A stretch of DNA of 64,000 nucleotides from positions 1 to 64,000 of IMG/VR virus record IMGVR_UViG_3300044981_000387; one strand, given 5' to 3'. The first letter of the stretch is position 1. Each line of letters begins with the position of its first letter. A model generated the notes under the pieces. It was not told where the DNA came from. It made no database searches and worked only from the letters and a program-made list of their open reading frames with translations. This stretch comes from a virus. The position numbers and the translations under genes are program-made. Below, one piece after another: positions 1 through 64,000 of the stretch.

Positions 1-93
1 AGAGTTCTCGAATTGCTTCAACCAATGATCTTCGCTAATATGTTCGTCAGTGTTTCTAGAAACTACTGACTGATGTCTATTATATTTGGACAT
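1..93 (-). CDS. N-terminal fragment of a hypothetical protein running off the window edge (MSKYNRHQSVVSR...)
   Basis: ATG at 93, 7 nt after the upstream stop at 101; open frame to position 1. Confidence 0.6.
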   Translation of the reverse strand, partial: MSKYNRHQSVVSRNTDEHISEDHWLKQFENS

Positions 94-100
94 TTAATAT

Positions 101-988
101 TTACCCTTGAAAATTATTTTCCCAAATATATACAATATTATAGCCAGCCTTCTGTAATGTTTCTTGACGCCTCATAGTATGATTATATAGGTCTCCAAAT
201 GTCTTTTTATTCATTTGATTATAATCAGATGAATTATAGATATCTGGATTGCCGTGCCAATAGTCCCCATAAAACTCATAAATAGTATTAGAGGCTAAAT
301 CGAAACCATCTACCTTAAATATCTTACCTGCAATGTGAATGGTTTTGTTTCGTTCTTTAATATTGAGAGAATCTAACCATTTAGTTTCCATTTTAGAAAT
401 ACTTGAAGTGCATTTAGAACATCCGTGTCCAGCTAAATGATTATCTGGAGTTTGATGAAACTCCCCATGAGTTGGACACATTATGATTACATATTGTTTA
501 ATAGTTTGATAATCAATTAAAGAATAATCATATTTATTATTGTGGATAAGCGAAGCCCTATCTGCAAAATCTTGCCACGATAACTTTTGAGCTTCAGCCA
601 TTTTTGCTGGACCACATTGAGGGCATCCGTGCCCTTCAAGGTGCTTATTGGGCGTTTGCTCGAAAATTGAATGATGAATATTACAAATTAATTTAACCTT
701 AGTGGAATTATTTTTATATTCCACCAACGAATAATCATAAACATTGCCATGAATACCTTGCGCTCTTTCCACAAATATTGGGGTATCTAATTTTTTGTTT
801 CTAGTGCAGGAGGGGCACCTATCTCCACGCATATGATTTTGTGCTATTTGTGTAAATATTCCATGAATTGGACATACAATACTCACCTTATTTTTAGTTC
901 CAGTGAAAATAGACGCTGAATAATCATAAAAATTATTATTAGCAATATTAGATCTTTGTATGAAATCTTCTTGACTTATTTTTTTCAT
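101..988 (-). CDS. Homing-endonuclease-like protein: three YDYS/CxxHG...CxxC repeats (DUF723/CapR-like) plus C-terminal Vsr/PD-(D/E)XK-like nuclease
   Basis: Repeated YDYS...CPIHG..F.Q..H..G..CP.C units; C-terminal KVDG...YEFYGDYWHGNP...WE. Confidence 0.8.
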   Translation of the reverse strand: MKKISQEDFIQRSNIANNNFYDYSASIFTGTKNKVSIVCPIHGIFTQIAQNHMRGDRCPSCTRNKKLDTPIFVERAQGIHGNVYDYSLVEYKNNSTKVKLICNIHHSIFEQTPNKHLEGHGCPQCGPAKMAEAQKLSWQDFADRASLIHNNKYDYSLIDYQTIKQYVIIMCPTHGEFHQTPDNHLAGHGCSKCTSSISKMETKWLDSLNIKERNKTIHIAGKIFKVDGFDLASNTIYEFYGDYWHGNPDIYNSSDYNQMNKKTFGDLYNHTMRRQETLQKAGYNIVYIWENNFQG

Positions 989-989
989 A

Positions 990-1967
990 TCATGACTTGA
1001 ATTGTTGCATCAATTCCAAATTATCTTCAGAACCTGGATCAAAATCTTCGTTGGCAATTACTGAACGATCGTAAGGCATTGGGAAACCAAAATCAAAAAG
1101 CAGCTGCCTTAATTCAAACTGTTCACGATCAGATAGTTTCCATTGTTTAACTTGTCTATTATATAGATCAGATATATCGTGTCCTGCCGAAACTGCTCCG
1201 TTAATACATATTCTGGCGATACCAGAAATCAATAATGGAGCTACGATAACCACGCCTGATACTCCTAAAATCTTTTGAGCATCTTTAACGAAACCCTCTA
1301 CTTGTACTTCAGAAGACTTCTTTCGTTTCTTGTATGGTTTTTTGCTTTCTTTAATTTTTTCTAAACGATCTTGTAAACGAGCAATACCGTCTTCTACATC
1401 TGCACGAACTTTTTCAATCTTATTAGCATCTAACTCGCCGTCCAAATCCATTCTCATAGCTCTGGAAATTTCATTATCCAACTTTTCTAAATAAGCTTGA
1501 GCTCTTTCGCATCCAGCCGTATCTTTACCGCTGTGCTTGGGCACACTATCAATCTTTTCTTTGATCCAAGTTACGAAACCATGGGGACCTCTAGCAGACC
1601 AATCCCACTTTTCATTCTTAAGCTTCTTGGCATCATTAGCATCATCAGGTTTCTCGTCAGTATGAATGGGTTCATCCATCACCTCTAACATAGGCTCTGG
1701 ATCCTTGGTACCAGCGGGGGCACCTGGTAACTCTTCCACTACGATCTCTACATCTACTGGTTCGGTAACTTCTAAGGCAGGAGTACCGCGCATATCACCA
1801 GGAGCCTCGTGCATGTGTTTGGCACCCATATCATGAATATGACCAGCCATATCGCCCTCTCCCATAGGGAGGGACACTTCCAGTGGCATGAGCGCAGATG
1901 GATCTACCACTAATAATTGTTGATCTTGTGCTAGGGATTGTAATGACATTGATATACCTCTAAACAT
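990..1967 (-). CDS. Hypothetical protein, acidic N-terminus, probably virion-associated
   Basis: 325-aa ORF, tightly packed; no recognised family. Confidence 0.6.
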   Translation of the reverse strand: MFRGISMSLQSLAQDQQLLVVDPSALMPLEVSLPMGEGDMAGHIHDMGAKHMHEAPGDMRGTPALEVTEPVDVEIVVEELPGAPAGTKDPEPMLEVMDEPIHTDEKPDDANDAKKLKNEKWDWSARGPHGFVTWIKEKIDSVPKHSGKDTAGCERAQAYLEKLDNEISRAMRMDLDGELDANKIEKVRADVEDGIARLQDRLEKIKESKKPYKKRKKSSEVQVEGFVKDAQKILGVSGVVIVAPLLISGIARICINGAVSAGHDISDLYNRQVKQWKLSDREQFELRQLLFDFGFPMPYDRSVIANEDFDPGSEDNLELMQQFKS

Positions 1968-1978
1968 TAGATATGCTC

Positions 1979-2503
1979 TTATATGCCATAATAACCATGT
2001 TTAACCACATTCCATTCACTTTCCCATATAGAAACAACATGATATCCCGTTTTTATTAAGTCCCTTTCTTTTTCTATGGTTCTTGCGTAAAGTTCTCCAA
2101 AAGTCGTTTTAGTAATACAATTAATTTCTTTTGAATCATATTTGTTTGGATTTCCATGCCAAAAATCACCATTAAACTCATAAACTGTATTGGTGGTTGG
2201 ATCATAGGCATCTACTTTGTATTTTTTGTTGCCAATTTCTATTATCTTTTGTCTATATTTTTCTTCAATATTAAGATCATTTAACCATTGTGTTTCTGGT
2301 TTCGATATTGTATTTACGCATTTGGGACAACCACATTTATTAAATAAGTGTGCGTCTGCCGTTTGAAAAAATGGACCGTGCTTCTTACAAATAATTTTTA
2401 TCTTTATTTTATTATTTACATATTCCACTAATGAATAATCATATCGATTATCATGAACTAATTTGGCTTTAATAATAAAATTATTTCCATTATATTTTGT
2501 CAT
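1979..2503 (-). CDS. Homing-endonuclease-like protein, paralog of 101..988 with a single repeat
   Basis: YDYS...CKKHG..CPKC then KVDAYD...YEFNGDFWHGNP...WESEW. Confidence 0.8.
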   Translation of the reverse strand: MTKYNGNNFIIKAKLVHDNRYDYSLVEYVNNKIKIKIICKKHGPFFQTADAHLFNKCGCPKCVNTISKPETQWLNDLNIEEKYRQKIIEIGNKKYKVDAYDPTTNTVYEFNGDFWHGNPNKYDSKEINCITKTTFGELYARTIEKERDLIKTGYHVVSIWESEWNVVKHGYYGI

Positions 2504-2972
2504 TCAAAACACCAACTGCATAAGGTGAAGTCGTGTCTTGTTCCAGATTCGGCTCATCAGAAATAATCAAACTTTTTATTTTGTGATTGTTAAAGGGTAA
2601 AATTATGGTTTCGCCGGGCTCCCTTCCGTTTAATGGGGTAGATATGAAACAAGAATACATTTTTCCGTTTTTATCTTTAGCGCGAATAGTTATGGTTATG
2701 TGCTCATCAGTAAGAGTATCAATGGCCTCTATGGTAGCTGCCAAATTTTGTAATTGTTTTTCTCGAATAGACATTACTTTTTCTTCGCCTTCAAAAGGGC
2801 GACGAGCCGCTATTTCTTCGGGAGAGTCCGCAATCGCATACCATCCCTTATGAGTTTGCCCCAAAAAATCTGGCAAATTATTCTTGTTCTTAAATGTTTG
2901 ATCATGATCATAAATCTGATAATAATAACAAGTTGGTATATATATTTTTTTCATAACAATACTTTCATTCAA
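2490..2972 (-). CDS. Hypothetical protein
   Basis: 160-aa ORF overlapping both neighbours in operon fashion. Confidence 0.55.
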   Translation of the reverse strand: MNESIVMKKIYIPTCYYYQIYDHDQTFKNKNNLPDFLGQTHKGWYAIADSPEEIAARRPFEGEEKVMSIREKQLQNLAATIEAIDTLTDEHITITIRAKDKNGKMYSCFISTPLNGREPGETIILPFNNHKIKSLIISDEPNLEQDTTSPYAVGVLNDKI

Positions 2973-3177
2973 TTATGGTGAAGACGATCCCATTATCAAC
3001 AACTATTTTGCATTTGGATATTTGAGGCGGCTTACTCATACTGTTTAATCCAATATTCAATAATTTTCTAGATAAGGCAGAAAAAGAAGTATATTCTTCA
3101 TCTGACATCTTTTGAGCTAATTTTTCGATTTTTTCAACCGTTTTCGAATCCATTCTCAATAATTTTTTGATTAGCAT
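2965..3177 (-). CDS. Small hypothetical protein, possibly ribbon-helix-helix DNA-binding
   Basis: LLRMDSKTVEKIEKLAQ...SFSALSRKLLNIGL pattern. Confidence 0.4.
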   Translation of the reverse strand: MLIKKLLRMDSKTVEKIEKLAQKMSDEEYTSFSALSRKLLNIGLNSMSKPPQISKCKIVVDNGIVFTIIE

Positions 3178-3224
3178 CTTACCTCCGCCATACTTTGTAT
3201 ATACCTTTATGCCCAGAATTCAAA

Positions 3225-4310
3225 TTATATATTCCACTTATCCTCGTACATTTGACGCCCTGAGTCAGTAATGCCATAGTCAGGATTTTCTGTTTGGATG
3301 GTTTGATCAGCATCCTTAGCTTCTGGGTCTACCCCATCGGGTAAGCCATAAATCTCGGTCTCGGCGGGACGAAGAACATATTTTTCCTCTAATTTGTCCA
3401 AATGATCTTCATCCATTGGGGCATCGCTGTCTTTACCATAAGGGCGACCCACTGGCGCATCATCATTAGTTAAATCATGACCAAAATCCAAAGAAGAGGC
3501 TGGTTTACCATCTTGATCGGCATCCGGTAAATACTTATCCAAGAAGCCCCCTAATTGTGCAGAATAAGGATAAGACTCGAACTCTCCCTCATTTTCGGTG
3601 CCTGGCATAATACCATCCAACTCTGGATCTCCGGCTGGGCCTAACTTAATAGGCTTCTCATAATGACCAGAGTCTCCAGTGATGGGACCAGTTTTTATTT
3701 GGTCGTCGATAGGAAAATCTATATTATTAGAATCGTGTTTTTTGGGAGATTTAGGTTTTCCTTGATAGGGACTATTTTTCCAGTCATATATTTTAGTTCC
3801 ATGTTCTTTGGGTGGTAACATATGATCTGCATTATCATCTGCAAAGAAAGCGCCTGGACCATGATTATCTTCTTCTCTAAACTCTTCTACACTATCAACT
3901 TTGCCATCATTCATTTCTTGATATAAACCTTTACCTAAATCATAATTAGGTCCGGCAGTCTTAAGAAGCTTTACGAAAATAGCAGCACGAGCCTTAATAT
4001 CAGGGTTCTTTTTAGTTTTCTTGCCATTATCTAAAATCCATGAATCATCAGCTATATAGCGAGGCCTGAGTCTTGCCCTACGTGCTTCTAAAAACTCTTG
4101 GACTGATTTATAATTTTGCAGAGCGTGCCAACCCGCGCCGGGCCCCACATCTTCCATGCCAGGAATCGTATACAAATCGTAATTGCGATAAAAGGGCTCC
4201 ACAAAACGAGGCTGTACCGTGATAGCGGTGTCCGACTTGTATTTCTTTTTACCAGGAGTGGGTTCATTGACACCACCGCCTCCTTGATAATAGGCTTTTT
4301 TATTTTCCAT
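3225..4310 (-). CDS. Acidic, Gly/Pro-rich hypothetical protein
   Basis: 361-aa ORF. Confidence 0.6.
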   Translation of the reverse strand: MENKKAYYQGGGGVNEPTPGKKKYKSDTAITVQPRFVEPFYRNYDLYTIPGMEDVGPGAGWHALQNYKSVQEFLEARRARLRPRYIADDSWILDNGKKTKKNPDIKARAAIFVKLLKTAGPNYDLGKGLYQEMNDGKVDSVEEFREEDNHGPGAFFADDNADHMLPPKEHGTKIYDWKNSPYQGKPKSPKKHDSNNIDFPIDDQIKTGPITGDSGHYEKPIKLGPAGDPELDGIMPGTENEGEFESYPYSAQLGGFLDKYLPDADQDGKPASSLDFGHDLTNDDAPVGRPYGKDSDAPMDEDHLDKLEEKYVLRPAETEIYGLPDGVDPEAKDADQTIQTENPDYGITDSGRQMYEDKWNI

Positions 4311-5058
4311 TTTTAACCTTTAGGTAATATGGATATACTTTTTCAGTAATAGGAATGTACTGCCACAAACCCATTTGAGTAATGAGCTGAGCTGCTTTGT
4401 TTGGGTCTTTGGTAAAAGCCTGATTTACTTTTTCCGTCATAGCCTTTTCAGTAGACAGCTTGGATGTTTGCGGATTAGCACGCACAAACTCTATGATCGC
4501 TGGATCTATCTCAAAACCTAGTTTGCAAGCGAGATATATGGATCTGATCACTCTATTTCGATTAGAAGTAAGGGTGACTTCGGGAGCCAAACAAGTTTTG
4601 ATAACCTTGTTTTTAATATCAATGAAACCGCGTTTGGTAGGATCTAATATTTGTTTGAGGTCGATAGTTAGCAATAAAGAATTACAAGTAAAGTCTCGAG
4701 AGAACATTTCTCGTTGCATATTGTTAGGTTTGTTCATACCCAATTTATCTAAGTAAGTATCAATGTTGGGTACAATAAAGTTGGAGGAAAAATCCATTTT
4801 GAGATTACCAATAAAAATAGTTGAATGTCCGTCCTCCATCGTTTTTCGAGTGAGATCATACTTTTTACGTAGTTCAATAGCAAGCTCTTGCGACAAGTAG
4901 TCTACTGTTTTATCACCGGTAGTAATATCAATATCGGCGACGTTATCCAAACGTCCCATAAACTTATCACGCGGCGTTCCCCCACATATGAAAGGAGGTG
5001 AAACCCCAATCTTTTGTTGAACTTCTCGCATTTGTTGAAGCAATTCTCGTAGTTTCAT
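4300..5058 (-). CDS. Minimal class II tRNA nucleotidyltransferase / poly(A) polymerase family protein
   Basis: GGTPRD..DIDITT, RDFTCNSL, RVIRSIYLA.KLGF motifs; no HD or tail domain. Confidence 0.85.
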   Translation of the reverse strand: MKLRELLQQMREVQQKIGVSPPFICGGTPRDKFMGRLDNVADIDITTGDKTVDYLSQELAIELRKKYDLTRKTMEDGHSTIFIGNLKMDFSSNFIVPNIDTYLDKLGMNKPNNMQREMFSRDFTCNSLLLTIDLKQILDPTKRGFIDIKNKVIKTCLAPEVTLTSNRNRVIRSIYLACKLGFEIDPAIIEFVRANPQTSKLSTEKAMTEKVNQAFTKDPNKAAQLITQMGLWQYIPITEKVYPYYLKVKNGK

Positions 5059-5071
5059 TCATTTGCTTCCA

Positions 5072-6913
5072 TCAAACTGCGGGACGAGGTAGTGGTGGAT
5101 TGGCGGGAGCCTGAGCTGGTGTCGTTCTTGGGGCGGCAGGAGGGGCACCTAAATCCTCTCCGATTTCTACTTGAGGAGACTCTTTACCGGCACCTCCTTG
5201 TAGTTCGGCGTTTTCTTGCTCTTTTCTCATTTTCTTACTAGCCCGTTCTTTGTCGTTTTGGTTTTGTAAGTTTTGAGCTACACCACCGGCACGATCTGGA
5301 GTAGTTTCCCCTTTAAGATCTACAGCTCTACCACTAATGGCTCCACGTAATCTAGAAATAATATCTTCTATACGAGTGGCTACATAGTTATTGGATTCCA
5401 AAGACTTGTTAATAGCTTCAGATAAGGTGGGGAAATAAGAAGCTAAACCAAGACTATCCAACATCATATCGACCAAAGCCAATTGACGAGGAATCTCACG
5501 AGTCTTAAAAATCTTAGAGATGTCTTCTAATTTGGCTACCGTATCAGCTACTGTTACGTTGGCTAAAGCTGAATCAATGATACGATCAAAATCTTTAGCG
5601 CCAGATGGGGCATCCGTCACACCAGCCTCATTAGCTGGAGGAGTATCATTTGTCACATCTTTCGGAGCTTGTGGTTCTAATGATTTAGGTTTGCGAGGAT
5701 TGGTGGTCATCGGAACATCTTCAACTGGTGGTGCCATTTGAGCTTCCGTCACCAATAATTGTTCGTCTTGTACTTCTAAAGAATCTTCTTCCACATTCAA
5801 TTCATCTTCCACGCCTTGCTGATCTTCTGGCACTGTTTTACCAGCTGTTTCAGTGCCCTCTAAAAACTCTGTGATACCTTTGGGAGCATCCTCTGGCATA
5901 GGAGAAGGCGGACCTTGAGCAATAGATCCATCAGGCATTTTAGCAGGAGATTTGGGATCTACTGGTTGCGTTTCACTAGCCCCGGTAGGAGGGCTACCTG
6001 GCGATTGTGGCATACCTGGTCCTACAGAAGGTAATCCACCCGGAGCGCCGGGATGTCCAGCCCCTGAAGGATCGTCTGGAGAAACTGCAGCAGGAATTGC
6101 GTTAATGGGTCCTTTAACACCTGTACCCAATGGCGGTGGGTTATTAGCTTGAGCTATAGAATATAAAACTTCTGCCGCTTTAACAAAACCATTACGACGT
6201 AGTACATTGCCTTCTCGTACAATCATATCTTCATATAAACGGGTAGAGGTGCTTAGTTTATTAACTAGCTGTACCTTCTTTTTAAGACTATAAATGGCCT
6301 CCATCAAATTTTCTAATTCGGGACCAGCAAACAATTGTCCTTCTGGTGAGCGCAATAGTTTTTCTGCAGAATCTAAACGACCAATAATTTTTTGTCGTTG
6401 CTTTTCAATAATGCGCTTACGTTCATCAGAACGTTCAGAATCCTCACGAACATTATCAACAGCATTGTGATCTACGGTTGGTTCGGTTGGTTTAGGAGCA
6501 TCAGGTTTAATTTGTAAAAAATACCCTGGCTGACCATTTTCATACCAAAGTTGTGCTGTTTTATATTTCAAGTGAGTACCCTCTTGATAAAATCGTAACC
6601 AATTCAAGAAATCAAAAGTCTCCATTAGGTTCCAACCATTAGTAGCTTGACGAACTGCATTAACACGGGTTGTTCCACCTTTTTCGGCGGCAAAAATCTT
6701 TCTAACGGTCTCTAACCATTTATTAAGATTATGCTGACCAGGAACATACATATACTGATCATAGTTTGGATAAGCCCTTTTATCATCCAAGGCGGTAGCA
6801 AACTTATCATAATTGATACCATGTTCTCCCAAAAACTGAATCAAGTCTTGGACTTTATTTTCCAAGTCTGTAGCTGATTTGTCTGGGAGTGCTGTTTGAA
6901 TGATAGTAGCCAT
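5072..6913 (-). CDS. Large hypothetical protein with long Pro/Gly-rich linker, probably virion-associated
   Basis: 613-aa ORF with KTAQ, SIAQ and TEAQ motifs. Confidence 0.6.
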   Translation of the reverse strand: MATIIQTALPDKSATDLENKVQDLIQFLGEHGINYDKFATALDDKRAYPNYDQYMYVPGQHNLNKWLETVRKIFAAEKGGTTRVNAVRQATNGWNLMETFDFLNWLRFYQEGTHLKYKTAQLWYENGQPGYFLQIKPDAPKPTEPTVDHNAVDNVREDSERSDERKRIIEKQRQKIIGRLDSAEKLLRSPEGQLFAGPELENLMEAIYSLKKKVQLVNKLSTSTRLYEDMIVREGNVLRRNGFVKAAEVLYSIAQANNPPPLGTGVKGPINAIPAAVSPDDPSGAGHPGAPGGLPSVGPGMPQSPGSPPTGASETQPVDPKSPAKMPDGSIAQGPPSPMPEDAPKGITEFLEGTETAGKTVPEDQQGVEDELNVEEDSLEVQDEQLLVTEAQMAPPVEDVPMTTNPRKPKSLEPQAPKDVTNDTPPANEAGVTDAPSGAKDFDRIIDSALANVTVADTVAKLEDISKIFKTREIPRQLALVDMMLDSLGLASYFPTLSEAINKSLESNNYVATRIEDIISRLRGAISGRAVDLKGETTPDRAGGVAQNLQNQNDKERASKKMRKEQENAELQGGAGKESPQVEIGEDLGAPPAAPRTTPAQAPANPPLPRPAV

Positions 6914-6914
6914 A

Positions 6915-7676
6915 TTATTCGTTTAACTTTTTGTTGATAGTTTCATTGAGAATCTTGGCTTCGGCTAATCTTACCTCCGTATTAGGCATGACTTCCTTTT
7001 CTGGAGCTTTCAATTTGGCCAATTTTTCATAAAGACGCTCCATAAATAGCATGGAACTCTCTAAATCTAGTTCAGACAAGGTTTCTCGAATTGCTTCCTG
7101 AAATACCAGAATATGCTGATCCATAAATTGGATGGTCATGTTATTCTGAACAAATTGAGCCTCAGTAGGGCCCTCAGTGAATTTGTAGTATTTTTCTAGA
7201 ATCCCGCCCAGCACTTCGGCATACTCGATTAAAATACGATCTAACTTAGTATTAATATTGCGAGGGTCTTCCTGCACTTCATCGAAAACTTGACCAAAAC
7301 GTGTTTCGATGGCCACGCACAAATGAGCTATCATCTGGCGCACATCAATTTCCTTACCAGCTAATTCCAACATTTTACTACGATAAGCAGAGTTGTTCCT
7401 AACGGATAACTCTAACTGCTCTTCCGTAGTGCCGGCAACCACTGCACGTTTAGTTTTCGTAATATCTTCTTGAATTAAAGAATAGACATCTAAATAGTTG
7501 TCCTTAAAAGTCTTAACAGACTTTTCCGCAATAACGAACTTGGACTCACTAACATTGGTATACTTGCTAGCCAACCACTCATAAATATCTTTGGGAGGAA
7601 CATCTAAAACTAATTTGGCTATAATCTCGTCTTTATCGGGATGATCTAAAATTTTCTTGAGTGCATTCTTATTCAT
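6915..7676 (-). CDS. Hypothetical helical protein
   Basis: 253-aa ORF. Confidence 0.6.
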   Translation of the reverse strand: MNKNALKKILDHPDKDEIIAKLVLDVPPKDIYEWLASKYTNVSESKFVIAEKSVKTFKDNYLDVYSLIQEDITKTKRAVVAGTTEEQLELSVRNNSAYRSKMLELAGKEIDVRQMIAHLCVAIETRFGQVFDEVQEDPRNINTKLDRILIEYAEVLGGILEKYYKFTEGPTEAQFVQNNMTIQFMDQHILVFQEAIRETLSELDLESSMLFMERLYEKLAKLKAPEKEVMPNTEVRLAEAKILNETINKKLNE

Positions 7677-7693
7677 TCTTACACTCCGAGTGT

Positions 7694-8410
7694 TTATCTA
7701 TTGGTTCCGAGTCTACCTTCTCTGGAATCAAATATAGTTTGGAAGGGAGCACTGAAAGAATTGCTGGTTTGTAGAGAGACATCACCTCCCGGTACCTTAT
7801 CACCGTTTTGCATCTCAAAACCGGTCTCAAAATTGTATGTCTTCTTATCCAACTCACATTGCCAAACGTGCTCACCCACACGAGAGATTTGGGCACCGGC
7901 ATGATCTGGACAATAACGAGTGCTCAAAGGAGCTTCTAAAATCTTGTATTGCTTAGTCAAATTACTTTTATCGATAGCCTTGAGAGAGTCATCGGTCTTA
8001 TCGATAGCGTGCAATTCCTTACGAGGCGCCTCATATTTCTTACGAAGTTCTTCAATACGATAGTCATCAGCAGCTTTCTTATCCGCCATAGCGCCAGGAG
8101 GGGCAGCAATAGTTAATAATAGCTCGTCAATAACAGAGGCTTGTTTTTTTAGTTGTGGATCACCAGAAGCATCAAAGGCACTAGCGATATTAGCCAATTC
8201 CTGAATGGACTCTGGGGTAATTGTAGAGGGCTCGGCTAGCTCTAGACCATCCACTTCATCGGCAGCTTTTTTCAATAGAGCAGCAGCAAGTACGCATGAC
8301 TCGGCAACAACCTTCATACAATCTTCATTTTCTTCGGCAAGCAATAAGGCTTCGTTAGTCGGGCTCTCCAACCAGGCAGCCATGGCATTTAACATTTCAG
8401 AAATTCTCAT
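7694..8410 (-). CDS. Hypothetical protein with C-terminal Cys/His motif
   Basis: CPDH...C motif; GGAG RBS upstream. Confidence 0.6.
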   Translation of the reverse strand: MRISEMLNAMAAWLESPTNEALLLAEENEDCMKVVAESCVLAAALLKKAADEVDGLELAEPSTITPESIQELANIASAFDASGDPQLKKQASVIDELLLTIAAPPGAMADKKAADDYRIEELRKKYEAPRKELHAIDKTDDSLKAIDKSNLTKQYKILEAPLSTRYCPDHAGAQISRVGEHVWQCELDKKTYNFETGFEMQNGDKVPGGDVSLQTSNSFSAPFQTIFDSREGRLGTNR

Positions 8411-8440
8411 AGTTTCTCCCGTATAATTAAGGATACCAAA

Positions 8441-9250
8441 TTATTCCTCTAACTTTTCCGGTTCCGGATTAATGGGTGGAAGTTCAGCTTGCTCCAAAAC
8501 AGGCATATTGGTTTGTCCTTGCTGATCTAATTTCTTTTTGATTTCTTGAGCTATGGCACTGACCTCAGATCCATCTGCGGGAGTGTGTCCCCTCTTAACC
8601 GCATTAATTAGGGTCGTCAATTTAGATTTAAGCTCTGGGTCTTCCAAAAACTTTCCAATCACATCCAGAGAATTAAGGCCATAACTCTGGAAAATGGGAG
8701 TAAATAATACAAAATTAACCAATTCTTGCTTAGTTAAATCTCCTCGTTGACGAGACACTTCTCCACTATGTACCGCTACATCTGGAACCACTACTTGTAG
8801 TTTGGTGGCTGCTTTTTGCAAAGTAGAAAAAGCTCGGGCCAAAAATCCTTCAAATGTGGTCAGATAATGCTTAACGGTACGATCAGGATGGCCTCGCAAA
8901 CTATCACGAATGGCTTGGCGGGCCTTTTTCTCGGGGTCTGTCTTAATCTGATGAGCTACCGTAATGATATCATTAAGACTCTTAATTATCTTAACAGGAG
9001 ATAAAGTATCTAAGTCTCGAACCAACTTGTCCATTTTGTAGGTTAGCTCTACGGTCAAAGGATCTCCCGTATCCGCTACATACTGAAGCATGGAGTTTTT
9101 AGCAGAACGAGAAAAATAATTGCGATAAGAATCCAAAATATCTCTCTTAACCTCTGCAATAAGACGATCTTCAGAGACAGGAACTATAGCAGCTTCGGAC
9201 TGAAACCCGTACTTCAGCGATAGGAGCTGGGCCAGTCTGGCTACTTTCAT
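8441..9250 (-). CDS. Hypothetical protein
   Basis: 269-aa ORF. Confidence 0.6.
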   Translation of the reverse strand: MKVARLAQLLSLKYGFQSEAAIVPVSEDRLIAEVKRDILDSYRNYFSRSAKNSMLQYVADTGDPLTVELTYKMDKLVRDLDTLSPVKIIKSLNDIITVAHQIKTDPEKKARQAIRDSLRGHPDRTVKHYLTTFEGFLARAFSTLQKAATKLQVVVPDVAVHSGEVSRQRGDLTKQELVNFVLFTPIFQSYGLNSLDVIGKFLEDPELKSKLTTLINAVKRGHTPADGSEVSAIAQEIKKKLDQQGQTNMPVLEQAELPPINPEPEKLEE

Positions 9251-9253
9251 AAA

Positions 9254-10975
9254 TTATCCGAAGATTTTAGAGTTATTGAAAACTGCGCCTTCGTAAGTTT
9301 CGTCCATACCTTTTCTAAACAATGGACGACAATGACCATCTTTGTCTTGGTATACCTTGTTGATAGGTAGACCGGTATGAGAGCATACTGGATGTTCACT
9401 AATAGCACTCTTAATCATCTTAGAGCATTGAGTAGCAACCATCTTATTACCTGCTAATCCATTCATATAAATCTGGAAAGCAGTGGCATAAGCCTTAGTA
9501 TCCCCTGAATGAGCTAACACATTAAGGGCATCTTCTGCCTTATCATAGTTGTTATCATCTAGGGCGGCACGTAAGTCGTCAATAACTTGGCTGGGCTTAA
9601 GGGCGGACATAGTAGAAGCGGCAGCCGCTACCTTGGTATCTACACGCTTATCAGCCACTAACTGATTAAGACCCGCTTGACTAAAGCTGGCAATAGAGCC
9701 GTTACACATTAACACGGTGGGTTTGGTTAATTTACCATTAACTACCTTAACTGGAACAGTAAAAGCTACTTTACCAGTATCTACAGAGACACCAAATAAA
9801 AGAGTTTGGTCTTTATGACCTAACACCACTACTTGTGGGTTGCGATGACCAAAAGAGGCTAATTCACGCACGATATGATTTCGAGCAGCGTTAACCTTAT
9901 CGGCACCAAACTCCCAAGCGGCTAATCCTTGAATAGTGTTAAAATTGTTCTCGAAGTCATTAGCTTGCTCAAACTTAGGCAACTCCACATCTTTCTGAGA
10001 AGCTTCAACTACTTTTTGACCAACCACTTGACCTTGGAAGAACTCCGATTTACCTTGACGCTTAGCAGTTAAACGAGTCAAAGCTAATTCGGCATCACTG
10101 ACTTCACGATTCTCAGAAGCAGCCTTAGTCAAAACACCTAAAATACTGGCGGCATCTACTTGTAGTTTGGAACCCGCTAGAATGGTGAGGTAAGATTTAA
10201 TATTAGTGTGATTAAGTTCTTGTGGACCAGCATTGCCCATAAAGACGGCTGCCTCTACCACATTAGCATTATGAACTTCCACTGGAACATAGAAACTAGT
10301 GATTCCCTTAGGGGTTTCATAGTCGGCTTTGATGACAAGGAACTTATCACTACCGGCACTAACGGTCAACGCAGTAGGACGAAGATTCCAAGCATCCAAG
10401 GTATCTCCAACAGATTTTAATGCTTTATTGGCCAAAGGCTGAGAATACATCTTCAATGGAATGTGTTTATCAAAAGCGCTCTCTAGAGCGTTGGCTAATA
10501 CCTGATCACCTACATGATAGGTATCTACAGCAGAAGACTCTTTTCTTTGCTCAGTGCAGTCATGGCATTTTGCATGTACTTCAGATTCAGCTATAGGCTC
10601 AACTTTTGCCCCATTTTTTTCATGCTCATCGGCGTGTTTTTTACAAGCAGCCCATCCATTATGAGGATACTTAACACTATACAAAGAAGAAGCAACTTTT
10701 TCACCCAATTCATCTTGGAACAATTCAGCAAACTTGCTGCCACGAGAATATAATTTTTGATAGAGAGCCTTGAACTCTCCCTTACGAATAAAAAAGGTCT
10801 TATTAGAAGCCATATCGCTAATAACTCTAGAGACCATACCAATAGTTTGATCGTGCGGATAGGCAGCCATACACTTGGTTAGTTTGACAGCCAAAACTGG
10901 AGTAGCCAATTTTTCATTGTTCTCCACCGTCTTTGCTAAAGAACTGACTAGTTGTTGTATTTTGTCGAGGCTCAT
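9254..10975 (-). CDS. Large hypothetical protein with C-terminal Cys cluster, probably morphogenesis-related
   Basis: 573-aa ORF; CSKM...CSHTG...HCRP at C-terminus. Confidence 0.6.
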   Translation of the reverse strand: MSLDKIQQLVSSLAKTVENNEKLATPVLAVKLTKCMAAYPHDQTIGMVSRVISDMASNKTFFIRKGEFKALYQKLYSRGSKFAELFQDELGEKVASSLYSVKYPHNGWAACKKHADEHEKNGAKVEPIAESEVHAKCHDCTEQRKESSAVDTYHVGDQVLANALESAFDKHIPLKMYSQPLANKALKSVGDTLDAWNLRPTALTVSAGSDKFLVIKADYETPKGITSFYVPVEVHNANVVEAAVFMGNAGPQELNHTNIKSYLTILAGSKLQVDAASILGVLTKAASENREVSDAELALTRLTAKRQGKSEFFQGQVVGQKVVEASQKDVELPKFEQANDFENNFNTIQGLAAWEFGADKVNAARNHIVRELASFGHRNPQVVVLGHKDQTLLFGVSVDTGKVAFTVPVKVVNGKLTKPTVLMCNGSIASFSQAGLNQLVADKRVDTKVAAAASTMSALKPSQVIDDLRAALDDNNYDKAEDALNVLAHSGDTKAYATAFQIYMNGLAGNKMVATQCSKMIKSAISEHPVCSHTGLPINKVYQDKDGHCRPLFRKGMDETYEGAVFNNSKIFG

Positions 10976-10991
10976 GTATACACCTATTCCG

Positions 10992-11447
10992 TTATGCTAA
11001 TTCCGGGTACTTTTTGAGTACCTCTTGCTTAGCTTCAGTAGTTAGCTCGTTGAGTAAAGCCTTGACCAGCTTCTTGTTAGAGGTTAATTTTTCTGGCAAG
11101 TATTGGGTAACTTGACCTAGCTCTTCGCGTGGAATACCCAATTTAGTAAAAGGTAGGCGTACCAAAGGATCGCCCTTATAAGCAACCTGGAGTACTCCAG
11201 CAGTCTTAGTAATCAAGACGCTCCAATCACAAGCAGTCTTGTTGTTTTCTTCCTCGTCACCATATAAAGCCACAATATAGTCACCATCATCAGCGCTTTG
11301 CACTTCCCATAGTTCAGCGCCCTTGTCGCCATCCTTGAAGCGTACCACATCGAAAGCCACAGTCTCTAATTCATCTTTTACATCAGAGAGTCGGTATGCC
11401 TTTTTAGTGAGCAAAGCCGTATAATCAACATTGAATTTGGACATCAT
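10992..11447 (-). CDS. Hypothetical protein
   Basis: 151-aa ORF at head of a minus-strand block; GGAG RBS before the second Met. Confidence 0.6.
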   Translation of the reverse strand: MMSKFNVDYTALLTKKAYRLSDVKDELETVAFDVVRFKDGDKGAELWEVQSADDGDYIVALYGDEEENNKTACDWSVLITKTAGVLQVAYKGDPLVRLPFTKLGIPREELGQVTQYLPEKLTSNKKLVKALLNELTTEAKQEVLKKYPELA

Positions 11448-11589
11448 ATCTCCAGTAACGCAGAAGGAACCCTATCATAGATAGAGAAATATTGATAATA
11501 TTCCATACTTTTAGTAGATTCCCACTAATAGATAAATTGCAGAATATTACCAAAATATCCACCTCTAACTAATATTAGGGCATTTAAGC

Positions 11590-11847
11590 ATGAAAAAGAC
11601 CAACGATCTTATTATTCTTGCCGACTCAATGACAGAAAAATATGATATCGCCAAAACAGCTCAAGTAAAAGACGCACTAAGCATGGCTTTGATGGATTGC
11701 CTTATGGATATTCACAAATATCTTCAAGACCCTAGACTTTCCGCGCTATACGAAGAGCCTGCAATTAAACATAAAATTAAAGAAGTAATCTCTGTTATGC
11801 AGCAGCTAGTTATGCAACTAAACGGACCTACATTGCCAATAAAATAA
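11590..11847 (+). CDS. Small hypothetical protein (KTAQ motif), divergently transcribed
   Basis: 85-aa ORF filling the gap; its stop abuts the convergent HNH gene. Confidence 0.55.
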   Translation: MKKTNDLIILADSMTEKYDIAKTAQVKDALSMALMDCLMDIHKYLQDPRLSALYEEPAIKHKIKEVISVMQQLVMQLNGPTLPIK

Positions 11848-12735
11848 TCATTTTATTTTACGCCTTTCGCGTCGATACTCGTTGAAACATTCTTTGCAAT
11901 AGGTATCTAACCCAGATACCGTTTTCTTATTGGGACGAAATAACGCTCCATCCAGAATCTCATGACACAACCCACACTCTTTGGTATTGGTGACGGAATC
12001 GTAAAATAGTTCTTGTCTCTTGGGCGCAGCTTCTCGGGGAGCCGAATATTTGTCGTCTTGCTGCTCCACAATCGATTTTCTACGATGACATAGAGCGCAC
12101 AACACTTGGCACTTGGTTAGTTCGGCTTGCAGTATTTCTAGCTTACGACTTTTCAGATCACACACATCATATAGCTTAGTGGTGGGATCGATGTGGTCGA
12201 TCTGCATATTGAAAGACTCATATTGTTGCCCGCACATTGCACATGGCTTATTCTTAAACTCGTTAATAATGTCAATGTTTCTTATATTATGAGGACGATA
12301 TTTTCTATCATCACCCAAAACTTCATCAAAACGGACATGCGTTCGTCTATTATGACATAGCAAACAGACTAAATCGCACTTCGTAATTTCTAATAAAATA
12401 ATTTCTTTAGAGGTATTATCCAATACCATTCGAGAAACACCCTTAATTTTTTCACCACGTCCGGGCACATGATCGTAGTCCATACAATATGGTTCGTAAA
12501 TCTGACCACAATCTACACAAGGCGTGTTAGATTTTAGATCCTGAAACCATTGAATGCGAAGGGCTCGCTTATTGTTATTATAATCTCGGCTTGTTTGTAA
12601 GTCTTCATTATATTTATCTTTACGATATTGTCGATGACAATCTTCACACCATGGAAAAAGACCATCGGCTGACTTTGCCTGTTTGACAAAGCAGCCGATA
12701 TCTTTGGATTCACCACATTTAGAGCAAGTTTTCAT
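11848..12735 (-). CDS. HNH-family homing-endonuclease-like protein with two HNH modules and terminal Zn-finger repeats
   Basis: CVDC..DYDH...CLLCH and CAMC..QIDH...CALCH; CSKC/CEDC at N-terminus, CGLC/CKEC at C-terminus. Confidence 0.8.
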   Translation of the reverse strand: MKTCSKCGESKDIGCFVKQAKSADGLFPWCEDCHRQYRKDKYNEDLQTSRDYNNNKRALRIQWFQDLKSNTPCVDCGQIYEPYCMDYDHVPGRGEKIKGVSRMVLDNTSKEIILLEITKCDLVCLLCHNRRTHVRFDEVLGDDRKYRPHNIRNIDIINEFKNKPCAMCGQQYESFNMQIDHIDPTTKLYDVCDLKSRKLEILQAELTKCQVLCALCHRRKSIVEQQDDKYSAPREAAPKRQELFYDSVTNTKECGLCHEILDGALFRPNKKTVSGLDTYCKECFNEYRRERRKIK

Positions 12736-12743
12736 ACTGATAC

Positions 12744-12751
12744 ATATATCA
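12744..12751 (-). promoter_or_regulatory. TGATATAT promoter-like motif (also at 13604, 23733, 30848, 37793, 55155, 59985, 61308)
   Basis: Eight exact copies at gene boundaries, all oriented with the downstream minus-strand gene. Confidence 0.6.
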
Positions 12752-12779
12752 GTTTATTGCGTGTTTTTGATCAATTTTT

Positions 12780-13238
12780 TTACCATGAGTTTTCACGCAA
12801 TTCTGCCATCTCTTGCAGAATTCCCTTAATAACATCGTCTAACTCTATGATCTTCCTTATCTTTTTTCTGGCTCCACCATAAACTTTTTTGCCGTTCTTA
12901 TAATCAACATTACCATTTAAGCTCTTCGTAATGCTACTCTGATTGACATTCAGCATCTTAGCAATTTCCATTTGCGTATAACCATCAGCATACAAACGAA
13001 TCACTTCTCTTTGCCTTTCAGTCAATAAAGTATCTACCACTCTCCAGAACTCTTTCTTCAATCGATCCTCTAGTTCTAACATTCTTTCATCATACGCAAA
13101 ACCTCCAGATAGTCTAGCATAGATACTGTCGTCATTACAGAAAGCTTCCATCATATCATTGGAGCATGCTGTCTCCAAAAGTACCCACTGGTACGAGTCA
13201 GACCTGTTCTTTCTTCTATTATCGTAGTTATTAACCAT
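12780..13238 (-). CDS. Sigma-70 region 4-like HTH protein (phage sigma factor or transcription regulator)
   Basis: LTERQREVIRLY.DGYTQMEIAKMLNVNQSSIT. Confidence 0.75.
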   Translation of the reverse strand: MVNNYDNRRKNRSDSYQWVLLETACSNDMMEAFCNDDSIYARLSGGFAYDERMLELEDRLKKEFWRVVDTLLTERQREVIRLYADGYTQMEIAKMLNVNQSSITKSLNGNVDYKNGKKVYGGARKKIRKIIELDDVIKGILQEMAELRENSW

Positions 13239-13303
13239 ATAGACCGCCTTATAGTTTAATTTTGTGTCTTAAAAGTAACTCTCTAATTGTAGTTTTACCA
13301 CAA

Positions 13304-13570
13304 TTAAGTTGTAGATATAGTATCTCCAGCCCAAATCCAAGTAGTTTCTTCATTACCCTTGTCTGTTAACTCAAAGCATCTATCTTTTGATCCTGGCCCC
13401 ATATGCTTTTCAGTAGTTTCTAATAACCAGCCACGAGCTATCAATTGATCGGCTACCTTATGATGTTCTAAATCACTAGTAGCAAATACGCCGCCCTCCT
13501 TTTGGACAATTTTTAGATATCCAAGCAGATCAACGAGCACCATTTTATCTATATATTCTTTTTGATCCAT
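13304..13570 (-). CDS. Small hypothetical protein, winged-helix-like
   Basis: Likely start MDQKE with GAGG RBS; LI.RGWL...FELTDKG wing pattern. Confidence 0.45.
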   Translation of the reverse strand: MDQKEYIDKMVLVDLLGYLKIVQKEGGVFATSDLEHHKVADQLIARGWLLETTEKHMGPGSKDRCFELTDKGNEETTWIWAGDTISTT

Positions 13571-13642
13571 AAACCACCTCTTCCAAATAAAGACACAATC
13601 ATAATATATCAATGAGAAAATTATGACAATTTAGATAAAAAA

Positions 13643-14410
13643 TCAATCTTTAACAACAAAAGACAAGTCCGCGTAATCACTAATTTGGTCTTTAGTGATG
13701 TACTCGTCAATATCCTTGAAGCTTTCTGGGACGTAAAAATTACGAATATTGGCCAATTGGCCAAACTTATCCAATGCGCGTTTCCTCCCTTTTTGGCCAG
13801 CTTCATCATTATCCAACAACAAAAATATGTTGTTGGTGTATCTGCTAATGACAGAAAATTGATAGGGAGTCATGATATTATTTCCTATAGCTACAATATT
13901 TCTGAATCCTATTTCTACCGCCTTAATAGTATCAAACTGTCCTTCTACGATATAAACGCTGTTTTGGTCTAAAATATGTTGTTTATTTTCATAGAGACCA
14001 AACAAACAATGCCCCTTCTCAAAACCCTTAGTATTCTTATACTTAGATATCTCTCTGGCTTTCCATTCGGCTTCCGGCAACAAAGTCCTACATACTAGAC
14101 CCATAATATTGCCATAAGGGTCACGAAAGGGCATCATTAAAGGATGATGCTCAAAATGACAGAACTTGAAACGTCGAGGAAAAAGGGAGTCCTCTACATA
14201 TTTGTGGTATAATAGTTCTTCTTTCAGTAACTGATCTTCCCCCACTAAATCCGATAACACCTGAATATTATCGGTATTTGGGAAGTATCCAAACTGAAAA
14301 AGATCCTGACTTTCTTGGTTTAGACGACTGTCTAAATAGGATTTAACACCTTGTGCTTCTGGATAATTCTTCAACAGAAACCGACAAGACTCTACAATTT
14401 TCTCAAACAT
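13643..14410 (-). CDS. dnaG: DnaG-type primase catalytic core (TOPRIM) lacking the zinc-binding domain
   Basis: YL.SR...F.FGY.P, KYKNT, IVEGQFD, LDNDEAG, KDIDE motifs. Confidence 0.85.
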   Translation of the reverse strand: MFEKIVESCRFLLKNYPEAQGVKSYLDSRLNQESQDLFQFGYFPNTDNIQVLSDLVGEDQLLKEELLYHKYVEDSLFPRRFKFCHFEHHPLMMPFRDPYGNIMGLVCRTLLPEAEWKAREISKYKNTKGFEKGHCLFGLYENKQHILDQNSVYIVEGQFDTIKAVEIGFRNIVAIGNNIMTPYQFSVISRYTNNIFLLLDNDEAGQKGRKRALDKFGQLANIRNFYVPESFKDIDEYITKDQISDYADLSFVVKD

Positions 14411-14421
14411 AGCTTACTTTC

Positions 14422-14760
14422 TTATACGTCTTTTCCTACTGTTTTTAGCTTGTCTTTTAACATAATCTTGAATGGCTCACTTAAATGGTCCATTGTTTTT
14501 TGACAGGCTCGACATACTATATCGTCCTTCACCAGCTTGGGGCGCTCTTCCGCACCACACTTGGGACACTTGACGGCAAACGATGCAATCACTTTTTTCT
14601 TGAATTGCTTGGAAGCCTTCATCTGGGCTTTAGCAAAATAAGTTACATTAACTATTTCTTTATCACATTTAGAACAATATACTTTATCCGTTTGAGGATC
14701 CAAGTACGGCTCCATAGTATCTCCACAACCCTTATTCGTACAGCTCATAGAAAAAGCCAT
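14422..14760 (-). CDS. Zinc-ribbon hypothetical protein
   Basis: Four CxxC-type pairs. Confidence 0.6.
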   Translation of the reverse strand: MAFSMSCTNKGCGDTMEPYLDPQTDKVYCSKCDKEIVNVTYFAKAQMKASKQFKKKVIASFAVKCPKCGAEERPKLVKDDIVCRACQKTMDHLSEPFKIMLKDKLKTVGKDV

Positions 14761-15714
14761 TTAGTTTCCTTCTTGTAAAATATCGATCAATCTAGCCTTG
14801 TCGTCAGGGTAATTTACCGTAAAGATAACGCGATGTCTGATATTATGGTCTCCTACTGATAGAACCATTTCTTCTTTATTTTTAATACCGCCATCTATCA
14901 CTATTTCTTTATCGCCATCAATAGTAGGAACGGTGCGGGTGCAGCCACGCAGAGCATCTAAAAGAGGTAAGGTTAAGTTAGAGACTACATCCTTACCTTC
15001 TAAACGCAATCCGGATTGCGGAGTCACTTTGACGCGGAGATGCACATCAGTGTATTGATCTTGCAAACCCATAAAGGTGCCAGCAAAGTTACCCATACCT
15101 TGCAAACGTAAAACATTACCATCCACCATTGCCGCAGGCACCGATACATGTACCGAAGCTTCTGTTTCTATTAAGCCTGTACTGCTACAGTTGGTGCAAG
15201 GATTGCTTTGACTACGACCTAAACATTCACTACACGTGCGTATAAATACATGGCTACCATTGCGAGAAACAACTTGACCTGCACCCCCACAAGTTTTACA
15301 ACCATTATTAGTTGGCTTATTACCACTGCCTTGACAATGTGGACATTTAATTTGTCTAGAATAGGTTATTTCAATTTTACATCCCTGTGCCGCATCCTTG
15401 AAAGAAATGGTAGTATATAAATCTATATTACTAGATAAATGTTGTTTGGTAGCTCGTCCAGGACCATTTCTATTAAAAATGTCATGGATATGCTGATTAG
15501 TAAAACCACCCCAATCAGCGACAGATGGTTCATCTTTTCCAGCCTGAATGGTTTGATAAGCTTCACTGATTTTCTTGAAGGTCGCTTCGGCATCGGGAGC
15601 CTTGTTAACATCAGGATGGAACTCTTTGGCCAATTTCTTATATTGTTTCTTAACCTCTTCGGGGGTAGCATCAGAAGATAGGTTGATAATTTTATAAGCT
15701 TCAGATAATTTCAT
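14761..15714 (-). CDS. dnaJ: DnaJ chaperone (J domain, Zn fingers, C-terminal domain)
   Basis: HPD motif; CPHCQGSG and CKTCGGAG repeats; C-terminal beta domain. Confidence 0.92.
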   Translation of the reverse strand: MKLSEAYKIINLSSDATPEEVKKQYKKLAKEFHPDVNKAPDAEATFKKISEAYQTIQAGKDEPSVADWGGFTNQHIHDIFNRNGPGRATKQHLSSNIDLYTTISFKDAAQGCKIEITYSRQIKCPHCQGSGNKPTNNGCKTCGGAGQVVSRNGSHVFIRTCSECLGRSQSNPCTNCSSTGLIETEASVHVSVPAAMVDGNVLRLQGMGNFAGTFMGLQDQYTDVHLRVKVTPQSGLRLEGKDVVSNLTLPLLDALRGCTRTVPTIDGDKEIVIDGGIKNKEEMVLSVGDHNIRHRVIFTVNYPDDKARLIDILQEGN

Positions 15715-16265
15715 TTCTTTTTACTCTTACGTTGGATGCGCCCAGTTAATAGGAAGGCGTAGTACAAGGCTACTGCAGCCCCGTCTGCCATATCCATACT
15801 AATCTCATTAATTTTACCACTTTTTTTATAGATATATGGAAACTTAATATTTAAGTGATGTGCCACTAATTCAGGCATATCTTGTTTTTGAGGAAGAACT
15901 TTATCAGTTTTTAATCCATGACGGATAGATAACACATTAAATAATTCTGGTTGTCGTTGTAAATAATCGTGGGCTAACAAACATACCATACGATTAAACG
16001 TAGTTAATACAACGACAGTAGTTGCCGTACTTTTAGGCATAAACTTAATTAAATCTTCAATACCAATATAGTCGGGCTTCATTTCGTTTATTATAGCATT
16101 TAACTTATTTCTGGTATCTACAATGCGCTCCATTATCTTGCCTTTTTTAGAGGGCTTTAGATAATTCATACTAACATATTTAATGTTATTAGAAGCTTCA
16201 TCTATATCTAATACACAATATCCGATCGTTTGACTGGAAATATCGAATCCTAGTATTCTTTTCAT
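15711..16265 (-). CDS. RuvC-like Holliday junction resolvase
   Basis: ILGFDIS..TIGY, IGIED, DMADG.AVA; likely start at MKRILG. Confidence 0.8.
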   Translation of the reverse strand: MKRILGFDISSQTIGYCVLDIDEASNNIKYVSMNYLKPSKKGKIMERIVDTRNKLNAIINEMKPDYIGIEDLIKFMPKSTATTVVVLTTFNRMVCLLAHDYLQRQPELFNVLSIRHGLKTDKVLPQKQDMPELVAHHLNIKFPYIYKKSGKINEISMDMADGAAVALYYAFLLTGRIQRKSKKK

Positions 16266-16344
16266 ACTAGGTAATATAACATGAAAATAGAAAAGGCTCA
16301 AAGTGATTAGACCTTGAGCCCTTTTGATTAAGGAACGAAACGAT

Positions 16345-17067
16345 TTATGCTTGATTTCCATCATAAGAAGGGAAGGAATTCTCCAACTCTTCATCGTCGG
16401 TCATGCTAACTGCAGGAGCAGTAGCAACTGGGGCAGCGGTTTTACCAGCCGTCTTCTTACCAGAAACGGTAGAAGTGGTATCAGTACTCACAACTCCATT
16501 GATCTTGTCCATTCTTCTCTGAACTACCTCGGCTTGAGGTGGAGTTACTCTACGCTTAAGATCATCCAAATCCACTTGCGTGTCTCTGATCTTTTGATCT
16601 TCAGCGGAAAGAGGTTCCTTGGAAATGGCCTGTACCGAGTAATAACCAGTAGCGCCGCCGTTCTTGTCGACCACGATATCGATATCATACTTGGTTGGAT
16701 CACCCCAACGATTAGTGTTTCTAGCATACTTACGAATCTGTCCAAAGACAGCGAAAGAAATATCCAACACCTTATAAGTTCCAGTCTTGCGACTAATCAC
16801 ACCTAGCAACCAACGTGGCTTGGCTTTATCGCCTAAATCACATAATGGGCATTCACCATGAATCTTGGAACAAGAAATCTTCTGTCCAAATCCAGTATCA
16901 CCTTCCTTCTTAAACTTGTGAACCAAGTATTGAAAAGGTTGAGTGATAATTCTCATCTCATTAGAACCTTCATCCAAACGGAGGAAGAGGTCTTTACTAT
17001 TTGTTTGTTTCTTGTTTTCGCCTGCGAAAACATCATCATTCCAGCTTACTTCTCCAAATGTAGTCAT
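16345..17067 (-). CDS. T4 gp32-like single-stranded DNA-binding protein
   Basis: FLRL..G.NEMRI, H...C....CPLC zinc site, acidic C-terminal tail. Confidence 0.7.
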   Translation of the reverse strand: MTTFGEVSWNDDVFAGENKKQTNSKDLFLRLDEGSNEMRIITQPFQYLVHKFKKEGDTGFGQKISCSKIHGECPLCDLGDKAKPRWLLGVISRKTGTYKVLDISFAVFGQIRKYARNTNRWGDPTKYDIDIVVDKNGGATGYYSVQAISKEPLSAEDQKIRDTQVDLDDLKRRVTPPQAEVVQRRMDKINGVVSTDTTSTVSGKKTAGKTAAPVATAPAVSMTDDEELENSFPSYDGNQA

Positions 17068-17147
17068 TTGATCTCCTAACGTTATTCTTTCTTACTGTAC
17101 ACTAAGGTACTTATCTATTTAACAAAACAATCGATCGTGATTTCACA

Positions 17148-17459
17148 TTAGCGTGAGAATCTAACAAAGCGAGTGCGTGCATGGTCAGGCGTACGAGAAA
17201 ATCTGACGCTGACACTGCGTGAGCGTAGTCGGTTGACTACTCTATTAACAACCACTCTGAGAGCACCAGGGGAACCTGGTAGCACTGTAGAGCGTTTCTT
17301 ACCTAATACTCTGACGAGAACTGTTTGCAATTCGGTCATAGTACCTGACCAACTTCTAACATTACTTCTATCCAACACCGTTAGAATGCCCGTTAAAACG
17401 ACGTTATCCACGTTGGTTTGAGCATTGCTACGGATTGTTGACTTACTTTTAGATGACAT
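17148..17459 (-). CDS. Small Arg/Ser/Val-rich basic protein
   Basis: Strongly basic; likely start at MSSKSK. Confidence 0.55.
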   Translation of the reverse strand: MSSKSKSTIRSNAQTNVDNVVLTGILTVLDRSNVRSWSGTMTELQTVLVRVLGKKRSTVLPGSPGALRVVVNRVVNRLRSRSVSVRFSRTPDHARTRFVRFSR

Positions 17460-17478
17460 AATTATTTCACTTTCTTGG

Positions 17479-17829
17479 TTATCTTGCAACCATTGTTGGT
17501 TTCACTGCATTGAAAATGAGGCTTCTAATATGTTTAACTCGATGAGTTGGAAACATCATTTCTAATACGGAGTCTTTGGGGGCTTGCGCCATAATATCTG
17601 AAAATCCTTTTACGATTACATCTTCGGCAAGAGCGGAGTAAATGCCTTTAGCACCTACAAAACCCTGCTCTAAAGTAGGACGATCTTGAGAAATGAAGAA
17701 GGTCTCCACCGATTTAACGCCTTTAGCAGTATGTACGACATCTGTTAAAGTAATTAGGTAGTAAGGTCGGGAACGAGTGGGAGTATTAGTTGGCACTCCA
17801 ATACTGGAGATTGCGATATCATTTGGCAT
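17479..17829 (-). CDS. Hypothetical protein
   Basis: Likely start MPNDIA directly after the recA stop. Confidence 0.55.
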   Translation of the reverse strand: MPNDIAISSIGVPTNTPTRSRPYYLITLTDVVHTAKGVKSVETFFISQDRPTLEQGFVGAKGIYSALAEDVIVKGFSDIMAQAPKDSVLEMMFPTHRVKHIRSLIFNAVKPTMVAR

Positions 17830-17830
17830 A

Positions 17831-19021
17831 TTACTTATCCTTCTTATTCTTTTTCTTCTCAGAGAGAACTTCTGCTTGAGCTTCAAAGGCGGCTCTTTTG
17901 GCTGCCTGTTCTTGTCTTTTCTGCTCCATCTTGGCTTCGCGTGCCTGACTGACCTTCAATAAAAGCTCTTCAGCTAAAACAGGATCAGCCTTAATAGCTT
18001 CACAAAACTTAGGAAAACCCACCCACTTACGATCTCCGTATTCATGAGATACACTGTTAGGTTTGATAACTACGTCATAGTCTAAGGCAAGTTGTGCGAT
18101 TTCCTCGTGCTTATCTATAACACCAATTCCGAAGTTGACCTTGAATTCGCACTTACGTGGCCAAGGCCCAAATTTTGACTTTTCGATAGTGGCACGAAGT
18201 GGATGTCCAATTTTGTTTTCTTTTTCGTCCAAAATAACAGAATCTTTACGTGATACCGCCTCGAAATATACGTTAGCACTTAAAGTGTGTGCATAAGTAT
18301 TACCGCCCGAAAAAGTATGATCAGCACCGTATGGATCCATATTATCTCTCTTATGATTGATAATAATAAAAGGAACTTGCGCCTTATTAACCTCTAAAGT
18401 CAGCTTACGGAAAGTGGTAGTAAGAAACCTAGCTAATAAAGCCATATTCATCTTGCCTACTGCCGAAACGTCTTCTCCTGGCGGCATGATAGAGCCCAAA
18501 GAATCTAGCACAATTAAATTGATATTAAACTCTCCACTAACAATGTGATCCAACATGCCAGGTTTGCTCTTCCCTTTCAGAATATGAGTCTTGGCGTCTT
18601 CTTTAGGAACGCCTAACAATAATTCAAAACATTTGCGACCATTAGCAGCAGTATCACTATCAATGACTAATACCCTAGAGGTATCTACCCCTAATACTTC
18701 TGCCCAATTCGGATCGAAAGTTTGTTCGGCATCAATAAACACTTGTTGTGCTGCGGGATCTTGTCGTTGGGCCTCAACCATAGCGATCATAGCCATTAAG
18801 GTCTTACCACTGCCGGTAGGCCCATAATATTGGATAAGCCTGCCTTTAGGGAGACCGCCAGATGACAAAGCGTCATCTAGCGCATAGGAACCAGTAGAAA
18901 TAACTGGAACTTTTTCACCCACCGTTTCGTGGGCCATTCGATAATCTATTTGTTCTTCTGAATCAGCAAAGCTGGCGAAAAATGCACTAAACTTGTCTTT
19001 CTTCTTTTTATCTTCTGACAT
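17831..19021 (-). CDS. recA: RecA-family recombinase
   Basis: ISTGSYALD.AL..GGLPKGR, Walker A GPTGSGKT, FIDAEQ, IVLDS, SGG, KSKFG. Confidence 0.93.
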   Translation of the reverse strand: MSEDKKKKDKFSAFFASFADSEEQIDYRMAHETVGEKVPVISTGSYALDDALSSGGLPKGRLIQYYGPTGSGKTLMAMIAMVEAQRQDPAAQQVFIDAEQTFDPNWAEVLGVDTSRVLVIDSDTAANGRKCFELLLGVPKEDAKTHILKGKSKPGMLDHIVSGEFNINLIVLDSLGSIMPPGEDVSAVGKMNMALLARFLTTTFRKLTLEVNKAQVPFIIINHKRDNMDPYGADHTFSGGNTYAHTLSANVYFEAVSRKDSVILDEKENKIGHPLRATIEKSKFGPWPRKCEFKVNFGIGVIDKHEEIAQLALDYDVVIKPNSVSHEYGDRKWVGFPKFCEAIKADPVLAEELLLKVSQAREAKMEQKRQEQAAKRAAFEAQAEVLSEKKKNKKDK

Positions 19022-19033
19022 TCTAACTCCAAT

Positions 19034-19546
19034 TTATTCGTAGCCTTCTGGCGTCTTTTCTTGTGAAGCACCTGAACTATATCCGAGGATTGTTCTTCTC
19101 ATGCCCCCAGCAATATCTTTATAATGATGGTGAGCTTTGATTAAAACATCGTATTTTCGTTCCAGGTATACTTTGCTTCCACGAGCGCTGGCTAACTTAA
19201 TTTGTACTGCATCTACTTCGGGCGATACGTCCGCTGCCCATTTTTTCATATCCAAAGTCGTTCTGGCCCCATCGGGAGCCAGATACTCTAAAGATACTTT
19301 ATTTCTTGTACTATTTACTTTAGTTTCTAAATATCCTACTGTTTTAACTATTTTGGCCAGATATTCAATTAATACGTCAGCACCTCTTAATGCTTGTTGT
19401 TGCAACAGTTCGGCGTGAGTCAAATCAATTGCATCGGTATTTTTAAGGCTATCTAATACGTCCTGGATTTCGGTGAGATCGAAATTATCAAAATCTGACT
19501 CTAATTCATGACCTAATACATCGCCAAGTCTTACTGATTGGTCCAT
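19034..19546 (-). CDS. Helical protein, possibly UvsY-like recombination mediator
   Basis: All-helical heptad pattern immediately upstream of recA. Confidence 0.4.
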   Translation of the reverse strand: MDQSVRLGDVLGHELESDFDNFDLTEIQDVLDSLKNTDAIDLTHAELLQQQALRGADVLIEYLAKIVKTVGYLETKVNSTRNKVSLEYLAPDGARTTLDMKKWAADVSPEVDAVQIKLASARGSKVYLERKYDVLIKAHHHYKDIAGGMRRTILGYSSGASQEKTPEGYE

Positions 19547-19602
19547 ATTGTCTTCCTATCTATAAATATATAATAACGAACTTTTTCTCGACAAACTAAT
19601 GT

Positions 19603-19917
19603 TTATTTTTTAGCTTTTAATGATTGTATTTCAGCTTTAATTTCCGCATGCATTTCATCTACTTGACGACGCATGATACGTAAATGTTGATGTTGCATCA
19701 GAGCCATTAAAAACATAAATATCTCAAAGCTGGTTTGGCGTTTGGAGGGCGGTTTCAGAAAAATAATGACTCCATCCTGATCCGTCTCAAACAAATCTAT
19801 AAATAGATCCTCGCCTTTATTAGAAATAGTAGTATAGGACTTGACAATCCTCTGATACAGCTGATGTTCATCGGGCGTCATTTCCACTTTTTTATTATCA
19901 ATAATTTGTATCATCAC
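19603..19917 (-). CDS. Hypothetical protein
   Basis: 104-aa ORF. Confidence 0.55.
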   Translation of the reverse strand: MMIQIIDNKKVEMTPDEHQLYQRIVKSYTTISNKGEDLFIDLFETDQDGVIIFLKPPSKRQTSFEIFMFLMALMQHQHLRIMRRQVDEMHAEIKAEIQSLKAKK

Positions 19918-19922
19918 TTACC

Positions 19923-20810
19923 TTAAGAGCGGGAAAATCCACCACCCATGTTTTTGCCTTGTGCTTTATCCACTAAGTTTTGTAGGGCTTGAGCATCTTT
20001 TTGATTATACCCACCATCATGACCCTTAACACTATTACGGTTAGACGCCGACAAGTTCATAGACAATACACGATCAGCCATCCTATCTTCATCATCCAAC
20101 GGAGCGGGTAGCGCCGAGTTAATTATATCACCACTGCCGACAACAGACTGTAAAGCTGCCATGTCTTCCGGATCCATAGTCTCATTAGACGGATCAATCA
20201 TAGCAGCCAAACCTTCTTCACCAATAATCCCTTGTGAACTTTCGTGTTCAATCTTTTCTTTGAGTTTCTTAAGATATTTAGTTCTTTCTGCGGCAGTCTT
20301 GAAGGTTTTGGGTTTTTGCGGCTTGCTTGAGCCGAGCTGAATGCTCCCTGACTCGCCAGAATCCACATCTTCGTCTCTGTCATCATCTTCATTGGAGGCG
20401 TCTCTTTTGATGAGTTCGGCTCGCTCGAAAAAGCTGGCGGTTTTAGAATCGGAAGCCATTTTCTGCACTATCACCTCCTGTTCTCCTTTACCATCTTTTA
20501 CTTTGATAACTTTCCTCTTCATATCAAACTCTTCGTTATCCAATTCCTTCTTTACTTCTTTCAGAACTTCTTTAGGAACATATTCAATGAGAGTAGAACT
20601 ATCGGTCTTAATATAATTGTAATTGGATAATAACCAATCATTTAACTGATCTGGATAACCTTGTAATTTTTCCATAGTATCCTGCAAGGTAGAAAGCAAA
20701 CCTTTCAACAACTCTTCCATAATACTCTGACCACAGAAGGGACAAATATTCCGGTCAATAGCATGTTTCCATTTTGGATTAATTTCGATTTCACAACTTA
20801 TACACTTCAT
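19923..20810 (-). CDS. Hypothetical protein with N-terminal zinc ribbon
   Basis: CISC...CPFC at N-terminus. Confidence 0.6.
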   Translation of the reverse strand: MKCISCEIEINPKWKHAIDRNICPFCGQSIMEELLKGLLSTLQDTMEKLQGYPDQLNDWLLSNYNYIKTDSSTLIEYVPKEVLKEVKKELDNEEFDMKRKVIKVKDGKGEQEVIVQKMASDSKTASFFERAELIKRDASNEDDDRDEDVDSGESGSIQLGSSKPQKPKTFKTAAERTKYLKKLKEKIEHESSQGIIGEEGLAAMIDPSNETMDPEDMAALQSVVGSGDIINSALPAPLDDEDRMADRVLSMNLSASNRNSVKGHDGGYNQKDAQALQNLVDKAQGKNMGGGFSRS

Positions 20811-20811
20811 G

Positions 20812-21273
20812 TTATCTTACTCTTCTAAAACTGCGAGTTTTTTGGCCAGAAGCGCCTGTTCCCGCAATCTTGATTAAGGTCCCACTAGATAAAACTGTCT
20901 GTCTAGCGATAACTTGTTTTAATTGAGCTATTCTAACTAAAGTTTTATCTGGAGCGTTAAAACAAGCTTCTAATTCTTTTTTAGTCTTTTCAATTTTGTC
21001 GGCTATCTTTTTGCTGAGAGAATTAACATATTCTCGATGTCGATACACGGTAATTGGGAAAGCGGATCGATCTCCTGCTTGAGGCATAACAATAAAACCC
21101 AAAGCGCTTTGCAAGCCCTCATCATTGGTTGCCTGGGCATGTTCGTATAAGTTTTTTAGTTTCAACTCTTCGTCCGTAGGAGCATAGCTGCTGTCATATA
21201 GAGAATCAATTTGATTAACTAAATCTTTGATGCTTCCTCGGTCTGAATGTTGTTTGGCGGTTCTAATGGGCAT
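20812..21273 (-). CDS. Hypothetical protein
   Basis: 153-aa ORF. Confidence 0.55.
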   Translation of the reverse strand: MPIRTAKQHSDRGSIKDLVNQIDSLYDSSYAPTDEELKLKNLYEHAQATNDEGLQSALGFIVMPQAGDRSAFPITVYRHREYVNSLSKKIADKIEKTKKELEACFNAPDKTLVRIAQLKQVIARQTVLSSGTLIKIAGTGASGQKTRSFRRVR

Positions 21274-21296
21274 GGGTCCTCACAGTATATACCATT

Positions 21297-22181
21297 TTAA
21301 CGGCGGGATGTACGGGTAGGTGGACAGGTAAAACAGCCATCAAAGGTAGGTTTCTTATTCTTGGTTGCAGAATTGATAGTTGGGCGCTTTAATACTACTA
21401 TTTTAAGGGAGTCAAAAGCATCTCTGGGAAACTTTAATATCTCTTCAACCTGAAGCTTAATATCATCAACAGTATCCGCACACAAGCCACGAGATACCAT
21501 TTCCTGGGCTAATGTGAAGGCTTCAAGATGAGTAATGGGGGATTCAGAGGCCTTAACAGTTTCACCTACCCCTTTAATTGGACAGGCCTCTGGCTTGGGT
21601 TTACCATAAACCTTTTTTAACTCTTCCGTACGATCCATCAATTTCTTAACTTCTTCTATTGACAGTTCATCTCTAACAGCTTCTGCTGCCGCCCTAAAAC
21701 AATTATCAGATTCAGTCTCTAAATCTCTAGCAATCTGCTTTAATTTGCCTAATATTTCCTCTAGGCCATGAACATCATTAAATGTTTTTTCTAGATGTGC
21801 CTCTTCTAATTGTTCATCTCCCTCTTCTTCTAAGACCTTAGATAATATTTCTTTTAACTCTTCATTATCGGAATAATATATTTTAGTTTCCGTTTTGGGA
21901 GGCGGTGAAGTAGAATGGATACTTTGGTGTATTGGGGCAAAATCCTCTGCATCAAAATCATCATCATAAGATAGGGCGTGCTTTATATCGAAGACGGCTT
22001 TTAAGCCTGGTATAGCATCAAGGCTCAGATGTTGCACTTCAATTAAATGTTTAAGTAAATAATTGACAGGAACCACAGCTAATTTAGCGGCAGCTATCCC
22101 ATAATTAACATAAGCTTGTCGTTTGTCTGGGTTGTTGTCTAAATATTCTTGAAGATATTGAAGTGGTTTTCTTAATTGCAT
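21297..22181 (-). CDS. Hypothetical acidic protein
   Basis: 294-aa ORF. Confidence 0.55.
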   Translation of the reverse strand: MQLRKPLQYLQEYLDNNPDKRQAYVNYGIAAAKLAVVPVNYLLKHLIEVQHLSLDAIPGLKAVFDIKHALSYDDDFDAEDFAPIHQSIHSTSPPPKTETKIYYSDNEELKEILSKVLEEEGDEQLEEAHLEKTFNDVHGLEEILGKLKQIARDLETESDNCFRAAAEAVRDELSIEEVKKLMDRTEELKKVYGKPKPEACPIKGVGETVKASESPITHLEAFTLAQEMVSRGLCADTVDDIKLQVEEILKFPRDAFDSLKIVVLKRPTINSATKNKKPTFDGCFTCPPTRTSRR

Positions 22182-22200
22182 GTTGATCTCTTACTTATGA

Positions 22201-22701
22201 TTAGTGGATATCTAAAATGGAAGGGGAAACAGTTCCTGAAATTGTTTCAGACGACTCATTGTTAACTGGTTGTAGAGGTACAGAATGCCCCTCAATACCA
22301 ACAGATGCTTCTGATGAGGCTGGCACAGTGGCTGGCAAAGGTTCTTCTGGTTGCGGTCTTCTAACTATATATCCAGGATGTTTGGAAGGATCCTTGAGAG
22401 AGGCGCTGACCCATGAAGGCATATAGGGCAACATAAATTGCTTTCGGAGCGCATAATAAGAAGAACTGCCCCATACATCATCTATCGTAGGTTCTGGTAG
22501 AGATGGGTTTAGATCCAAACCTTTAAGTTGAATTACATGAACCACCAACTTATTTAATACATAAGCCACCAAAGAGGCTGTTAAAATAACGGTGGCCAAA
22601 TAGGCTCTGCTGAAAAGGCTCTTCATTCTATATGCAGAGGCAACTAAAAAGGCAGCACAGAAAGCGATAGTTAAACGAATATTATTAAAAAAGTTTTTCA
22701 T
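22201..22701 (-). CDS. Predicted membrane protein
   Basis: Two hydrophobic N-terminal segments. Confidence 0.55.
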   Translation of the reverse strand: MKNFFNNIRLTIAFCAAFLVASAYRMKSLFSRAYLATVILTASLVAYVLNKLVVHVIQLKGLDLNPSLPEPTIDDVWGSSSYYALRKQFMLPYMPSWVSASLKDPSKHPGYIVRRPQPEEPLPATVPASSEASVGIEGHSVPLQPVNNESSETISGTVSPSILDIH

Positions 22702-23624
22702 TTCTTATTAGGTTTTCTACCACGCTTATTACGTGGTTGGTTAAGTCTAACTTCCGAAGAAGCTTTGACTGATTCTAATTCCTTCTGGGTTGGTTGAAAA
22801 GAACCGATAAAATCAGTAACTTGAATAGACCCCGAATAATCTTCTACCGTAGACATGCTATTAAAATATAGACTAGCAGGTTCGGCTCCGGTATAGTGTT
22901 GAGTGGTTACACTGAAAGTGCTATTTGGCATTAAACTATTCACATTAACTGTTAAAGGATTTAATACCGAAGTTGAAGGGCCACTGAAAGCAAGATTATT
23001 AGAGCCGGTATAGTTGATTGATTGTGGAGTTGAGTTCAGATCAACACTTTGAGTAACCATGCTTTCAGTAGGGCCCATAGCTCCAGCAACACTAGTGGAA
23101 GTGAAAGCTGAAGTAGAGGAATTAGATATGTAATTTTGTGGGTCTACCGCCAAACTAAACTCAACTGCCGATTGTAAGGGTGGGGTAGAATCTTTGGCGC
23201 CGGGGATTTCCTCAAAAGCTTCTGGCTCCATAATGAAGGAGTTGGGCTTGGGTTTTTCACCCTTAGGAATAAACTGTTGAAAGTGCTTTTGCACATCTTC
23301 TGACTTGGGCTTTTGTTTAGAGTATTTGGGGTTTTCAGAGACATTATTAATTTTCAATTGAAAATTGGAAATAACATAAGCTGCAAAATCTTCTACTGTA
23401 GAATTATTCTTACTAAACTCAACCGTCTTTTTTAGAAAAAGTGACATTGCATCATTAGATGAATTAACAGTCATGGCCTGCTCCGGAGAATCATCCTCTA
23501 CCAGAATAGTGCCCGAATCAAGCTGTGTAGCACCTGGCACCATGCCAGCATGAAAAAGCCTGTTCGCCGTAATATATGACAGCGAATTTTTGGCTGCCCA
23601 TTCCTTGAGTTTTATTTTCGACAT
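22698..23624 (-). CDS. Protein with IS607-TnpA/MerR-like N-terminal HTH and low-complexity Ser/Thr-rich body
   Basis: KLKEWAAKNSLSYITANRLFHAGMVPGATQLDSGTILV; no serine recombinase domain seen. Confidence 0.6.
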   Translation of the reverse strand: MSKIKLKEWAAKNSLSYITANRLFHAGMVPGATQLDSGTILVEDDSPEQAMTVNSSNDAMSLFLKKTVEFSKNNSTVEDFAAYVISNFQLKINNVSENPKYSKQKPKSEDVQKHFQQFIPKGEKPKPNSFIMEPEAFEEIPGAKDSTPPLQSAVEFSLAVDPQNYISNSSTSAFTSTSVAGAMGPTESMVTQSVDLNSTPQSINYTGSNNLAFSGPSTSVLNPLTVNVNSLMPNSTFSVTTQHYTGAEPASLYFNSMSTVEDYSGSIQVTDFIGSFQPTQKELESVKASSEVRLNQPRNKRGRKPNKK

Positions 23625-23737
23625 AACTTCATTCCTTACTATGCCCAGATTATTTTATCTTTTGTTATCATCTACTATCAAAAACATCATTTTACTGACA
23701 ACAAGGCCATTTATATTACTATCTAATGTCATATATA

Positions 23738-26700
23738 TCAATCATCTTCAGCTTCTACATCTAAATCAATTAATCCTTCATCATAAAGAATATCCTCTAT
23801 TTCTTGAAATAACTCCTCGGGATCATTGAAGTTTTTAGATTTTTCCTCTTCCACTGTTAATTTAGCTTTAGCTAATTTTAGGTTGATCTTCTTAGCTTTT
23901 AAGTCAGCCGGGATGCTAGGAGGAATGGCAATATTGAATAAAGTATCTAAGATGATACCCATATCATCTTCATAACTATTAGTATTACCGGCGAAATGTA
24001 AAGCGATACCCACTCCAAACTCCGCTTTCTTGTTAATCTGTTTAATACGCTCTTGCACATTTTCCCAACGATCTGGGAAAATAGTGCACGTTACTTGATC
24101 TCCATGCTTATCTTCTAGAGCCGCTTTAATCATAGCCTTACCATAATATTTACTGGTTTCCTTTTTTACTCTAAACTCAAAGAAACTTCTAACAATTCCC
24201 TTAAAAGAAGACATATTAGTCTTGTCTTTAGCTTTTCTAATATCAGCCACTGTTTTATGTTCATCCTTAAAAAAATCACCATAAGCCACCGCAGGTTTAC
24301 AGACAAAAGACTCGCCTAAATAATATTGTTCTAAAGCATATAACTCTGGCACCGACCACTCATCATCCGAAGTTTGGGGCCACGGATAGATAAAAGTTTC
24401 TTGTGTGGGATCGTGTTTTTTGCTCCATACCTGCAATTTCTTACGATAATCAGAGCAATACAAGAACATTAATTTACGAGGAATATGAAAAGAGTCTAAA
24501 GCTCCACAAGCTGCCAAAGCTTGAATGCTGTTAGCTCGCACAGCTTTAGAGCTGATGCGCACCATAAAATCGAAGAAGTTCTTGAAGGGCCTTTTAGCAA
24601 TGATGTCCTTGATGGCATCATCACCTACGAATTTGATGGCGTCCAAACCTGTAATTAATTTGTTCTCATCCTCGATAGTATACACTAACTTAGACTTATT
24701 AACATCAGGTGGAAAAATCTTAACCTTATGCTTACGCAACTCTTTTTTAATCTTTTCAATGTTAGCTCTAGCATCAGGAGCATTAGAGCCCACTTCAGCC
24801 ATTAAGTTAGCCAACAAAAACTCTATGGGATAGTGAGCTTTTAAGTAAGCTGTTTTATAGCTGGTCATGGAATATAAGATAGAGTGAGACATATTAAAGC
24901 CATAGCCCTGAAACTTATCTACTACTTCGTCCCAAATACGTTGTGCAATAGCTTCACTAACATTGTTTTTAACAGCATCTCGAACAAACTCCGATCTCCA
25001 TTCTTGAGCCTTTTTAGGATTCTTACCTTTTTCTTTGGTCAACTTACGCAAACGGTCTGCAGAGTGCAGGCTCCAACCAGCCACGTCTTGCGCCAAATAC
25101 ATCAAACTTTCTTCATATAGACCAAAACCAAAAGTATTGTTGAAGGCTCGACCCAAAGTAGGATGTAATAAGGCGAAAGGCTTCTTACCATCCTTGGTTA
25201 AAATAAAATCATTACGCATATCACGTGCAGACGGACGGGCGAGCGAATTAACATAACTAATATCGTTAATAGAGTTAGGCTTAATTCGACGACACAAATC
25301 AATGGTACCTCCACTAGTACCCAACTGAAAAACACAAAAAGTATCTCCATCCGAAATGGTTTTGTAAGTCAACTCATCATGCTCTTCATAATCCAAAACA
25401 GCCGGTGGCATAGGCTTGCCTGCCGCTTTGATTAATTGCATAGCTTGGCCAATGATGTCTAGGGTAGAAAGTCCTAAGGTATCCATCTTAACCAAACCAT
25501 TCTCTTCTGCCTTATCCTTATCATATTCGATGGCTAGCACACCATCCTTGTCTTTTCTTAACGGCACCAAACCAGTAAGTGGGCGAGCTGAGATAATAAT
25601 ACCACCAGCATGAGTACTCCAGGCACGATATTTACCACAAATTTCTTTGTATTGGATAAACTGCGGATACTTCTTACAATATTCAGCAAATAGTGGTACT
25701 TTCTCCAAAGCATCATCAATGTTATGGATTTCGGTGGGAATACAATCAGCCACCTCATTACCAATTTTAAGTGCTTCGTCTCTAGAGCCACCTAATTCGC
25801 AAGCACGAGCAATATCTTTAACATACACCTTAGGCGTAATAGTATTGACGTTGGATACGTGAGCCACATTATCTTCCCCATATTTCTGACGCAAATAGTT
25901 CTGCACCTTTTCGCGACCTGATGGGGCAAAGTCTGTATCAATATCAGGGAAGCTGGATTTTTCCTTATTATGGAAACGAGCAAAGATCAAATTATATTTA
26001 ATGGGATCTGCTTGATGAATGCCTAATAAAAAAGCCACCAAAGAACCACCCACCGAACCACGACCTTCACCTACCGCTATTTCTTGATGACGGGCCCATT
26101 CAATAAAATCTGCCACAATTAACATGTAACTAGAAAATCCGTGATACTCTAAAACATCTAACTCTTCGTCAATACGACTGAAATATTGGGCTCGTTGTTC
26201 GGAGGTTAGATTCTTGACTCGGGAATCAAATAACTTTTCACAACGATAACGTAAAAATAATTTATCCTCTTCTAGCTTCTGAAGATCGGGGACTTGTCGA
26301 CTTACCCACTCAACAAACTCGAGATAATCCACTTCATCTTTCACTGGAAAAACGGGCAATTCTTTACCAGTTGGATTAGAGAACTTAGGATCAATCCACT
26401 GCGGCACTTCGCATAAATTAGCAAAATACAAACTATTGTCGCATAAACTCTGTGCCGTTTCTTCTCCATAGTTTCTGGTAAAAAAAGTTTTAATTTCATC
26501 TCCTGTCTTAAGATAAAAATCGGGAACAGGATATTTAAGACGATAGTTAGAATAAACTGGTTGATGAGAACCAATAGCCAAAAAGACGTCATGGGTATCA
26601 TGATCTTCTTTTCTCAGATAATGAGCATTACATGCTGCCACTACTCGAATACCTAATTTTTTACCCAATAGAATAAGTTGTCGATTCAGAAAGTTCTGGT

Positions 26701-27268
26701 CAATTTCATCGTTGTAAATATTGGAACCGCGCTTCATATTATTGGGCTGTACTTCCAAACCCAAATTATCACCAAAAATCTTCTGCAAATGCAATAGGGT
26801 TTGCTCAGCTTCATCCGTCTTACGGTTCATTAATAATTGACTAACAATACCATTACCACATGCCGTTAAACAGATCAAACCCTCAGCATACTGTTCCAGT
26901 AATTTCCAATCAATAACTGAATACACACGTTTACCAATGAAAGAGTTTTGATCGAAACCCTTTTTGTTGAGTGTTAGGAGATTTCGATAACCAACAGCAT
27001 TCTTAGCTATCAACACCACATGACGAAACTTATCATCTACATTGTTAGCATCATTAGTAAAATAACATTCACAACCTATGATGAGTTTAATGCCGGTTTC
27101 TTTAGAGGCCTTCCAGGCATCCCAAGCTGACCCGATTGATCCGTGATCTGTAATAGCAATAGCCGATTGTCCTAATTCTTTAGCTCTCTTAAGAAGAGCT
27201 TTCGGTTCAATTAAACTGTCTAAAAGAGAATAAGAAGTTTGATTATGTAACGATATAAAATCAGTCAT
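23738..27268 (-). CDS. dnaE: DNA polymerase III alpha subunit (family C)
   Basis: PHP-like N-terminus (AITDHG), GRGS, catalytic PDIDTDF, YGFNMSHS, OB fold; 1176 aa. Confidence 0.96.
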   Translation of the reverse strand: MTDFISLHNQTSYSLLDSLIEPKALLKRAKELGQSAIAITDHGSIGSAWDAWKASKETGIKLIIGCECYFTNDANNVDDKFRHVVLIAKNAVGYRNLLTLNKKGFDQNSFIGKRVYSVIDWKLLEQYAEGLICLTACGNGIVSQLLMNRKTDEAEQTLLHLQKIFGDNLGLEVQPNNMKRGSNIYNDEIDQNFLNRQLILLGKKLGIRVVAACNAHYLRKEDHDTHDVFLAIGSHQPVYSNYRLKYPVPDFYLKTGDEIKTFFTRNYGEETAQSLCDNSLYFANLCEVPQWIDPKFSNPTGKELPVFPVKDEVDYLEFVEWVSRQVPDLQKLEEDKLFLRYRCEKLFDSRVKNLTSEQRAQYFSRIDEELDVLEYHGFSSYMLIVADFIEWARHQEIAVGEGRGSVGGSLVAFLLGIHQADPIKYNLIFARFHNKEKSSFPDIDTDFAPSGREKVQNYLRQKYGEDNVAHVSNVNTITPKVYVKDIARACELGGSRDEALKIGNEVADCIPTEIHNIDDALEKVPLFAEYCKKYPQFIQYKEICGKYRAWSTHAGGIIISARPLTGLVPLRKDKDGVLAIEYDKDKAEENGLVKMDTLGLSTLDIIGQAMQLIKAAGKPMPPAVLDYEEHDELTYKTISDGDTFCVFQLGTSGGTIDLCRRIKPNSINDISYVNSLARPSARDMRNDFILTKDGKKPFALLHPTLGRAFNNTFGFGLYEESLMYLAQDVAGWSLHSADRLRKLTKEKGKNPKKAQEWRSEFVRDAVKNNVSEAIAQRIWDEVVDKFQGYGFNMSHSILYSMTSYKTAYLKAHYPIEFLLANLMAEVGSNAPDARANIEKIKKELRKHKVKIFPPDVNKSKLVYTIEDENKLITGLDAIKFVGDDAIKDIIAKRPFKNFFDFMVRISSKAVRANSIQALAACGALDSFHIPRKLMFLYCSDYRKKLQVWSKKHDPTQETFIYPWPQTSDDEWSVPELYALEQYYLGESFVCKPAVAYGDFFKDEHKTVADIRKAKDKTNMSSFKGIVRSFFEFRVKKETSKYYGKAMIKAALEDKHGDQVTCTIFPDRWENVQERIKQINKKAEFGVGIALHFAGNTNSYEDDMGIILDTLFNIAIPPSIPADLKAKKINLKLAKAKLTVEEEKSKNFNDPEELFQEIEDILYDEGLIDLDVEAEDD

Positions 27269-27291
27269 AGCACACCTATATTGGGTTGTGT

Positions 27292-27300
27292 ATTATAACA
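27292..27300 (-). promoter_or_regulatory. Consensus extended -10 element (TGTTATAAT) upstream of dnaE
   Basis: Perfect TGnTATAAT about 24 nt before the ATG. Confidence 0.6.
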
Positions 27301-27386
27301 GTCGCATATCTGTCTCATATTTTCAGAGCGCTTCAACCTAAGGATAGGTTGCGTATGTGATGTCAGGGAATACGGTTAAAGGATTA

Positions 27387-27995
27387 TCAGATATTAAAGT
27401 TTTGACTGATAATCTTGAATTGCTCTTTCCAAAACTTTTTATTTTTGGACTTTTTGGTCAGCAAGTCACGCAAATCTTGATAAACTAATCTTTTATGCTT
27501 GAACAAACTGTGAGCTACTAGCTCTATAGCATCCCAGTGTTCGATTAGAATGTTCATTGTTTTTCTAGCTAATTTTTGTTTATAGGCATATCTTTTTTTG
27601 CCTGCGGGCACCGGATTATATTTCTGCAACATTTTGGTAATGGCAAAAATATCGTTAGAGGAGCCCTCTTTAATAAACATGGGTATTTGATCGGAACCTG
27701 AAATACTCTTGAAATGATGTTTTTCGGCGAGCAAACCTGCATAACTTAAACCAATTTCTTGTTCTAACTGTAACTCAAAAAGTAAATGGTCTTTATCAAT
27801 ATCGGGAGACTCATATTGAGTAAACCCATGGATTCTCTTTAGCATTTTGTGCTCAAAAATACAAACAGCACTCACTTTCATATAGCATAATAAAGCGAAT
27901 ACGGCATGTCCCGCTTCATGGTAAGAAGTCGTAATAAATTCATAGGTTTTGGTGACTTTCTTTCTGATTTCTCCGATAGATGCACCCTTTGCCAT
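27387..27995 (-). CDS. Free-standing peptidase M41 (FtsH protease domain)-like metalloprotein
   Basis: TSYHEAGHAV, LAGLLAE-like (YAGLLAE) and IELVAHSLF..KRL motifs. Confidence 0.7.
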   Translation of the reverse strand: MAKGASIGEIRKKVTKTYEFITTSYHEAGHAVFALLCYMKVSAVCIFEHKMLKRIHGFTQYESPDIDKDHLLFELQLEQEIGLSYAGLLAEKHHFKSISGSDQIPMFIKEGSSNDIFAITKMLQKYNPVPAGKKRYAYKQKLARKTMNILIEHWDAIELVAHSLFKHKRLVYQDLRDLLTKKSKNKKFWKEQFKIISQNFNI

Positions 27996-27996
27996 A

Positions 27997-28278
27997 TTAC
28001 TCCATTTGGAGAAGTAAGTCCTCCAATTTATTGAGTTTTTGGTCGCAATCTTTTTCTAACTTGCATTTGGCCTGAAGTTTATCAGAACCTAAAGCGCCCG
28101 TTAATATGAAGTCCAAATTATCCACATATAGCATTCCGGCTTTGGTAAATTGGTTCCACTCGGTAAATCCATTACTAACTAGGGCGGCAAGTATAGCTTC
28201 TGTTAAAGGACGGTCTGTCTTAAAAACAATACTGGTTCTATTACAACAGGCTGGCACGATAAATTTCTCTACATTCAT
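27997..28278 (-). CDS. Hypothetical protein
   Basis: 93-aa ORF. Confidence 0.55.
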   Translation of the reverse strand: MNVEKFIVPACCNRTSIVFKTDRPLTEAILAALVSNGFTEWNQFTKAGMLYVDNLDFILTGALGSDKLQAKCKLEKDCDQKLNKLEDLLLQME

Positions 28279-28279
28279 T

Positions 28280-28594
28280 TCAGTCCTTGTTGTTTAAGTC
28301 GACACCCTTACCCTCTAATAAAAGAAGTGCATACTGAATTTTGGCTTGTTGTGCCTTCTTACCATCTTTGTATGGCTCCATAGCTTCTTTTACCGCCTCT
28401 TTGTATCCAGCCAGTTTAGTGTCAGCCTCCATTTCCTTTTCGATAGTGTAAAGATTACCTTCACATTCCACGATGATTTTTTTAAGATCTTCTACGCTAG
28501 CAGCATCGGCTGCATCCTTAAACTCTGGCATTTTCTTAACGATATCATCCCACTTTTTAGCTAATCCCGTGGTGCTTAATTGAATTGTTCCCAT
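28280..28594 (-). CDS. Hypothetical coiled-coil protein
   Basis: 104-aa helical ORF. Confidence 0.55.
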   Translation of the reverse strand: MGTIQLSTTGLAKKWDDIVKKMPEFKDAADAASVEDLKKIIVECEGNLYTIEKEMEADTKLAGYKEAVKEAMEPYKDGKKAQQAKIQYALLLLEGKGVDLNNKD

Positions 28595-28595
28595 A

Positions 28596-29849
28596 TTATT
28601 CTCCTATTATTTTAACCGATTTAACTATGAAATCCATGGTATGTTCATCTCTAATGCGAGAGAACAAAATCTGCAAATATCCTGTTCTATTCATTTCTTG
28701 AATAACTTCATCCAATGATTTTTGTATTTTAGTTTGAGCTAGGTTCTTTTTAATAATCTCAAATACTTCTTGATCACTTAGCTGTGAATCAACTTCTTTT
28801 TCTCTAATGGCATCTAAAATCAAAGATAACTTAACATTTTTAGTAGCCATCTCCATAAACTTCTCTTTATCTGCATCAGCAATGGTGGTCCAATCTAACT
28901 GCGATTGATGGGCCAAATATCTAGCTTCAGACAACGACATCCAGTTGGGCACATTGATGGTATTATCAGCCACCAAGCGCTTAGCTACTGCATCTTGAAT
29001 GGCCATCTTGGCAGCACCTGCTACACGAGCGGTAGCCGCTAATTGTACTTGCTCACGCAATTCCACAAAATCTTTTTTTCCCATTTTAGTGGCCAATTCG
29101 TCATTAAGCGGACAAGGAGTATTTTTAGCTCCCGTTATTAAAATCACCTTGAAATGCACCGTTTTGCCAGCAATAGATGGTAAACTACCCTCTGGAACAT
29201 GAATGTCAAACTCACGAGCTTCTCCACTTAACATGCCTAACAAATTAGGATCAAAATCAGGAATCTGATTGCTGCCAATAGTGACCATTTCACCAGAGGC
29301 AGATAGATTATCTACCTTGACGCCATCAATGGAACCTTCATAATCAATAATGATATTATCACCATTTTGGACTACATCAGTATCACTATAAGGAGCCGCA
29401 TCACCTAAACGCACGCGCAATTCTTGCATCATTTGTTCGGCGACTTCATCTACCTTCGGCGTATTATGAGGTTTAACCACTTCCATATTTTGGAAAGGGG
29501 TCAACTCAAACTCTGGCTTAGTATACATCTCAAACTCACAGGTAAATTTACCGCCATCTAACAACAGAGAGTTAAACTTGGGAGCACCATGTGGGCGAAG
29601 TTTTTTCTCGAACAAAGTATTGTGAAAAGCATCTTCTGCCAAAGCTCTCTTCAAGGATTCTTCGATTTGTTGACGATAGTGCATTTTGATAGCATCCATC
29701 GGAATCGGCTTTCCAGGTCTAAACCCAGGGACCGGGGCTTTCTTAAACTGATTTTGCACCTCAGCTCTTTTGTCCATTATTTCTAAAGCATTAGCTTCAT
29801 AATGGACATTTAATTTGCATGATTCAATTTCATTAACTTCGATTTGCAT
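28596..29849 (-). CDS. tig: Trigger factor (ribosome-associated chaperone/PPIase)
   Basis: Signature VPGFRPGK, FKBP domain (DYEGSIDG...IPDFD.NLLG), C-terminal domain; 417 aa. Confidence 0.9.
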   Translation of the reverse strand: MQIEVNEIESCKLNVHYEANALEIMDKRAEVQNQFKKAPVPGFRPGKPIPMDAIKMHYRQQIEESLKRALAEDAFHNTLFEKKLRPHGAPKFNSLLLDGGKFTCEFEMYTKPEFELTPFQNMEVVKPHNTPKVDEVAEQMMQELRVRLGDAAPYSDTDVVQNGDNIIIDYEGSIDGVKVDNLSASGEMVTIGSNQIPDFDPNLLGMLSGEAREFDIHVPEGSLPSIAGKTVHFKVILITGAKNTPCPLNDELATKMGKKDFVELREQVQLAATARVAGAAKMAIQDAVAKRLVADNTINVPNWMSLSEARYLAHQSQLDWTTIADADKEKFMEMATKNVKLSLILDAIREKEVDSQLSDQEVFEIIKKNLAQTKIQKSLDEVIQEMNRTGYLQILFSRIRDEHTMDFIVKSVKIIGE

Positions 29850-29851
29850 AA

Positions 29852-30028
29852 TTATTCCTTATTTTGTTTAGCTTTAACTTCATCTATTTTTTTTGCTATA
29901 GAAAGCATAAAATCATCTACTTCAATCAATTTATCTTTTGCCTCATCATCCAAATGCTTGGATGCCGGAGATTTTAACCATTTGAGTAGGGCGCGAGATT
30001 TTTTCATAAACTTTTTTGCAAGACTCAT
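29852..30028 (-). CDS. Small hypothetical protein (58 aa), not in ORF track
   Basis: Translated by hand: MSLAKKFMKK...KQNKE-TAA; fills the gap between neighbours. Confidence 0.55.
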   Translation of the reverse strand: MSLAKKFMKKSRALLKWLKSPASKHLDDEAKDKLIEVDDFMLSIAKKIDEVKAKQNKE

Positions 30029-30031
30029 ATT

Positions 30032-30814
30032 TCACCAGTTGACCTCTCCATATACCGACTGACCAAAAGCTTTACTCTTACCCGCAGGACAATGTTCCAA
30101 GAAGTCGCAATAGTTGCAGAGTGCCGAAGGAGTTGGCTTAAAATCTTTCTCCGCCATAATCTGTTCAGCATATTCTATATATTTATTCGGCACTTTCACA
30201 ATCTCTTTCTTTGTGAACTCAGTAGTAATATACTCAAAATCATGTCGAAGAAGAATGTAAGAGGCGCGCACCTTCTTGATAGAAAGATCTTCCGATAAAA
30301 TCACGTAAGCATATGTTAGAAGCTGAAACCAATCATTTTTCAGATATTTTTTATTTTTGACCGTTTTATAGTCGCATACGTGGATCACATTATCGGCATC
30401 CAATTGAATCCTGTCAATCGCCCCATTTAAGATAATATTATCAAAGGGTAACTCAAATCTTTTTTCGCAAGCAATGACGTTTGCCGGTAAATTATTTTGT
30501 TTATCTTTGGTGATAAGGCGTAGATATTTGTCAACAATAGCCCAGCAATCTTTTTTCATTTCCGGACTCATCTTGTCTTTATACTCGGACCAAGCTACCT
30601 TAAAGGCGTCGGTCATAGAGACATTATAAGGCAGCAAGCAACCTTCTAGATAATAATTATGAAATACTTCTAGCACACGATGGCAGAACTTGCCAAAGAT
30701 ATGATGTGCCCAATCTTTTTTGGGCAACCTAAGAATATAATTAAACTCATACTGTTTCCTGCATTGGTCGAAACATTTTGTTTTGCTGACCGAAAGGCGC
30801 AAATCTTCTGACAT
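30032..30814 (-). CDS. PD-(D/E)XK nuclease of the Cas4/AddB/RecB-like family
   Basis: C..QY, G..H..LE, GAIDRI, DYKT, QL..Y, C-terminal CNYC..C. Confidence 0.85.
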   Translation of the reverse strand: MSEDLRLSVSKTKCFDQCRKQYEFNYILRLPKKDWAHHIFGKFCHRVLEVFHNYYLEGCLLPYNVSMTDAFKVAWSEYKDKMSPEMKKDCWAIVDKYLRLITKDKQNNLPANVIACEKRFELPFDNIILNGAIDRIQLDADNVIHVCDYKTVKNKKYLKNDWFQLLTYAYVILSEDLSIKKVRASYILLRHDFEYITTEFTKKEIVKVPNKYIEYAEQIMAEKDFKPTPSALCNYCDFLEHCPAGKSKAFGQSVYGEVNW

Positions 30815-30860
30815 AATAACAATCTTTTCTTTTAATGTGTAATGTTTATATATCAGAGAA

Positions 30861-30875
30861 GGCGGCTAGCCTGCC
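30861..30875 (-). terminator. Possible weak intrinsic terminator hairpin
   Basis: Minus strand GGCAGG-CTAG-CCGCC followed by TTCTCT just after a stop codon. Confidence 0.3.
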
Positions 30876-30883
30876 GATCCTAA

Positions 30884-31876
30884 TTAAAATAAAACTCGAC
30901 GTTGAAAAGGGATCCACTCGATTACCTTGCCGCCCCAAGCTACTGGCATATAAGATAGGTTGCCATCAAAATTACCATTGGGCACAAAAGGTGTAGTAGC
31001 AATAATCCACTGATTACTAGCAGAATCTCGATAATAATAAGTCATTTCATTAGTACGTGGATTATAATGTGATCTTAGGAATGCGCCAGTAGGTGTAGGG
31101 GCACCATCAGGGCCACTATTGAAATAAGCTACACCATCTCTAGCCCTCTCTTGATTTTCTAAGGTAAAATACTGACGATTGATTTGAGGCGGATCATCAG
31201 GATTTTCCAGACTAAAGTTTTGGAAGATAACTAGCGCGCGAGGATTAAAAGTGGTAGTAAATTGCTCCGTTTGCTCACCATCATAAGCATCATTATAATT
31301 GGGATTATAATAAGTTTGAGCCGGTAAAGTGCCAATGCCGGGACCGGTTTCACCTTCCGCGTTAGTAGTAGAATAAGGTATTTGATAATTCTGAATGTTC
31401 CAAGGTTGGTTAGTATAACCGGTAGGATAACCATCTGCACCATATCCAGTAGGAGTGGCTGGTAAAGCTGGATTAAAGACGGTTACACCAGAGTCAGCTG
31501 GATTCAGATACTTACCCTGGGGTTCGTGGGGTGGTGTACCGAAAGGATATCGATCTGGACTGATACCATTGACAGGTGCCGTGGTAGTAGAATGTGGCAA
31601 ACGAACATTACTATTTACTATATCGGTTTGATAGGTCTCACAAATTATTGGAGAGGAATCAGTGCCATTAGTAGCTAAAATCTTTAGAGTAACAGCAAAT
31701 TGAGCATAAGGCAAAAAGAGGGGGCTAACATAAATATCAGAGAATAAAGTGGGGTCAGTCCCATCCAAAGTATAAAAAATAGTGGATGGCACATTAGTAC
31801 TAATAGATATGGTACGAGGAATACCAGAAACTATTTGCTCTGAAGAAGCGATAACTGTCACACAAATAACTGCCAT
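30884..31876 (-). CDS. Fn3-like/chitobiase C-terminal domain protein, probably virion surface
   Basis: STIFYTLDGTDPT motif; Pro/Thr/Asn/Tyr-rich. Confidence 0.6.
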   Translation of the reverse strand: MAVICVTVIASSEQIVSGIPRTISISTNVPSTIFYTLDGTDPTLFSDIYVSPLFLPYAQFAVTLKILATNGTDSSPIICETYQTDIVNSNVRLPHSTTTAPVNGISPDRYPFGTPPHEPQGKYLNPADSGVTVFNPALPATPTGYGADGYPTGYTNQPWNIQNYQIPYSTTNAEGETGPGIGTLPAQTYYNPNYNDAYDGEQTEQFTTTFNPRALVIFQNFSLENPDDPPQINRQYFTLENQERARDGVAYFNSGPDGAPTPTGAFLRSHYNPRTNEMTYYYRDSASNQWIIATTPFVPNGNFDGNLSYMPVAWGGKVIEWIPFQRRVLF

Positions 31877-31877
31877 T

Positions 31878-32195
31878 TTATACCAGGTTAAGAAATCTTG
31901 GGTTATAGGCGGTCATTTTTTTTCTTAATAATGTTCTGTATATTTTATGCGCCGCCCTACGAAAAGCACGAGCTATCTCTAGATAATGCTCTTCCCCTTC
32001 CCTCCTATACAAAATTATGAACTGGTCATGACAATCTAGAAAAGCCATATCAGGAGAGATCTCTTTAAGAAATCCTTGTTCAATTAATACCATTTTGTTA
32101 AGAGCATAAAAAAGTAAGAAACGATAGAACTTATTAGGTTCTCCTGCCTCCATATATTTTGGAACAAATTTCTCTTTCAATAGCTCTGCACTCAT
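31878..32195 (-). CDS. Hypothetical protein
   Basis: 105-aa ORF. Confidence 0.55.
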   Translation of the reverse strand: MSAELLKEKFVPKYMEAGEPNKFYRFLLFYALNKMVLIEQGFLKEISPDMAFLDCHDQFIILYRREGEEHYLEIARAFRRAAHKIYRTLLRKKMTAYNPRFLNLV

Positions 32196-32219
32196 TGTAT
32201 CTGTATATCAAAATATACA

Positions 32220-32813
32220 TTATTTATCGTATAAATGTGGAATGATCCGATTATAAACCTCAAACTTCAAGTCTTTGATAGGATTATTATTAAATAATAC
32301 ATAATCAAATTCTTCATCCAGAATAGCCGCTTGACCCGTCTCACTTATATGTTCTATTTTAGACTGACCAGTATCACGATACAAACGAATTAAATAAAAA
32401 CCCTTACCACGCAGATAGTCAAACTCATTACGAAAACGCATGTCGGGCACCACCACAATACTTTTCTCATCAGTACTAGTGAAGCGTTGATTAAAATTAT
32501 CAATCCATATATTGGGATTATAGCTTCTGCCTAACGTACCTATATCAATAAGCAGTTGACGCACCGTAAGAGGCACTCCGTTCTTAAAAGCTCCCGGTAC
32601 TATTTCATTACGAAATCTAGAAGAGCCATATAAAAACTTCCTAGGTGTAGCTGGATACATATGACGAATCATTTCTTTCATAGGATCAGCAAAAGCCAAA
32701 TAATAAGCAGACTTGTATTTAGTACCATAATACTCACGCAGTTGTCTTACCAACATCTTACCTAGTGTATTTTTGCCAGTATTAGCCTTTCCCATTATAC
32801 CTATTTTATACAT
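32220..32813 (-). CDS. Deoxynucleoside monophosphate kinase
   Basis: IGIMGKANTGKNT, AFADPMKE, RQLL..IGT, PDMRF.NE, HISE. Confidence 0.85.
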   Translation of the reverse strand: MYKIGIMGKANTGKNTLGKMLVRQLREYYGTKYKSAYYLAFADPMKEMIRHMYPATPRKFLYGSSRFRNEIVPGAFKNGVPLTVRQLLIDIGTLGRSYNPNIWIDNFNQRFTSTDEKSIVVVPDMRFRNEFDYLRGKGFYLIRLYRDTGQSKIEHISETGQAAILDEEFDYVLFNNNPIKDLKFEVYNRIIPHLYDK

Positions 32814-32822
32814 TAACTCTCC

Positions 32823-35030
32823 TCACCACGAAGACACTACCTTTGCCTGGGATACCATATTTATATCTTGCTCCACTAAGATAGCATGTGAAAATTTATC
32901 TTTTAACTGATCATTGTGAGTAATAACTAACACTGTAAAATCTTTTTGTAAAAACTTGATTATCTCGACGAAGGCGTCCACTCTACCCTTACTTAAGGAC
33001 TGATCTAACTCATCAAGCAGCAAAAACTTAATATCAATACCCAATAGGTTCTGCAATAGAAAAGAGATGCCTAATTTAAGACTAAACAATACCATTAACT
33101 GCATGGCTCCCGAAAGCTGTTCATAATAGCGTTTTTTACCACCCACTTGATACTGAATATCTAAAGTATCTGCCTCTGTTCCATCTCCTTTGGTCTTTTC
33201 AACAAAGAAAGAAAGTTGCAGGTTAGGTCTAAATTGAGTTAGTAATTTATTGACTTCTACTTGTAAGTCATCTAAAATATTATGAATAATAAGGTTAGGA
33301 ATACCGGTGCTAGAGAAGGCTTGGGCCACCAAAGGATATACGCCCAACTTGTTTTCTAAATCTAGAAACAGTTTAGATAGATCTTCTTTCTTTTGCTTAT
33401 CTAAGCCTCTTTGCGTAATACTGTGCTCTAATACGGCTTTGTTGCTGGTGAAATGAGTAACTTCTTTGTTAGCAATACCTATTTTATTAGCTACTTGGAC
33501 TATATTTTTCTTTTCAAGTTCAATTTGTTTCTGCAATATTTTAGCCTCTTCTAGAGAGGAGTTTTTTAACTCCTCTTGCGCTTTCAACAATTCTTGCTCT
33601 TTTTCCTTTAATTCATTAGAGTTTCTCTCTAAAGTGGCAGAATATTCATTATGTAAGTTACGCTTATCCGCTAATTCTTTTTTCTTGGTGACAATTTTAT
33701 TCATCACGCTCTCTAAATGTTGTTTAGAAAGGGTCGTACTATTAATAGCTTGTTGGTGAGCTTGAATTTCTAAGTTTAGCTTTTGCACGGCAATCTTGAT
33801 ATTTTTAATGTTAACCTGCAATTCCGTCATTCTAGTACGATCCTTAATCAAATGCTCTTGTCGGTGTTGATCGGTCATAGGCTGACGACAATGCTTGCAC
33901 ATACTATCAGTTGGCATAGGGATCTTTAGCTCCTCATATTCTTCCATATCAGTCTTAATGCTAACATTATGTTGTGTCACCAACACCTTTTTGTTTTCTA
34001 TTTTTTCGGAAAGAATATCTATTTGAGCGTAATCAATGGTTAAAAGTTGCGTTTGTGTTTCTTCTAATTGTTTAACCTCTATCACTAATTCGCGAGCTTC
34101 CTTAACGATGTTAGATTTCTTAGTTTGATATTCTTTAACAGTAGTTTCTAATCTGCTTTTAGCTTGTATAATAGTTTGTTCGATGGCTAATGAAGCAGAA
34201 AACTTACTTTCCAAACCATTATAGTCGTTAGTGAGCTGACTCACCTTATTGTTGAGCCGCTCTATTTCCTCTTGATAAGTAGACATCAACAATAGACTAG
34301 AGGCTAAGTTCTTTTCCACCTCTATCATTTGAGTACGCATTTTTAGTAAATCGACTTCAGGATCTCCCAGCCCCTCAATCAGAGCGCGAACACGATCTAA
34401 CTCTCTGGAAAGGGCAGCAGACTTATCCTTAGTTAGTTTTTCTAGTTTAGCATAGATAACTAGATTCAGGGCATCTTTGAGAATAGCTTTTCGTTTTTCT
34501 GGAGTGGCAGTCGCTAGACTGGTAAAATCATGTTGTACAAAATGCACAAAGGTTCTGAATGACTTATAGTTAATCTTAAGAAGCTTATTTAAGTCCTTCT
34601 CAGTATCTGCTGCGCGTCTGCCTGAAATGTCTTCCCAATACTTTTTATCAAACAATGTTTCATAGGTATCGGTATGCAAAACTTGTTCTATGGTGCCTAT
34701 TTCTGCCGTTCTTTCATATAAAGACAGATCAGTAGAGCCTTTAATCGTACGTGTGCGCGCGAGCCTATATTCTTTATCACCCATAATAAAATCGAATACC
34801 ACTTTACAAGAGGTCGCATCATCTCTGATAATGCTTTCTAAATTGAAATTGGATTGATTGAATAACACATATTCAATAGACTTAAAAATGGTAGTTTTGC
34901 CTACACCATTAGCCTCAGCATCATTGCCTTCTGCCCTACCTACCAATATAGCTGAACTAAATTGAGTGAAATCTATGTAGGCCCAATCATAGCACATAAA
35001 ATCATTTATGTATAAACGCAAAGGTCTCAT
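32823..35030 (-). CDS. sbcC: SbcC/Rad50/gp46-like SMC ATPase
   Basis: NGVGKTT Walker A, coiled coil with CKHC hook, LSGAM signature, LLLDELD Walker B. Confidence 0.9.
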   Translation of the reverse strand: MRPLRLYINDFMCYDWAYIDFTQFSSAILVGRAEGNDAEANGVGKTTIFKSIEYVLFNQSNFNLESIIRDDATSCKVVFDFIMGDKEYRLARTRTIKGSTDLSLYERTAEIGTIEQVLHTDTYETLFDKKYWEDISGRRAADTEKDLNKLLKINYKSFRTFVHFVQHDFTSLATATPEKRKAILKDALNLVIYAKLEKLTKDKSAALSRELDRVRALIEGLGDPEVDLLKMRTQMIEVEKNLASSLLLMSTYQEEIERLNNKVSQLTNDYNGLESKFSASLAIEQTIIQAKSRLETTVKEYQTKKSNIVKEARELVIEVKQLEETQTQLLTIDYAQIDILSEKIENKKVLVTQHNVSIKTDMEEYEELKIPMPTDSMCKHCRQPMTDQHRQEHLIKDRTRMTELQVNIKNIKIAVQKLNLEIQAHQQAINSTTLSKQHLESVMNKIVTKKKELADKRNLHNEYSATLERNSNELKEKEQELLKAQEELKNSSLEEAKILQKQIELEKKNIVQVANKIGIANKEVTHFTSNKAVLEHSITQRGLDKQKKEDLSKLFLDLENKLGVYPLVAQAFSSTGIPNLIIHNILDDLQVEVNKLLTQFRPNLQLSFFVEKTKGDGTEADTLDIQYQVGGKKRYYEQLSGAMQLMVLFSLKLGISFLLQNLLGIDIKFLLLDELDQSLSKGRVDAFVEIIKFLQKDFTVLVITHNDQLKDKFSHAILVEQDINMVSQAKVVSSW

Positions 35031-36217
35031 TCTTTGGCCTCTAGTTTATTAAGAACCACTATTTCCATAGCCAATTCAGTAAAAGCAGGACGCAATTTAT
35101 CCTCAATATATTTATCGGCATATGTTTTAATGGAAGTAGATACGTCCATCTTGGTATCGATAGTATTATTACTATCTTTTTTGATTAGCGATATTTTTTT
35201 GGATTCAGTAATGCCAGTAATATTAAAAGCCCCTTGAGACGATAAATATTTTTCAATAGTCGCTTTGTTAACTGATTTAAGCTCGGGTGCCGCTAAAGAT
35301 ACTTCTACTCGCACAATAGATTTATCCCAGGTTTTTTCCTGTTTTAATTGTTCTAACACATATTCTGTTGGATCTTCAGTATCTTTGGGGACCACTACAC
35401 TGAACTTCTTTAAGGCACGAGTAGGAAGATATTCGGTGTCCCATTGTCCAGTCATACAATCAAAAATAACGATATGCTTCTTTTGATCAGTTTCACTAAA
35501 ATTAGAAATATCCATACTGCCAATGTGAGCAATATGAGGAGATTTTTGCATTACCTGTGGTGCATGCACATGGCCCATCCATGTGTAATTATAGCCTTGA
35601 AACATATCTAAAGGACAAAATAATTCATTAGTAATATCATCGATTTCATCGCCTACCGGAATGGATCCTTCGATAGCTAAATGACCTACCAGCACTTTTT
35701 GATAGGTAACGGGAATGCTAGCCAACTCATACACTAAACTATCTCGTAACAAAGAAATGGCTTCTGCATTAGAACTTACACTAAAAGCCTTTCTATCACG
35801 ATAAGGCATAAAAGTGAAAGCAGTTCTATCTATTAGAATAGTATCAATATCTCGATACACACTGACATTATCTAGATCCACTTCACTAATAACATCTAGC
35901 GGAGAGGCATATACGAAGCCACTACGCAAAATATCATGATTGCCTAAAATGATATGAACATTAACTCCATGCACTTGACACTTTTTAAGCCAAGCAACAA
36001 AAATAGCTAGCAACGAAGGATGTGGTTTAGGGTCCTCAAACACATCTCCAGTGATGATGATATGTTCTGAATGATGCTCTAAAGCCCTATCCAGCGTCCA
36101 CTCTAACAAATTGATCTGATCAACGATGCGACTATTGAGATTAGCACCTAATACAATTTTACCAATTGAGGTACCTTTTCCAAGGTGCGGATCGCCTAAA
36201 AGTATTACATTTGACAT
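35027..36217 (-). CDS. sbcD: SbcD/Mre11/gp47-like nuclease
   Basis: GDPH, TGDVF, GNHD, GH, GHVH metallophosphoesterase motifs; adjacent to sbcC. Confidence 0.9.
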   Translation of the reverse strand: MSNVILLGDPHLGKGTSIGKIVLGANLNSRIVDQINLLEWTLDRALEHHSEHIIITGDVFEDPKPHPSLLAIFVAWLKKCQVHGVNVHIILGNHDILRSGFVYASPLDVISEVDLDNVSVYRDIDTILIDRTAFTFMPYRDRKAFSVSSNAEAISLLRDSLVYELASIPVTYQKVLVGHLAIEGSIPVGDEIDDITNELFCPLDMFQGYNYTWMGHVHAPQVMQKSPHIAHIGSMDISNFSETDQKKHIVIFDCMTGQWDTEYLPTRALKKFSVVVPKDTEDPTEYVLEQLKQEKTWDKSIVRVEVSLAAPELKSVNKATIEKYLSSQGAFNITGITESKKISLIKKDSNNTIDTKMDVSTSIKTYADKYIEDKLRPAFTELAMEIVVLNKLEAKE

Positions 36218-36837
36218 GTGTAAAAAGTTATCTGGTCCTTTATACGCTCTACTATACGACGTAAGGCGTCGTTATCGTGATCGCGTGTGAGGTTGTGCTG
36301 ATCATATACCCAGCACATTCCTTCGATAAACTTTTGTGATTTTTCATCATTATGAGATTGACGAAATTCTCGAACAGTATTGGAGAGGTCTAGCATAATT
36401 TCTAGGCGCTCAGAAAAGTCTTGCTTACTAACAATACTATCGCTATCCACATCGGTAGCAAATATTTCCAAAATCTTTTTAGCAGCTTTGTCCCAAGAAA
36501 CTCCCTCTAAAGCTGCAATAAATTGACACCCATGTGCGAATGGGCTACCAATTCCACAACCAAAACACTTAAAACTATTGGTATCTGGATAATACCAAAA
36601 GGAAGGTGAGTTCTCGCGACCACCCTTATGAGACTTAAAGGGGCAGGTAATTTTGCGATTGTGCGCATCTATGCGCAAACGATAGTGCTTGAATATATTA
36701 ATAAGTGGAACCGTATTAGCTAGATTAATTAGGTCTTGATCAGGATCTTGTCCAACAAAAGCTGCTGCAATATCTCTAGCCTCCCCTGATGCCTGGCTGT
36801 AGCTATTGGATCCGGTTGAATTTGATATTGGGCGCAT
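36205..36837 (-). CDS. Stand-alone DnaG-type CHC2 zinc-finger (primase zinc-binding domain) protein
   Basis: CPF..H....SPSF.......FKCFGCG then F..A...L helix; no TOPRIM. Confidence 0.85.
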   Translation of the reverse strand: MRPISNSTGSNSYSQASGEARDIAAAFVGQDPDQDLINLANTVPLINIFKHYRLRIDAHNRKITCPFKSHKGGRENSPSFWYYPDTNSFKCFGCGIGSPFAHGCQFIAALEGVSWDKAAKKILEIFATDVDSDSIVSKQDFSERLEIMLDLSNTVREFRQSHNDEKSQKFIEGMCWVYDQHNLTRDHDNDALRRIVERIKDQITFYTCQM

Positions 36838-36915
36838 GACTGGGTATACTTTCCAAAATTTTCTTTTTCTTCCGAAATAAGTGCCAATAGCACCTCTTTG
36901 GGCGTCATAGTCATA

Positions 36916-37425
36916 TTATCCACTAACTTTTTTAGTGTCAAGTATCCTAGCAATTTCTTTAGTTACAAAATCAGTAAGAACGTTACCATCAATCTTTTTG
37001 TTTGTTTGAGTAAGAGCATATTCTAATTGATTAATACGATCTCGTTGATCAAAACAAGTATTGAAAAGCACAATAATCCAAATTAAAGAACCATCACTTT
37101 CTTCTTCATTAATGTCATTATTAATGTCTTTAGCTAATTGTACCATATTTTGTAATAGCTCGCGCTTAGTTTCCAAAGCGAAAACATTCTTATTTTGCGG
37201 AAGCGTTTTATCCGCCATCATCTTAGCAAATTGCATTGCTAGATCAGAGGCGCGCACTTTATAAGAAGAAGCACGTTCTTGCGAAGAATGTACTTGTTGC
37301 TGAAAATCCTGTGGCGTTGGTTTCTTAGCCGAACCATCAAACATAGACTTCTGCGAACTAACATTCTTTAAGGTAACTTTATTTTCTCTAGGCCCCTTGG
37401 GCTCTTCGTCAAATGGACCTGGCAT
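36916..37425 (-). CDS. Hypothetical helical protein
   Basis: 169-aa ORF. Confidence 0.55.
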   Translation of the reverse strand: MPGPFDEEPKGPRENKVTLKNVSSQKSMFDGSAKKPTPQDFQQQVHSSQERASSYKVRASDLAMQFAKMMADKTLPQNKNVFALETKRELLQNMVQLAKDINNDINEEESDGSLIWIIVLFNTCFDQRDRINQLEYALTQTNKKIDGNVLTDFVTKEIARILDTKKVSG

Positions 37426-37431
37426 AATACC

Positions 37432-37761
37432 TCAAAACTTTTTTGGAACTGGAAGTGGGGCAGGAGCACGAGAAATAACAACAAACCTATCTACTAACTC
37501 TACCACAAACTTATTGCCCACGGCTGCCTCTAAAGATGGCAAAGTAGCCGTAGAACGAACCGTAGCATAGAGTTTAGTTGGGTCAATTCGAGATTCTGGA
37601 CTAACATGATCTGCTACCGTTTGATTAGGTAAAGCAAACATATTAATGGGTAACAGCTTAATTTCATCCCAGATTTTTTCGGCATCAGTCTTTACTACTG
37701 GAAGAGGAGCAACCACTGGAGCAGCTACCTTTGGTTGGGATTTCTTGGTTTTCTTTGGCAT
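37432..37761 (-). CDS. Hypothetical protein
   Basis: 109-aa ORF with GGAG RBS and upstream TGATATAT motif. Confidence 0.6.
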   Translation of the reverse strand: MPKKTKKSQPKVAAPVVAPLPVVKTDAEKIWDEIKLLPINMFALPNQTVADHVSPESRIDPTKLYATVRSTATLPSLEAAVGNKFVVELVDRFVVISRAPAPLPVPKKF

Positions 37762-37781
37762 ATTTTTCTCCGTTTATGAAC

Positions 37782-38090
37782 TCACAAAATACATATATCA
37801 GCAAAAGCGTCGTTAAAATCCTGCTTTTTGATAGATCCCTCTAATCTCTTTACCTCTCGACCCTCTTTTAGAAGTAGTAGGGTTGGAACAGACAATACAG
37901 CAAATCTAATACATTGAGTATGAAAGTGGTCAGCATCAATAGCTAAGTAGCTGACATCTTTGTATTTTTCTTCTATTTGGGAAATAACATAAACCAATTT
38001 ACTATGAAATGGCATCCAGGTAGTATAAAAATATAATGCCTGGAGAGACTTATCTAATTTAATTTCTTCTTCTTGAGTAATAAATAGCAT
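37782..38090 (-). CDS. Thioredoxin-fold protein lacking CxxC
   Basis: LYFYTTWMPFH at the WCxxC position; IDAD, SVPTLLLLKEGREVKRLEG. Confidence 0.75.
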   Translation of the reverse strand: MLFITQEEEIKLDKSLQALYFYTTWMPFHSKLVYVISQIEEKYKDVSYLAIDADHFHTQCIRFAVLSVPTLLLLKEGREVKRLEGSIKKQDFNDAFADICIL

Positions 38091-38341
38091 TAATTTTTGA
38101 GTTCTTTTTTAACATCTCTGCCTAAAGAATCCACAAAATCATCTAAATCTTTGGAAGAATTAACTTTATCCATAATAACTTTGGTTACTTTTTCTACCAA
38201 AGCCTCTGTTATATTACTTAACTCATCGGTAGTGATTAGACCTTTCTCTAAAAGCACTCGTTCTAAGGCAGTCAGCCTCAACATAGTATCAGCCAACAAA
38301 TTATCGTAAGTAAAGTCGGCTGGGCTCTTTTTATCAGTCAT
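38090..38341 (-). CDS. Hypothetical protein
   Basis: Likely start MTDKK with GGAGG RBS. Confidence 0.55.
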   Translation of the reverse strand: MTDKKSPADFTYDNLLADTMLRLTALERVLLEKGLITTDELSNITEALVEKVTKVIMDKVNSSKDLDDFVDSLGRDVKKELKN

Positions 38342-38870
38342 ATTGCCTCCCACAGCATTTCTTATATTTTTTTCCAGAATTACAGGGACAGGCATCATTA
38401 GGGCCCGTCCTCAATTTCTTCGATACTACTACCGGCTTAGGAATCATACGATCCATAAAGAGAGTAGAATTGAGGTGATCCAACTCATGCTGACAAATAA
38501 CTGCTAGCAATCCAGTCGTAGTAAAACTATGAGGCGCTACCAAATTATCAATAATGTAAACCTCTTGAAAACGAATAGTGTCTTCCACGCGACCCGGAAA
38601 AGACAGGCACCCCTCTTCTTGAAAAGTGGCAGGATCGAACCCTTGCTTAATTTGACAATTAACTAAATCCAACTTGACATTATCTATACGCACAATAGCA
38701 ATTTTTTTAGCAATACCGATTTGTGGAGCAGCTAAACCGATACCCCCTTTACCTAATCGATTGGCATATTCCAATTCTTTTTCTAGAGTTTCTATTAAAG
38801 TGCCCACCTCGTTTGGTAAAACCTCTTCGCACTTAACTCTTAATAGTTCTTCATTATTAGTGATGATCAT
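38334..38870 (-). CDS. def: Peptide deformylase with C-terminal SEC-C motif
   Basis: GIGLAAPQIG, EGCLS, HELDH; tail GPNDACPCNSGKKYKKCCG. Confidence 0.92.
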   Translation of the reverse strand: MIITNNEELLRVKCEEVLPNEVGTLIETLEKELEYANRLGKGGIGLAAPQIGIAKKIAIVRIDNVKLDLVNCQIKQGFDPATFQEEGCLSFPGRVEDTIRFQEVYIIDNLVAPHSFTTTGLLAVICQHELDHLNSTLFMDRMIPKPVVVSKKLRTGPNDACPCNSGKKYKKCCGRQYD

Positions 38871-38890
38871 TACTTACCTATATAACTAAC

Positions 38891-39091
38891 TTATTTACCA
38901 CCGCAACCACAGCCTTTGTTAAAAACGGGCGGATTGGGATTTACTTTCTTAAGACACGCCGAACAAATCTTATCAGTTAATGAACAATATTCGCATATAA
39001 CTGCCACGGTCACTAGCACCTCGCCTTGACAACGAATGCATTTCTTCTTAGTATATAAAAAGGCAAGTTTGCTGCAGCTGCTACACATCAT
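38891..39091 (-). CDS. Small Cys-rich protein
   Basis: 66 aa with four CxxC pairs plus CGC. Confidence 0.5.
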   Translation of the reverse strand: MMCSSCSKLAFLYTKKKCIRCQGEVLVTVAVICEYCSLTDKICSACLKKVNPNPPVFNKGCGCGGK

Positions 39092-39130
39092 CTTACCAAT
39101 ATTCTAATATATACATACAACGGAGGACAC

Positions 39131-39292
39131 ATGGATCTTTTCTTCCCATTTATCTACGAACCCGAGCAAGATAAAAAGAAAGAGTTTGAGCCCGAACCGC
39201 TTTACATAGAGTTGTATCCACCACCTCTTAAAAAGGTAGAAGAAGAGTCAGATAAAGAAGATGACCATGGGATCATCATCATTCAATTATGA
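39131..39292 (+). CDS. Small acidic, Pro-rich protein (53 aa), not in ORF track
   Basis: GGAGG RBS; MDLFFPFIYEPEQDKKKEFEPEPLYIELYPPPLKKVEEESDKEDDHGIIIIQL-TGA. Confidence 0.65.
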   Translation: MDLFFPFIYEPEQDKKKEFEPEPLYIELYPPPLKKVEEESDKEDDHGIIIIQL

Positions 39293-39541
39293 ATTCTTTT
39301 TAACGACAGTTTCCAGAATATCAGAAGCTTCCTTGAAATTAGCCATAGCTGCGGCGGACCATAAATAAGAATTAATAATTTCACGCGCTTGACGATAGTC
39401 TTCCGCAGGATCGCATTGATCTAGACAGGCTTGGCAAATCTTAAAACGGGTCACGTTAATTTTGGACAAAGCTACGCTCTGGAGTTCTTCGGAATCAAAC
39501 TCATGGGAACAGATCATGCAATTTGCGGCTCTTGTCGTCAT
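39287..39541 (-). CDS. Small zinc-binding hypothetical protein
   Basis: CMIC and CQAC pairs. Confidence 0.55.
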   Translation of the reverse strand: MTTRAANCMICSHEFDSEELQSVALSKINVTRFKICQACLDQCDPAEDYRQAREIINSYLWSAAAMANFKEASDILETVVKKNS

Positions 39542-39616
39542 AGCAATACCCCTATATCAAAAGGTATAGATATGCCTCATTATTCATTTATTTCCTTTAT
39601 TCATATCTTGTTCGAT

Positions 39617-40126
39617 TTACGCCGTCAAAAAGTTGTCCCACTCTGGATGCCAATGCTCCTGAGGGTCTGCCACATAATATTGAGCACTAAATGACGGATG
39701 GGTTGGCTTACGTAATAAGATCATGTCAGCTTGTTCGGGCGTTCTATCTGCCTTTTTGTTATTACAAATCTGACAACAGGCCACACAATTAACGAAAGAG
39801 GTAACACCTCCCTGAGCTCTGGGAAGCACGTGATCGATGGTAATTTGTGAGGCAGTTAGTTTCTTACCACAATACTGGCAAGTGCTCCTATCTCTTTTAA
39901 CTAAAGCTTTACGAGAAAAGTTAGAATTAAAATAATTACGTTTGACGTGGTTCTTCAACCTTAGAATAGAAGGCTGCTTAATCCTACCTGAACCCCAAGT
40001 GATAACATCTTCCCAGGTGGAAATAACCTCCACTTTATCCTTGAATAGGAGCTTGAACATTTTGCGCTCAGGTATGAAACTCAATACTTCATACGACGCG
40101 TTAAGTAGTAACGCCTTTTTTGACAT
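39617..40126 (-). CDS. HNH endonuclease, bacterial McrA-like type
   Basis: ALLLNASY, RD...CQYCG, TIDHVLPRAQGG, NCVACC..CNNKK. Confidence 0.9.
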   Translation of the reverse strand: MSKKALLLNASYEVLSFIPERKMFKLLFKDKVEVISTWEDVITWGSGRIKQPSILRLKNHVKRNYFNSNFSRKALVKRDRSTCQYCGKKLTASQITIDHVLPRAQGGVTSFVNCVACCQICNNKKADRTPEQADMILLRKPTHPSFSAQYYVADPQEHWHPEWDNFLTA

Positions 40127-40147
40127 GATAATCTCGAATAACCTCCG

Positions 40148-40876
40148 TTACTTTAATTGATCTAAAGCATCTCTAATATCTAATCCATCTATTTCGTTTC
40201 CCAAACAAGTCCAACCGGGACGAATGCGCCTGGCAAATAATTCAATTTTTTTGGAATCTGGAAACATAATTTCTAATGAATCTTGCAAAGCTTCAGGTTT
40301 AGCGGAATGTTTCAGGTTTTCCGCAAAACAAACTGAACGCCGTGACTTGTTCTGTAGTTGCTTATACACCGCATTACTGCTGGTGCCTACCAAACAAATT
40401 TCATGAGTCTGTCTAAATAAACGACCCATACCGAAAGCGAGTATATCACTAAAATCTAAAAATCCTAATTTGCCTGCAATCGTCATTGCCACAGATTCAA
40501 TTTCTGATTTGAGATCCTTCGGAGTAAACTGATGTTCAAGAAGATACTTGATCATAAGAATACCCCTTTTCTTTAAGGACTTATACTCATCTTCATATGG
40601 ATTCTTCTTGGTTTTGACCCAGATATAGGTTTGCTTGTGCTTGAAGCCCCAGGCCTTCATGGTATCCAGTCCCTCTTGCAATAAAGAGCTGGGCACCCAT
40701 AAACATAACACAGCTCCAATGGGATTGCAAATGTCTTTTATTGGCAGCTGCTGAATATCAGAAATTGTCATGGTAGAGTAGTTGGCTTGTGCCCCACGCT
40801 TGATATCTGACATTCGTAGTTTATCAGAAAATGACCAGGGACAGTCTGCAACTATCACATCAAACTTCTTACTCAT
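40148..40876 (-). CDS. MT-A70 family adenine methyltransferase
   Basis: VIVADCPW, YSTM, LCLWV, AWGF, HSAKP, IELFAR. Confidence 0.88.
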   Translation of the reverse strand: MSKKFDVIVADCPWSFSDKLRMSDIKRGAQANYSTMTISDIQQLPIKDICNPIGAVLCLWVPSSLLQEGLDTMKAWGFKHKQTYIWVKTKKNPYEDEYKSLKKRGILMIKYLLEHQFTPKDLKSEIESVAMTIAGKLGFLDFSDILAFGMGRLFRQTHEICLVGTSSNAVYKQLQNKSRRSVCFAENLKHSAKPEALQDSLEIMFPDSKKIELFARRIRPGWTCLGNEIDGLDIRDALDQLK

Positions 40877-41154
40877 ACTTGCTTCTCCTGTTTCGACTTC
40901 ATTAAAAATAATATGGCACGGGCCTCTTCTAAATCAAAAGGGGAGCCTTCATCACCACAAAATCTTCCAGCTCGTTGAAGCAAAAATAAACAAGCCCTTA
41001 ATTCATCTATTGTAGCATTATCGGGATCCAATACGGTCTTGGCCCAAAGGGCGTCCAATTCAACAGGACCACCTTTAACAAACTTATACCCATTAAACGA
41101 TAAAGCAAATTGTGCAATAGTTTCCCAATTAGAATCAATATCTAGTATATTCAT
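40873..41154 (-). CDS. Hypothetical protein
   Basis: 93-aa ORF. Confidence 0.55.
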   Translation of the reverse strand: MNILDIDSNWETIAQFALSFNGYKFVKGGPVELDALWAKTVLDPDNATIDELRACLFLLQRAGRFCGDEGSPFDLEEARAILFLMKSKQEKQV

Positions 41155-41159
41155 TTGTT

Positions 41160-41342
41160 TTATAGTTTGCGAACCTCAATAGAATATTTACTACCCTGAC
41201 CATCATCCACAATGATGGTTTGAGCATTCTCAGTTGGGGGCTGGATTGTTAAACTTTTAATAAGAGTATCTTTATAATGCTCCTCCGACAACGATAAACA
41301 AATTAATTCAATTATTAGATCAATAAACATACGAACCACCAA
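41160..41342 (-). CDS. Small hypothetical protein
   Basis: 60-aa ORF abutting neighbours. Confidence 0.45.
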   Translation of the reverse strand: MVVRMFIDLIIELICLSLSEEHYKDTLIKSLTIQPPTENAQTIIVDDGQGSKYSIEVRKL

Positions 41343-42155
41343 TTACTTAATAATAACTATCGGTAACCTTAAGGGAACTTCGCTTCCATCTACTTTAATA
41401 GTCTGAATGGATTCTAACTTGTCTCTAGTTATTGATTCTAATTTACGAATAATAACTCGATAATTGCCCAAAGGTAAAGCCGCCATCCATTTACCAGTAG
41501 CATGAGTTCTAGACTTGGAAACCTGTTCGCTCGTGGCGATATCAATAATTTCTACATCTGCCAAGAAAATAGATTTACTATTACGATCTACCACGCGCTG
41601 CTCAACAGGAACTATACCATGAGTATCTGCTTCCGTAGCAACCTTTGTGGTAGAAGGTGGGGCAGGGGCAGCTTTAGTCTTGGGTTGGATTTGTGCTGTT
41701 ACCACTTCGCCTACACTTCTACCAGGTGGCGGCTTATTAGCTTGAGGGGTTTCCGAAGGAATGGCCACGGGTGGGGGTGGTAAAACCTCTCTACTTCGAT
41801 AAGATTTCTCATCTGAATAACTTTCAGGACGAGAGGTTCGACGAAAACCTTTGGGACCTTCTTCCACAGGAAGTTTAGATTCGGCAGTCACCACCACATT
41901 TCGACTAGGATCGACTGGAGGTAGTTGGGTAAACAAATGAGCCGCTTGATTGGGAACAGGAGTATTTTGTACCGCCTCCACAATAATTTTGTGTGGAGCA
42001 GCATTTTGTTTTTCTAAACCCTTCATTACCTCATTAAGTTTGTTAGATATGACCTTGATATTCAATTCTTGAGATCGAACTGTATTTAATAAAGTTTCGA
42101 TTTTGGACTCTAAATCTAATAAAATGTCGGTAGCTTTCCTTGGTTCCTGTGCCAT
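41343..42155 (-). CDS. Hypothetical protein: coiled coil, Pro-rich linker, beta-rich C-terminal domain
   Basis: 270-aa ORF. Confidence 0.6.
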   Translation of the reverse strand: MAQEPRKATDILLDLESKIETLLNTVRSQELNIKVISNKLNEVMKGLEKQNAAPHKIIVEAVQNTPVPNQAAHLFTQLPPVDPSRNVVVTAESKLPVEEGPKGFRRTSRPESYSDEKSYRSREVLPPPPVAIPSETPQANKPPPGRSVGEVVTAQIQPKTKAAPAPPSTTKVATEADTHGIVPVEQRVVDRNSKSIFLADVEIIDIATSEQVSKSRTHATGKWMAALPLGNYRVIIRKLESITRDKLESIQTIKVDGSEVPLRLPIVIIK

Positions 42156-42167
42156 GCATAATCCTTA

Positions 42168-42881
42168 TTATTCTAGGAATAATCCAATTTTAATAGGTAC
42201 TCTTTTAATAATAATTATGTCGTCATCTGGAATGGGATTTCCTTCACACATTTCATGTTCACCAAATACTAGAGCTCTAGCCTGCTCTTGGATTTCTTCC
42301 ATGGGACCCGAACATACTGGAACGCCGCTCACTATTAATAAGTAGGCACCTTCTTCTAAATCGTTCACAACAGGGAATAAATCGTTCTCCGGAGCAGGAG
42401 TGGTGGTAGTTTGTGGTACCGCAAATTGTTTAGCTGGAGGGGTTTTAACTTCATCTAACAACATCGGCAACTCCTCAGGTAAACCCATATTTCTAGATAA
42501 TGGAGTAACATAATCATTATTATCAATCATGGGGCGGTCAGGATCGACTGGCAACTCACTAGACAAATCATCTACGATATCACCATCCACACTAGACCAA
42601 GTGTGTTCCACATTATTACCAACATTAGGAATAGGTCCTCTACCCCTACCGACGGGTGAAGTAACAGCTTCAGCATATGGCTGTCGTATAGCCGCTTTAC
42701 GCACACGTGGATTATTATCAGAAGCTTTGGGTGTAGCTACTTTGGTGTTTTCAGGTACCACCGCACTCTTAAACTCACCTGGCTCCTTGCCCAAAATCTG
42801 CCATTGTGGGACGTATGGTTTAGTTTGTTCTGGCGAACCACGATCACGACTTGTATAGGTTTTTACTTTATTATCAGACAT
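42168..42881 (-). CDS. Hypothetical Pro-rich protein
   Basis: Likely start MSDNK; the longer ORF overlaps rpsU. Confidence 0.55.
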   Translation of the reverse strand: MSDNKVKTYTSRDRGSPEQTKPYVPQWQILGKEPGEFKSAVVPENTKVATPKASDNNPRVRKAAIRQPYAEAVTSPVGRGRGPIPNVGNNVEHTWSSVDGDIVDDLSSELPVDPDRPMIDNNDYVTPLSRNMGLPEELPMLLDEVKTPPAKQFAVPQTTTTPAPENDLFPVVNDLEEGAYLLIVSGVPVCSGPMEEIQEQARALVFGEHEMCEGNPIPDDDIIIIKRVPIKIGLFLE

Positions 42882-42894
42882 GTATATTCCAAAA

Positions 42895-43242
42895 TTATTC
42901 TGGAGAAGTGTCGCGTCTACTCTTCTTGAAGTCATGATTATTCTGGACTTCTAGTAACTTTCTTTTAGACTCGTTACGCTTTCTCCTACGTTTATCAGAT
43001 GGTTTTTCGTACGATTGTTTTTCTTTGTACGTTGAGAGAATGCGCTCTTTCTGAACGAGCGCTCGAAAAGCTCGAAGAGCTTTATCGAAATTATTTCCAT
43101 ACACCTTAACTTCAAGTGGTTGCGCTTGAATGGACTCTCCCGGTCCAACAGTTTTTGTGTCGCTGACTACGACTGCCTTATTTTCACCCTCCCTTCGCGG
43201 CTGTTTAGATCTATAATTATTTCTTTTATTATTTTCTCTCAT
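42895..43242 (-). CDS. rpsU: Ribosomal protein S21 with N-terminal extension
   Basis: VKVYGNNFDKALRAFR...YEKPSDKRRRKR. Confidence 0.88.
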   Translation of the reverse strand: MRENNKRNNYRSKQPRREGENKAVVVSDTKTVGPGESIQAQPLEVKVYGNNFDKALRAFRALVQKERILSTYKEKQSYEKPSDKRRRKRNESKRKLLEVQNNHDFKKSRRDTSPE

Positions 43243-43269
43243 TACTCAATAACCCGTTTTAACCTTGTA

Positions 43270-44604
43270 TCACTGAAAGTATTTTTCCGTACTAATTCTA
43301 CCACTATTTAGGATATTTTTATCCTTGACTAATCTATTTAGTGCATTCTGAACGTCTTTCTCTGTAGGAGTCTTGCGATTATGGGCAAGAGCCTCGAACA
43401 TAGCAGAAATATACAATTCTTTTAAGTAAGCATAAGAGAATTCGTATTTCTCGGCGTATTTGGCTAACTCTCTACACTTTTTACTAGTGATCAAATTACC
43501 AAACCATCTCTGTAGATATATATAAGCCATTTCTTGATTTGGTAAGGAAATCTCAAACTTTCTATCAAATCTTGATGGCCTATCTGTAATATTGGATTTT
43601 AGCTTTTTAATATCATTGGCAGTAGCAATAACTAATAGTCCATTTTTGGTAGAAATACCATCCATTAAGTTAAGAAAGGAAGAAATATCCACATTCTTCT
43701 CCAAAAGAGAATCCAAATCCTCAAAATATAACAAAGCTGGACTTTGTTCTTCGGCATAGCTAAAAGCTTCACGCACAGCCTCATCATTCACTCCTGGGGC
43801 AATAGTAACGGGCTTGAAATTGTAAGCCGACATAATAGTACGGATAATAGATGTCTTTCCATTACCTGGCTTACCATACAATAAAATACCGCGTTTCCAA
43901 GGAATACGGTTCTTAACATAGAACTCTTGAGAGGCCAAAAAGTTCTCTACCAAACCCTTTATTTCATCTTTGGTTTCTTGGGGCAAGAATAATTCTTCCC
44001 AAGTATGATCTTTAGTATAAGGAATATCTTCACCTTCAATCACACGAATATGAAGATTACTACGATCTCGCTCTTGAACCCACTTATCAAAGTCGTTACG
44101 CAGAGCAAGATAACCCTCGTAATTCTTGTCAGAGACTAGAATAAAAAAGCTAATTTCATCTTCGTGTTGATTACCCTTGTGAAAGAGGGCGGCATGTAAA
44201 AACTCTACATTTCCACTCTTGATTAGGAAAACGCCCTGAGCAAAGTGTTTCTCAAAATCATGGTCGGTGTTCCATGAAATAATGGAATCCTTGAATAGAC
44301 ATTTGACCGTAACTTTCTTTTCTGCACAGAAGTGAAGAAATTGTCCGTCTATAATGACACGATTATGAACGAACTTGTTTAGTTTAGAGGCCTTAAGAAT
44401 GGGACCAAAGACTTCCACGGTCCAATTCATTAAATCAATAAAATTAGCGGATGGACGATTGTTTAATGGATCAGTAACGCTGATTCCATGCGCCATGTTA
44501 AAATTATCATCTACTACTAATCTGGCCAATTGCTCTGAGGATAAATGTTCTTGACGCTCCATATCTTCTGGAGTCAAGTAATTTTCTTTGACGGCTGTAT
44601 TCAT
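43270..44604 (-). CDS. AAA+ ATPase (BCS1/ATAD-like)
   Basis: WKRGILLYGKPGNGKT, YFEDLD, ATAN, RPSRFD. Confidence 0.85.
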   Translation of the reverse strand: MNTAVKENYLTPEDMERQEHLSSEQLARLVVDDNFNMAHGISVTDPLNNRPSANFIDLMNWTVEVFGPILKASKLNKFVHNRVIIDGQFLHFCAEKKVTVKCLFKDSIISWNTDHDFEKHFAQGVFLIKSGNVEFLHAALFHKGNQHEDEISFFILVSDKNYEGYLALRNDFDKWVQERDRSNLHIRVIEGEDIPYTKDHTWEELFLPQETKDEIKGLVENFLASQEFYVKNRIPWKRGILLYGKPGNGKTSIIRTIMSAYNFKPVTIAPGVNDEAVREAFSYAEEQSPALLYFEDLDSLLEKNVDISSFLNLMDGISTKNGLLVIATANDIKKLKSNITDRPSRFDRKFEISLPNQEMAYIYLQRWFGNLITSKKCRELAKYAEKYEFSYAYLKELYISAMFEALAHNRKTPTEKDVQNALNRLVKDKNILNSGRISTEKYFQ

Positions 44605-44635
44605 ATTTTATGATCTCGTTCTTTCTACAAGAAAG

Positions 44636-46444
44636 TTAGGCGACATTTTTAATCGGTTTAGTATTACGACACTTAGGAAAAGCGGTGCAAGCAAAAAAAG
44701 TGGAACCATCTACTTTATTAGTTCGGAGGGCCATCGGACTATCGCACTGGTTGCACAGCGCGGCTCCATGTTGTGTATATGCCCGGTTCAATTGCAGTTT
44801 GTATTCTGGATAAAACTTTTTTAACATATCAACGTGATCTACCTTGCCGCTTTCAATTTCATCTAATTGTTGTTCCAGCTTGGCTGTGTAATCGTAATCC
44901 ATAAAAGTAAAGTATTGTAATAATTCCTGAGTGATACGCTTACCTAACTCGGTAGCGTGATACACATTACCCTTCTTTTCCACATAATTACGAGTAGTAA
45001 TTTTGCTTAATAAGTCTGCGTAGGTAGCCGGGCGCCCAATACTCTTATTAACCAACTCTTTGATGAGCTTATCTTCCGAATATCTGGGCGATGGTTGCGT
45101 CTGTTTCTTTTCCATCTTAACTGGCGCCTTACCCCAATGATGTAGGATATCTCCCTTGTGTAAATTAGGAATGTCAATTTTAGTTATATCATCCACTGCA
45201 ACACCAGTAAAAATATTTAGATAACCTTCACTTTTTAGAGCTTTACCAGAAGCTTTAACTTCGGCGGATGGATCACCTTGCACATGAGCCGTCACTTTGA
45301 GAGTATCATAAACGGCTGGCATCATTTGACTAGCTACAAAGTTTTGCCAAATAACTTGATATACTAACTTTTCATCAGGATCGATAATAGCAAAATTATG
45401 ATCTGGCAACAAAGTAATATCGGTTGGATGAATACACTCGTGAGCGTCCTGTGCTGCATCTCTATTTTTATAGAGATTGGGCTTGTTAGGAACTGCATAT
45501 TTATGCTCTTTTAACCAATCACGCAGCTCTTTGATGCTATTATCATCGATACGAACTGAATCAGTTCTAATATAAGTGACATACCCGCCTTCATAAAGAG
45601 ATTGTGCCGCTTTCATAGTACGGTCGGCACCAAAACCATACTCTTTAGACATAATTTGCTGTAAAGTGGAGGTAACTAATGGAGCATATGGGTTTTTCTT
45701 TTCTTCTTCAGATATCACTTCGGTTACCACAAACTTGGCATCTGTAGCCGCTAATTTAGCGCGCATTGTCTCAGCAGCAACTAAATCGGTAGGACGACCA
45801 GAGTATTTAGTAGTAAAACCGTGTTTGGTGTCCTTGGATAAAGTCACTTGAATAGTCCAGAACTCTTCAGGAATAAAAGTCTCAATTTCTCTCTCACGAT
45901 CAATCACCAAGCGAGTGACCACTGATTGCACTCGACCTGCCGATAATTTGGAACCAAAAAAGTTCATCAAAAATGGAGAGGCAGTAAACCCAACTAAACG
46001 ATCTAGAATGCGACGAGCTTCTTGAGAATGAAATAGGTTCATATCAATATCGCGTACTTCTTTGACTGCCTTTAAGAGAGCGTCTTTTTTAATCTTGTTA
46101 AAGACCATACGCTTGATAGGCTTGCCCATATCCTCTAAACGTTGAGCTAAATGCCAAGCAATAGCTTCACCTTCACGATCAGGGTCGGAAGCTACAAAAA
46201 TCTGATCCACCTTTTTGGCTGCTGCCATCAACTCATTTAATACATCTACTTTATCATCAATTAAGACATAGTGTGGCTTGAAATCTTTGTCCACATCTAC
46301 GCCCAACCCATGTTTTCCACCTTTAGCTAAATCAGTAATATGGCCCTTGCTAGCCATAACAATATAATCTTTTCCTAGGTATCCTTGAATGGTGGCGGCT
46401 TTATGGGGCGATTCTACGATAACTAACGTTTTAAGATTATTCAT
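44636..46444 (-). CDS. topA: DNA topoisomerase IA
   Basis: LVIVESP.KA, SKGH, ASDPDREGE, SAGRVQS, YVTYIRTDS, C-terminal Zn ribbon. Confidence 0.95.
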   Translation of the reverse strand: MNNLKTLVIVESPHKAATIQGYLGKDYIVMASKGHITDLAKGGKHGLGVDVDKDFKPHYVLIDDKVDVLNELMAAAKKVDQIFVASDPDREGEAIAWHLAQRLEDMGKPIKRMVFNKIKKDALLKAVKEVRDIDMNLFHSQEARRILDRLVGFTASPFLMNFFGSKLSAGRVQSVVTRLVIDREREIETFIPEEFWTIQVTLSKDTKHGFTTKYSGRPTDLVAAETMRAKLAATDAKFVVTEVISEEEKKNPYAPLVTSTLQQIMSKEYGFGADRTMKAAQSLYEGGYVTYIRTDSVRIDDNSIKELRDWLKEHKYAVPNKPNLYKNRDAAQDAHECIHPTDITLLPDHNFAIIDPDEKLVYQVIWQNFVASQMMPAVYDTLKVTAHVQGDPSAEVKASGKALKSEGYLNIFTGVAVDDITKIDIPNLHKGDILHHWGKAPVKMEKKQTQPSPRYSEDKLIKELVNKSIGRPATYADLLSKITTRNYVEKKGNVYHATELGKRITQELLQYFTFMDYDYTAKLEQQLDEIESGKVDHVDMLKKFYPEYKLQLNRAYTQHGAALCNQCDSPMALRTNKVDGSTFFACTAFPKCRNTKPIKNVA

Positions 46445-46622
46445 TCACATCATCCTCATAGGAACATTTTCCAGTTCCACTACATTTTTTGCACGGAGAA
46501 CCATCTCCATAATCTTGGCCATAACCTTGACAATCTATGCACCAACCCAAACGCCGTAACTCTTTCTCATACTCTCCATTATCAATGTATTCTGTTATCA
46601 CTAATGTTTTCAAGTTACTCAT
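46437..46622 (-). CDS. Small protein with CxxCxGxG zinc motif and a topA-like N-terminus
   Basis: CIDCQGYG...CKKCSGTG; starts MSNLKTLVITE. Confidence 0.55.
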   Translation of the reverse strand: MSNLKTLVITEYIDNGEYEKELRRLGWCIDCQGYGQDYGDGSPCKKCSGTGKCSYEDDVNE

Positions 46623-46634
46623 AGTCGATCTTTC

Positions 46635-46922
46635 TTAATAGTGCCACTCAACAGTTAGTTGATCTTTATTCACATTATATCTACACTCTGTTGGCATGGA
46701 CGAGTGAGTTAAAATATGCAATAGCACCTTATTCCTACATGTTCTTTGGAAGGGCAAATCAATTTTGATGGTATAATAATCAACTATCTCAACAGTAGCA
46801 TTAAACTTTTCTAACTTTTTGATATAAGCCCTAATATTAATGTCTATATTATGACCAAAAGAACCATCAGTTTTTTCTAACACAGTCTTTAGTTTTTCTT
46901 GCCAGCTCAAATTACTTTTCAT
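46635..46922 (-). CDS. Hypothetical protein
   Basis: 95-aa ORF. Confidence 0.55.
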   Translation of the reverse strand: MKSNLSWQEKLKTVLEKTDGSFGHNIDINIRAYIKKLEKFNATVEIVDYYTIKIDLPFQRTCRNKVLLHILTHSSMPTECRYNVNKDQLTVEWHY

Positions 46923-46960
46923 TTTACCAATCCTTTCAATATTTCAACAATCGTTATCTA

Positions 46961-47239
46961 TCAACTTATCGATCTAAATACAACCGTTTCTATTGACATA
47001 GTCCACATTCTCTGGTTAGAGTTACAATTACAGAACGCGATCCATTTCTGATAAAAACTTCCCGGATCATGGATTTCCCAATCTAAGTCAGCAAAACAGT
47101 CTGCACAATAAGCAGATTGACAAACACCCGATCCAGGAAAACACTCTTTACCTTCACATACTTTACGATCGTCTTCAATCATATTTTCCAATCTTTCATC
47201 ATCAATAAACATAATTTCTCTCAATATTTTAACATACAT
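46961..47239 (-). CDS. Small Cys-rich hypothetical protein
   Basis: 92-aa ORF; start uncertain. Confidence 0.5.
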   Translation of the reverse strand: MYVKILREIMFIDDERLENMIEDDRKVCEGKECFPGSGVCQSAYCADCFADLDWEIHDPGSFYQKWIAFCNCNSNQRMWTMSIETVVFRSIS

Positions 47240-47242
47240 TAA

Positions 47243-47692
47243 ATGGATACCCTACATCTCAATATCACTGATTTTTTTGAGGAACTGTTAAGTGATGTCA
47301 AATGCCATCAAGATACTCGGGCTTATATCGTCAGCATTTATGGAAAATATAAGAGCGCCCAATTCGATCTGTCTAAAGATAGCATCACTACACTGTTTGC
47401 GCAAGGGCGTGATAAACAAGATTTTTTAACTTACCAAAACTTGGGAGATTGGATCTTCTTCACCCAAACTATGGTGCCCAATCATTTACAGTGGGCTAGC
47501 AAAGATTATTACGATACAGTAGCTCGCCTTTCTTATTATTCTTGCTATAAACTTATCAATCGCCAATGGAAACTTTTTGAGGAGCTAGCCGATAATTTTT
47601 TACTTCTAGAGAGACAGGTAAAAGAAAAATTGAGCGATCTTAAAATGTCTCAAACTTCTGCGGATATCTATATCGTGCCTTTCGGTTCTTGA
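47243..47692 (+). CDS. Hypothetical helical protein, opposite strand
   Basis: 149-aa ORF with no plausible competing minus-strand gene. Confidence 0.65.
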   Translation: MDTLHLNITDFFEELLSDVKCHQDTRAYIVSIYGKYKSAQFDLSKDSITTLFAQGRDKQDFLTYQNLGDWIFFTQTMVPNHLQWASKDYYDTVARLSYYSCYKLINRQWKLFEELADNFLLLERQVKEKLSDLKMSQTSADIYIVPFGS

Positions 47693-48101
47693 TTTCCGGA
47701 CGATGCTCTGCCATTATAGAATTAAAAGCCCACACCGTCCTACCACAGGGACAAGATAAATATTCAGTAATATTGCCGTCATATTTGACGTCCCTGTGTT
47801 GATGTAAAGTTGGCTTATAGGATTGTTCAGGCCATCGCACAGTAAAAGCTTTCATGTTATGAAAAATGCGGGGCTGATGTCTTTTATACCAATAGCCTAC
47901 GATGTTGCTAATGTATTTCTTAAACCAATCAAAAACTTTAGAGGCTGAACGCGGATCGCTAAAATACAAAGCATGATTGACATAATAATAATCATCGGGA
48001 GGCAAACCACATTCTCTACATTTGGTTCTAGCTATAAAAGAAGAAGATAAGTTAACTCTGATCGATTTCGGTGCCCCATAAATGATTTGAGAGTTACTCA
48101 T
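47640..48101 (-). CDS. Zinc-binding hypothetical protein
   Basis: CREC and CPCG motifs. Confidence 0.55.
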   Translation of the reverse strand: MSNSQIIYGAPKSIRVNLSSSFIARTKCRECGLPPDDYYYVNHALYFSDPRSASKVFDWFKKYISNIVGYWYKRHQPRIFHNMKAFTVRWPEQSYKPTLHQHRDVKYDGNITEYLSCPCGRTVWAFNSIMAEHRPEIKNRKARYRYPQKFETF

Positions 48102-49443
48102 TATGATCCTTTTTTAATAAAAAATGTGCGCGTTCCACAATTTTCTTACGAACCCTGTTAACATAAACCATACCACCCATTTGATAATGCGGCGGAATGC
48201 GTAAATGAGTAATAGAAACCGGAGTTCCAGGCCTAATATCATTAAACTTAATGCGAGAAAAACTATACTCTTTTACCAAATGCAATAAGGGCGCTTTAGT
48301 TTGAGTATGCAAAACATTCAATAATTTTCCAATATAATACGGCTGAGTATAAGAAGCCTTCCTCCCTCCAATATAAAACTCGGTAGTTCCATTTTTAATA
48401 TCCAACCTGTCAGTTATTATACTATCAAAATGACTAATCCCATCAAAAATGCATAAATGCTCACTTAATAAATTATCCACACGATATCTTTTAGCACCCT
48501 TCTTAATAAAGAAGGGGAGTGAACTGTCTAGCAACCTAATATACTCTTGAAATACTTTATGTTGAAATCCGCCAGAACGTGTGCCCTCTAACAAATAACC
48601 TATCATTTCTTCTGGTTGCTGTTGTAAAAGAATGCCAAAAGCTTCATATACTAATTGTTTATGCTTGATAGTAAAATCCGAACTACTATAAGAAACATGG
48701 CTAATTTGACTGCTAATTATTTCTTTTATTAGGTTAATCTTAACCTGTAATTCTTCTTTAATTTCTAAACGAGTTTGAGCATCTATTTCTTTAGAAATAA
48801 TGCTATCCTTGAAAAACCTATCGCCATCATTAGTAATATCCAATACCAATTTTTCTGGATTAGTCTGAGAGGTAGTGTGATGCATACCCGATAAATCCTT
48901 ATACTCCCCTACAAAGGAACAATCAAAATAGGGGCAAGCTACTATCGAAGTGTTTTCTAAAGGATGAGGTATAAAACGATGGCAATTAGCACAGCGATAA
49001 CCGCGCTTGTTATGCACCGCAAAAGTTTTGTAGAAAACCACTTGTTTAGGATCGGTAGTTTGCCTTAGTTGATAATGGCACTCTTCGCACTGAAAGGTTT
49101 TATCAAACACCACCAAAGTAGCCATACCTAGAAATAAACAGCCAGGACAAATATGCTCTGATTTCTTTTTGTGGGGCGAGGCGGCTAATTTGCGACAAAA
49201 AGCGTTAGCAATGTAAAATAGATAGACAGACAACTCTTCTAAAGGAGACCCTTTATTAATAAAGGTAACGCAACCAGTTCTCAATTCATCTTTCAATAAT
49301 TCTAAGAGAGCATACAAAGATAATTGATTATCGGTCTGAAAATACATATGATGTATGTTTGCAATACCAGAACAATGCTCTTGTAAAAACCTCTCCACCA
49401 TCATATCTGCGTCGATAAGGTTGAGGGTGCGTGCCGCTTGCAT
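48094..49443 (-). CDS. Large hypothetical protein with central multi-CxxC zinc region
   Basis: CPGC, CEEC, CANC, CPYFDC; 449 aa. Confidence 0.65.
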   Translation of the reverse strand: MQAARTLNLIDADMMVERFLQEHCSGIANIHHMYFQTDNQLSLYALLELLKDELRTGCVTFINKGSPLEELSVYLFYIANAFCRKLAASPHKKKSEHICPGCLFLGMATLVVFDKTFQCEECHYQLRQTTDPKQVVFYKTFAVHNKRGYRCANCHRFIPHPLENTSIVACPYFDCSFVGEYKDLSGMHHTTSQTNPEKLVLDITNDGDRFFKDSIISKEIDAQTRLEIKEELQVKINLIKEIISSQISHVSYSSSDFTIKHKQLVYEAFGILLQQQPEEMIGYLLEGTRSGGFQHKVFQEYIRLLDSSLPFFIKKGAKRYRVDNLLSEHLCIFDGISHFDSIITDRLDIKNGTTEFYIGGRKASYTQPYYIGKLLNVLHTQTKAPLLHLVKEYSFSRIKFNDIRPGTPVSITHLRIPPHYQMGGMVYVNRVRKKIVERAHFLLKKDHNE

Positions 49444-50432
49444 TAGACTCCAAAATTATGACAAACTTCCGATGCTGTAATATATGCCACTTGAAATCGC
49501 TCTAGAAAACGAAAATTATCTCTAACTAAAGCATCGCCTTTACCTAATAGATTTTCGGCGCCCGTCACATCTAAAATGACCTTACTGTCTACATGGCTGG
49601 CCACACGACAAGCAATACGAGCCGGAAAATTGGCTTTAATGGCACCATTGATAATATTAACGGAAGGTCGTTGGGTGCCTAACACTAAACATATGTGAGC
49701 GGCACGGGATTTTTGTGCTAAACGACATAGTTTGTTAAAAAACTGATCTTCCTTATCTTGCATAATCAAATCAGCAAACTCATCTATAATCATCACTACA
49801 TAAGGAAGCTCTCCTGGAAGAAGACCCTCCCGCATTAAAGAATATCTTTGTTCCATCAATTCCAATAATGAATCCAATAATATAATTGTTTCATCATAAG
49901 TGTAGAAAACCTTGCTATTATGTAAACGATCTTCATAAGGACCAAACTCAATTCTCTTAGGGTCCACTAAACACACCACACAATCACTATAATTATATAG
50001 ATTAGCTATCAAATTATGCAATAAGGTGCTCTTACCAGAGCCAGTGGTGCCAGCGACAATCATATGAGGATTCAACGACAAGTCCATCCACAATCTTTTG
50101 CCATCCACCGTTTGGCCCAATAAGCATGGAAGACCACCTTCAGGCACATCTTGGTTGGTGAAATAATCCATCAACATCAAAGACTTTTCACGAGGGGAAG
50201 CGAACTCTAAACGGACCACCCCTTGTTCGTGCAACACTTTAATACTGGGACGACATGGAGTCTTGAGCGCCAAAGAAATCTCATCACCATATCGATGGAT
50301 ATCTTTAACCTTAGCGTGCGGATCTAATTTGAGATCATAGAAGAAATAGTTGTCTACTATTTGACTATTAACGCAATTAGCTTGAATATTAAATGCATGA
50401 AGAATCTTGTTAAAATGCTGAATACTTTCCAT
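49443..50432 (-). CDS. FtsK/SpoIIIE-family ATPase (alpha and beta domains, no membrane or gamma domain)
   Basis: PHMIVAGTTGSGKS, VDPKRIE, IIDEFADL, TQRPS, GAENLLGKGD. Confidence 0.9.
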   Translation of the reverse strand: MESIQHFNKILHAFNIQANCVNSQIVDNYFFYDLKLDPHAKVKDIHRYGDEISLALKTPCRPSIKVLHEQGVVRLEFASPREKSLMLMDYFTNQDVPEGGLPCLLGQTVDGKRLWMDLSLNPHMIVAGTTGSGKSTLLHNLIANLYNYSDCVVCLVDPKRIEFGPYEDRLHNSKVFYTYDETIILLDSLLELMEQRYSLMREGLLPGELPYVVMIIDEFADLIMQDKEDQFFNKLCRLAQKSRAAHICLVLGTQRPSVNIINGAIKANFPARIACRVASHVDSKVILDVTGAENLLGKGDALVRDNFRFLERFQVAYITASEVCHNFGV

Positions 50433-50481
50433 GTTTTCTATACATTCATAGTAAGCATAAAAAATTGGGAGCGCAAGGGCG

Positions 50482-50889
50482 TTAAAATTTTATAAATAAA
50501 TGATATTTCTCGGCAACAATTTTGCGCAATTCTTCCGGGGTCGGTTTTACTAAGCCGACCAAATGTCCAATTTTAATACCACTTTTATCTACCGTGCCAT
50601 ATGGCAATTCTATAATTAGATCACTAAACTTGTTATCACCAATCATCTCCGTAGAGAGCGGCTGCCCTACATGCAATTGAGATACTTTACCTTGATAACA
50701 AAAAACAATATCTAATGGACTAATAGTTTGATGCATCCAGAACTTATTGATTCTTGGCTCCGTATAAATAAAAGACATAGTGGGCGGAGGCCAGGATTGA
50801 CCCATAAGACCTCGCTGCTGCTCTGCCTCTGAAATTGCTATCAAAGTATCAAATATATTTAATCCTATATATACTATACCTTGTTCCAT
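50482..50889 (-). CDS. DUF192-family protein
   Basis: EQQRGLM, FWMHQT..PLDIVF, IIELPYG...GIKIG. Confidence 0.8.
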   Translation of the reverse strand: MEQGIVYIGLNIFDTLIAISEAEQQRGLMGQSWPPPTMSFIYTEPRINKFWMHQTISPLDIVFCYQGKVSQLHVGQPLSTEMIGDNKFSDLIIELPYGTVDKSGIKIGHLVGLVKPTPEELRKIVAEKYHLFIKF

Positions 50890-52433
50890 TAAAAGAATCC
50901 TTCTAATGTAGGTTGACCTTTCATTGGCTTTTCCATATTATGTAAAGATCGCGTCAAAGAGCGGATAGTATTCATTTGACCAGATACTTCCGAAATTTTG
51001 GAACCCAAATCTTCTATAGATAAACCCTTCTCTAACAAGTCCATCACCGCATTGATATTGGTTCTAGTCTTGGTGGCCAACTCAAAAAGTTGCAATCTCA
51101 AACCAGAACTTTTACCTGGTAGTAGTTGGTGTCGTTTCTTACCCAACCACTTTTGCAAAAAAGCCTGAGCTACCACCTCTAACTGGTCGGAGGCTGAATT
51201 AACTTGTGGCGAAACAGTAGGGGTAGGCTCAACCACAACTTCTTGTTTTTTTGTTGATGGCTGCTTTTTAATTTCTTTCTGTAGTAAAACTGGTCGTAAT
51301 GGAGTTTGCGCTTTTCCACCAGTTCGTTCTCCAGTATAAGATGAAAACTCAGCTATAGTTTCATACATTACATGACCATCTGGAACTTGAGCTAAAATCT
51401 TTTTTAATGCTTCCAAAGTTGAATTGGATTGAAAAACAACCTCTACATCCGGAATAGGAACTTTTGCACCTTCATTAGTGATAGTTTGTGGTTCTATTTT
51501 TAGATTTGATATCTGAACTCCCGAAATCTTTGCCATTTGCAAAAAGCGTGTCACATCAATTGGAGCTTCAGCTCTAAACTTATATTTAATTAAAGAATTA
51601 GGCAACTCTTGTTCTGCACCAGGCGCCAATTCATCTTTCATCTCCTCAGGACGTGGAGTTTGTCCCGGTATACTATTAACATACTGATTAAAATAACGAG
51701 AAACAGTGGACCACTCATTCCAAGCTTGCTGTTGATCTTTATAAGCAGATATTACGCTATCTTTGGAGGACTTGGAAATTTGCACCTGAAATCTACCTAA
51801 AGCTCGATAAGACTTAAGGGCAGCCTTCAATAAATCCATGCGCATCCTTCTTTTTTGTGCCCCTGCGCCCACTCCAACTCGTGGAGTTCGCATCTTAGTT
51901 AAGAGACGACTAAAAGGATTAGATCCCTCAGATACTAACTCATATTTATGTTCCCAAGCCGCGCCCAACTGTTTAGTCAACTCACTACCAGTAGGGGCTG
52001 GGGTAGCCGCTATAGGAGAAGCAACTTCAGGTCCAGTAGGACCATATTTTTCATCCAACTTGTTAAGTGTTTGAGTGGCTTGGTCGGTTCTTTTTTGACG
52101 ACGAGTTTGTGAATATTGCGCTTGTTGTTGAGATATAGCGGCGCCCTGTTGAGCTAAATCCTGAAAATGACTGGCTAATGAATTAACAATAGAGGCAGGA
52201 TCGGCTGGAATAGGTAGGGTAATTTTAGAGCGTTCCTTAAAATATTTACTTGGCCAACCATTCATTAGTTTCTTAAAATGGATCACATCATTCAGGAATG
52301 ACGAAACTTCCTTATTCCAGGCAGCCTTAGTCTGTCGGAGTTTTTCCTGCGCCGGGTCCATAGATGTTTTTCTAGCCTCTTTAGAGGTCATGAAAAGATA
52401 TGGAATTATTGCTATTTTATAATAGCAGCACAC
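50889..52433 (-). CDS. Large hypothetical protein (start uncertain, possibly 52391 or 52361)
   Basis: About 500-aa ORF. Confidence 0.6.
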   Translation of the reverse strand: MCCYYKIAIIPYLFMTSKEARKTSMDPAQEKLRQTKAAWNKEVSSFLNDVIHFKKLMNGWPSKYFKERSKITLPIPADPASIVNSLASHFQDLAQQGAAISQQQAQYSQTRRQKRTDQATQTLNKLDEKYGPTGPEVASPIAATPAPTGSELTKQLGAAWEHKYELVSEGSNPFSRLLTKMRTPRVGVGAGAQKRRMRMDLLKAALKSYRALGRFQVQISKSSKDSVISAYKDQQQAWNEWSTVSRYFNQYVNSIPGQTPRPEEMKDELAPGAEQELPNSLIKYKFRAEAPIDVTRFLQMAKISGVQISNLKIEPQTITNEGAKVPIPDVEVVFQSNSTLEALKKILAQVPDGHVMYETIAEFSSYTGERTGGKAQTPLRPVLLQKEIKKQPSTKKQEVVVEPTPTVSPQVNSASDQLEVVAQAFLQKWLGKKRHQLLPGKSSGLRLQLFELATKTRTNINAVMDLLEKGLSIEDLGSKISEVSGQMNTIRSLTRSLHNMEKPMKGQPTLEGFF

Positions 52434-52437
52434 TCAT

Positions 52438-53031
52438 TTAGATAATATGGTCAATTAGGCCATACTGATAGGCAGACTCAGCGTCCATCCATTTTTCAGT
52501 TTGACAATCTGCCTTAACCTTCTCAAATGTTTGATTAGTGTGTTTGGCCATCACTCTTAGCATAGCGTCATTTTCCGCATCAACGAACTCCAAATAGTTT
52601 TTACTATTAGTAAAATCAAATCCAGGAATGGGAAAAACAAATTGACTACCATGAATCATGACCTTAGAACTTCGCAAAGCGAAACGCATTCCCTTGGTAC
52701 CAGTAGCTAATACCCAAGCACCAGCCGAATAAGCTTTACCTAATAAAATTGTTTTAACAGGAGCATGGATCATTTGCATAACGTCATAGATATTGGCCAT
52801 ACCAGTAGCTGCACCACCATTAGTATGGATATATACATTGATTTCGGTATCAGGATCCTGATGATCGTAATACAACATAAGAGCAGACATTTCGGCTCCC
52901 ATTTTGTCGCTAACATCTTCTGAAAGGAAGATGGCTCGATCTTTGGTCATCTTAACATAACTTTCAGAATAACCTAATACTAAAGGAGCGCGTAATGGTT
53001 CATGCTCATGCTTGTTATAATTCTTATTCAT
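52438..53031 (-). CDS. clpP: ClpP-family protease subunit with Ser and His retained
   Basis: DRAIFL, INVYIHTNGG, AYSAGA, MIHG, AESAYQYGLID. Confidence 0.9.
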   Translation of the reverse strand: MNKNYNKHEHEPLRAPLVLGYSESYVKMTKDRAIFLSEDVSDKMGAEMSALMLYYDHQDPDTEINVYIHTNGGAATGMANIYDVMQMIHAPVKTILLGKAYSAGAWVLATGTKGMRFALRSSKVMIHGSQFVFPIPGFDFTNSKNYLEFVDAENDAMLRVMAKHTNQTFEKVKADCQTEKWMDAESAYQYGLIDHII

Positions 53032-53033
53032 AA

Positions 53034-53621
53034 TTAGGCCTTATTGTAATTAACAATTCCATCAATAAATCCATACTTCATAGCTTGCTTTGCATTAAAA
53101 AAGACTCGACGATCGAAATCTTTTCTTACCTGGCTGATGGTCTTTCCAGACGTACCAGCCAAAATATCCATTAAACGATCGTTATCCATTTTATGTTGCT
53201 GCATTATAGCAGCAGCGCCTGGTAAATCGGTATGCATATGCAAACCTGGTAATAATTGGGTAGCTGCAATAATAGCATGCTTAGTAGCAAAACGCATCCC
53301 AGGCGCACCACCCGTCAATAAAATTAAGGCCTCATCCATAGCCGCACCAATACAAACCGTTTCAATGGGAGCCTGAATCATTGTCATGACATCGTAAATC
53401 ATAAAAGCATTACGAATATCACCACCATGAGAATTGATGAAAAGCGTAATTTTTTTATCAGGATCTTCACTATCCTTTAGGAGCAAAGTAGCTACCATAT
53501 CAGTGGCTAATTCGTCATGCAGCTCTTCACTCAAAAATAAAATACGGTCCTGTGCCAGCTTCTGATAAACATCCATTGCCACATCGCCATTTTCTGTTTG
53601 CTCTAAAACTAGTGTATTCAA
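53034..53621 (-). CDS. ClpP-fold subunit lacking the catalytic triad (ClpR-like)
   Basis: DRILFL, LFINSHGG, MKYGFID; AMDEA, AATQ and DRR at Ser/His/Asp positions. Confidence 0.85.
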   Translation of the reverse strand: MNTLVLEQTENGDVAMDVYQKLAQDRILFLSEELHDELATDMVATLLLKDSEDPDKKITLFINSHGGDIRNAFMIYDVMTMIQAPIETVCIGAAMDEALILLTGGAPGMRFATKHAIIAATQLLPGLHMHTDLPGAAAIMQQHKMDNDRLMDILAGTSGKTISQVRKDFDRRVFFNAKQAMKYGFIDGIVNYNKA

Positions 53622-53623
53622 GA

Positions 53624-53977
53624 TTATAACCTCTTTCGTTGTTTTTCTTCAGTTTCTCGGTCTTCTGCACAAGAGACACAGGTTTGGAAGTGTGGATTAA
53701 GAATCAGTCTTTTTTCTGGAATAGACTCCTCGCAATCTTGACATAAACCATAAGTTTGTTTATCAATGCGTTGAAGGGCATCGTCAATTTGCTTGAGCTT
53801 AAAAGTAGCACGAGAAGTGAGACGATTATTCATTTCCGCAATCATGGTGCCTTGGATTAAATCCGTCTCGTCTCCCTCTGTGTCTATATCTCGTTCCTGC
53901 TGAACCTGCGCCAAAATCTCTTTCTTTTGTGATAATAACAGCTCTTTCATTTTAGTTAAAAAACTTTTGTTTAACAT
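53624..53977 (-). CDS. DksA/TraR C4 zinc-finger protein
   Basis: Coiled coil with DETD tip; IDDALQRI..TYGLCQDC..IP.KRL..P....CVSC. Confidence 0.9.
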   Translation of the reverse strand: MLNKSFLTKMKELLLSQKKEILAQVQQERDIDTEGDETDLIQGTMIAEMNNRLTSRATFKLKQIDDALQRIDKQTYGLCQDCEESIPEKRLILNPHFQTCVSCAEDRETEEKQRKRL

Positions 53978-53978
53978 T

Positions 53979-54371
53979 TTATATAAACCTCAAATCAGAA
54001 ATGGGCACCGTAATAGTCCCCTTGGGTGATGGTAGATTTTTATCATCTATCCTTTTGATAAAGACCAAATATGCATGGTTTTCCGGTTCCTGCAACAAAA
54101 AAGCATCTACTAACCAGTCATTGTAGGTAGCTCGTTTGGTTTGATTGGAAAACTTGAGAACACGATTATTCTCAATTATTTGCCTTTTCTTTTTGTAAAA
54201 TGGGCCCAATACTTCTTTAGGTTGAAAAGCAATTTGTTCTACAAATAAATCAGCAGCTTCTTTAGGAGTTTCCGCTGCAATTACTCGTGTCATTAGCTCA
54301 TTATTACTAGAAATACCAACACAAACAAACACAGTTTGGCGGGCGCCCCTTCTTCCACTCATTTTATTCAC
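53979..54371 (-). CDS. Hypothetical protein
   Basis: 130-aa ORF. Confidence 0.55.
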   Translation of the reverse strand: MNKMSGRRGARQTVFVCVGISSNNELMTRVIAAETPKEAADLFVEQIAFQPKEVLGPFYKKKRQIIENNRVLKFSNQTKRATYNDWLVDAFLLQEPENHAYLVFIKRIDDKNLPSPKGTITVPISDLRFI

Positions 54372-54385
54372 CTATGTTAAAATTG

Positions 54386-55138
54386 TCAAGACGACAATTT
54401 TTCTAAAATTTTAGTTTGATGCCTAATTCTCATTGTCCCATCTAAAATATTCTGTTTAGCTGAATAGGGGCGTAAGTTCTCTAATGCCCAACATTTTTGG
54501 AAATTATCGTCATTCATAGAAGAATAAGGTAAATCAGATTGAGGAACTATATGATCAATATTCCACTTCCAAGTTAAAGGGTTATTATCGTCCCACGTCT
54601 TAGGATCATACTTTCCCTGATTATCCCAAGTCATCCATAGCTCGAATTGTGCTTCTAAATGTTCTTTTAATTCTTGAATTGAATATAATAAATGTTGAAG
54701 GCACGATCCCTTCTTCTTACTATTAGCTCTTTTAATTGCCGCTCTTATAGAGGCGGAAACAATAGTTCGCAACCTAAATGCTGGATCATTTTGAGCGCGC
54801 ACTTTAAGATATTCTTTATCATAAGTTTTATGATATTCTTTGTTATATTCTTTTTTAGCTATTTTGGCATCTTCATTTTCTTGAAGATAGAGTTTTTGAC
54901 ATTCTAAAAGGTGATCTTTATTTTCTTGATAATAATTTTTATGTTGAATATCTAATTGTTCTTTATTTTCTTGATAATATTTTTTACCATATTCTGATAT
55001 ATGTTCTTTATATTTTTGACGATTTTCTTTTTGACAAGACTTACACTTACCATTTTTTCTTACTAATTGTGATTTAACAAATTCTGATATTGACTTTTCT
55101 GTTTTACATTTTCTACAAATTTTAGTATTTGCGTTCAT
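54386..55138 (-). CDS. HNH-like homing-endonuclease-type protein
   Basis: CRKC/CKSC, Lys/Glu/Tyr repeats, WNIDHIVP, CWALENLRP..A..N. Confidence 0.75.
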   Translation of the reverse strand: MNANTKICRKCKTEKSISEFVKSQLVRKNGKCKSCQKENRQKYKEHISEYGKKYYQENKEQLDIQHKNYYQENKDHLLECQKLYLQENEDAKIAKKEYNKEYHKTYDKEYLKVRAQNDPAFRLRTIVSASIRAAIKRANSKKKGSCLQHLLYSIQELKEHLEAQFELWMTWDNQGKYDPKTWDDNNPLTWKWNIDHIVPQSDLPYSSMNDDNFQKCWALENLRPYSAKQNILDGTMRIRHQTKILEKLSS

Positions 55139-55152
55139 CGTGCCTCCTATAC

Positions 55153-55485
55153 TTATATATCACTTGGAGGCAAAGTTTTGTCAAGATCCAAAAATGAAAC
55201 CAATTTTTTATGAATTGAAGGTGCTAATAAAAATCGCATTATGCGATGTCCTGGCGACAATACCATTTGTCGTAATCGAACATTATGATACCATCGTGGC
55301 TTGGTTGGTTGAAGGGTAATGTTTCCTAAATTAACTATCTTAATTGATTTCCCTTGACGCAAATCTTTCAATATTTCCTCAAACAAAATATTGATAACAG
55401 CCAATACATGATAACGGTGTAATAATCGTTTAATTTTACGATTAACATAGCGCCATAAATCTCGTTTACTAATGCTAGATGACAT
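55153..55485 (-). CDS. HU/IHF-like DNA-binding protein
   Basis: ILFEEIL..L.QGKSIKI.NLGNI, arm region, RFLLAPSI.KKL. Confidence 0.7.
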   Translation of the reverse strand: MSSSISKRDLWRYVNRKIKRLLHRYHVLAVINILFEEILKDLRQGKSIKIVNLGNITLQPTKPRWYHNVRLRQMVLSPGHRIMRFLLAPSIHKKLVSFLDLDKTLPPSDI

Positions 55486-55487
55486 GC

Positions 55488-55859
55488 TTACTTTTCATAA
55501 ATTGATGACTTACGATTACCCTTCATTCTTCTTAACTTGGGCCAATATCGATATTTGAGGACATCAGAATATATATCCTTGGTGGTATCAAGTTCCATCT
55601 GGATACCTTTATACTTCGTTACACTATTATCTATTAGACTACCATGAATACTTCTAACGCGTCCATCATCATCCGCAAAGGAGATAACGGCGGCACGACA
55701 ATTAGAACAAGCTTCGGTAATAGAGTTATCAATTGAATATGTATTCAACCTATCTTTTCTATGAAAAGATTTGCCACACATAGTGTGATAATAACCGCGC
55801 GCTGTTAGCCAATTAATATAATGTATCTCGCCTTTACGAGTTTGTAAACAAGCAATCAT
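55488..55859 (-). CDS. Hypothetical protein
   Basis: 123-aa ORF with H..CG and CSNC. Confidence 0.55.
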   Translation of the reverse strand: MIACLQTRKGEIHYINWLTARGYYHTMCGKSFHRKDRLNTYSIDNSITEACSNCRAAVISFADDDGRVRSIHGSLIDNSVTKYKGIQMELDTTKDIYSDVLKYRYWPKLRRMKGNRKSSIYEK

Positions 55860-56308
55860 AACATTATTCCTAATAAAAACTGCATATATTCATCAAACTT
55901 TTCGCCCCTAATTAAATCGCTACCAGATTTAGTTATTATCTTGGCTTCCATTAACTGTTTGTGGCAAAACTTAAGTTCCGAAGGATCTACGGAAAACAAA
56001 CCCTCTAAAATATAATTATTACCTACACTTTGACAAATTAATTTACAAGTTTGCGGATACTGAAGATTAAAAAAAGAAAGCAGTTTAACTTCTTCTGTTT
56101 TAGGCTTGGGTTTGTCAAAAGTAGCAATGACATCTAATAACTTAGAACGATTAATTTTTATTGCTTCTACTGCCCTAATTTGATCGTCAATTTTTTGCAA
56201 TTCAATTTTAGCCTCCTTAACTATTTCTTCCGGCGTAAGAACTCCACGCCCTACACATTGAGAAATAAAAGAACTAACAAACTCAGGATCAGCTTTCTTG
56301 CCCCTCAT
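55856..56308 (-). CDS. Hypothetical protein
   Basis: 150-aa ORF. Confidence 0.55.
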   Translation of the reverse strand: MRGKKADPEFVSSFISQCVGRGVLTPEEIVKEAKIELQKIDDQIRAVEAIKINRSKLLDVIATFDKPKPKTEEVKLLSFFNLQYPQTCKLICQSVGNNYILEGLFSVDPSELKFCHKQLMEAKIITKSGSDLIRGEKFDEYMQFLLGIML

Positions 56309-56834
56309 TGTCTACCTCACAGTAAGCATTATGAAAATTAATCATAGTTAATAGCGTCTCATAGTTTTTTTGATAATCAGTGCATTTACTCCAACCCAAA
56401 CCAATATCTTTGAGTTGCTCCATAGCCGCTAAAAAGGTAGCCTGCAAAAAAGTATTACATGGCATCCAATCCTTTTCATTAATGGAAACGGCAATCAAAG
56501 CTTCACTATCGACGGAGGGATCGCAGACTAAATAAACTCCATAACTAGGGTTATCGGTAAATTGTACGATAAGACAAAACTCCGGTATCTCTGAATCTTG
56601 GGAACAATCTCCCAATAAAATCTTGAACTCTTTTTGATCTACTGCGACTTGGCATCCATAAACAGGATTTCTAATAATATCACCACTCTCACCTCTAAAT
56701 AGCAATTTCTGTTCTAACATAAACTCTTTGCTATGCAGAGAACGAGTTTGAGTATAATCAATAAAAGAAGAGGGAACGACTCCAAAATTGGATAAAATAT
56801 GACGAACAATATGCTCCATTAATATTACGTTCAT
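56289..56834 (-). CDS. Hypothetical protein
   Basis: 181-aa ORF. Confidence 0.55.
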   Translation of the reverse strand: MNVILMEHIVRHILSNFGVVPSSFIDYTQTRSLHSKEFMLEQKLLFRGESGDIIRNPVYGCQVAVDQKEFKILLGDCSQDSEIPEFCLIVQFTDNPSYGVYLVCDPSVDSEALIAVSINEKDWMPCNTFLQATFLAAMEQLKDIGLGWSKCTDYQKNYETLLTMINFHNAYCEVDNEGQES

Positions 56835-57151
56835 TACTTTTTACCAGCTTTTATCACCTGACTTAAAATAACTCTTAAATCGGGCATGCTAAAATCAAGA
56901 GGTGGCAATTTGCTATGAGCCTCTTCAATATATTTCTCAAAAGCAAAATCATTGCCAGCAATTCGTCGAGTAGCTAACTCTTGCATACACATCACACTAA
57001 TTTGTTTGTCGATACTAAAATAACGATCACACACTACCATTTCACATAACTTTTCTGAAGAATATTGTGGAAGATTAGCGCGAACCTTATCTATGTCCAA
57101 TTGAACTGCTTCTTCATCCGAAGGCAACTCTTCTGTTTCTTTATTTGTCAT
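56834..57151 (-). CDS. Hypothetical protein
   Basis: 105-aa ORF. Confidence 0.55.
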   Translation of the reverse strand: MTNKETEELPSDEEAVQLDIDKVRANLPQYSSEKLCEMVVCDRYFSIDKQISVMCMQELATRRIAGNDFAFEKYIEEAHSKLPPLDFSMPDLRVILSQVIKAGKK

Positions 57152-57491
57152 AATTCCTCAAAGACGGCGGAGTGGAAACACATGCCTTTAAGGCAGGGAA
57201 TATAACTCCTTTTTTGCGATGGGTAAAAAAAGATAATTTGCAATCAAAAAATAATTTGTTAAAGTTTAACACTTTGCCTAAAATTAACAGGTCCCTAATA
57301 CTAGAAAATACAGCTTTAACAATAATGCCAACTTCTGACTTGTCAATCAACGGATACCTTTGATATACTCGTTCTACTAAATCTTGATTATTCTTAAGAC
57401 TAATGGGATAATTGATATTCATATAATCAACTACTTGTTGATGTGATAGATCCTTAAAGTAAAAGGATCTGGCGATCTTAACCTTCTTCAT
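57141..57491 (-). CDS. Divergent HU/IHF-like protein
   Basis: LVERV...LIDKSEV..IV.AVF..IR..L..GK.L pattern. Confidence 0.55.
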   Translation of the reverse strand: MKKVKIARSFYFKDLSHQQVVDYMNINYPISLKNNQDLVERVYQRYPLIDKSEVGIIVKAVFSSIRDLLILGKVLNFNKLFFDCKLSFFTHRKKGVIFPALKACVSTPPSLRNYDK

Positions 57492-57629
57492 ACCACTAAA
57501 TATACCCCGACAGAACAGGTTGTGTTGCCCTATATAGACATTCCCCCTACAAGATCCCCCACAGGTTTGTCGAGAAAAAGGTCGCCAATGATGGGTGCAT
57601 ATTATATTAAAATTGTTGAGTGATGCGGC

Positions 57630-57638
57630 TGTTATAAT
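57630..57638 (+). promoter_or_regulatory. Consensus extended -10 element (TGTTATAAT) upstream of the plus-strand island
   Basis: Perfect TGnTATAAT in an intergenic divergent region. Confidence 0.45.
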
Positions 57639-57738
57639 AACTACACTTACCTAAACCACTGGTGGTAGTACACTATTTTGATCTAGGATGCTAATAAAAC
57701 TATATATTTATGCCATCCCCATTTCAGAGGACTTTTCT

Positions 57739-58194
57739 ATGGATCAAAGCTGTAAAATAGCTGCACTTTATATAGCTACATTAAAGACTATAGCCCTAAT
57801 CCATCAGCAAAATCATTGGACTACAAAAGGCGATAGCTTTTATGGTGATCATTTATTATTCGAGAGAATATATAATTCTGCTTTAGAAAACCTAGACTTA
57901 GCAGCTGAAAAGTTTATGGGACTATTGGGGCCCGATTGTCTGGACTACACTTTACAGGCAGAATTGCTCCATAAAGTTCTATTGAAGTATAAGAGTCTGG
58001 AGGGCGAACCGCTGTCCATGTCCCTTTCCATTGAGAAAGATTTTCTTAAATTATCTCAGCAGGCCTACGATAGCTTTAAGGAAGACGAGGGCAAGCTGAC
58101 TTTGGGACTTGACGACATGCTAATGGCTATCGCCAGCAAACGTGAAGAAGCCGTCTATTTACTACAACAACCTCTTAGGGGCCACCATGAATAA
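57739..58194 (+). CDS. Dps/ferritin-like protein
   Basis: HW..KG..F...H.LFE..Y....D.AAE; GAGG RBS before MDQSC. Confidence 0.8.
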   Translation: MDQSCKIAALYIATLKTIALIHQQNHWTTKGDSFYGDHLLFERIYNSALENLDLAAEKFMGLLGPDCLDYTLQAELLHKVLLKYKSLEGEPLSMSLSIEKDFLKLSQQAYDSFKEDEGKLTLGLDDMLMAIASKREEAVYLLQQPLRGHHE

Positions 58195-58585
58195 AGAAGA
58201 TCTCATTTTACGCCAACTAGTTAAGATAGCTGATAAACAACAAAAAATTATTCAGAAACTAGCTCAAACAGTGGCTGAAAACCCATCTGGCGATATGAAT
58301 ATTACACCTCCTGCTCCTATGCAGGATCCTAATATTGAATATCTAATGGGTGCTATTCCAGTAGCAGCCGCCAATGTAGGTATCAATAATGTGGTAGTTA
58401 TAAGTGTAGATAAACAGCCGAGTGCCCAACCTAACTCGGGAGCTACCATGGATGATACCTATATAGCTCAAATTAAAGGCATTCCAACTAAACAAGGTAA
58501 TACTTTTAAGCAAGTATGGGATAAACAATTAGCCACCCAAAAACCCGATCTAGTGGGACGTGTTGGTTTCGCTTTCGTAAATTAA
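58187..58585 (+). CDS. Hypothetical protein with KQQKIIQKLAQ leader
   Basis: Likely start MNKED overlapping the Dps stop. Confidence 0.6.
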   Translation: MNKEDLILRQLVKIADKQQKIIQKLAQTVAENPSGDMNITPPAPMQDPNIEYLMGAIPVAAANVGINNVVVISVDKQPSAQPNSGATMDDTYIAQIKGIPTKQGNTFKQVWDKQLATQKPDLVGRVGFAFVN

Positions 58586-58598
58586 TAGGAGTAGAGTT

Positions 58599-58997
58599 AT
58601 GGATTCTAAAAAAGTTATTGAAAAGTTAGCTGGCATTGTTGCCAAACAACAAAAAATTATTGAAAAGTTGGCTCAAGCCGTACAGCTTCCAGGTAGCGGC
58701 GATCCAGTTTTAAGCGGTGGTAAAGATCCTACCCCTCCGGTACATCCAGCTGCTCCACAAAACTTTCAGCCAAAAACCCCCAATTTGCGTGATGCGGATA
58801 TTATTTTGGCTGCTTTACCCCCAGCTGTTAAACCAGCCGTAGCTAAATTAGAAGTGCATGATAATGATATCTTAGTCAGATTTCATTCTAATAAGGATAG
58901 CGACCAAGCTTTTAATACGGTAATTCAGACTGTTCATAGCTTGCAGGCTGCCAATAAACTATCGGGCCACACCTATCAAGTCAAGCAGGTAGCTTAA
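58599..58997 (+). CDS. Hypothetical protein with KQQKIIEKLAQ leader
   Basis: GGAG RBS; leader shared with the upstream gene. Confidence 0.65.
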   Translation: MDSKKVIEKLAGIVAKQQKIIEKLAQAVQLPGSGDPVLSGGKDPTPPVHPAAPQNFQPKTPNLRDADIILAALPPAVKPAVAKLEVHDNDILVRFHSNKDSDQAFNTVIQTVHSLQAANKLSGHTYQVKQVA

Positions 58998-59289
58998 TAC
59001 GATATTGTAGTGTCATATTTAGTGCCTCAAAAACATTGATATTGTCAATGAGAGAAATGTGCGTCAAAGTTAATAGAACCTCGCCCAAAGTGCGGGACTT
59101 TATATTTTGACGATCCTCTTCTGACATTTCAGTTCTGGCATCTAGTGCTTTATATAAATTAATTTTTAATAGTAATTCTTCCATCAAAACAGCGGTATTA
59201 GTCTGATTATCTTGATCAGTTTCTTGATGTAGTTGTTCGCATGCATTCCACAGATCATCAAAAGTCTTGAACGTACTATGTTCTGTCAT
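58981..59289 (-). CDS. Hypothetical helical protein
   Basis: 102-aa ORF. Confidence 0.55.
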   Translation of the reverse strand: MTEHSTFKTFDDLWNACEQLHQETDQDNQTNTAVLMEELLLKINLYKALDARTEMSEEDRQNIKSRTLGEVLLTLTHISLIDNINVFEALNMTLQYRIKLPA

Positions 59290-59474
59290 TGATCGGAATC
59301 ATCCATCAAAGCAATTTGCATCTCTTCTGTGCCTATTTCAGAAGTATAGATAAGAAACACTACTCCTTGCGAGCAGTCAATGGATACGGGTGCTTTCAGC
59401 TTCCCCACATAAAAGACTTGGTGATTTTTATCTTCTCTTGCACGCAATTCAATAACTAAGTTCTTATTAGACAT
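59286..59474 (-). CDS. Small hypothetical protein
   Basis: 62-aa ORF with GGAG RBS. Confidence 0.55.
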   Translation of the reverse strand: MSNKNLVIELRAREDKNHQVFYVGKLKAPVSIDCSQGVVFLIYTSEIGTEEMQIALMDDSDQ

Positions 59475-59502
59475 GTTGTCTCCAAATATTCAATAACAGA
59501 TA

Positions 59503-59976
59503 TTATCTTTTGTAAAAATTAATCACATCATTAGAGAGCTTAATGACGTTTAGTTTCTTCCAATGATGACTGAGAAGAGTGGAATATTGGGTATTCAATA
59601 ATTCAGAAACAACGGGTGGATCAAAACTAATACCATTATCTAGAATCTGAAACTCGCGCCCTCGTTCAATTAACGCCTGAGAGGCTAAAGCATATAATGT
59701 GGCGCCCTCTACTAACACTTCAGTAAAGGTCTCTACAAATAGACTATCTTCCAAAGAATAATAGGTAAAAGTAGGTATTTGATTAAACTCCGAAATAGAT
59801 AAGTCAATAAAGCTTTCTAATACCTCTTTAGTATAAATATCACAATCTACATAAATAGTATTACCCTCTGTATCAGAGGACTTGGTTTTACCACTACTAC
59901 GCAGCCTATCTTGAAGAAAAGATACTAAGGTGTCAGAGTTAGTTTGGGCGGTGTCAGAAAGTTTCTTGTTTCTCAT
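59503..59976 (-). CDS. Hypothetical protein, possibly head-tail connector/neck-like
   Basis: 157 aa; helical adaptor-like pattern; TGATATAT motif upstream. Confidence 0.45.
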   Translation of the reverse strand: MRNKKLSDTAQTNSDTLVSFLQDRLRSSGKTKSSDTEGNTIYVDCDIYTKEVLESFIDLSISEFNQIPTFTYYSLEDSLFVETFTEVLVEGATLYALASQALIERGREFQILDNGISFDPPVVSELLNTQYSTLLSHHWKKLNVIKLSNDVINFYKR

Positions 59977-60006
59977 ATCGACTTATATATCAGCAGCTTA
60001 TATTAG

Positions 60007-60082
60007 TGGTGCCCTCAGCAAGAATTGCACCTGCGACATTCGCCTTAGGAGAGCGACGTTCTATCTGCTGAACTATGAGGGC
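60007..60082 (-). tRNA. tRNA-Arg (anticodon CCU), CCA encoded
   Basis: GCCCTCA/TGAGGGC acceptor, GTTC/GAAC D stem, TCGCT-CTCCTAA-GGCGA, T loop TGCAATT, ACCA end. Confidence 0.92.
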
Positions 60083-60089
60083 GTTCTAT

Positions 60090-60638
60090 TTATGCCTTAC
60101 TTTTAGTAGGAGACACGATAAGCCACATAAACTTACCTTCAAGGGAAATCTGTGGATTTGGTTGAATTAGTCCATCTAATTCTTTAACGATAAAATCTAA
60201 TTTTTCTTTACCAATATTAGAATGAGTTATTTCGCGACCCCTAAACCTAACCGTAAACTTGACCCTATTGCCATCTTCCAAAAACCCTTTAGCTTGTTCT
60301 AGCTTGTGGTTTAAGTCGTTTTCGTCAGTTGAAGGTCTAAAAGTAAGCTCCTTTAATTCCTGCACCGTTTGGTTCTTTTTGGCAGCTTGTTGCTTTTTCT
60401 TTTCTTCATATTTCATCTTGCCAAAATCGGCGATGCGACACACTGGGGGCACGGCTTTTGGATTAATTTCAATTAAATCTAGACCTTCATCTTGAGCTAG
60501 CTTGAGGGCCTCTCGGGTGCCCATGATGCCACCGTTCTTACCATCACTTAAGATAACTTGAACTTGGGGCACTCTTATATGGTGATTAATACGAGTCCTA
60601 TATTGTTGCTGTTGTTGATTATTGGCGGTGGTCTGCAT
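60090..60638 (-). CDS. infC: Translation initiation factor IF3
   Basis: RIN..IR.PQV, EALKLAQ..GLDLIEI.P...PPVCRIADFGK.KYE, KVKF-like RVKFTVRFRGRE. Confidence 0.95.
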   Translation of the reverse strand: MQTTANNQQQQQYRTRINHHIRVPQVQVILSDGKNGGIMGTREALKLAQDEGLDLIEINPKAVPPVCRIADFGKMKYEEKKKQQAAKKNQTVQELKELTFRPSTDENDLNHKLEQAKGFLEDGNRVKFTVRFRGREITHSNIGKEKLDFIVKELDGLIQPNPQISLEGKFMWLIVSPTKSKA

Positions 60639-61131
60639 TTATTGCGAGTTTCTCCTGTAATACTTCTTGGGCTGCTTGTAGTAAATCTTCTTTGCGATTA
60701 GTAGTATAAAATTGACCGATAATATTTCGGGTATTATAAACCTCATAACCCATATCTGTCAAGAGTTGAAAGACTTTGTCGTGAGTGGGCTCTACCACAA
60801 TTTTATCTAATTCTAGAGCCACAGCTAATGGACAAAAATTACCGTTTTCATAGTTAAATGAATCTAACACCATTTCACCTGGATAATCAATGACTCTTTG
60901 TAATTGTTCAGTAGTTAATTGTCGCAAGCCGTTTTTAAGGCCAGTTTTGCGTGGGTCTTCAAGAGGGTGAAGATTTTTTACCGAGCATGGAGCACTATAG
61001 CCTTTGTCAAACTTAACCATTACAGTCTCATAAGGCGTTCCTTCACCATCGTGAGCGCCCTCGACGAAACCATTTTCTCCATCCAGTCCAGTTTTCATAC
61101 CTTTATATTTGACGTATGATCCTATTTTCAT
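60619..61131 (-). CDS. Hypothetical protein with N-terminal KOW/SH3-like segment
   Basis: MKIGSYVKYKG...G.VEG pattern. Confidence 0.55.
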   Translation of the reverse strand: MKIGSYVKYKGMKTGLDGENGFVEGAHDGEGTPYETVMVKFDKGYSAPCSVKNLHPLEDPRKTGLKNGLRQLTTEQLQRVIDYPGEMVLDSFNYENGNFCPLAVALELDKIVVEPTHDKVFQLLTDMGYEVYNTRNIIGQFYTTNRKEDLLQAAQEVLQEKLAINADHRQ

Positions 61132-61299
61132 TTATTCCATCTTGCTCAATTTATAAATCAAAGAATACATTTCAGCTTGAAGTTTTTCAGCAGAAATGCT
61201 TTTACCATCGGCGCCAGTTTTTACAACGCCTGTTTTATGACGAGTTTCTAGCTCTTCGCGTAAAGCTTTAATTTGGCTTTGTAATTCTAATCTGGTCAT
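61132..61299 (-). CDS. Small hypothetical protein (55 aa), not in ORF track
   Basis: Translated by hand: MTRLELQSQIK...LSKME-TAA; TGATATAT motif upstream. Confidence 0.6.
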   Translation of the reverse strand: MTRLELQSQIKALREELETRHKTGVVKTGADGKSISAEKLQAEMYSLIYKLSKME

Positions 61300-61320
61300 G
61301 GTAAATTATATATCATTCTA

Positions 61321-61566
61321 TTAGCTATCATTTTTAGCAAAAGACTTGCCTAAATAATATAATCCAATAAAGGGACTAGCAGCACACATAACCAGCAAAA
61401 CAAGAGGCCAGGCAGCAGCTATAATAAATGTTATCATTAACATAGCGTCGCTATCATCATAAAATGCATTAGGATCTTTAGGGGCTTTCTTACCTGCTAT
61501 GAAGGCTCCAATACCCATAATTATAATTGACACCATTATCCAAATAACTACATATACGCTTATCAT
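61321..61566 (-). CDS. Small two-helix membrane protein
   Basis: Two hydrophobic segments; AAAWP...SPF motif. Confidence 0.6.
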   Translation of the reverse strand: MISVYVVIWIMVSIIIMGIGAFIAGKKAPKDPNAFYDDSDAMLMITFIIAAAWPLVLLVMCAASPFIGLYYLGKSFAKNDS

Positions 61567-61569
61567 ATT

Positions 61570-61803
61570 TTATTTCCTTGTGGCTAAAAAACGACCCATA
61601 TGATACAGGGCTACAAAAGGTGCCATCGCACAAGCTAGCGCCAATACTCCGGGCCAGGTGGCAGCCAACCAAAAAGCAGGCACCATTATGCTTTCAGCTT
61701 CTTTAATTTTGCCACTAGCTTTTTGATAACCAGCTACCACAGCTCCAATGGCAATAATCACTGGCATCATACCAAAATATATAGTAAAATACAAATCAAT
61801 CAT
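61570..61803 (-). CDS. Small two-helix membrane protein, paralog of 61321..61566
   Basis: AATWP...APF motif; AGGA RBS. Confidence 0.6.
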   Translation of the reverse strand: MIDLYFTIYFGMMPVIIAIGAVVAGYQKASGKIKEAESIMVPAFWLAATWPGVLALACAMAPFVALYHMGRFLATRK

Positions 61804-61821
61804 ACATTTCCTTAATTAAGT

Positions 61822-61895
61822 TGGAGGGCCTTCCGGGAGTTAAACCCAGCTCTGCGAGTTTAGAGTTCGCGGCACAATCGCTATACCAAAAGCCC
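61822..61895 (-). tRNA. tRNA with CUA (amber-decoding) anticodon, non-canonical D and T loops, CCA encoded
   Basis: GGGCTTT/AAGGCCC acceptor, GTAT/GTGC D stem, GCGAA-CTCTAAA-CTCGC, CTGGG-TTTAACT-CCCGG, TCCA end. Confidence 0.85.
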
Positions 61896-61903
61896 CTTTA
61901 TCT

Positions 61904-62116
61904 TCAGTTCAAGTTGGTAAATTGTTTAATCGGAGGGTTTTTGACTTCATCCAATGTGGGCAATTCTTCTTTATTTAATTCTGCCTCAAACTCTTGTCTT
62001 TGACGATCGGCTCTCTTCTCAAACCAATCTTCCGCAAAACGCCATACAACACCCAAAACTGCACCCGCCAATACTACCAAACCCATTAGTTCTACTAACC
62101 ACATGACTTGCCTCAA
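61904..62116 (-). CDS. Small protein with N-terminal membrane anchor
   Basis: Hydrophobic first 26 aa then charged tail. Confidence 0.55.
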   Translation of the reverse strand: MRQVMWLVELMGLVVLAGAVLGVVWRFAEDWFEKRADRQRQEFEAELNKEELPTLDEVKNPPIKQFTNLN

Positions 62117-63078
62117 CTTAATGCCATCATTCGATTGATGGACAACCTAGCACCATTCATCAATTCCTCTGACATTATTATCTGAGGATCCAAATCTCTT
62201 AAAGAGAGATATACCTTCTCCAAAGTATTCTTCTTCATGTAAGGGCACTCATTGCAAGCGCAGCTGGCTTCCGGAGGAGCTGGAATAAAAATTTTATCAG
62301 GGCAAGCTTTACGCATCTGATGTAGGATACCCGATTCTGTGGCCACAATAAACTCGGAAGCGGAACTGGATACCGCATATTTGAGTAGTCCAGTGGTGGA
62401 TGAAATATGATCTGCCATATTAAGAATGGCTTCCTCGCATTCCGGATGAGCAATAATGAGGGCTTGCGGATGTCGAGTTTTGAGAGCAATCAACTTTCTT
62501 TGACTGAAAGTCTCATGCACCACACAGGTGCCTTGCCACAAAACCATGGGAATGTCGGTCTTTTTGATAATATAGGCTCCCAGGTGCTTATCGGGAGCAA
62601 ACAGCAGTTGTGAGCCATTCTGGGCGGCATGTCTAACAATTTTTTCGGCATTGGAAGAGGTGCAAATATAATCGGATAAGGCCTTGACTTCCGCCGAACA
62701 GTTGATGTAGCTAATAACAATGGAATCGGGATATTGAGCTTTCCAATGGGCAAACTGATCGGCAGGACAACCGTCAGCTAAAGAACAGCCAGCCGTTAAG
62801 TCGGGAAGCACCACTATTTTATTGGGACTAAGAATCTTGGCGGTTTCAGCCATAAAATGGACACCGCAAAAACATATAGTGTCAGCGTTAGTAGCGGCAG
62901 CTTGTTGCGACAGTTGCAAAGAATCACCAATAAAGTCGGCTACATCTTGAATGTCGGAATCTTGATAATAATGGGCCAAGATAACGGCATTACGACTTTT
63001 CTTCAGCTTATCAATCTCTGCTTCCAAATCGAGAGAAGGATCGACATACGGCTGATTGAGAATCGGTAGATTATTCAT
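62113..63078 (-). CDS. nadA: Quinolinate synthase A (NAD biosynthesis)
   Basis: ILAHYYQ, GDSLQL, CGVHFMAE, GCSLAD, YINCS, APDKHLG, CVVH, AHPEC, CPYMK. Confidence 0.96.
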   Translation of the reverse strand: MNNLPILNQPYVDPSLDLEAEIDKLKKSRNAVILAHYYQDSDIQDVADFIGDSLQLSQQAAATNADTICFCGVHFMAETAKILSPNKIVVLPDLTAGCSLADGCPADQFAHWKAQYPDSIVISYINCSAEVKALSDYICTSSNAEKIVRHAAQNGSQLLFAPDKHLGAYIIKKTDIPMVLWQGTCVVHETFSQRKLIALKTRHPQALIIAHPECEEAILNMADHISSTTGLLKYAVSSSASEFIVATESGILHQMRKACPDKIFIPAPPEASCACNECPYMKKNTLEKVYLSLRDLDPQIIMSEELMNGARLSINRMMALS

Positions 63079-63280
63079 TTATCACAGCCAATTCATCAGA
63101 AATGAAACGAACACTGACATCAAAATATTCTTTTCCATTATCTACCACTGGATTATCAAGAAGAACTTTGATGGTACCCGCGCCTTCCCAACCCTCATCG
63201 ATCAAGACAATTTTACCCATACGATTATGAAAGCGCTCTTCGTTAGGAGTATTTACTTTAACACGATCATTAACTTTCAT
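63071..63280 (-). CDS. Small KOW/SH3-like hypothetical protein
   Basis: MKVNDRVKV...GKIVLID. Confidence 0.5.
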   Translation of the reverse strand: MKVNDRVKVNTPNEERFHNRMGKIVLIDEGWEGAGTIKVLLDNPVVDNGKEYFDVSVRFISDELAVINE

Positions 63281-63555
63281 CTGATACTCCTATAGCCTTT
63301 ATTGAAACACTCATCCATATCCAAATCGTGATGAATTAGTCTCAGCTTACAACCATAATGTAGTTGAAGCCAAGTATAGATAGTTTCATCTTTGTCTAAC
63401 AAATAAGCATGCGTGCATTCCACACTATCAACGAAAATATCCAACATTTCTTTGTGCTCATCGCACACAGCTTTATACCAAGTCTTCATTTTCCTTAACA
63501 AGCTCCAAATCGGCACCCTCATGACCGTTGCCACCCGACCAATTAGAAAGAACAA
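63277..63555 (-). CDS. Hypothetical protein
   Basis: ORF overlapping neighbours; start uncertain. Confidence 0.45.
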   Translation of the reverse strand: MFFLIGRVATVMRVPIWSLLRKMKTWYKAVCDEHKEMLDIFVDSVECTHAYLLDKDETIYTWLQLHYGCKLRLIHHDLDMDECFNKGYRSIR

Positions 63556-63940
63556 TTTTACTTCCCAATTCTTGTTCTACTTGTCCAATGGCCCAATCAA
63601 GATCTAAGTCCCAAATCCAAATATTAAGATACACTGGCACGCCATCTAAAAAAATAATAGTGGCAGAACCTTCTTTACCTTTGCCGCCAGTAAACGATAT
63701 ATCTGTATATGTAATTCGTGGATCTGGCTCGGGATCTGGAAAACCATCTATTTTGTTGATCATTTTATAATATTCAGATAGTTTCATTTTCCAATTCTTC
63801 TTTCCATTTTTCATTGCAGGAATCTTTATGACATAATTCATGGGGCCAACCCATAGTGGCAAAATCCCATTTACCTTCCAATAAGAGCAAAACATCTCGT
63901 GGCAAAACATATCCCATGCTTTCATAAATGGGTGTGCCAC
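63473..63940 (-). CDS. Hypothetical protein (true start probably the internal MKLSEY)
   Basis: The 5' part overlaps 63774..63983 in another frame. Confidence 0.45.
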   Translation of the reverse strand: MAHPFMKAWDMFCHEMFCSYWKVNGILPLWVGPMNYVIKIPAMKNGKKNWKMKLSEYYKMINKIDGFPDPEPDPRITYTDISFTGGKGKEGSATIIFLDGVPVYLNIWIWDLDLDWAIGQVEQELGSKIVLSNWSGGNGHEGADLELVKENEDLV

Positions 63941-63983
63941 AATATATGCATTGTCGTTGAGCCATAAAAGGTAATTGAATCAT
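63774..63983 (-). CDS. Small zinc-binding hypothetical protein
   Basis: CIYC and CH..C motifs. Confidence 0.45.
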   Translation of the reverse strand: MIQLPFMAQRQCIYCGTPIYESMGYVLPRDVLLLLEGKWDFATMGWPHELCHKDSCNEKWKEELENETI

Positions 63984-64000
63984 AAATCCCGATAATCCTT

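Follow-up and report, generated by a model that had tools for sequence, protein, structure and literature searches.

Why should a phage that keeps to the standard genetic code, and carries tRNAs with the anticodon CUA, have no gene ending in TAG over tens of kilobases? The question is raised by a stretch of 64,000 nucleotides (hereafter the window), the initial 64 kb of a 120.7-kb contig (completeness 28%) from a giant soil phage with a huge genome of ∼450 kb. The window was searched as DNA, for near and for distant matches, against cultured and deposited phages, and no match was obtained. An earlier note, made from the window sequence, had proposed that TAG is absent there both as a stop and as a sense codon, and that the phage, together with a CUA tRNA, has purged its amber stops. 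The analysis reported here supports this interpretation in part, and shows that the purge is regional.

Stop codons of the window and the contig

Genes were called as greedily chosen, non-overlapping open reading frames (ORFs) with a codon-usage filter, and not with a standard gene finder. These independent calls gave 91 genes in the window, 85 of them on the minus strand, ending in TAA (63) or TGA (28) and in no case in TAG, as the earlier note had reported. Although 99 ORFs of at least 30 amino acids do end in TAG, none passed the filter (score >0.1, and less than half overlapping with accepted genes), none both scored positive for coding and occupied free space, and the 50 minus-strand ORFs listed among them are 86–100% contained in accepted genes. 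The triplet itself occurs in the DNA about as often as expected (observed/expected ratio 0.99 under a first-order Markov model), and it makes up 25–26% of the stop triplets in intergenic DNA, and likewise over all frames together.

At an assumed TAG share of 10%, finding 0/91 would have a probability of 7e-5, and at 11.5%, the share in the orthologs of a relative described below (G005), of 1.5e-5. Against the rate of the contig itself, where 3/171 genes (1.8%) end in TAG, this probability is about 0.19, which is unremarkable; what stands out is therefore how low the rate is in the lineage and in the gene block, not the exact coordinates of the window. The contig has a GC content of 38.7%, and TGA accounts for 32% of its stops; a single stop codon, TAG, is depleted under the standard code. 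Outside the window TAG stops persist in 3–4 of about 80 genes, including those for the NAD-ligase LigA and a glycosyltransferase (Table 1). Read-through of LigA into a downstream in-frame metallophosphatase was considered and rejected, as the BRCT domain extends to the final residue and the orthologs, of the same length, stop at TAA.

When TAG is read as sense, the coding density of the contig barely rises, from 95.5% to 95.9%. No TAG was found aligned within homologous proteins in a comparison of five related genomes, and no window gene requires TAG as a sense codon, in agreement with the claim that these genes are written in the standard code. In a homology screen for in-frame TAG across six frames, off-frame alignments drowned the signal; when it was rerun on accepted frames only, the TAGs that remained were all in 5′ leaders. 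The claim that TAG is not a sense codon thus holds within the window, but not for the genome, since the sole sense TAG found on the contig is codon 4 of a PTH2-like gene beyond the window end. The suggestion that sense TAGs might lie outside the window is therefore literally true, for this one gene.

Table 1. Features of the window and the adjoining contig (window positions, except where marked contig).
Feature	Position	Strand	Evidence or stop
TAG-free core gene block, first ∼62 kb (replication, recombination, chaperone genes)	1..64000	-	stop tally
RecA homologue	17831..19021	-	Pfam RecA 6.2e-37
DnaE-type DNA polymerase III alpha, 1176 aa	23738..27268	-	stop TGA
Trigger-factor homologue (ribosome-associated chaperone)	28596..29849	-	Pfam Trigger_N 6e-20, Trigger_C 3e-09, FKBP_C 2.2e-06
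SbcC-like ATPase	32823-35030	-	Pfam AAA_23/SMC_N
SbcD-like phosphoesterase	35027-36217	-	Pfam Metallophos
Type IA DNA topoisomerase (TopA)	44636..46444	-	Pfam Topoisom_bac 1.2e-109
tRNA-Arg(CCU), syntenic marker flanking the amber module in all relatives	60007..60082	-	
IF3 homologue, phage translation module	60090..60638	-	Pfam IF3_N 5.6e-28, IF3_C 4.6e-26; stop TAA
tRNA, anticodon CUA, type b	61822..61895	-	ARAGORN, Rfam
Quinolinate synthase NadA, between both CUA tRNAs	62113..63078	-	Pfam NadA 2.8e-119; stop TGA
tRNA, anticodon CUA, type a	contig 64242-64314		
PTH2-like gene	contig 64656-64324		Pfam PTH2 8e-10
Glycosyltransferase	contig 75453-76241		TAG stop
NAD-ligase (LigA)	contig 116105-117979		ends TAG-TAG
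191-aa gene	contig 118105-118680		TAG stop

CUA tRNAs, a gated gene and RF2

The contig encodes two CUA tRNAs, type b inside the window and type a just outside it. Type b has an encoded CCA, the discriminator U73, a D stem of 3 bp and an A31-C39 mismatch, and scores 35.7 bits on the Rfam tRNA model, against a gathering threshold of 29 bits. Its elbow is atypical, and the Rfam score is modest. An exact-pattern search in IMG/VR and a BLAST search against ten relatives both failed to find it elsewhere because the orthologs are too diverged; they were recovered by ARAGORN on the fetched genomes. The alignment of five orthologs (this one and four others) shows compensatory changes at 11 of 20 stem pairs and an invariant anticodon loop, CUCUAAA. 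Among the relatives searched, type b is restricted to clade A, in which TAG use is lowest, and the CUA tRNAs are syntenic across 8 genomes. The tRNA proposed in the earlier note is thus real, conserved and found in the same place in relatives, and from its sequence the phage suppressor tRNA looks functional. Among CUA tRNA orthologs the discriminator base varies (U, A or G), and the best similarity to other phage tRNAs, 0.69 to tRNA-Lys, is weak and permits no inference as to the amino acid. A tRNA(UUA) call in the relative G001 was not credited, its structure being poor.

The type a tRNA starts 9 nt beyond the stop codon of the PTH2-like gene. This gene begins ATG TGT TCG TAG AAC GAT AAA, and its TAG (contig position 64647) lies 647 nt past the window end; there is no usable start between this codon and the conserved N-terminal strand, and the gene is translatable only through UAG. 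The arrangement M-x-(x)-TAG, with the conserved motif GDKLYV(I/V)TR after it, is present in 8/8 genomes with the cassette (a CUA tRNA and the gated gene), while the gene is missing from G005, G012 and G014. The cassette lies 0.2–0.7 kb past the window end, and a tmRNA adjoins it. No paper describing such a cassette was found in the literature searched.

RF2 was not found on the 28%-complete contig, but is carried by the relatives G001–G004 and G011. In relatives RF2 scores 383–402 bits on TIGR00020 (cut-off 370) and possesses the SPF and GGQ motifs; its identity as prfB was confirmed in the two tested, G001 and G003.

TAG use in related phages

Relatives were found using DnaE as the marker. 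In three near-complete genomes, I defined a block as the run of same-strand genes from the amber cassette to the phage RF2, which includes DnaE, terminase, portal, protease and RNR. TAG stops within the block number 0/192 in G001, 2/194 in G003 and 6/188 in G002, against 16/318, 29/319 and 44/297 outside it (5–15%), with Fisher p values of 8e-4, 8e-5 and 2e-5 respectively. Together with the TAG stops on the rest of the contig, this contradicts an amber purge of the whole genome. Two of these three relatives have 40–57 tRNAs, and G002 has 16.

Among orthologs of the window genes, TAG stops amount to 1/293 in five cassette-bearing relatives (G001, G003, G006, G007 and G010), 5/59 in G005 and 3/53 in G012. 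Within 10 kb on either side of DnaE, 1/260 genes ends in TAG across 11 clade-A-like contigs. Clade A combines the highest GC content (39–45%) with the lowest TAG share (1.8–5%), TGA remaining at about 30%. TAG loss is therefore not GC-driven, as the TAG share falls while GC rises within the family. The strongest depletion belongs to one lineage, clade A, and independent events are few.

The relative G005 (97% complete) has no CUA tRNA, PTH2-like gene or RF2; TAG ends 10.1% of its genes overall and 14/122 (11.5%) of its block-gene orthologs. Candidate ‘intron-containing’ suppressor tRNAs, called there by ARAGORN at a relaxed threshold, were rejected on inspection as artefacts. TAG avoidance is thus not shared by this relative without the tRNA, and the equal avoidance that the earlier note named as evidence against its reading is not seen there.

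Proposed weakening of the amber stop and its alternatives

The TAG-free block begins directly after the tRNAs predicted to read TAG, which makes it probable that, during infection, the phage reduces the reliability of TAG as a stop signal and that it has cleared TAG from its core genes. I therefore propose, with moderate confidence, that phage-imposed amber suppression, combined with RF2, purged the core genes of TAG. An amber-decoding module would stand at the head of the core block, consisting of the two CUA tRNAs, the gated PTH2-like hydrolase, the tmRNA and IF3. Once it is expressed, UAG would become undependable as a stop, because the phage tRNAs would decode it, and termination at UAA and UGA would be secured by the phage RF2, a factor that does not recognize UAG. 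Selection against C-terminal read-through would then remove TAG stops from the core replication and morphogenesis genes, since these must be made correctly under the UAG-decoding regime. Accessory genes outside the block retain TAG; either their expression would precede the switch, or they would have arrived too recently to be purged. The genome is not recoded; beyond the gating codon, TAG is simply unused in the block. What the genomes show directly is the pattern of stop codons, the tRNAs with the gated gene and RF2, and the contrast between relatives; from these I infer charging and activity of the CUA tRNAs, their role as the cause of the purge, and its timing. It counts against the proposal that backup TAA or TGA codons are no closer behind the residual TAG stops than behind other stops (median 9 vs 12 codons, p = 0.45).

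An unlikely, but not negligible, alternative is a bias between core and accessory genes that is unrelated to the suppressor, the cassette merely sitting at the boundary. A long-resident, highly expressed core would prefer TAA and TGA, through host release factors or expression-linked stop choice, and the accessory arms would be foreign DNA acquired recently, in which TAG use is ordinary. These arms do differ in composition: the 415–480 kb end of G001 has a GC content of 48–50%, against 41–43% in the core, and carries small, phage-type accessory genes, for which reason it was rejected as a host flank and gives no host baseline. Within clade C, cassette status has no effect (5.3% TAG in G013 with the cassette, 6.7% in G012 without). 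It also counts against the main proposal that G002, with both cassette and RF2, still has 9.7% TAG overall and 3–6% in the block. Moreover, TAG loss is not exceptional in three unrelated phages that bear the cassette but lack a full-length RF2, namely Mycobacterium phage Catera (24/135, 18%), LR756500 (6/245; TAG/TGA 0.19) and LR756501 (10/276; 0.22), the ratio in the cassette-less G005 being 0.25; nor was the block pattern replicated when looked for in the latter two. A suppressor tRNA alone hence does not predict a purge, and on this point the earlier reading is not supported as it stood. However, in G005 the core orthologs use TAG about as often as its other genes (8.5–15.8%), so that belonging to the core is not by itself enough to eliminate TAG. 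The bias would also have to account for a TAG loss that runs opposite to GC, and for block edges that coincide, in three genomes, with the cassette and, at the far end, a full-length RF2.

Somewhat less likely again is that the phage is only at an evolutionary way-station: TAG would have grown rare before the suppressor came to be tolerated, in-frame TAGs would still have to accumulate, and the tRNA would have no present genome-wide effect except gating the PTH2-like gene. Borges et al. (bioRxiv 10.1101/2021.08.26.457843) proposed such a route, from stop-codon depletion through a suppressor tRNA to recoding, with low GC depleting TGA and TAG alike, and described standard-code relatives of recoded phages in which one stop is nearly lost (e.g., TGA 4/146), one of which carries a suppressor tRNA. 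The phage described here resembles these relatives in its standard code, the near loss of one stop, the matching suppressor tRNA and the absence of the codon from replication genes. The gating codon is its sole in-frame TAG, and CUA tRNA plus RF2 is the toolkit of the TAG-recoded Lak and Agate phages. The low-GC driver does not apply, however, with GC at 39% on the contig and TGA at 32% of its stops. Unlike the phages of Borges et al., the present ones are neither from the gut nor low in GC, and TGA stays at about 30%, so that the loss is specific to TAG. It is also confined to the block that ends at RF2 on one side and at the tRNA cassette on the other; this cassette has an amber-gated PTH2-like gene and a tmRNA, and no relative is recoded (0 of the 10 sampled, a small number). 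In addition, the cassette occurs in TAG-poor and TAG-normal members alike, and the suppressor therefore seems older than the purge. The main proposal, held with moderate confidence, would itself make the present phage a variant of this ‘pre-recoding’ state, one in which low GC is not the driver.

Hidden recoding, in which late or lysis genes within the ∼70% of the genome outside the contig would read TAG as sense, is very improbable: the contig is just 28% complete and a single in-frame TAG lies right outside the window, but in G001 and G003 (both complete) and in G002 (97% complete; the first 400 of 433 kb were read) the coding density of the core does not rise when TAG is taken as sense, and their terminase, portal and structural regions have no TAG stops and no TAG-split ORFs on the coding strand.

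The proposed weakening of TAG can also be set beside other phages. Like the code 15 phages (Lak megaphages, crAss-like, Agate), the present ones have a CUA tRNA, RF2 (in the relatives) and a genome divided into regions that differ in TAG use; coding density speaks against membership in that group. Late genes there hold abundant in-frame TAG, whereas here core and late genes are without TAG as stop or sense, and the sole in-frame TAG is codon 3–4 of one small gene. The three unrelated cassette-bearing phages do not have the genome-scale stop-codon signature seen here. In size class, and in possessing between them many tRNAs, IF3, RF2, tmRNA and trigger factor, the phage and its relatives resemble the huge phages of Al-Shayeb et al. 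(2020; PMC7162821), whose translation genes include many tRNAs, IF, RF1/RF2 and tmRNA; that paper makes no mention of suppressor tRNAs (‘suppressor’ occurs 0 times) or of stop usage in standard-code huge phages.

It is conceivable, though I consider it doubtful, that each infection has two termination regimes, with TAG a stop early on and RF1-independent read-through of UAG later, a temporal switch without sense recoding. Accessory or early genes and host genes would be written for normal decoding, and the CUA tRNAs and RF2 would then make decoding in the cell RF1-independent, so that UAG is read through and only the TAG-free core is translated faithfully. TAG-ending early, host and competitor proteins would be extended or routed to tmRNA, and the PTH2-like gene would be unlocked.

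The negative results in Catera and two other huge phages imply that a suppressor tRNA gene alone is no predictor; regional TAG absence, a CUA tRNA and RF2 together provide a genomic signature for further cases. If the suppressor tRNAs cause the purge, it would be population-genetic evidence for their activity in natural infections of standard-code hosts. The phage would then represent a state foreseen by theory on recoding but seldom documented, with a codon in practice unassigned across ∼200 genes, the decoding machinery already present, and low GC not the driver. The sharp edges of the block, at the tRNA cassette and RF2, offer a testable model in which code switching may serve huge phages as a regulatory or takeover device.

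Stop codon usage in the window and its parent contig

The window covers positions 1–64000 of an IMG/VR viral contig from a soil sample, 120,727 bp long (linear class, GC 38.7%, CheckV completeness 28%). DnaE-based searches retrieved about 25 related contigs, among them complete or near-complete genomes of 350–480 kb; the contig accordingly represents part of a huge phage genome. The window genes encode RecA, trigger factor, SbcCD, TopA, DnaE, an FtsK-like ATPase, IF3 and NadA, nearly all on the minus strand; the trigger-factor homologue and IF3 enlarge this phage's already extensive complement of translation and chaperone genes.

I called genes as greedy, non-overlapping ORFs, with a codon-usage filter. 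The 91 window genes end in TAA (63) or TGA (28) and none in TAG, which bears out the earlier note's claim of some 100 genes lacking this stop; over the whole contig, however, 1.8% of genes do end in TAG. Among the 99 TAG-terminated ORFs of at least 30 aa in the window, none combines a positive coding score with free space. TAG is not depleted as a DNA word (observed/expected 0.99), represents about one quarter of stop triplets, whether intergenic DNA or all frames pooled are counted, and reading it as sense brings no gain in coding density (95.5 to 95.9%). Three solid TAG stops are found in the remainder of the contig, in the NAD-ligase (TAG-TAG), a GT92-type glycosyltransferase and a 191-aa gene, and the lengths of their orthologs confirm that each is a genuine gene end. 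A fusion of the ligase to the metallophosphatase across TAG-TAG was rejected: since the ligase orthologs end in TAA, the tandem is a double stop.

Location of features in the contig, its relatives and phage Catera
Feature	Position	Strand	Locus	Remark
Trigger-factor homologue	window 28596-29849	-		
IF3	window 60090-60638	-		
CUA tRNA type a	contig 64242-64314	-	L007:327-396	Rfam tRNA model 33.5 bits
PTH2-like peptidyl-tRNA-hydrolase gene	contig 64324-64656	-	L007:406-738	324-656 nt past window end
Phage tmRNA	contig 65047-65404	-	L007:1129-1486	Rfam 89 bits
Metallophosphatase gene	contig 115274-116083	-		starts 7 codons past ligase TAG-TAG, same frame
NAD-dependent DNA ligase	contig 116105-117979	-	L116	tandem TAG-TAG end
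RF2 gene, G001			L096:832-1926	
RF2 gene, G003			L095:838-1926	
RF2 genes, other relatives			L093, L094, L092	
Catera region with ATG-TAG-GTG	NC_008207.1 90747-91451		L177:19974-20678	directly before annotated PTH gene gp153

The PTH2-like gene and the CUA tRNAs

It had also been proposed that TAG is not used as a sense codon. This holds inside the window, but not beyond it, where the PTH2-like gene (family identity, Pfam 8e-10) starts ATG TGT TCG TAG AAC GAT AAA on the minus strand from 64656, with TAG as codon 4. All eight CUA-bearing genomes possess this gene, with M-x-(x)-TAG (TAG at codon 3–4) followed by a conserved GDKLYV(I/V)TR strand, and it is not present in the relatives G005, G012 and G014. 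TAG is therefore probably decoded at least once, outside the window. No further in-frame TAG was found within conserved proteins, in a homology screen limited to accepted reading frames.

The type a CUA tRNA begins nine nucleotides past the stop of this gene. It shows a G73, a U3-G70 pair and an odd T loop, and is missed by ARAGORN. Stem covariation is shown for the other CUA tRNA, type b, which lies inside the window. The tmRNA lies upstream of the PTH2-like gene, between it and a tRNA-Thr cluster, and is shared with G001, G002, G003, G006, G007 and G010. ARAGORN calls a CUA tRNA in these six relatives and in G013. In G001, G002, G006, G007 and G010 it is syntenic, between the tRNA-Thr cluster and tRNA-Arg(CCU), while the G003 one lies ∼127 kb away from the PTH2-like gene, and the G013 contig begins at the cassette formed by this gene and the adjoining tRNA. 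No CUA tRNA was found in G005 (361 kb, 97% complete) or in the G012 fragment; relaxed-threshold candidates in G005 are artefacts.

Several side observations were made in this region and its counterparts. Four tRNAs match the Rfam model without a default ARAGORN call (type a, matched at contig 64245-64314, and contig 65419-65489, 65577-65648 and 101312-101382), and several phage tRNAs of the contig possess non-canonical D/T-loop elbows. tRNA totals are 41–57 in G001, G003 and G007, and 16 in G002. ARAGORN also reports a tRNA(UUA) and 2- or 4-base “anticodons” (G001 50073-50149, G001 42728-42801, G007 33569-33647); the poorly folding UUA candidate is probably not an ochre suppressor. Directly upstream of the PTH2-like gene, a gene of 183–187 aa has a conserved M-S-(Y/H)-L-TAG, in frame, seven codons ahead of its annotated ATG (G001 171166, G010 64499); this could be another amber-gated start, or else a leader of the start-stop type.

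Regional loss of TAG stops

Nine relatives were fetched, whole or partial. A DnaE tree groups the contig (G000) with G001, G006, G007 and G010 (clade A), G002 with G003 (clade B), and G013 with G012 (clade C), with G005 separate. The overall TAG share is 1.8% (G000), 2.5% (G001), 2.8% (G006), 3.0% (G007), 5.0% (G010), 5.3% (G003 and G013) and 9.7% (G002) with the CUA tRNA, versus 6.7% (G012) and 10.1% (G005) without it. In no genome compared does coding density gain from TAG as sense.

In the three near-complete cassette-bearing genomes, I compared same-strand ORFs of at least 70 aa in the segment reaching from the cassette to the RF2 gene with the remainder. TAG ends 0/192 genes of this block in G001, 2/194 in G003 and 6/188 in G002, against 16/318, 29/319 and 44/297 elsewhere (Fisher p = 8e-4, 8e-5 and 2e-5, respectively). 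The loss of TAG is thus regional. The block, which encodes DnaE, terminase, portal, prohead protease, virion proteins and RNR, constitutes the core region for replication and morphogenesis. The window corresponds to its first 62 kb, in reversed orientation, which is why its genes all avoid TAG. Orthologs of the G001 block end in TAG in 0/125 cases in G006, 1/77 in G007, 0/57 in G010 and 0/56 in G000, versus 14/122 (11.5%) in the cassette-less G005, and around DnaE (±10 kb) a single gene out of 260 does so in 11 clade-A-like contigs. Backup TAA or TGA codons are not significantly closer behind residual TAG stops than behind other stops.

Full-length RF2 is encoded by G001–G004 and G011, and in G001, G002 and G003 its gene is located where the TAG-free block terminates on the 3′ side; none was found in G005. 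The two tested (G001, G003) exceed the TIGR00020 cut-off, possess the SPF and GGQ motifs, and translate as one ORF with the frameshift site absent.

Each large relative also carries a GC-rich arm (G001 415–480 kb, L054-L058; G003 420–452 kb; G005 330–361 kb; GC 45–53% vs 31–43% in the core), with small phage-type genes, mostly TGA stops and ordinary TAG use. Several large relatives carry the label “provirus” in IMG/VR; host origin of the G001 arm was rejected, given its phage-type genes.

Published comparisons and interpretation

The nearest published frame is the recoding route of Borges et al. (bioRxiv 10.1101/2021.08.26.457843), in which low GC is the driver. This driver does not fit here, because TGA makes up 32% of stops and, within this phage family, the TAG share drops as GC climbs. 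Al-Shayeb et al. (PMC7162821) list RF1/2 and tmRNA for huge phages and never mention suppressors, and the literature searched yielded no paper on TAG avoidance confined to a genome region in phages that use the standard code.

The deepest depletion belongs to one lineage, clade A, the only one with the extra type b tRNA. In clade C, the TAG share is indifferent to cassette status (G013 with, G012 without). TAG use is ordinary, with no special loss, in three unrelated phages that have a PTH2-like gene and an adjacent CUA tRNA: Mycobacterium phage Catera (24/135 annotated CDS ends, 18%), LR756500 (6/245, TAG/TGA 0.19) and LR756501 (10/276, TAG/TGA 0.22). None encodes a full-length RF2; Catera and LR756501 possess only short GGQ proteins, and LR756500 has no RF-1-domain match. 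In Catera, where ATG-TAG-GTG stands directly before the PTH gene gp153, the tRNA 250 nt downstream is recorded as tRNA-Arg, and ARAGORN reads its anticodon as CUA.

The best-supported reading, to which I give about an even chance, is that the CUA tRNA pair makes UAG unreliable, with RF2 present and the core genes purged of TAG. The stop-codon counts, the tRNAs with their covariation, the gated PTH2-like gene, RF2, the tmRNA and the contrasts between genomes are direct sequence findings; tRNA activity and amino-acid identity, the cause of the purge, the timing of expression and any host effect are inferred. The two phage tRNAs would turn UAG into an unreliable stop. RF2 would secure termination at UAA and UGA, and the resulting pressure would purge TAG stops from the core genes; accessory genes may retain TAG through earlier expression or recent arrival. 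Comparison with the RF2-less cassette phages, across few lineages, suggests that RF2, the second tRNA or both mark strong suppression.

Follow-up and report, generated by a model that had tools for sequence, protein, structure and literature searches.

Phages of genetic code 15, in which TAG is recoded (crAss-like, Lak and Agate phages), encode a suppressor tRNA, tRNA-Sup(CUA), and their recoding is proposed to run from a rare stop codon through the gain of a suppressor tRNA to in-frame stops (Borges et al., bioRxiv 10.1101/2021.08.26.457843). The phage suppressor tRNAs published are tied to genome-wide recoding of TAG to glutamine. As for bacterial hosts, tRNA-Gly amber suppressors are functional in vivo (PMC9976931) and, as far as the original work is cited there, tRNA-Gly(CUA) inserts glycine in vivo in E. 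coli (McClain et al. 1991, via PMC9976931).

We analysed a window of 64,000 nucleotides, the opening 64 kb of a linear virus record that is 120,727 bp long (the contig). The contig belongs to a large, jumbo-type soil phage and is about 28% complete (CheckV). The contig is a fragment, since one gene is cut by its end and the two ends, when joined, give stops; a circular wrap that would complete the truncated PheRS gene was rejected for the same stops. A 5-kb megablast search against a phage collection gave no useful match.

The tRNA studied here (copy 1) resembles the code 15 systems in several respects. Both involve a phage-encoded CUA tRNA, a host with the standard code, a depletion of TAG as stop and, apparently, charging by the host. 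With its suppressor tRNAs and one gated gene, the present phage would fit the intermediate proposed for the recoding path. It differs from code 15 phages in that it is not recoded, with one convincing in-frame TAG in 120 kb, in that it carries two unrelated CUA tRNAs, and in coming from soil, not gut. Moreover, the acceptor end of copy 1 is not Gln-like (G1:C72, U73), and no release factor or matching synthetase was found in the contig.

When compared to the E. coli tRNA-Gly(CUA) suppressors, copy 1 has the same class I body, anticodon loop CUCUAAA, U73, G1:C72 and G3:C70. It departs from them with G2:C71 in place of C2:G71, with A19:U56 and with A31.C39, and it is a natural phage gene, kept in different strains, and no mutant selected from a host gene.

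Structure and authenticity of the tRNA

The gene and its main parts are the following.

61822..61895 (-): tRNA(CUA), copy 1, 74 nt; found by ARAGORN, Rfam, covariation and in run X2
61822-61824 (-): encoded CCA of copy 1, after U73
61861..61863 (-): anticodon CUA, tRNA positions 34-36, in the loop CUCUAAA with U33, A37 and A38

The minus-strand cloverleaf with a CUA anticodon is exactly the one that the earlier note had written out, with stems of 7, 4, 5 and 5 bp. The acceptor stem (GGGCUUU/AAGGCCC) leads into a U8 G9 linker, the D arm (GUAU-AGCGAUU-GUGC) is followed by C26, and the anticodon arm (GCGAA-CUCUAAA-CUCGC), the variable loop (AGAG) and the T arm (CUGGG-UUUAACU-CCCGG) complete the molecule. 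The unusual traits listed in that note were all recovered: a D loop without GG (AGCGAUU), a T loop without C56 (UUUAACU), a variable loop of 4 nt, a U discriminator before CCA, and an A-C mismatch, which is A31.C39 in the anticodon stem. All other stem pairs are intact, and U8, A14, U33, A37, A38, G53, U54, U55, A58 and CCA are conserved. The same anticodon loop is found in most of the 73 distinct CUA/UUA tRNAs that we parsed from related loci.

ARAGORN, which the note had proposed to run, identifies a tRNA of 74 nt (anticodon cta) at 61822-61895 (-) of the window; its label “tRNA-Pyl” stems from a table look-up of the anticodon only. Against Rfam RF00005 the gene reaches 35.7 bits (gathering threshold 29, E 6.6e-6) in a focused 501-nt scan, and this score needs such a scan, as the Rfam speed filters lost the gene in 64-kb and 8-kb scans. 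This loss indicates highly atypical loops. As a single sequence, copy 1 does not stand out in fold energy (z -1.4). For the family formed with seven homologues from other phage contigs, the cloverleaf fits with 98.8% of cells paired, and 14 of the 23 pairs show compensatory changes on both sides, a value matched by 0/500 shuffles. Sliding the pairing partners in the alignment makes pairing drop to 32-48%.

The sequencing runs that contain this stretch are soil metagenomes from several studies, and no RNA run is listed. In run X2, an independent soil metagenome, one contig shows 28 differences to the window over 1089 positions, none of them within 61774-61915; this strain thus has flanks that are 2.6% divergent and an identical copy 1. 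It follows that CUA, A19, U56, C39 and U73 are not assembly errors, which settles the read-level doubt about the anticodon that the note had raised. Copy 1 is a real phage tRNA. The claim that it would read UAG draws on its conservation and on the in-frame TAG conserved in PTH2 (below).

Thin evidence, a single contig of low depth in run X4, hints at another U73-CCA tRNA in this place. A blastn search with copy 1 against the phage collection gave no useful match, and its exact loop-only pattern had no match in viral contigs.

Gene neighbourhood

The genes around copy 1, and further genes of the contig that relate to translation or stress, are given below.

60007..60082 (-): tRNA-Arg(CCU), conserved downstream module marker, with an A18/G55 elbow variant
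60090..60638 (-): IF3 (infC), full-length; Pfam IF3_N and IF3_C, NCBIfam TIGR00168 (infC equivalog, 195 bits)
61570..61803 (-): 77-aa ORF, starting 18 nt past the CCA of copy 1, behind AAGGAAA
61904..62116 (-): 70-aa ORF with a hydrophobic segment, its stop 8 nt before copy 1
62113..63078 (-): NadA (quinolinate synthase), Pfam PF02445, 398 bits
contig 64245-64314 (-): second CUA tRNA (copy 2), Rfam 33.5 bits, missed by ARAGORN
contig 64324-64656 (-): PTH2-like gene, PF01981, with TAG as codon 4
contig 65047-65404 (-): tmRNA, Rfam 89 bits, missed by ARAGORN
contig 65419-65648 (-): three tRNA-Thr (UGU, GGU, CGU), directly followed by the tmRNA
contig 65849-66637 (-): Thg1-like tRNA-His guanylyltransferase
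contig 118644-119372 (-): gene with an HD_4 (RelA/SpoT-type hydrolase) domain

Copy 1 is part of a translation run on one strand, in the order Thg1-like gene, three tRNA-Thr, tmRNA, PTH2-like gene, copy 2, NadA, copy 1, IF3 and tRNA-Arg(CCU). The NadA gene lies between the two CUA tRNAs. Copy 2 is found 245 nt past the window end and 9 nt after the PTH2-like gene. It has G73, U3.G70 and the T loop GUCAGGA, its position 26 is not clear, and it is unrelated to copy 1. No convincing promoter or terminator was found beside copy 1, and its tight packing, with gaps of 8 nt and 18 nt, suggests co-transcription and processing from a longer transcript.

Some further observations were made in this region. 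All three tRNA-Thr have U73 and two of them have an A19:U56 elbow. The IF3 gene, which adjoins tRNA-Arg(CCU), has 63-75% identity to its counterparts in L039, L121, L125, L005 and L013. The Thg1-like and HD_4 genes extend the translation and stress toolkit of the phage.

Genetic code and use of TAG

The open reading frames of table 11 cover 95% of the contig, and the phage uses the standard code, at least in the 120 kb examined. The earlier note had assumed a TAG-recoded phage, an assumption that this contig contradicts. One relative, G006, keeps the standard code throughout 267 kb. TAG accounts for 26% of stop trinucleotides in all frames, and it ends 0/88 genes in the window (minus strand) and 4/160 genes in the contig. 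One of these four is the following.

contig 116105-117979 (-): NAD-dependent DNA ligase (LigA), ending in tandem TAG TAG

The Metallophos gene that follows (115274-116083) shares the frame of LigA, and read-through of both stops would fuse the two. The tandem stop may guard against the suppressors of the phage itself.

In terms of in-frame TAGs, there is one convincing case in the 120-kb contig, codon 4 of the PTH2-like gene (ATG TGT TCG TAG AAC GAT AAA), which lies 2.4 kb upstream of copy 1. A systematic search of the contig gave no other convincing one. Read-through candidates upstream of 19034-19546, 57141-57491, 72894-73655 and 38891-39091, ATG-TAG starts at 84371 and 47252, and the LigA/Metallophos junction were rejected for want of a plausible start or extension. 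The release-factor search that the note had suggested returned no such domain in the contig, which is about 28% of the genome.

An alignment search with PTH2 retrieved 25 viral and 74 metagenomic loci; a single-protein PTH2 scan gave no match. Contigs of 20-447 kb repeat the gene order Thr tRNAs, PTH2, CUA tRNA(s), Arg-CCU, and the full conserved module is Thr tRNAs, tmRNA, PTH2, CUA tRNA(s), IF3 and Arg-CCU. PTH2 carries a TAG at codon 3-5 in 22 of the 25 related viral loci, and two loci with a PTH2 gene that has no TAG (L006, L007) show no CUA tRNA. Homologues without TAG at codon 4 have A, P, Y or N/K there, a non-conserved position, and the gate probably tolerates any residue at the UAG codon. 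Such tolerance would explain the drift of discriminator and acceptor among these suppressors, whose discriminator bases differ even within clades.

The very early stop in PTH2 resembles a minigene ahead of a peptidyl-tRNA hydrolase. A tRNA with a UUA anticodon replaces the CUA tRNA in L024/L096, L056, L058, L068/L069, L071/L107, L084, L102 and L108; these tRNAs, some with long variable arms, could read UAA and, by wobble, UAG, and in L024 the in-frame TAG of PTH2 is still present. A second in-frame TAG of PTH2 is found in L015/L016:10001-10324, at the Gln column of the nearest homologues (ALR#F vs ALRQF), next to a CUA tRNA of the long-arm type, 91 nt in length and with A73.

The elbow

The D loop of copy 1 is A14 G15 C16 G18 A19 U20 U21 and its T loop is U54 U55 U56 A57 A58 C59 U60, so that G18.U55 is retained and A19:U56 stands in place of G19:C56. 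We surveyed the elbow in 360 distinct tRNAs from this locus and related loci. GG in the D loop with C56 is the most frequent combination (329 tRNAs). GA with U56 is found in 11, which are all the U56 tRNAs of the survey, GU with A56 in four, and AG with G55 in about seven, among them tRNA-Arg(CCU) of the window. In the alignment of the clade to which copy 1 belongs (type B, below), six sequences have GC at 19:56 and one has AU. The elbow of copy 1 is therefore best read as compensated, i.e. rewired and not lost, A19:U56 being isosteric with G19:C56.

A second covariation is seen in this survey, with D-loop AG accompanying T-loop UGC (A18 with G55) and GU accompanying UUA (U19:A56). The loci concerned are 60007-60082 (-) of the window, L025, L041, L052, L070, L077 and L132. 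Both elbow pairs appear to vary in a compensated fashion within this phage group. Such covariation accounts for some of these genes being missed by standard tRNA finders and the Rfam speed filters, and the changes at 19:56 and 18:55 provide a useful natural data set on the constraints of the tRNA elbow.

In typical tRNA-Pyl a single nucleotide separates the acceptor stem from the D stem, the D loop has 5 nt, the anticodon stem 6 bp and the variable loop 3 nt, and the discriminator is G73. Copy 1 is like tRNA-Pyl in its CUA anticodon and in having no G18G19 / T-psi-C56 signature. It is unlike it in every architectural hallmark: two nucleotides (U8 G9) form the linker, the D loop has 7 nt and the variable loop 4 nt, the anticodon stem consists of 4 bp and the A.C mismatch, and the discriminator is U73. 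It also differs in that its elbow pair is compensated. The loss of GG and TpsiC had been put forward as a tRNA-Pyl trait, a comparison that falls away with G18 and U55 kept, A19:U56 compensating and the Pyl architecture absent. The PylRS search proposed along with it gave no PylS match (TIGR02367) above cut-off in the contig (about 28% of the genome) and four relatives (G001, G003, G006 and G007).

Related suppressor tRNAs and kinship with tRNA-Gly

Among the 73 CUA/UUA tRNAs, copy 1 falls in a clade (type B) with those of L002/L003/L004/L039, L067, L065, L005, L115/L117/L125 and L121. Its members have in common U8 G9, the D stem GUAU/GUGC, a 7-nt D loop AGYGRYU, C26, the anticodon loop CUCUAAA and the variable loop AGAG. 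The members other than copy 1 have Y1:R72, C2:G71, G3:Y70, G73 and a canonical elbow, and position 31 is paired to 39 in all but copy 1 and L005, the latter with the same A.C. Copy 1 is the exception of the clade, with G1:C72, G2:C71, U73, A19:U56 and A31.C39; within type B it alone has U73 and G1:C72, alongside G3:C70.

The closest relative is L039, with NadA 81% and IF3 75% identical. A homologue of the 70-aa ORF comes after NadA there as well. In L039 the type-B tRNA directly follows PTH2, the place that copy 2 takes here, with the type-B tRNA downstream of NadA.

As for the ancestry of type B, we searched 2.9 million viral contigs and 185,579 genomes with a pattern of D arm and T loop that is blind to the anticodon. 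Non-CUA matches in the viral contigs were tRNA-Gly (UCC, GCC) in six loci and one tRNA called Gln; those in the genomes were five tRNA-Gly (UCC, CCC, GCC) and one tRNA-Trp. Beyond the type-B CUA tRNAs, this amounts to about 10 distinct tRNA-Gly, one Gln and one Trp. The retrieved tRNA-Gly also have C26, a variable loop AGAC/AGAG and U73-CCA, which were absent from the search pattern, and they specifically have C16 and CU at T-loop positions 59-60 in common with copy 1. The type-B core (U8-G9, GUAU/AGYGRYU/GUGC, C26, AGAG) thus appears to occur otherwise almost only in tRNA-Gly.

This tRNA-Gly subfamily (L113, L114, L122, L128-L132) has the core UG-GUAU-AGCGGCU-GUGC-C, followed by AGAC/AGAG, UUCGACU and U73-CCA. 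Copy 1 matches it at 17 of the 19 positions from U8 to C26, in an AGAN variable loop, in CU at 59-60, and in U73, CCA, G1:C72, G3:C70 and the G10:C25/G45 triple. It differs from it in the anticodon (CUA, not NCC), in pair 2 (G:C, not C:G), in anticodon and T stems that are unrelated, and in A19:U56 in place of G19:C56.

Two of the loci, L131:2377-5703 and L132:2728-5309, carry about 20 to 30 tRNAs each for nearly all amino acids, including members of the tRNA-Gly subfamily matching type B, on contigs binned to Solibacteraceae and Acidobacteriaceae MAGs. These arrays could be phage-derived, or could hint at an acidobacterial host.

Amino-acid identity

The bacterial glycine identity set comprises U73, G1-C72, C2-G71, G3-C70, C35, C36 and a (G10-Y25):G45 triple (PMC9976931). 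Copy 1 has U73, G1:C72, G3:C70 and G10:C25/G45, and lacks C2:G71, C35 and C36, with G2:C71, U35 and A36 instead. Taken over the clade, the union of acceptor states equals the canonical glycine set U73, G1-C72, C2-G71 and G3-C70: copy 1 contributes G1:C72 and U73, the other type-B members C2:G71, and both G3:C70. The Y1:R72 and G73 of those other members imply that a glycine identity would not be conserved in the clade.

A Gln-type acceptor has a weak 1:72 pair (U1:A72) and G73 (PMC9976931). The acceptor end of copy 1 is not of this type, as the earlier note had held, since it has G1:C72 and U73. In E. coli, U35 draws GlnRS and LysRS to amber suppressors; G1-C72 and a base other than G73 speak against glutamine, a base other than A73 against lysine, and in the GluRS2/amidotransferase route G1-C72 acts as an antideterminant (PMC9976931). 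A non-Gln identity of copy 1 is plausible on these grounds.

Other isotypes have partial likeness. From the cysteine set of the E. coli type (U73, G2-C71, C3-G70, anticodon GCA, G15:G48; PMC9976931), copy 1 has U73, G2:C71, A36, G15 and G48 and is without C3:G70, G34 and C35; phage tRNA-Cys are among the tRNAs least similar to it (mean similarity 0.42). Features of glutamate tRNAs in copy 1 are U13.G22:A46, no residue 47, G1:C72 and U35.

When all tRNAs were used, a naive-Bayes classifier of isotype that was blind to the anticodon assigned copy 1 to glycine by 7.7 log units; its leave-one-out accuracy was 75%. Without the tRNA-Gly retrieved by the pattern, Lys, Asp, Ile and Gly came within 2.2 units, and the glycine call hangs on a single subfamily of tRNA-Gly. 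Ahead of the pattern search, ranking about 340 labelled tRNAs by plain similarity had pointed to no clear isotype. G006 has 65 tRNAs, a full set; its tRNA-Gly genes differ from copy 1 in the D arm, and the non-CUA tRNAs nearest to copy 1 there are Thr-AGU and Lys-CUU; the latter has six of seven acceptor pairs the same and an anticodon loop differing by one base.

For the residue that copy 1 would insert, we name glycine as a tentative first candidate; glutamine and lysine are each rather doubtful, to about the same degree, and cysteine, glutamate or others make up the remainder. It is conceivable, if unlikely, that the phage carries two suppressors of different identity, with copy 2 having a Gln-like acceptor and copy 1 representing the first natural phage tRNA to read UAG as glycine. 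As part of the same reading, a gated codon that tolerates any residue would leave suppressor identity free to switch, and type B would be a case of natural identity drift.

Synthetases and charging

The contig contains a single synthetase gene.

contig 119743-120727 (-): PheRS, mitochondrial-type, monomeric; cut by the contig end

It has the Pfam domains tRNA-synt_2d and FDX-ACB and scores 270 bits against NCBIfam TIGR00469 (cut-off 258). Homologues with 71% identity are present in G006 and G007, both with type-B CUA tRNAs. The gene is absent from five CUA-bearing relatives, two of them at least 97% complete: G002-G005 have neither the PheRS gene nor type B, and G001, which is 76% complete, has a type-B tRNA and no PheRS gene. 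G006 has two tRNA-Phe(GAA) besides its PheRS, which makes the enzyme an unlikely partner of copy 1. The earlier note had suggested that a phage synthetase encoded beyond the window might do the charging; there is one at the contig end, but it is this mitochondrial-type PheRS.

No GlnRS/GluRS, class IIb synthetase, GlyQ or PylS was found in the contig, G001, G003, G006 and G007. With no matching synthetase in the contig or these four relatives, host enzymes likely charge copy 1. Besides, G006 encodes a bacterial-type LysRS (L150:1018-2637, that is G006:8822-10441; TIGR00499, 495 bits), a record that is classed as a provirus, so this gene could be host flank. The second CUA tRNA of G006 (G006:176628) belongs to a “type C” group, which we take to resemble tRNA-Lys.

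Weighing the explanations

We moderately favour the reading of copy 1 as a functional amber suppressor of a standard-code phage, built on a glycine-like core. A possible but less probable account is that copy 1 is an ordinary glutamine suppressor, or a mixed Gln/Lys one, captured by host GlnRS/LysRS via U35. It would agree with part of the E. coli glutamine set (CUA with U35, G10:C25, G2:C71, G3:C70, A37), with the glutamine or lysine that amber suppressors with foreign bodies often insert in E. coli (PMC9976931), with TAG-to-Gln being the only phage case reported (Borges et al., bioRxiv 10.1101/2021.08.26.457843), with the second PTH2 TAG of L015/L016 at a Gln column, and with the Y1:R72 and G73 of the other type-B members. 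However, copy 1 has a strong G1:C72 and has U73 for G73, both at glutamine determinants; G1-C72 is the antideterminant of the GluRS2/amidotransferase route (PMC9976931), the A73 of lysine identity is missing, and the tRNA of L015/L016 is of an unrelated long-arm type. It is improbable that copy 1 is a redundant, decaying duplicate, with copy 2 beside PTH2 doing the work. Its oddity within the clade, in the altered acceptor end and the A31.C39 mismatch, its mere 35.7 bits with Rfam and loss to the speed filters in larger scans, and the position of copy 2 in the slot by the only known target, where L039 has its type-B tRNA, would all suit decay; yet the other stem pairs are intact, the elbow is compensated and not broken, and U33, A37, A38, U8, A14, G53, U54, U55, A58 and CCA are retained. 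A strain with a 2.6% difference in the flanks also has copy 1 unchanged, and the A.C at 31:39 in the type-B tRNA of L005 suggests that the mismatch is tolerated or used.

Dependence on a phage enzyme is far less credible still. Copy 1 and the class II PheS-like enzyme could form a private pair that places Phe or another residue at UAG, given that a synthetase gene is present at contig 119743-120727 and that its 71% homologues occur in G006 and G007 (type B) and not in G002-G005 (without type B). Kinship explains this co-occurrence equally well, though, and G001 has type B without the gene, albeit at 76% completeness. Furthermore, the enzyme passes the TIGR00469 cut-off and has the FDX-ACB domain for binding the Phe anticodon, G006 has two tRNA-Phe(GAA) of its own, and copy 1 has U73 where A73 is typical of tRNA-Phe. 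On the family assignment, the tRNA-Phe of G006 and the five relatives without the gene, PheRS was rejected as a private partner of copy 1. Least credible of all is that copy 1 serves a non-canonical amino acid as an adaptor like tRNA-Pyl. This reading can call on the CUA anticodon, the ARAGORN label and the missing GG and C56, against which stand the anatomy described above (2-nt linker, 7-nt D loop, 5-position anticodon stem, 4-nt variable loop, U73), the presence of G18.U55 and a compensated 19:56 pair, and the lack of PylS above cut-off in the contig and four relatives.

Discussion

If copy 1 is a functional suppressor with a glycine-like core, as we favour, it would be transcribed with its neighbour genes and cut out of the transcript, then charged by a host synthetase, and would read UAG. 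Its sole clear target in 120 kb would be codon 4 (UAG) of the PTH2-like gene, and further targets may lie in the missing about 70-72% of the genome. With TAG nearly purged from gene ends, unwanted read-through would be limited. As codon 4 of PTH2 is not conserved, any residue may serve there, which would let acceptor ends drift.

What is new here is a suppressor in a standard-code, jumbo-type soil phage, beside a second, unrelated CUA tRNA and with a body that looks glycine-like. If copy 1 inserts a residue other than glutamine, translating such phages with “code 15” would give the wrong residue at those sites. Phages could then co-opt host synthetases besides GlnRS, and the identity of a suppressor could drift where the gated codon ignores the residue.
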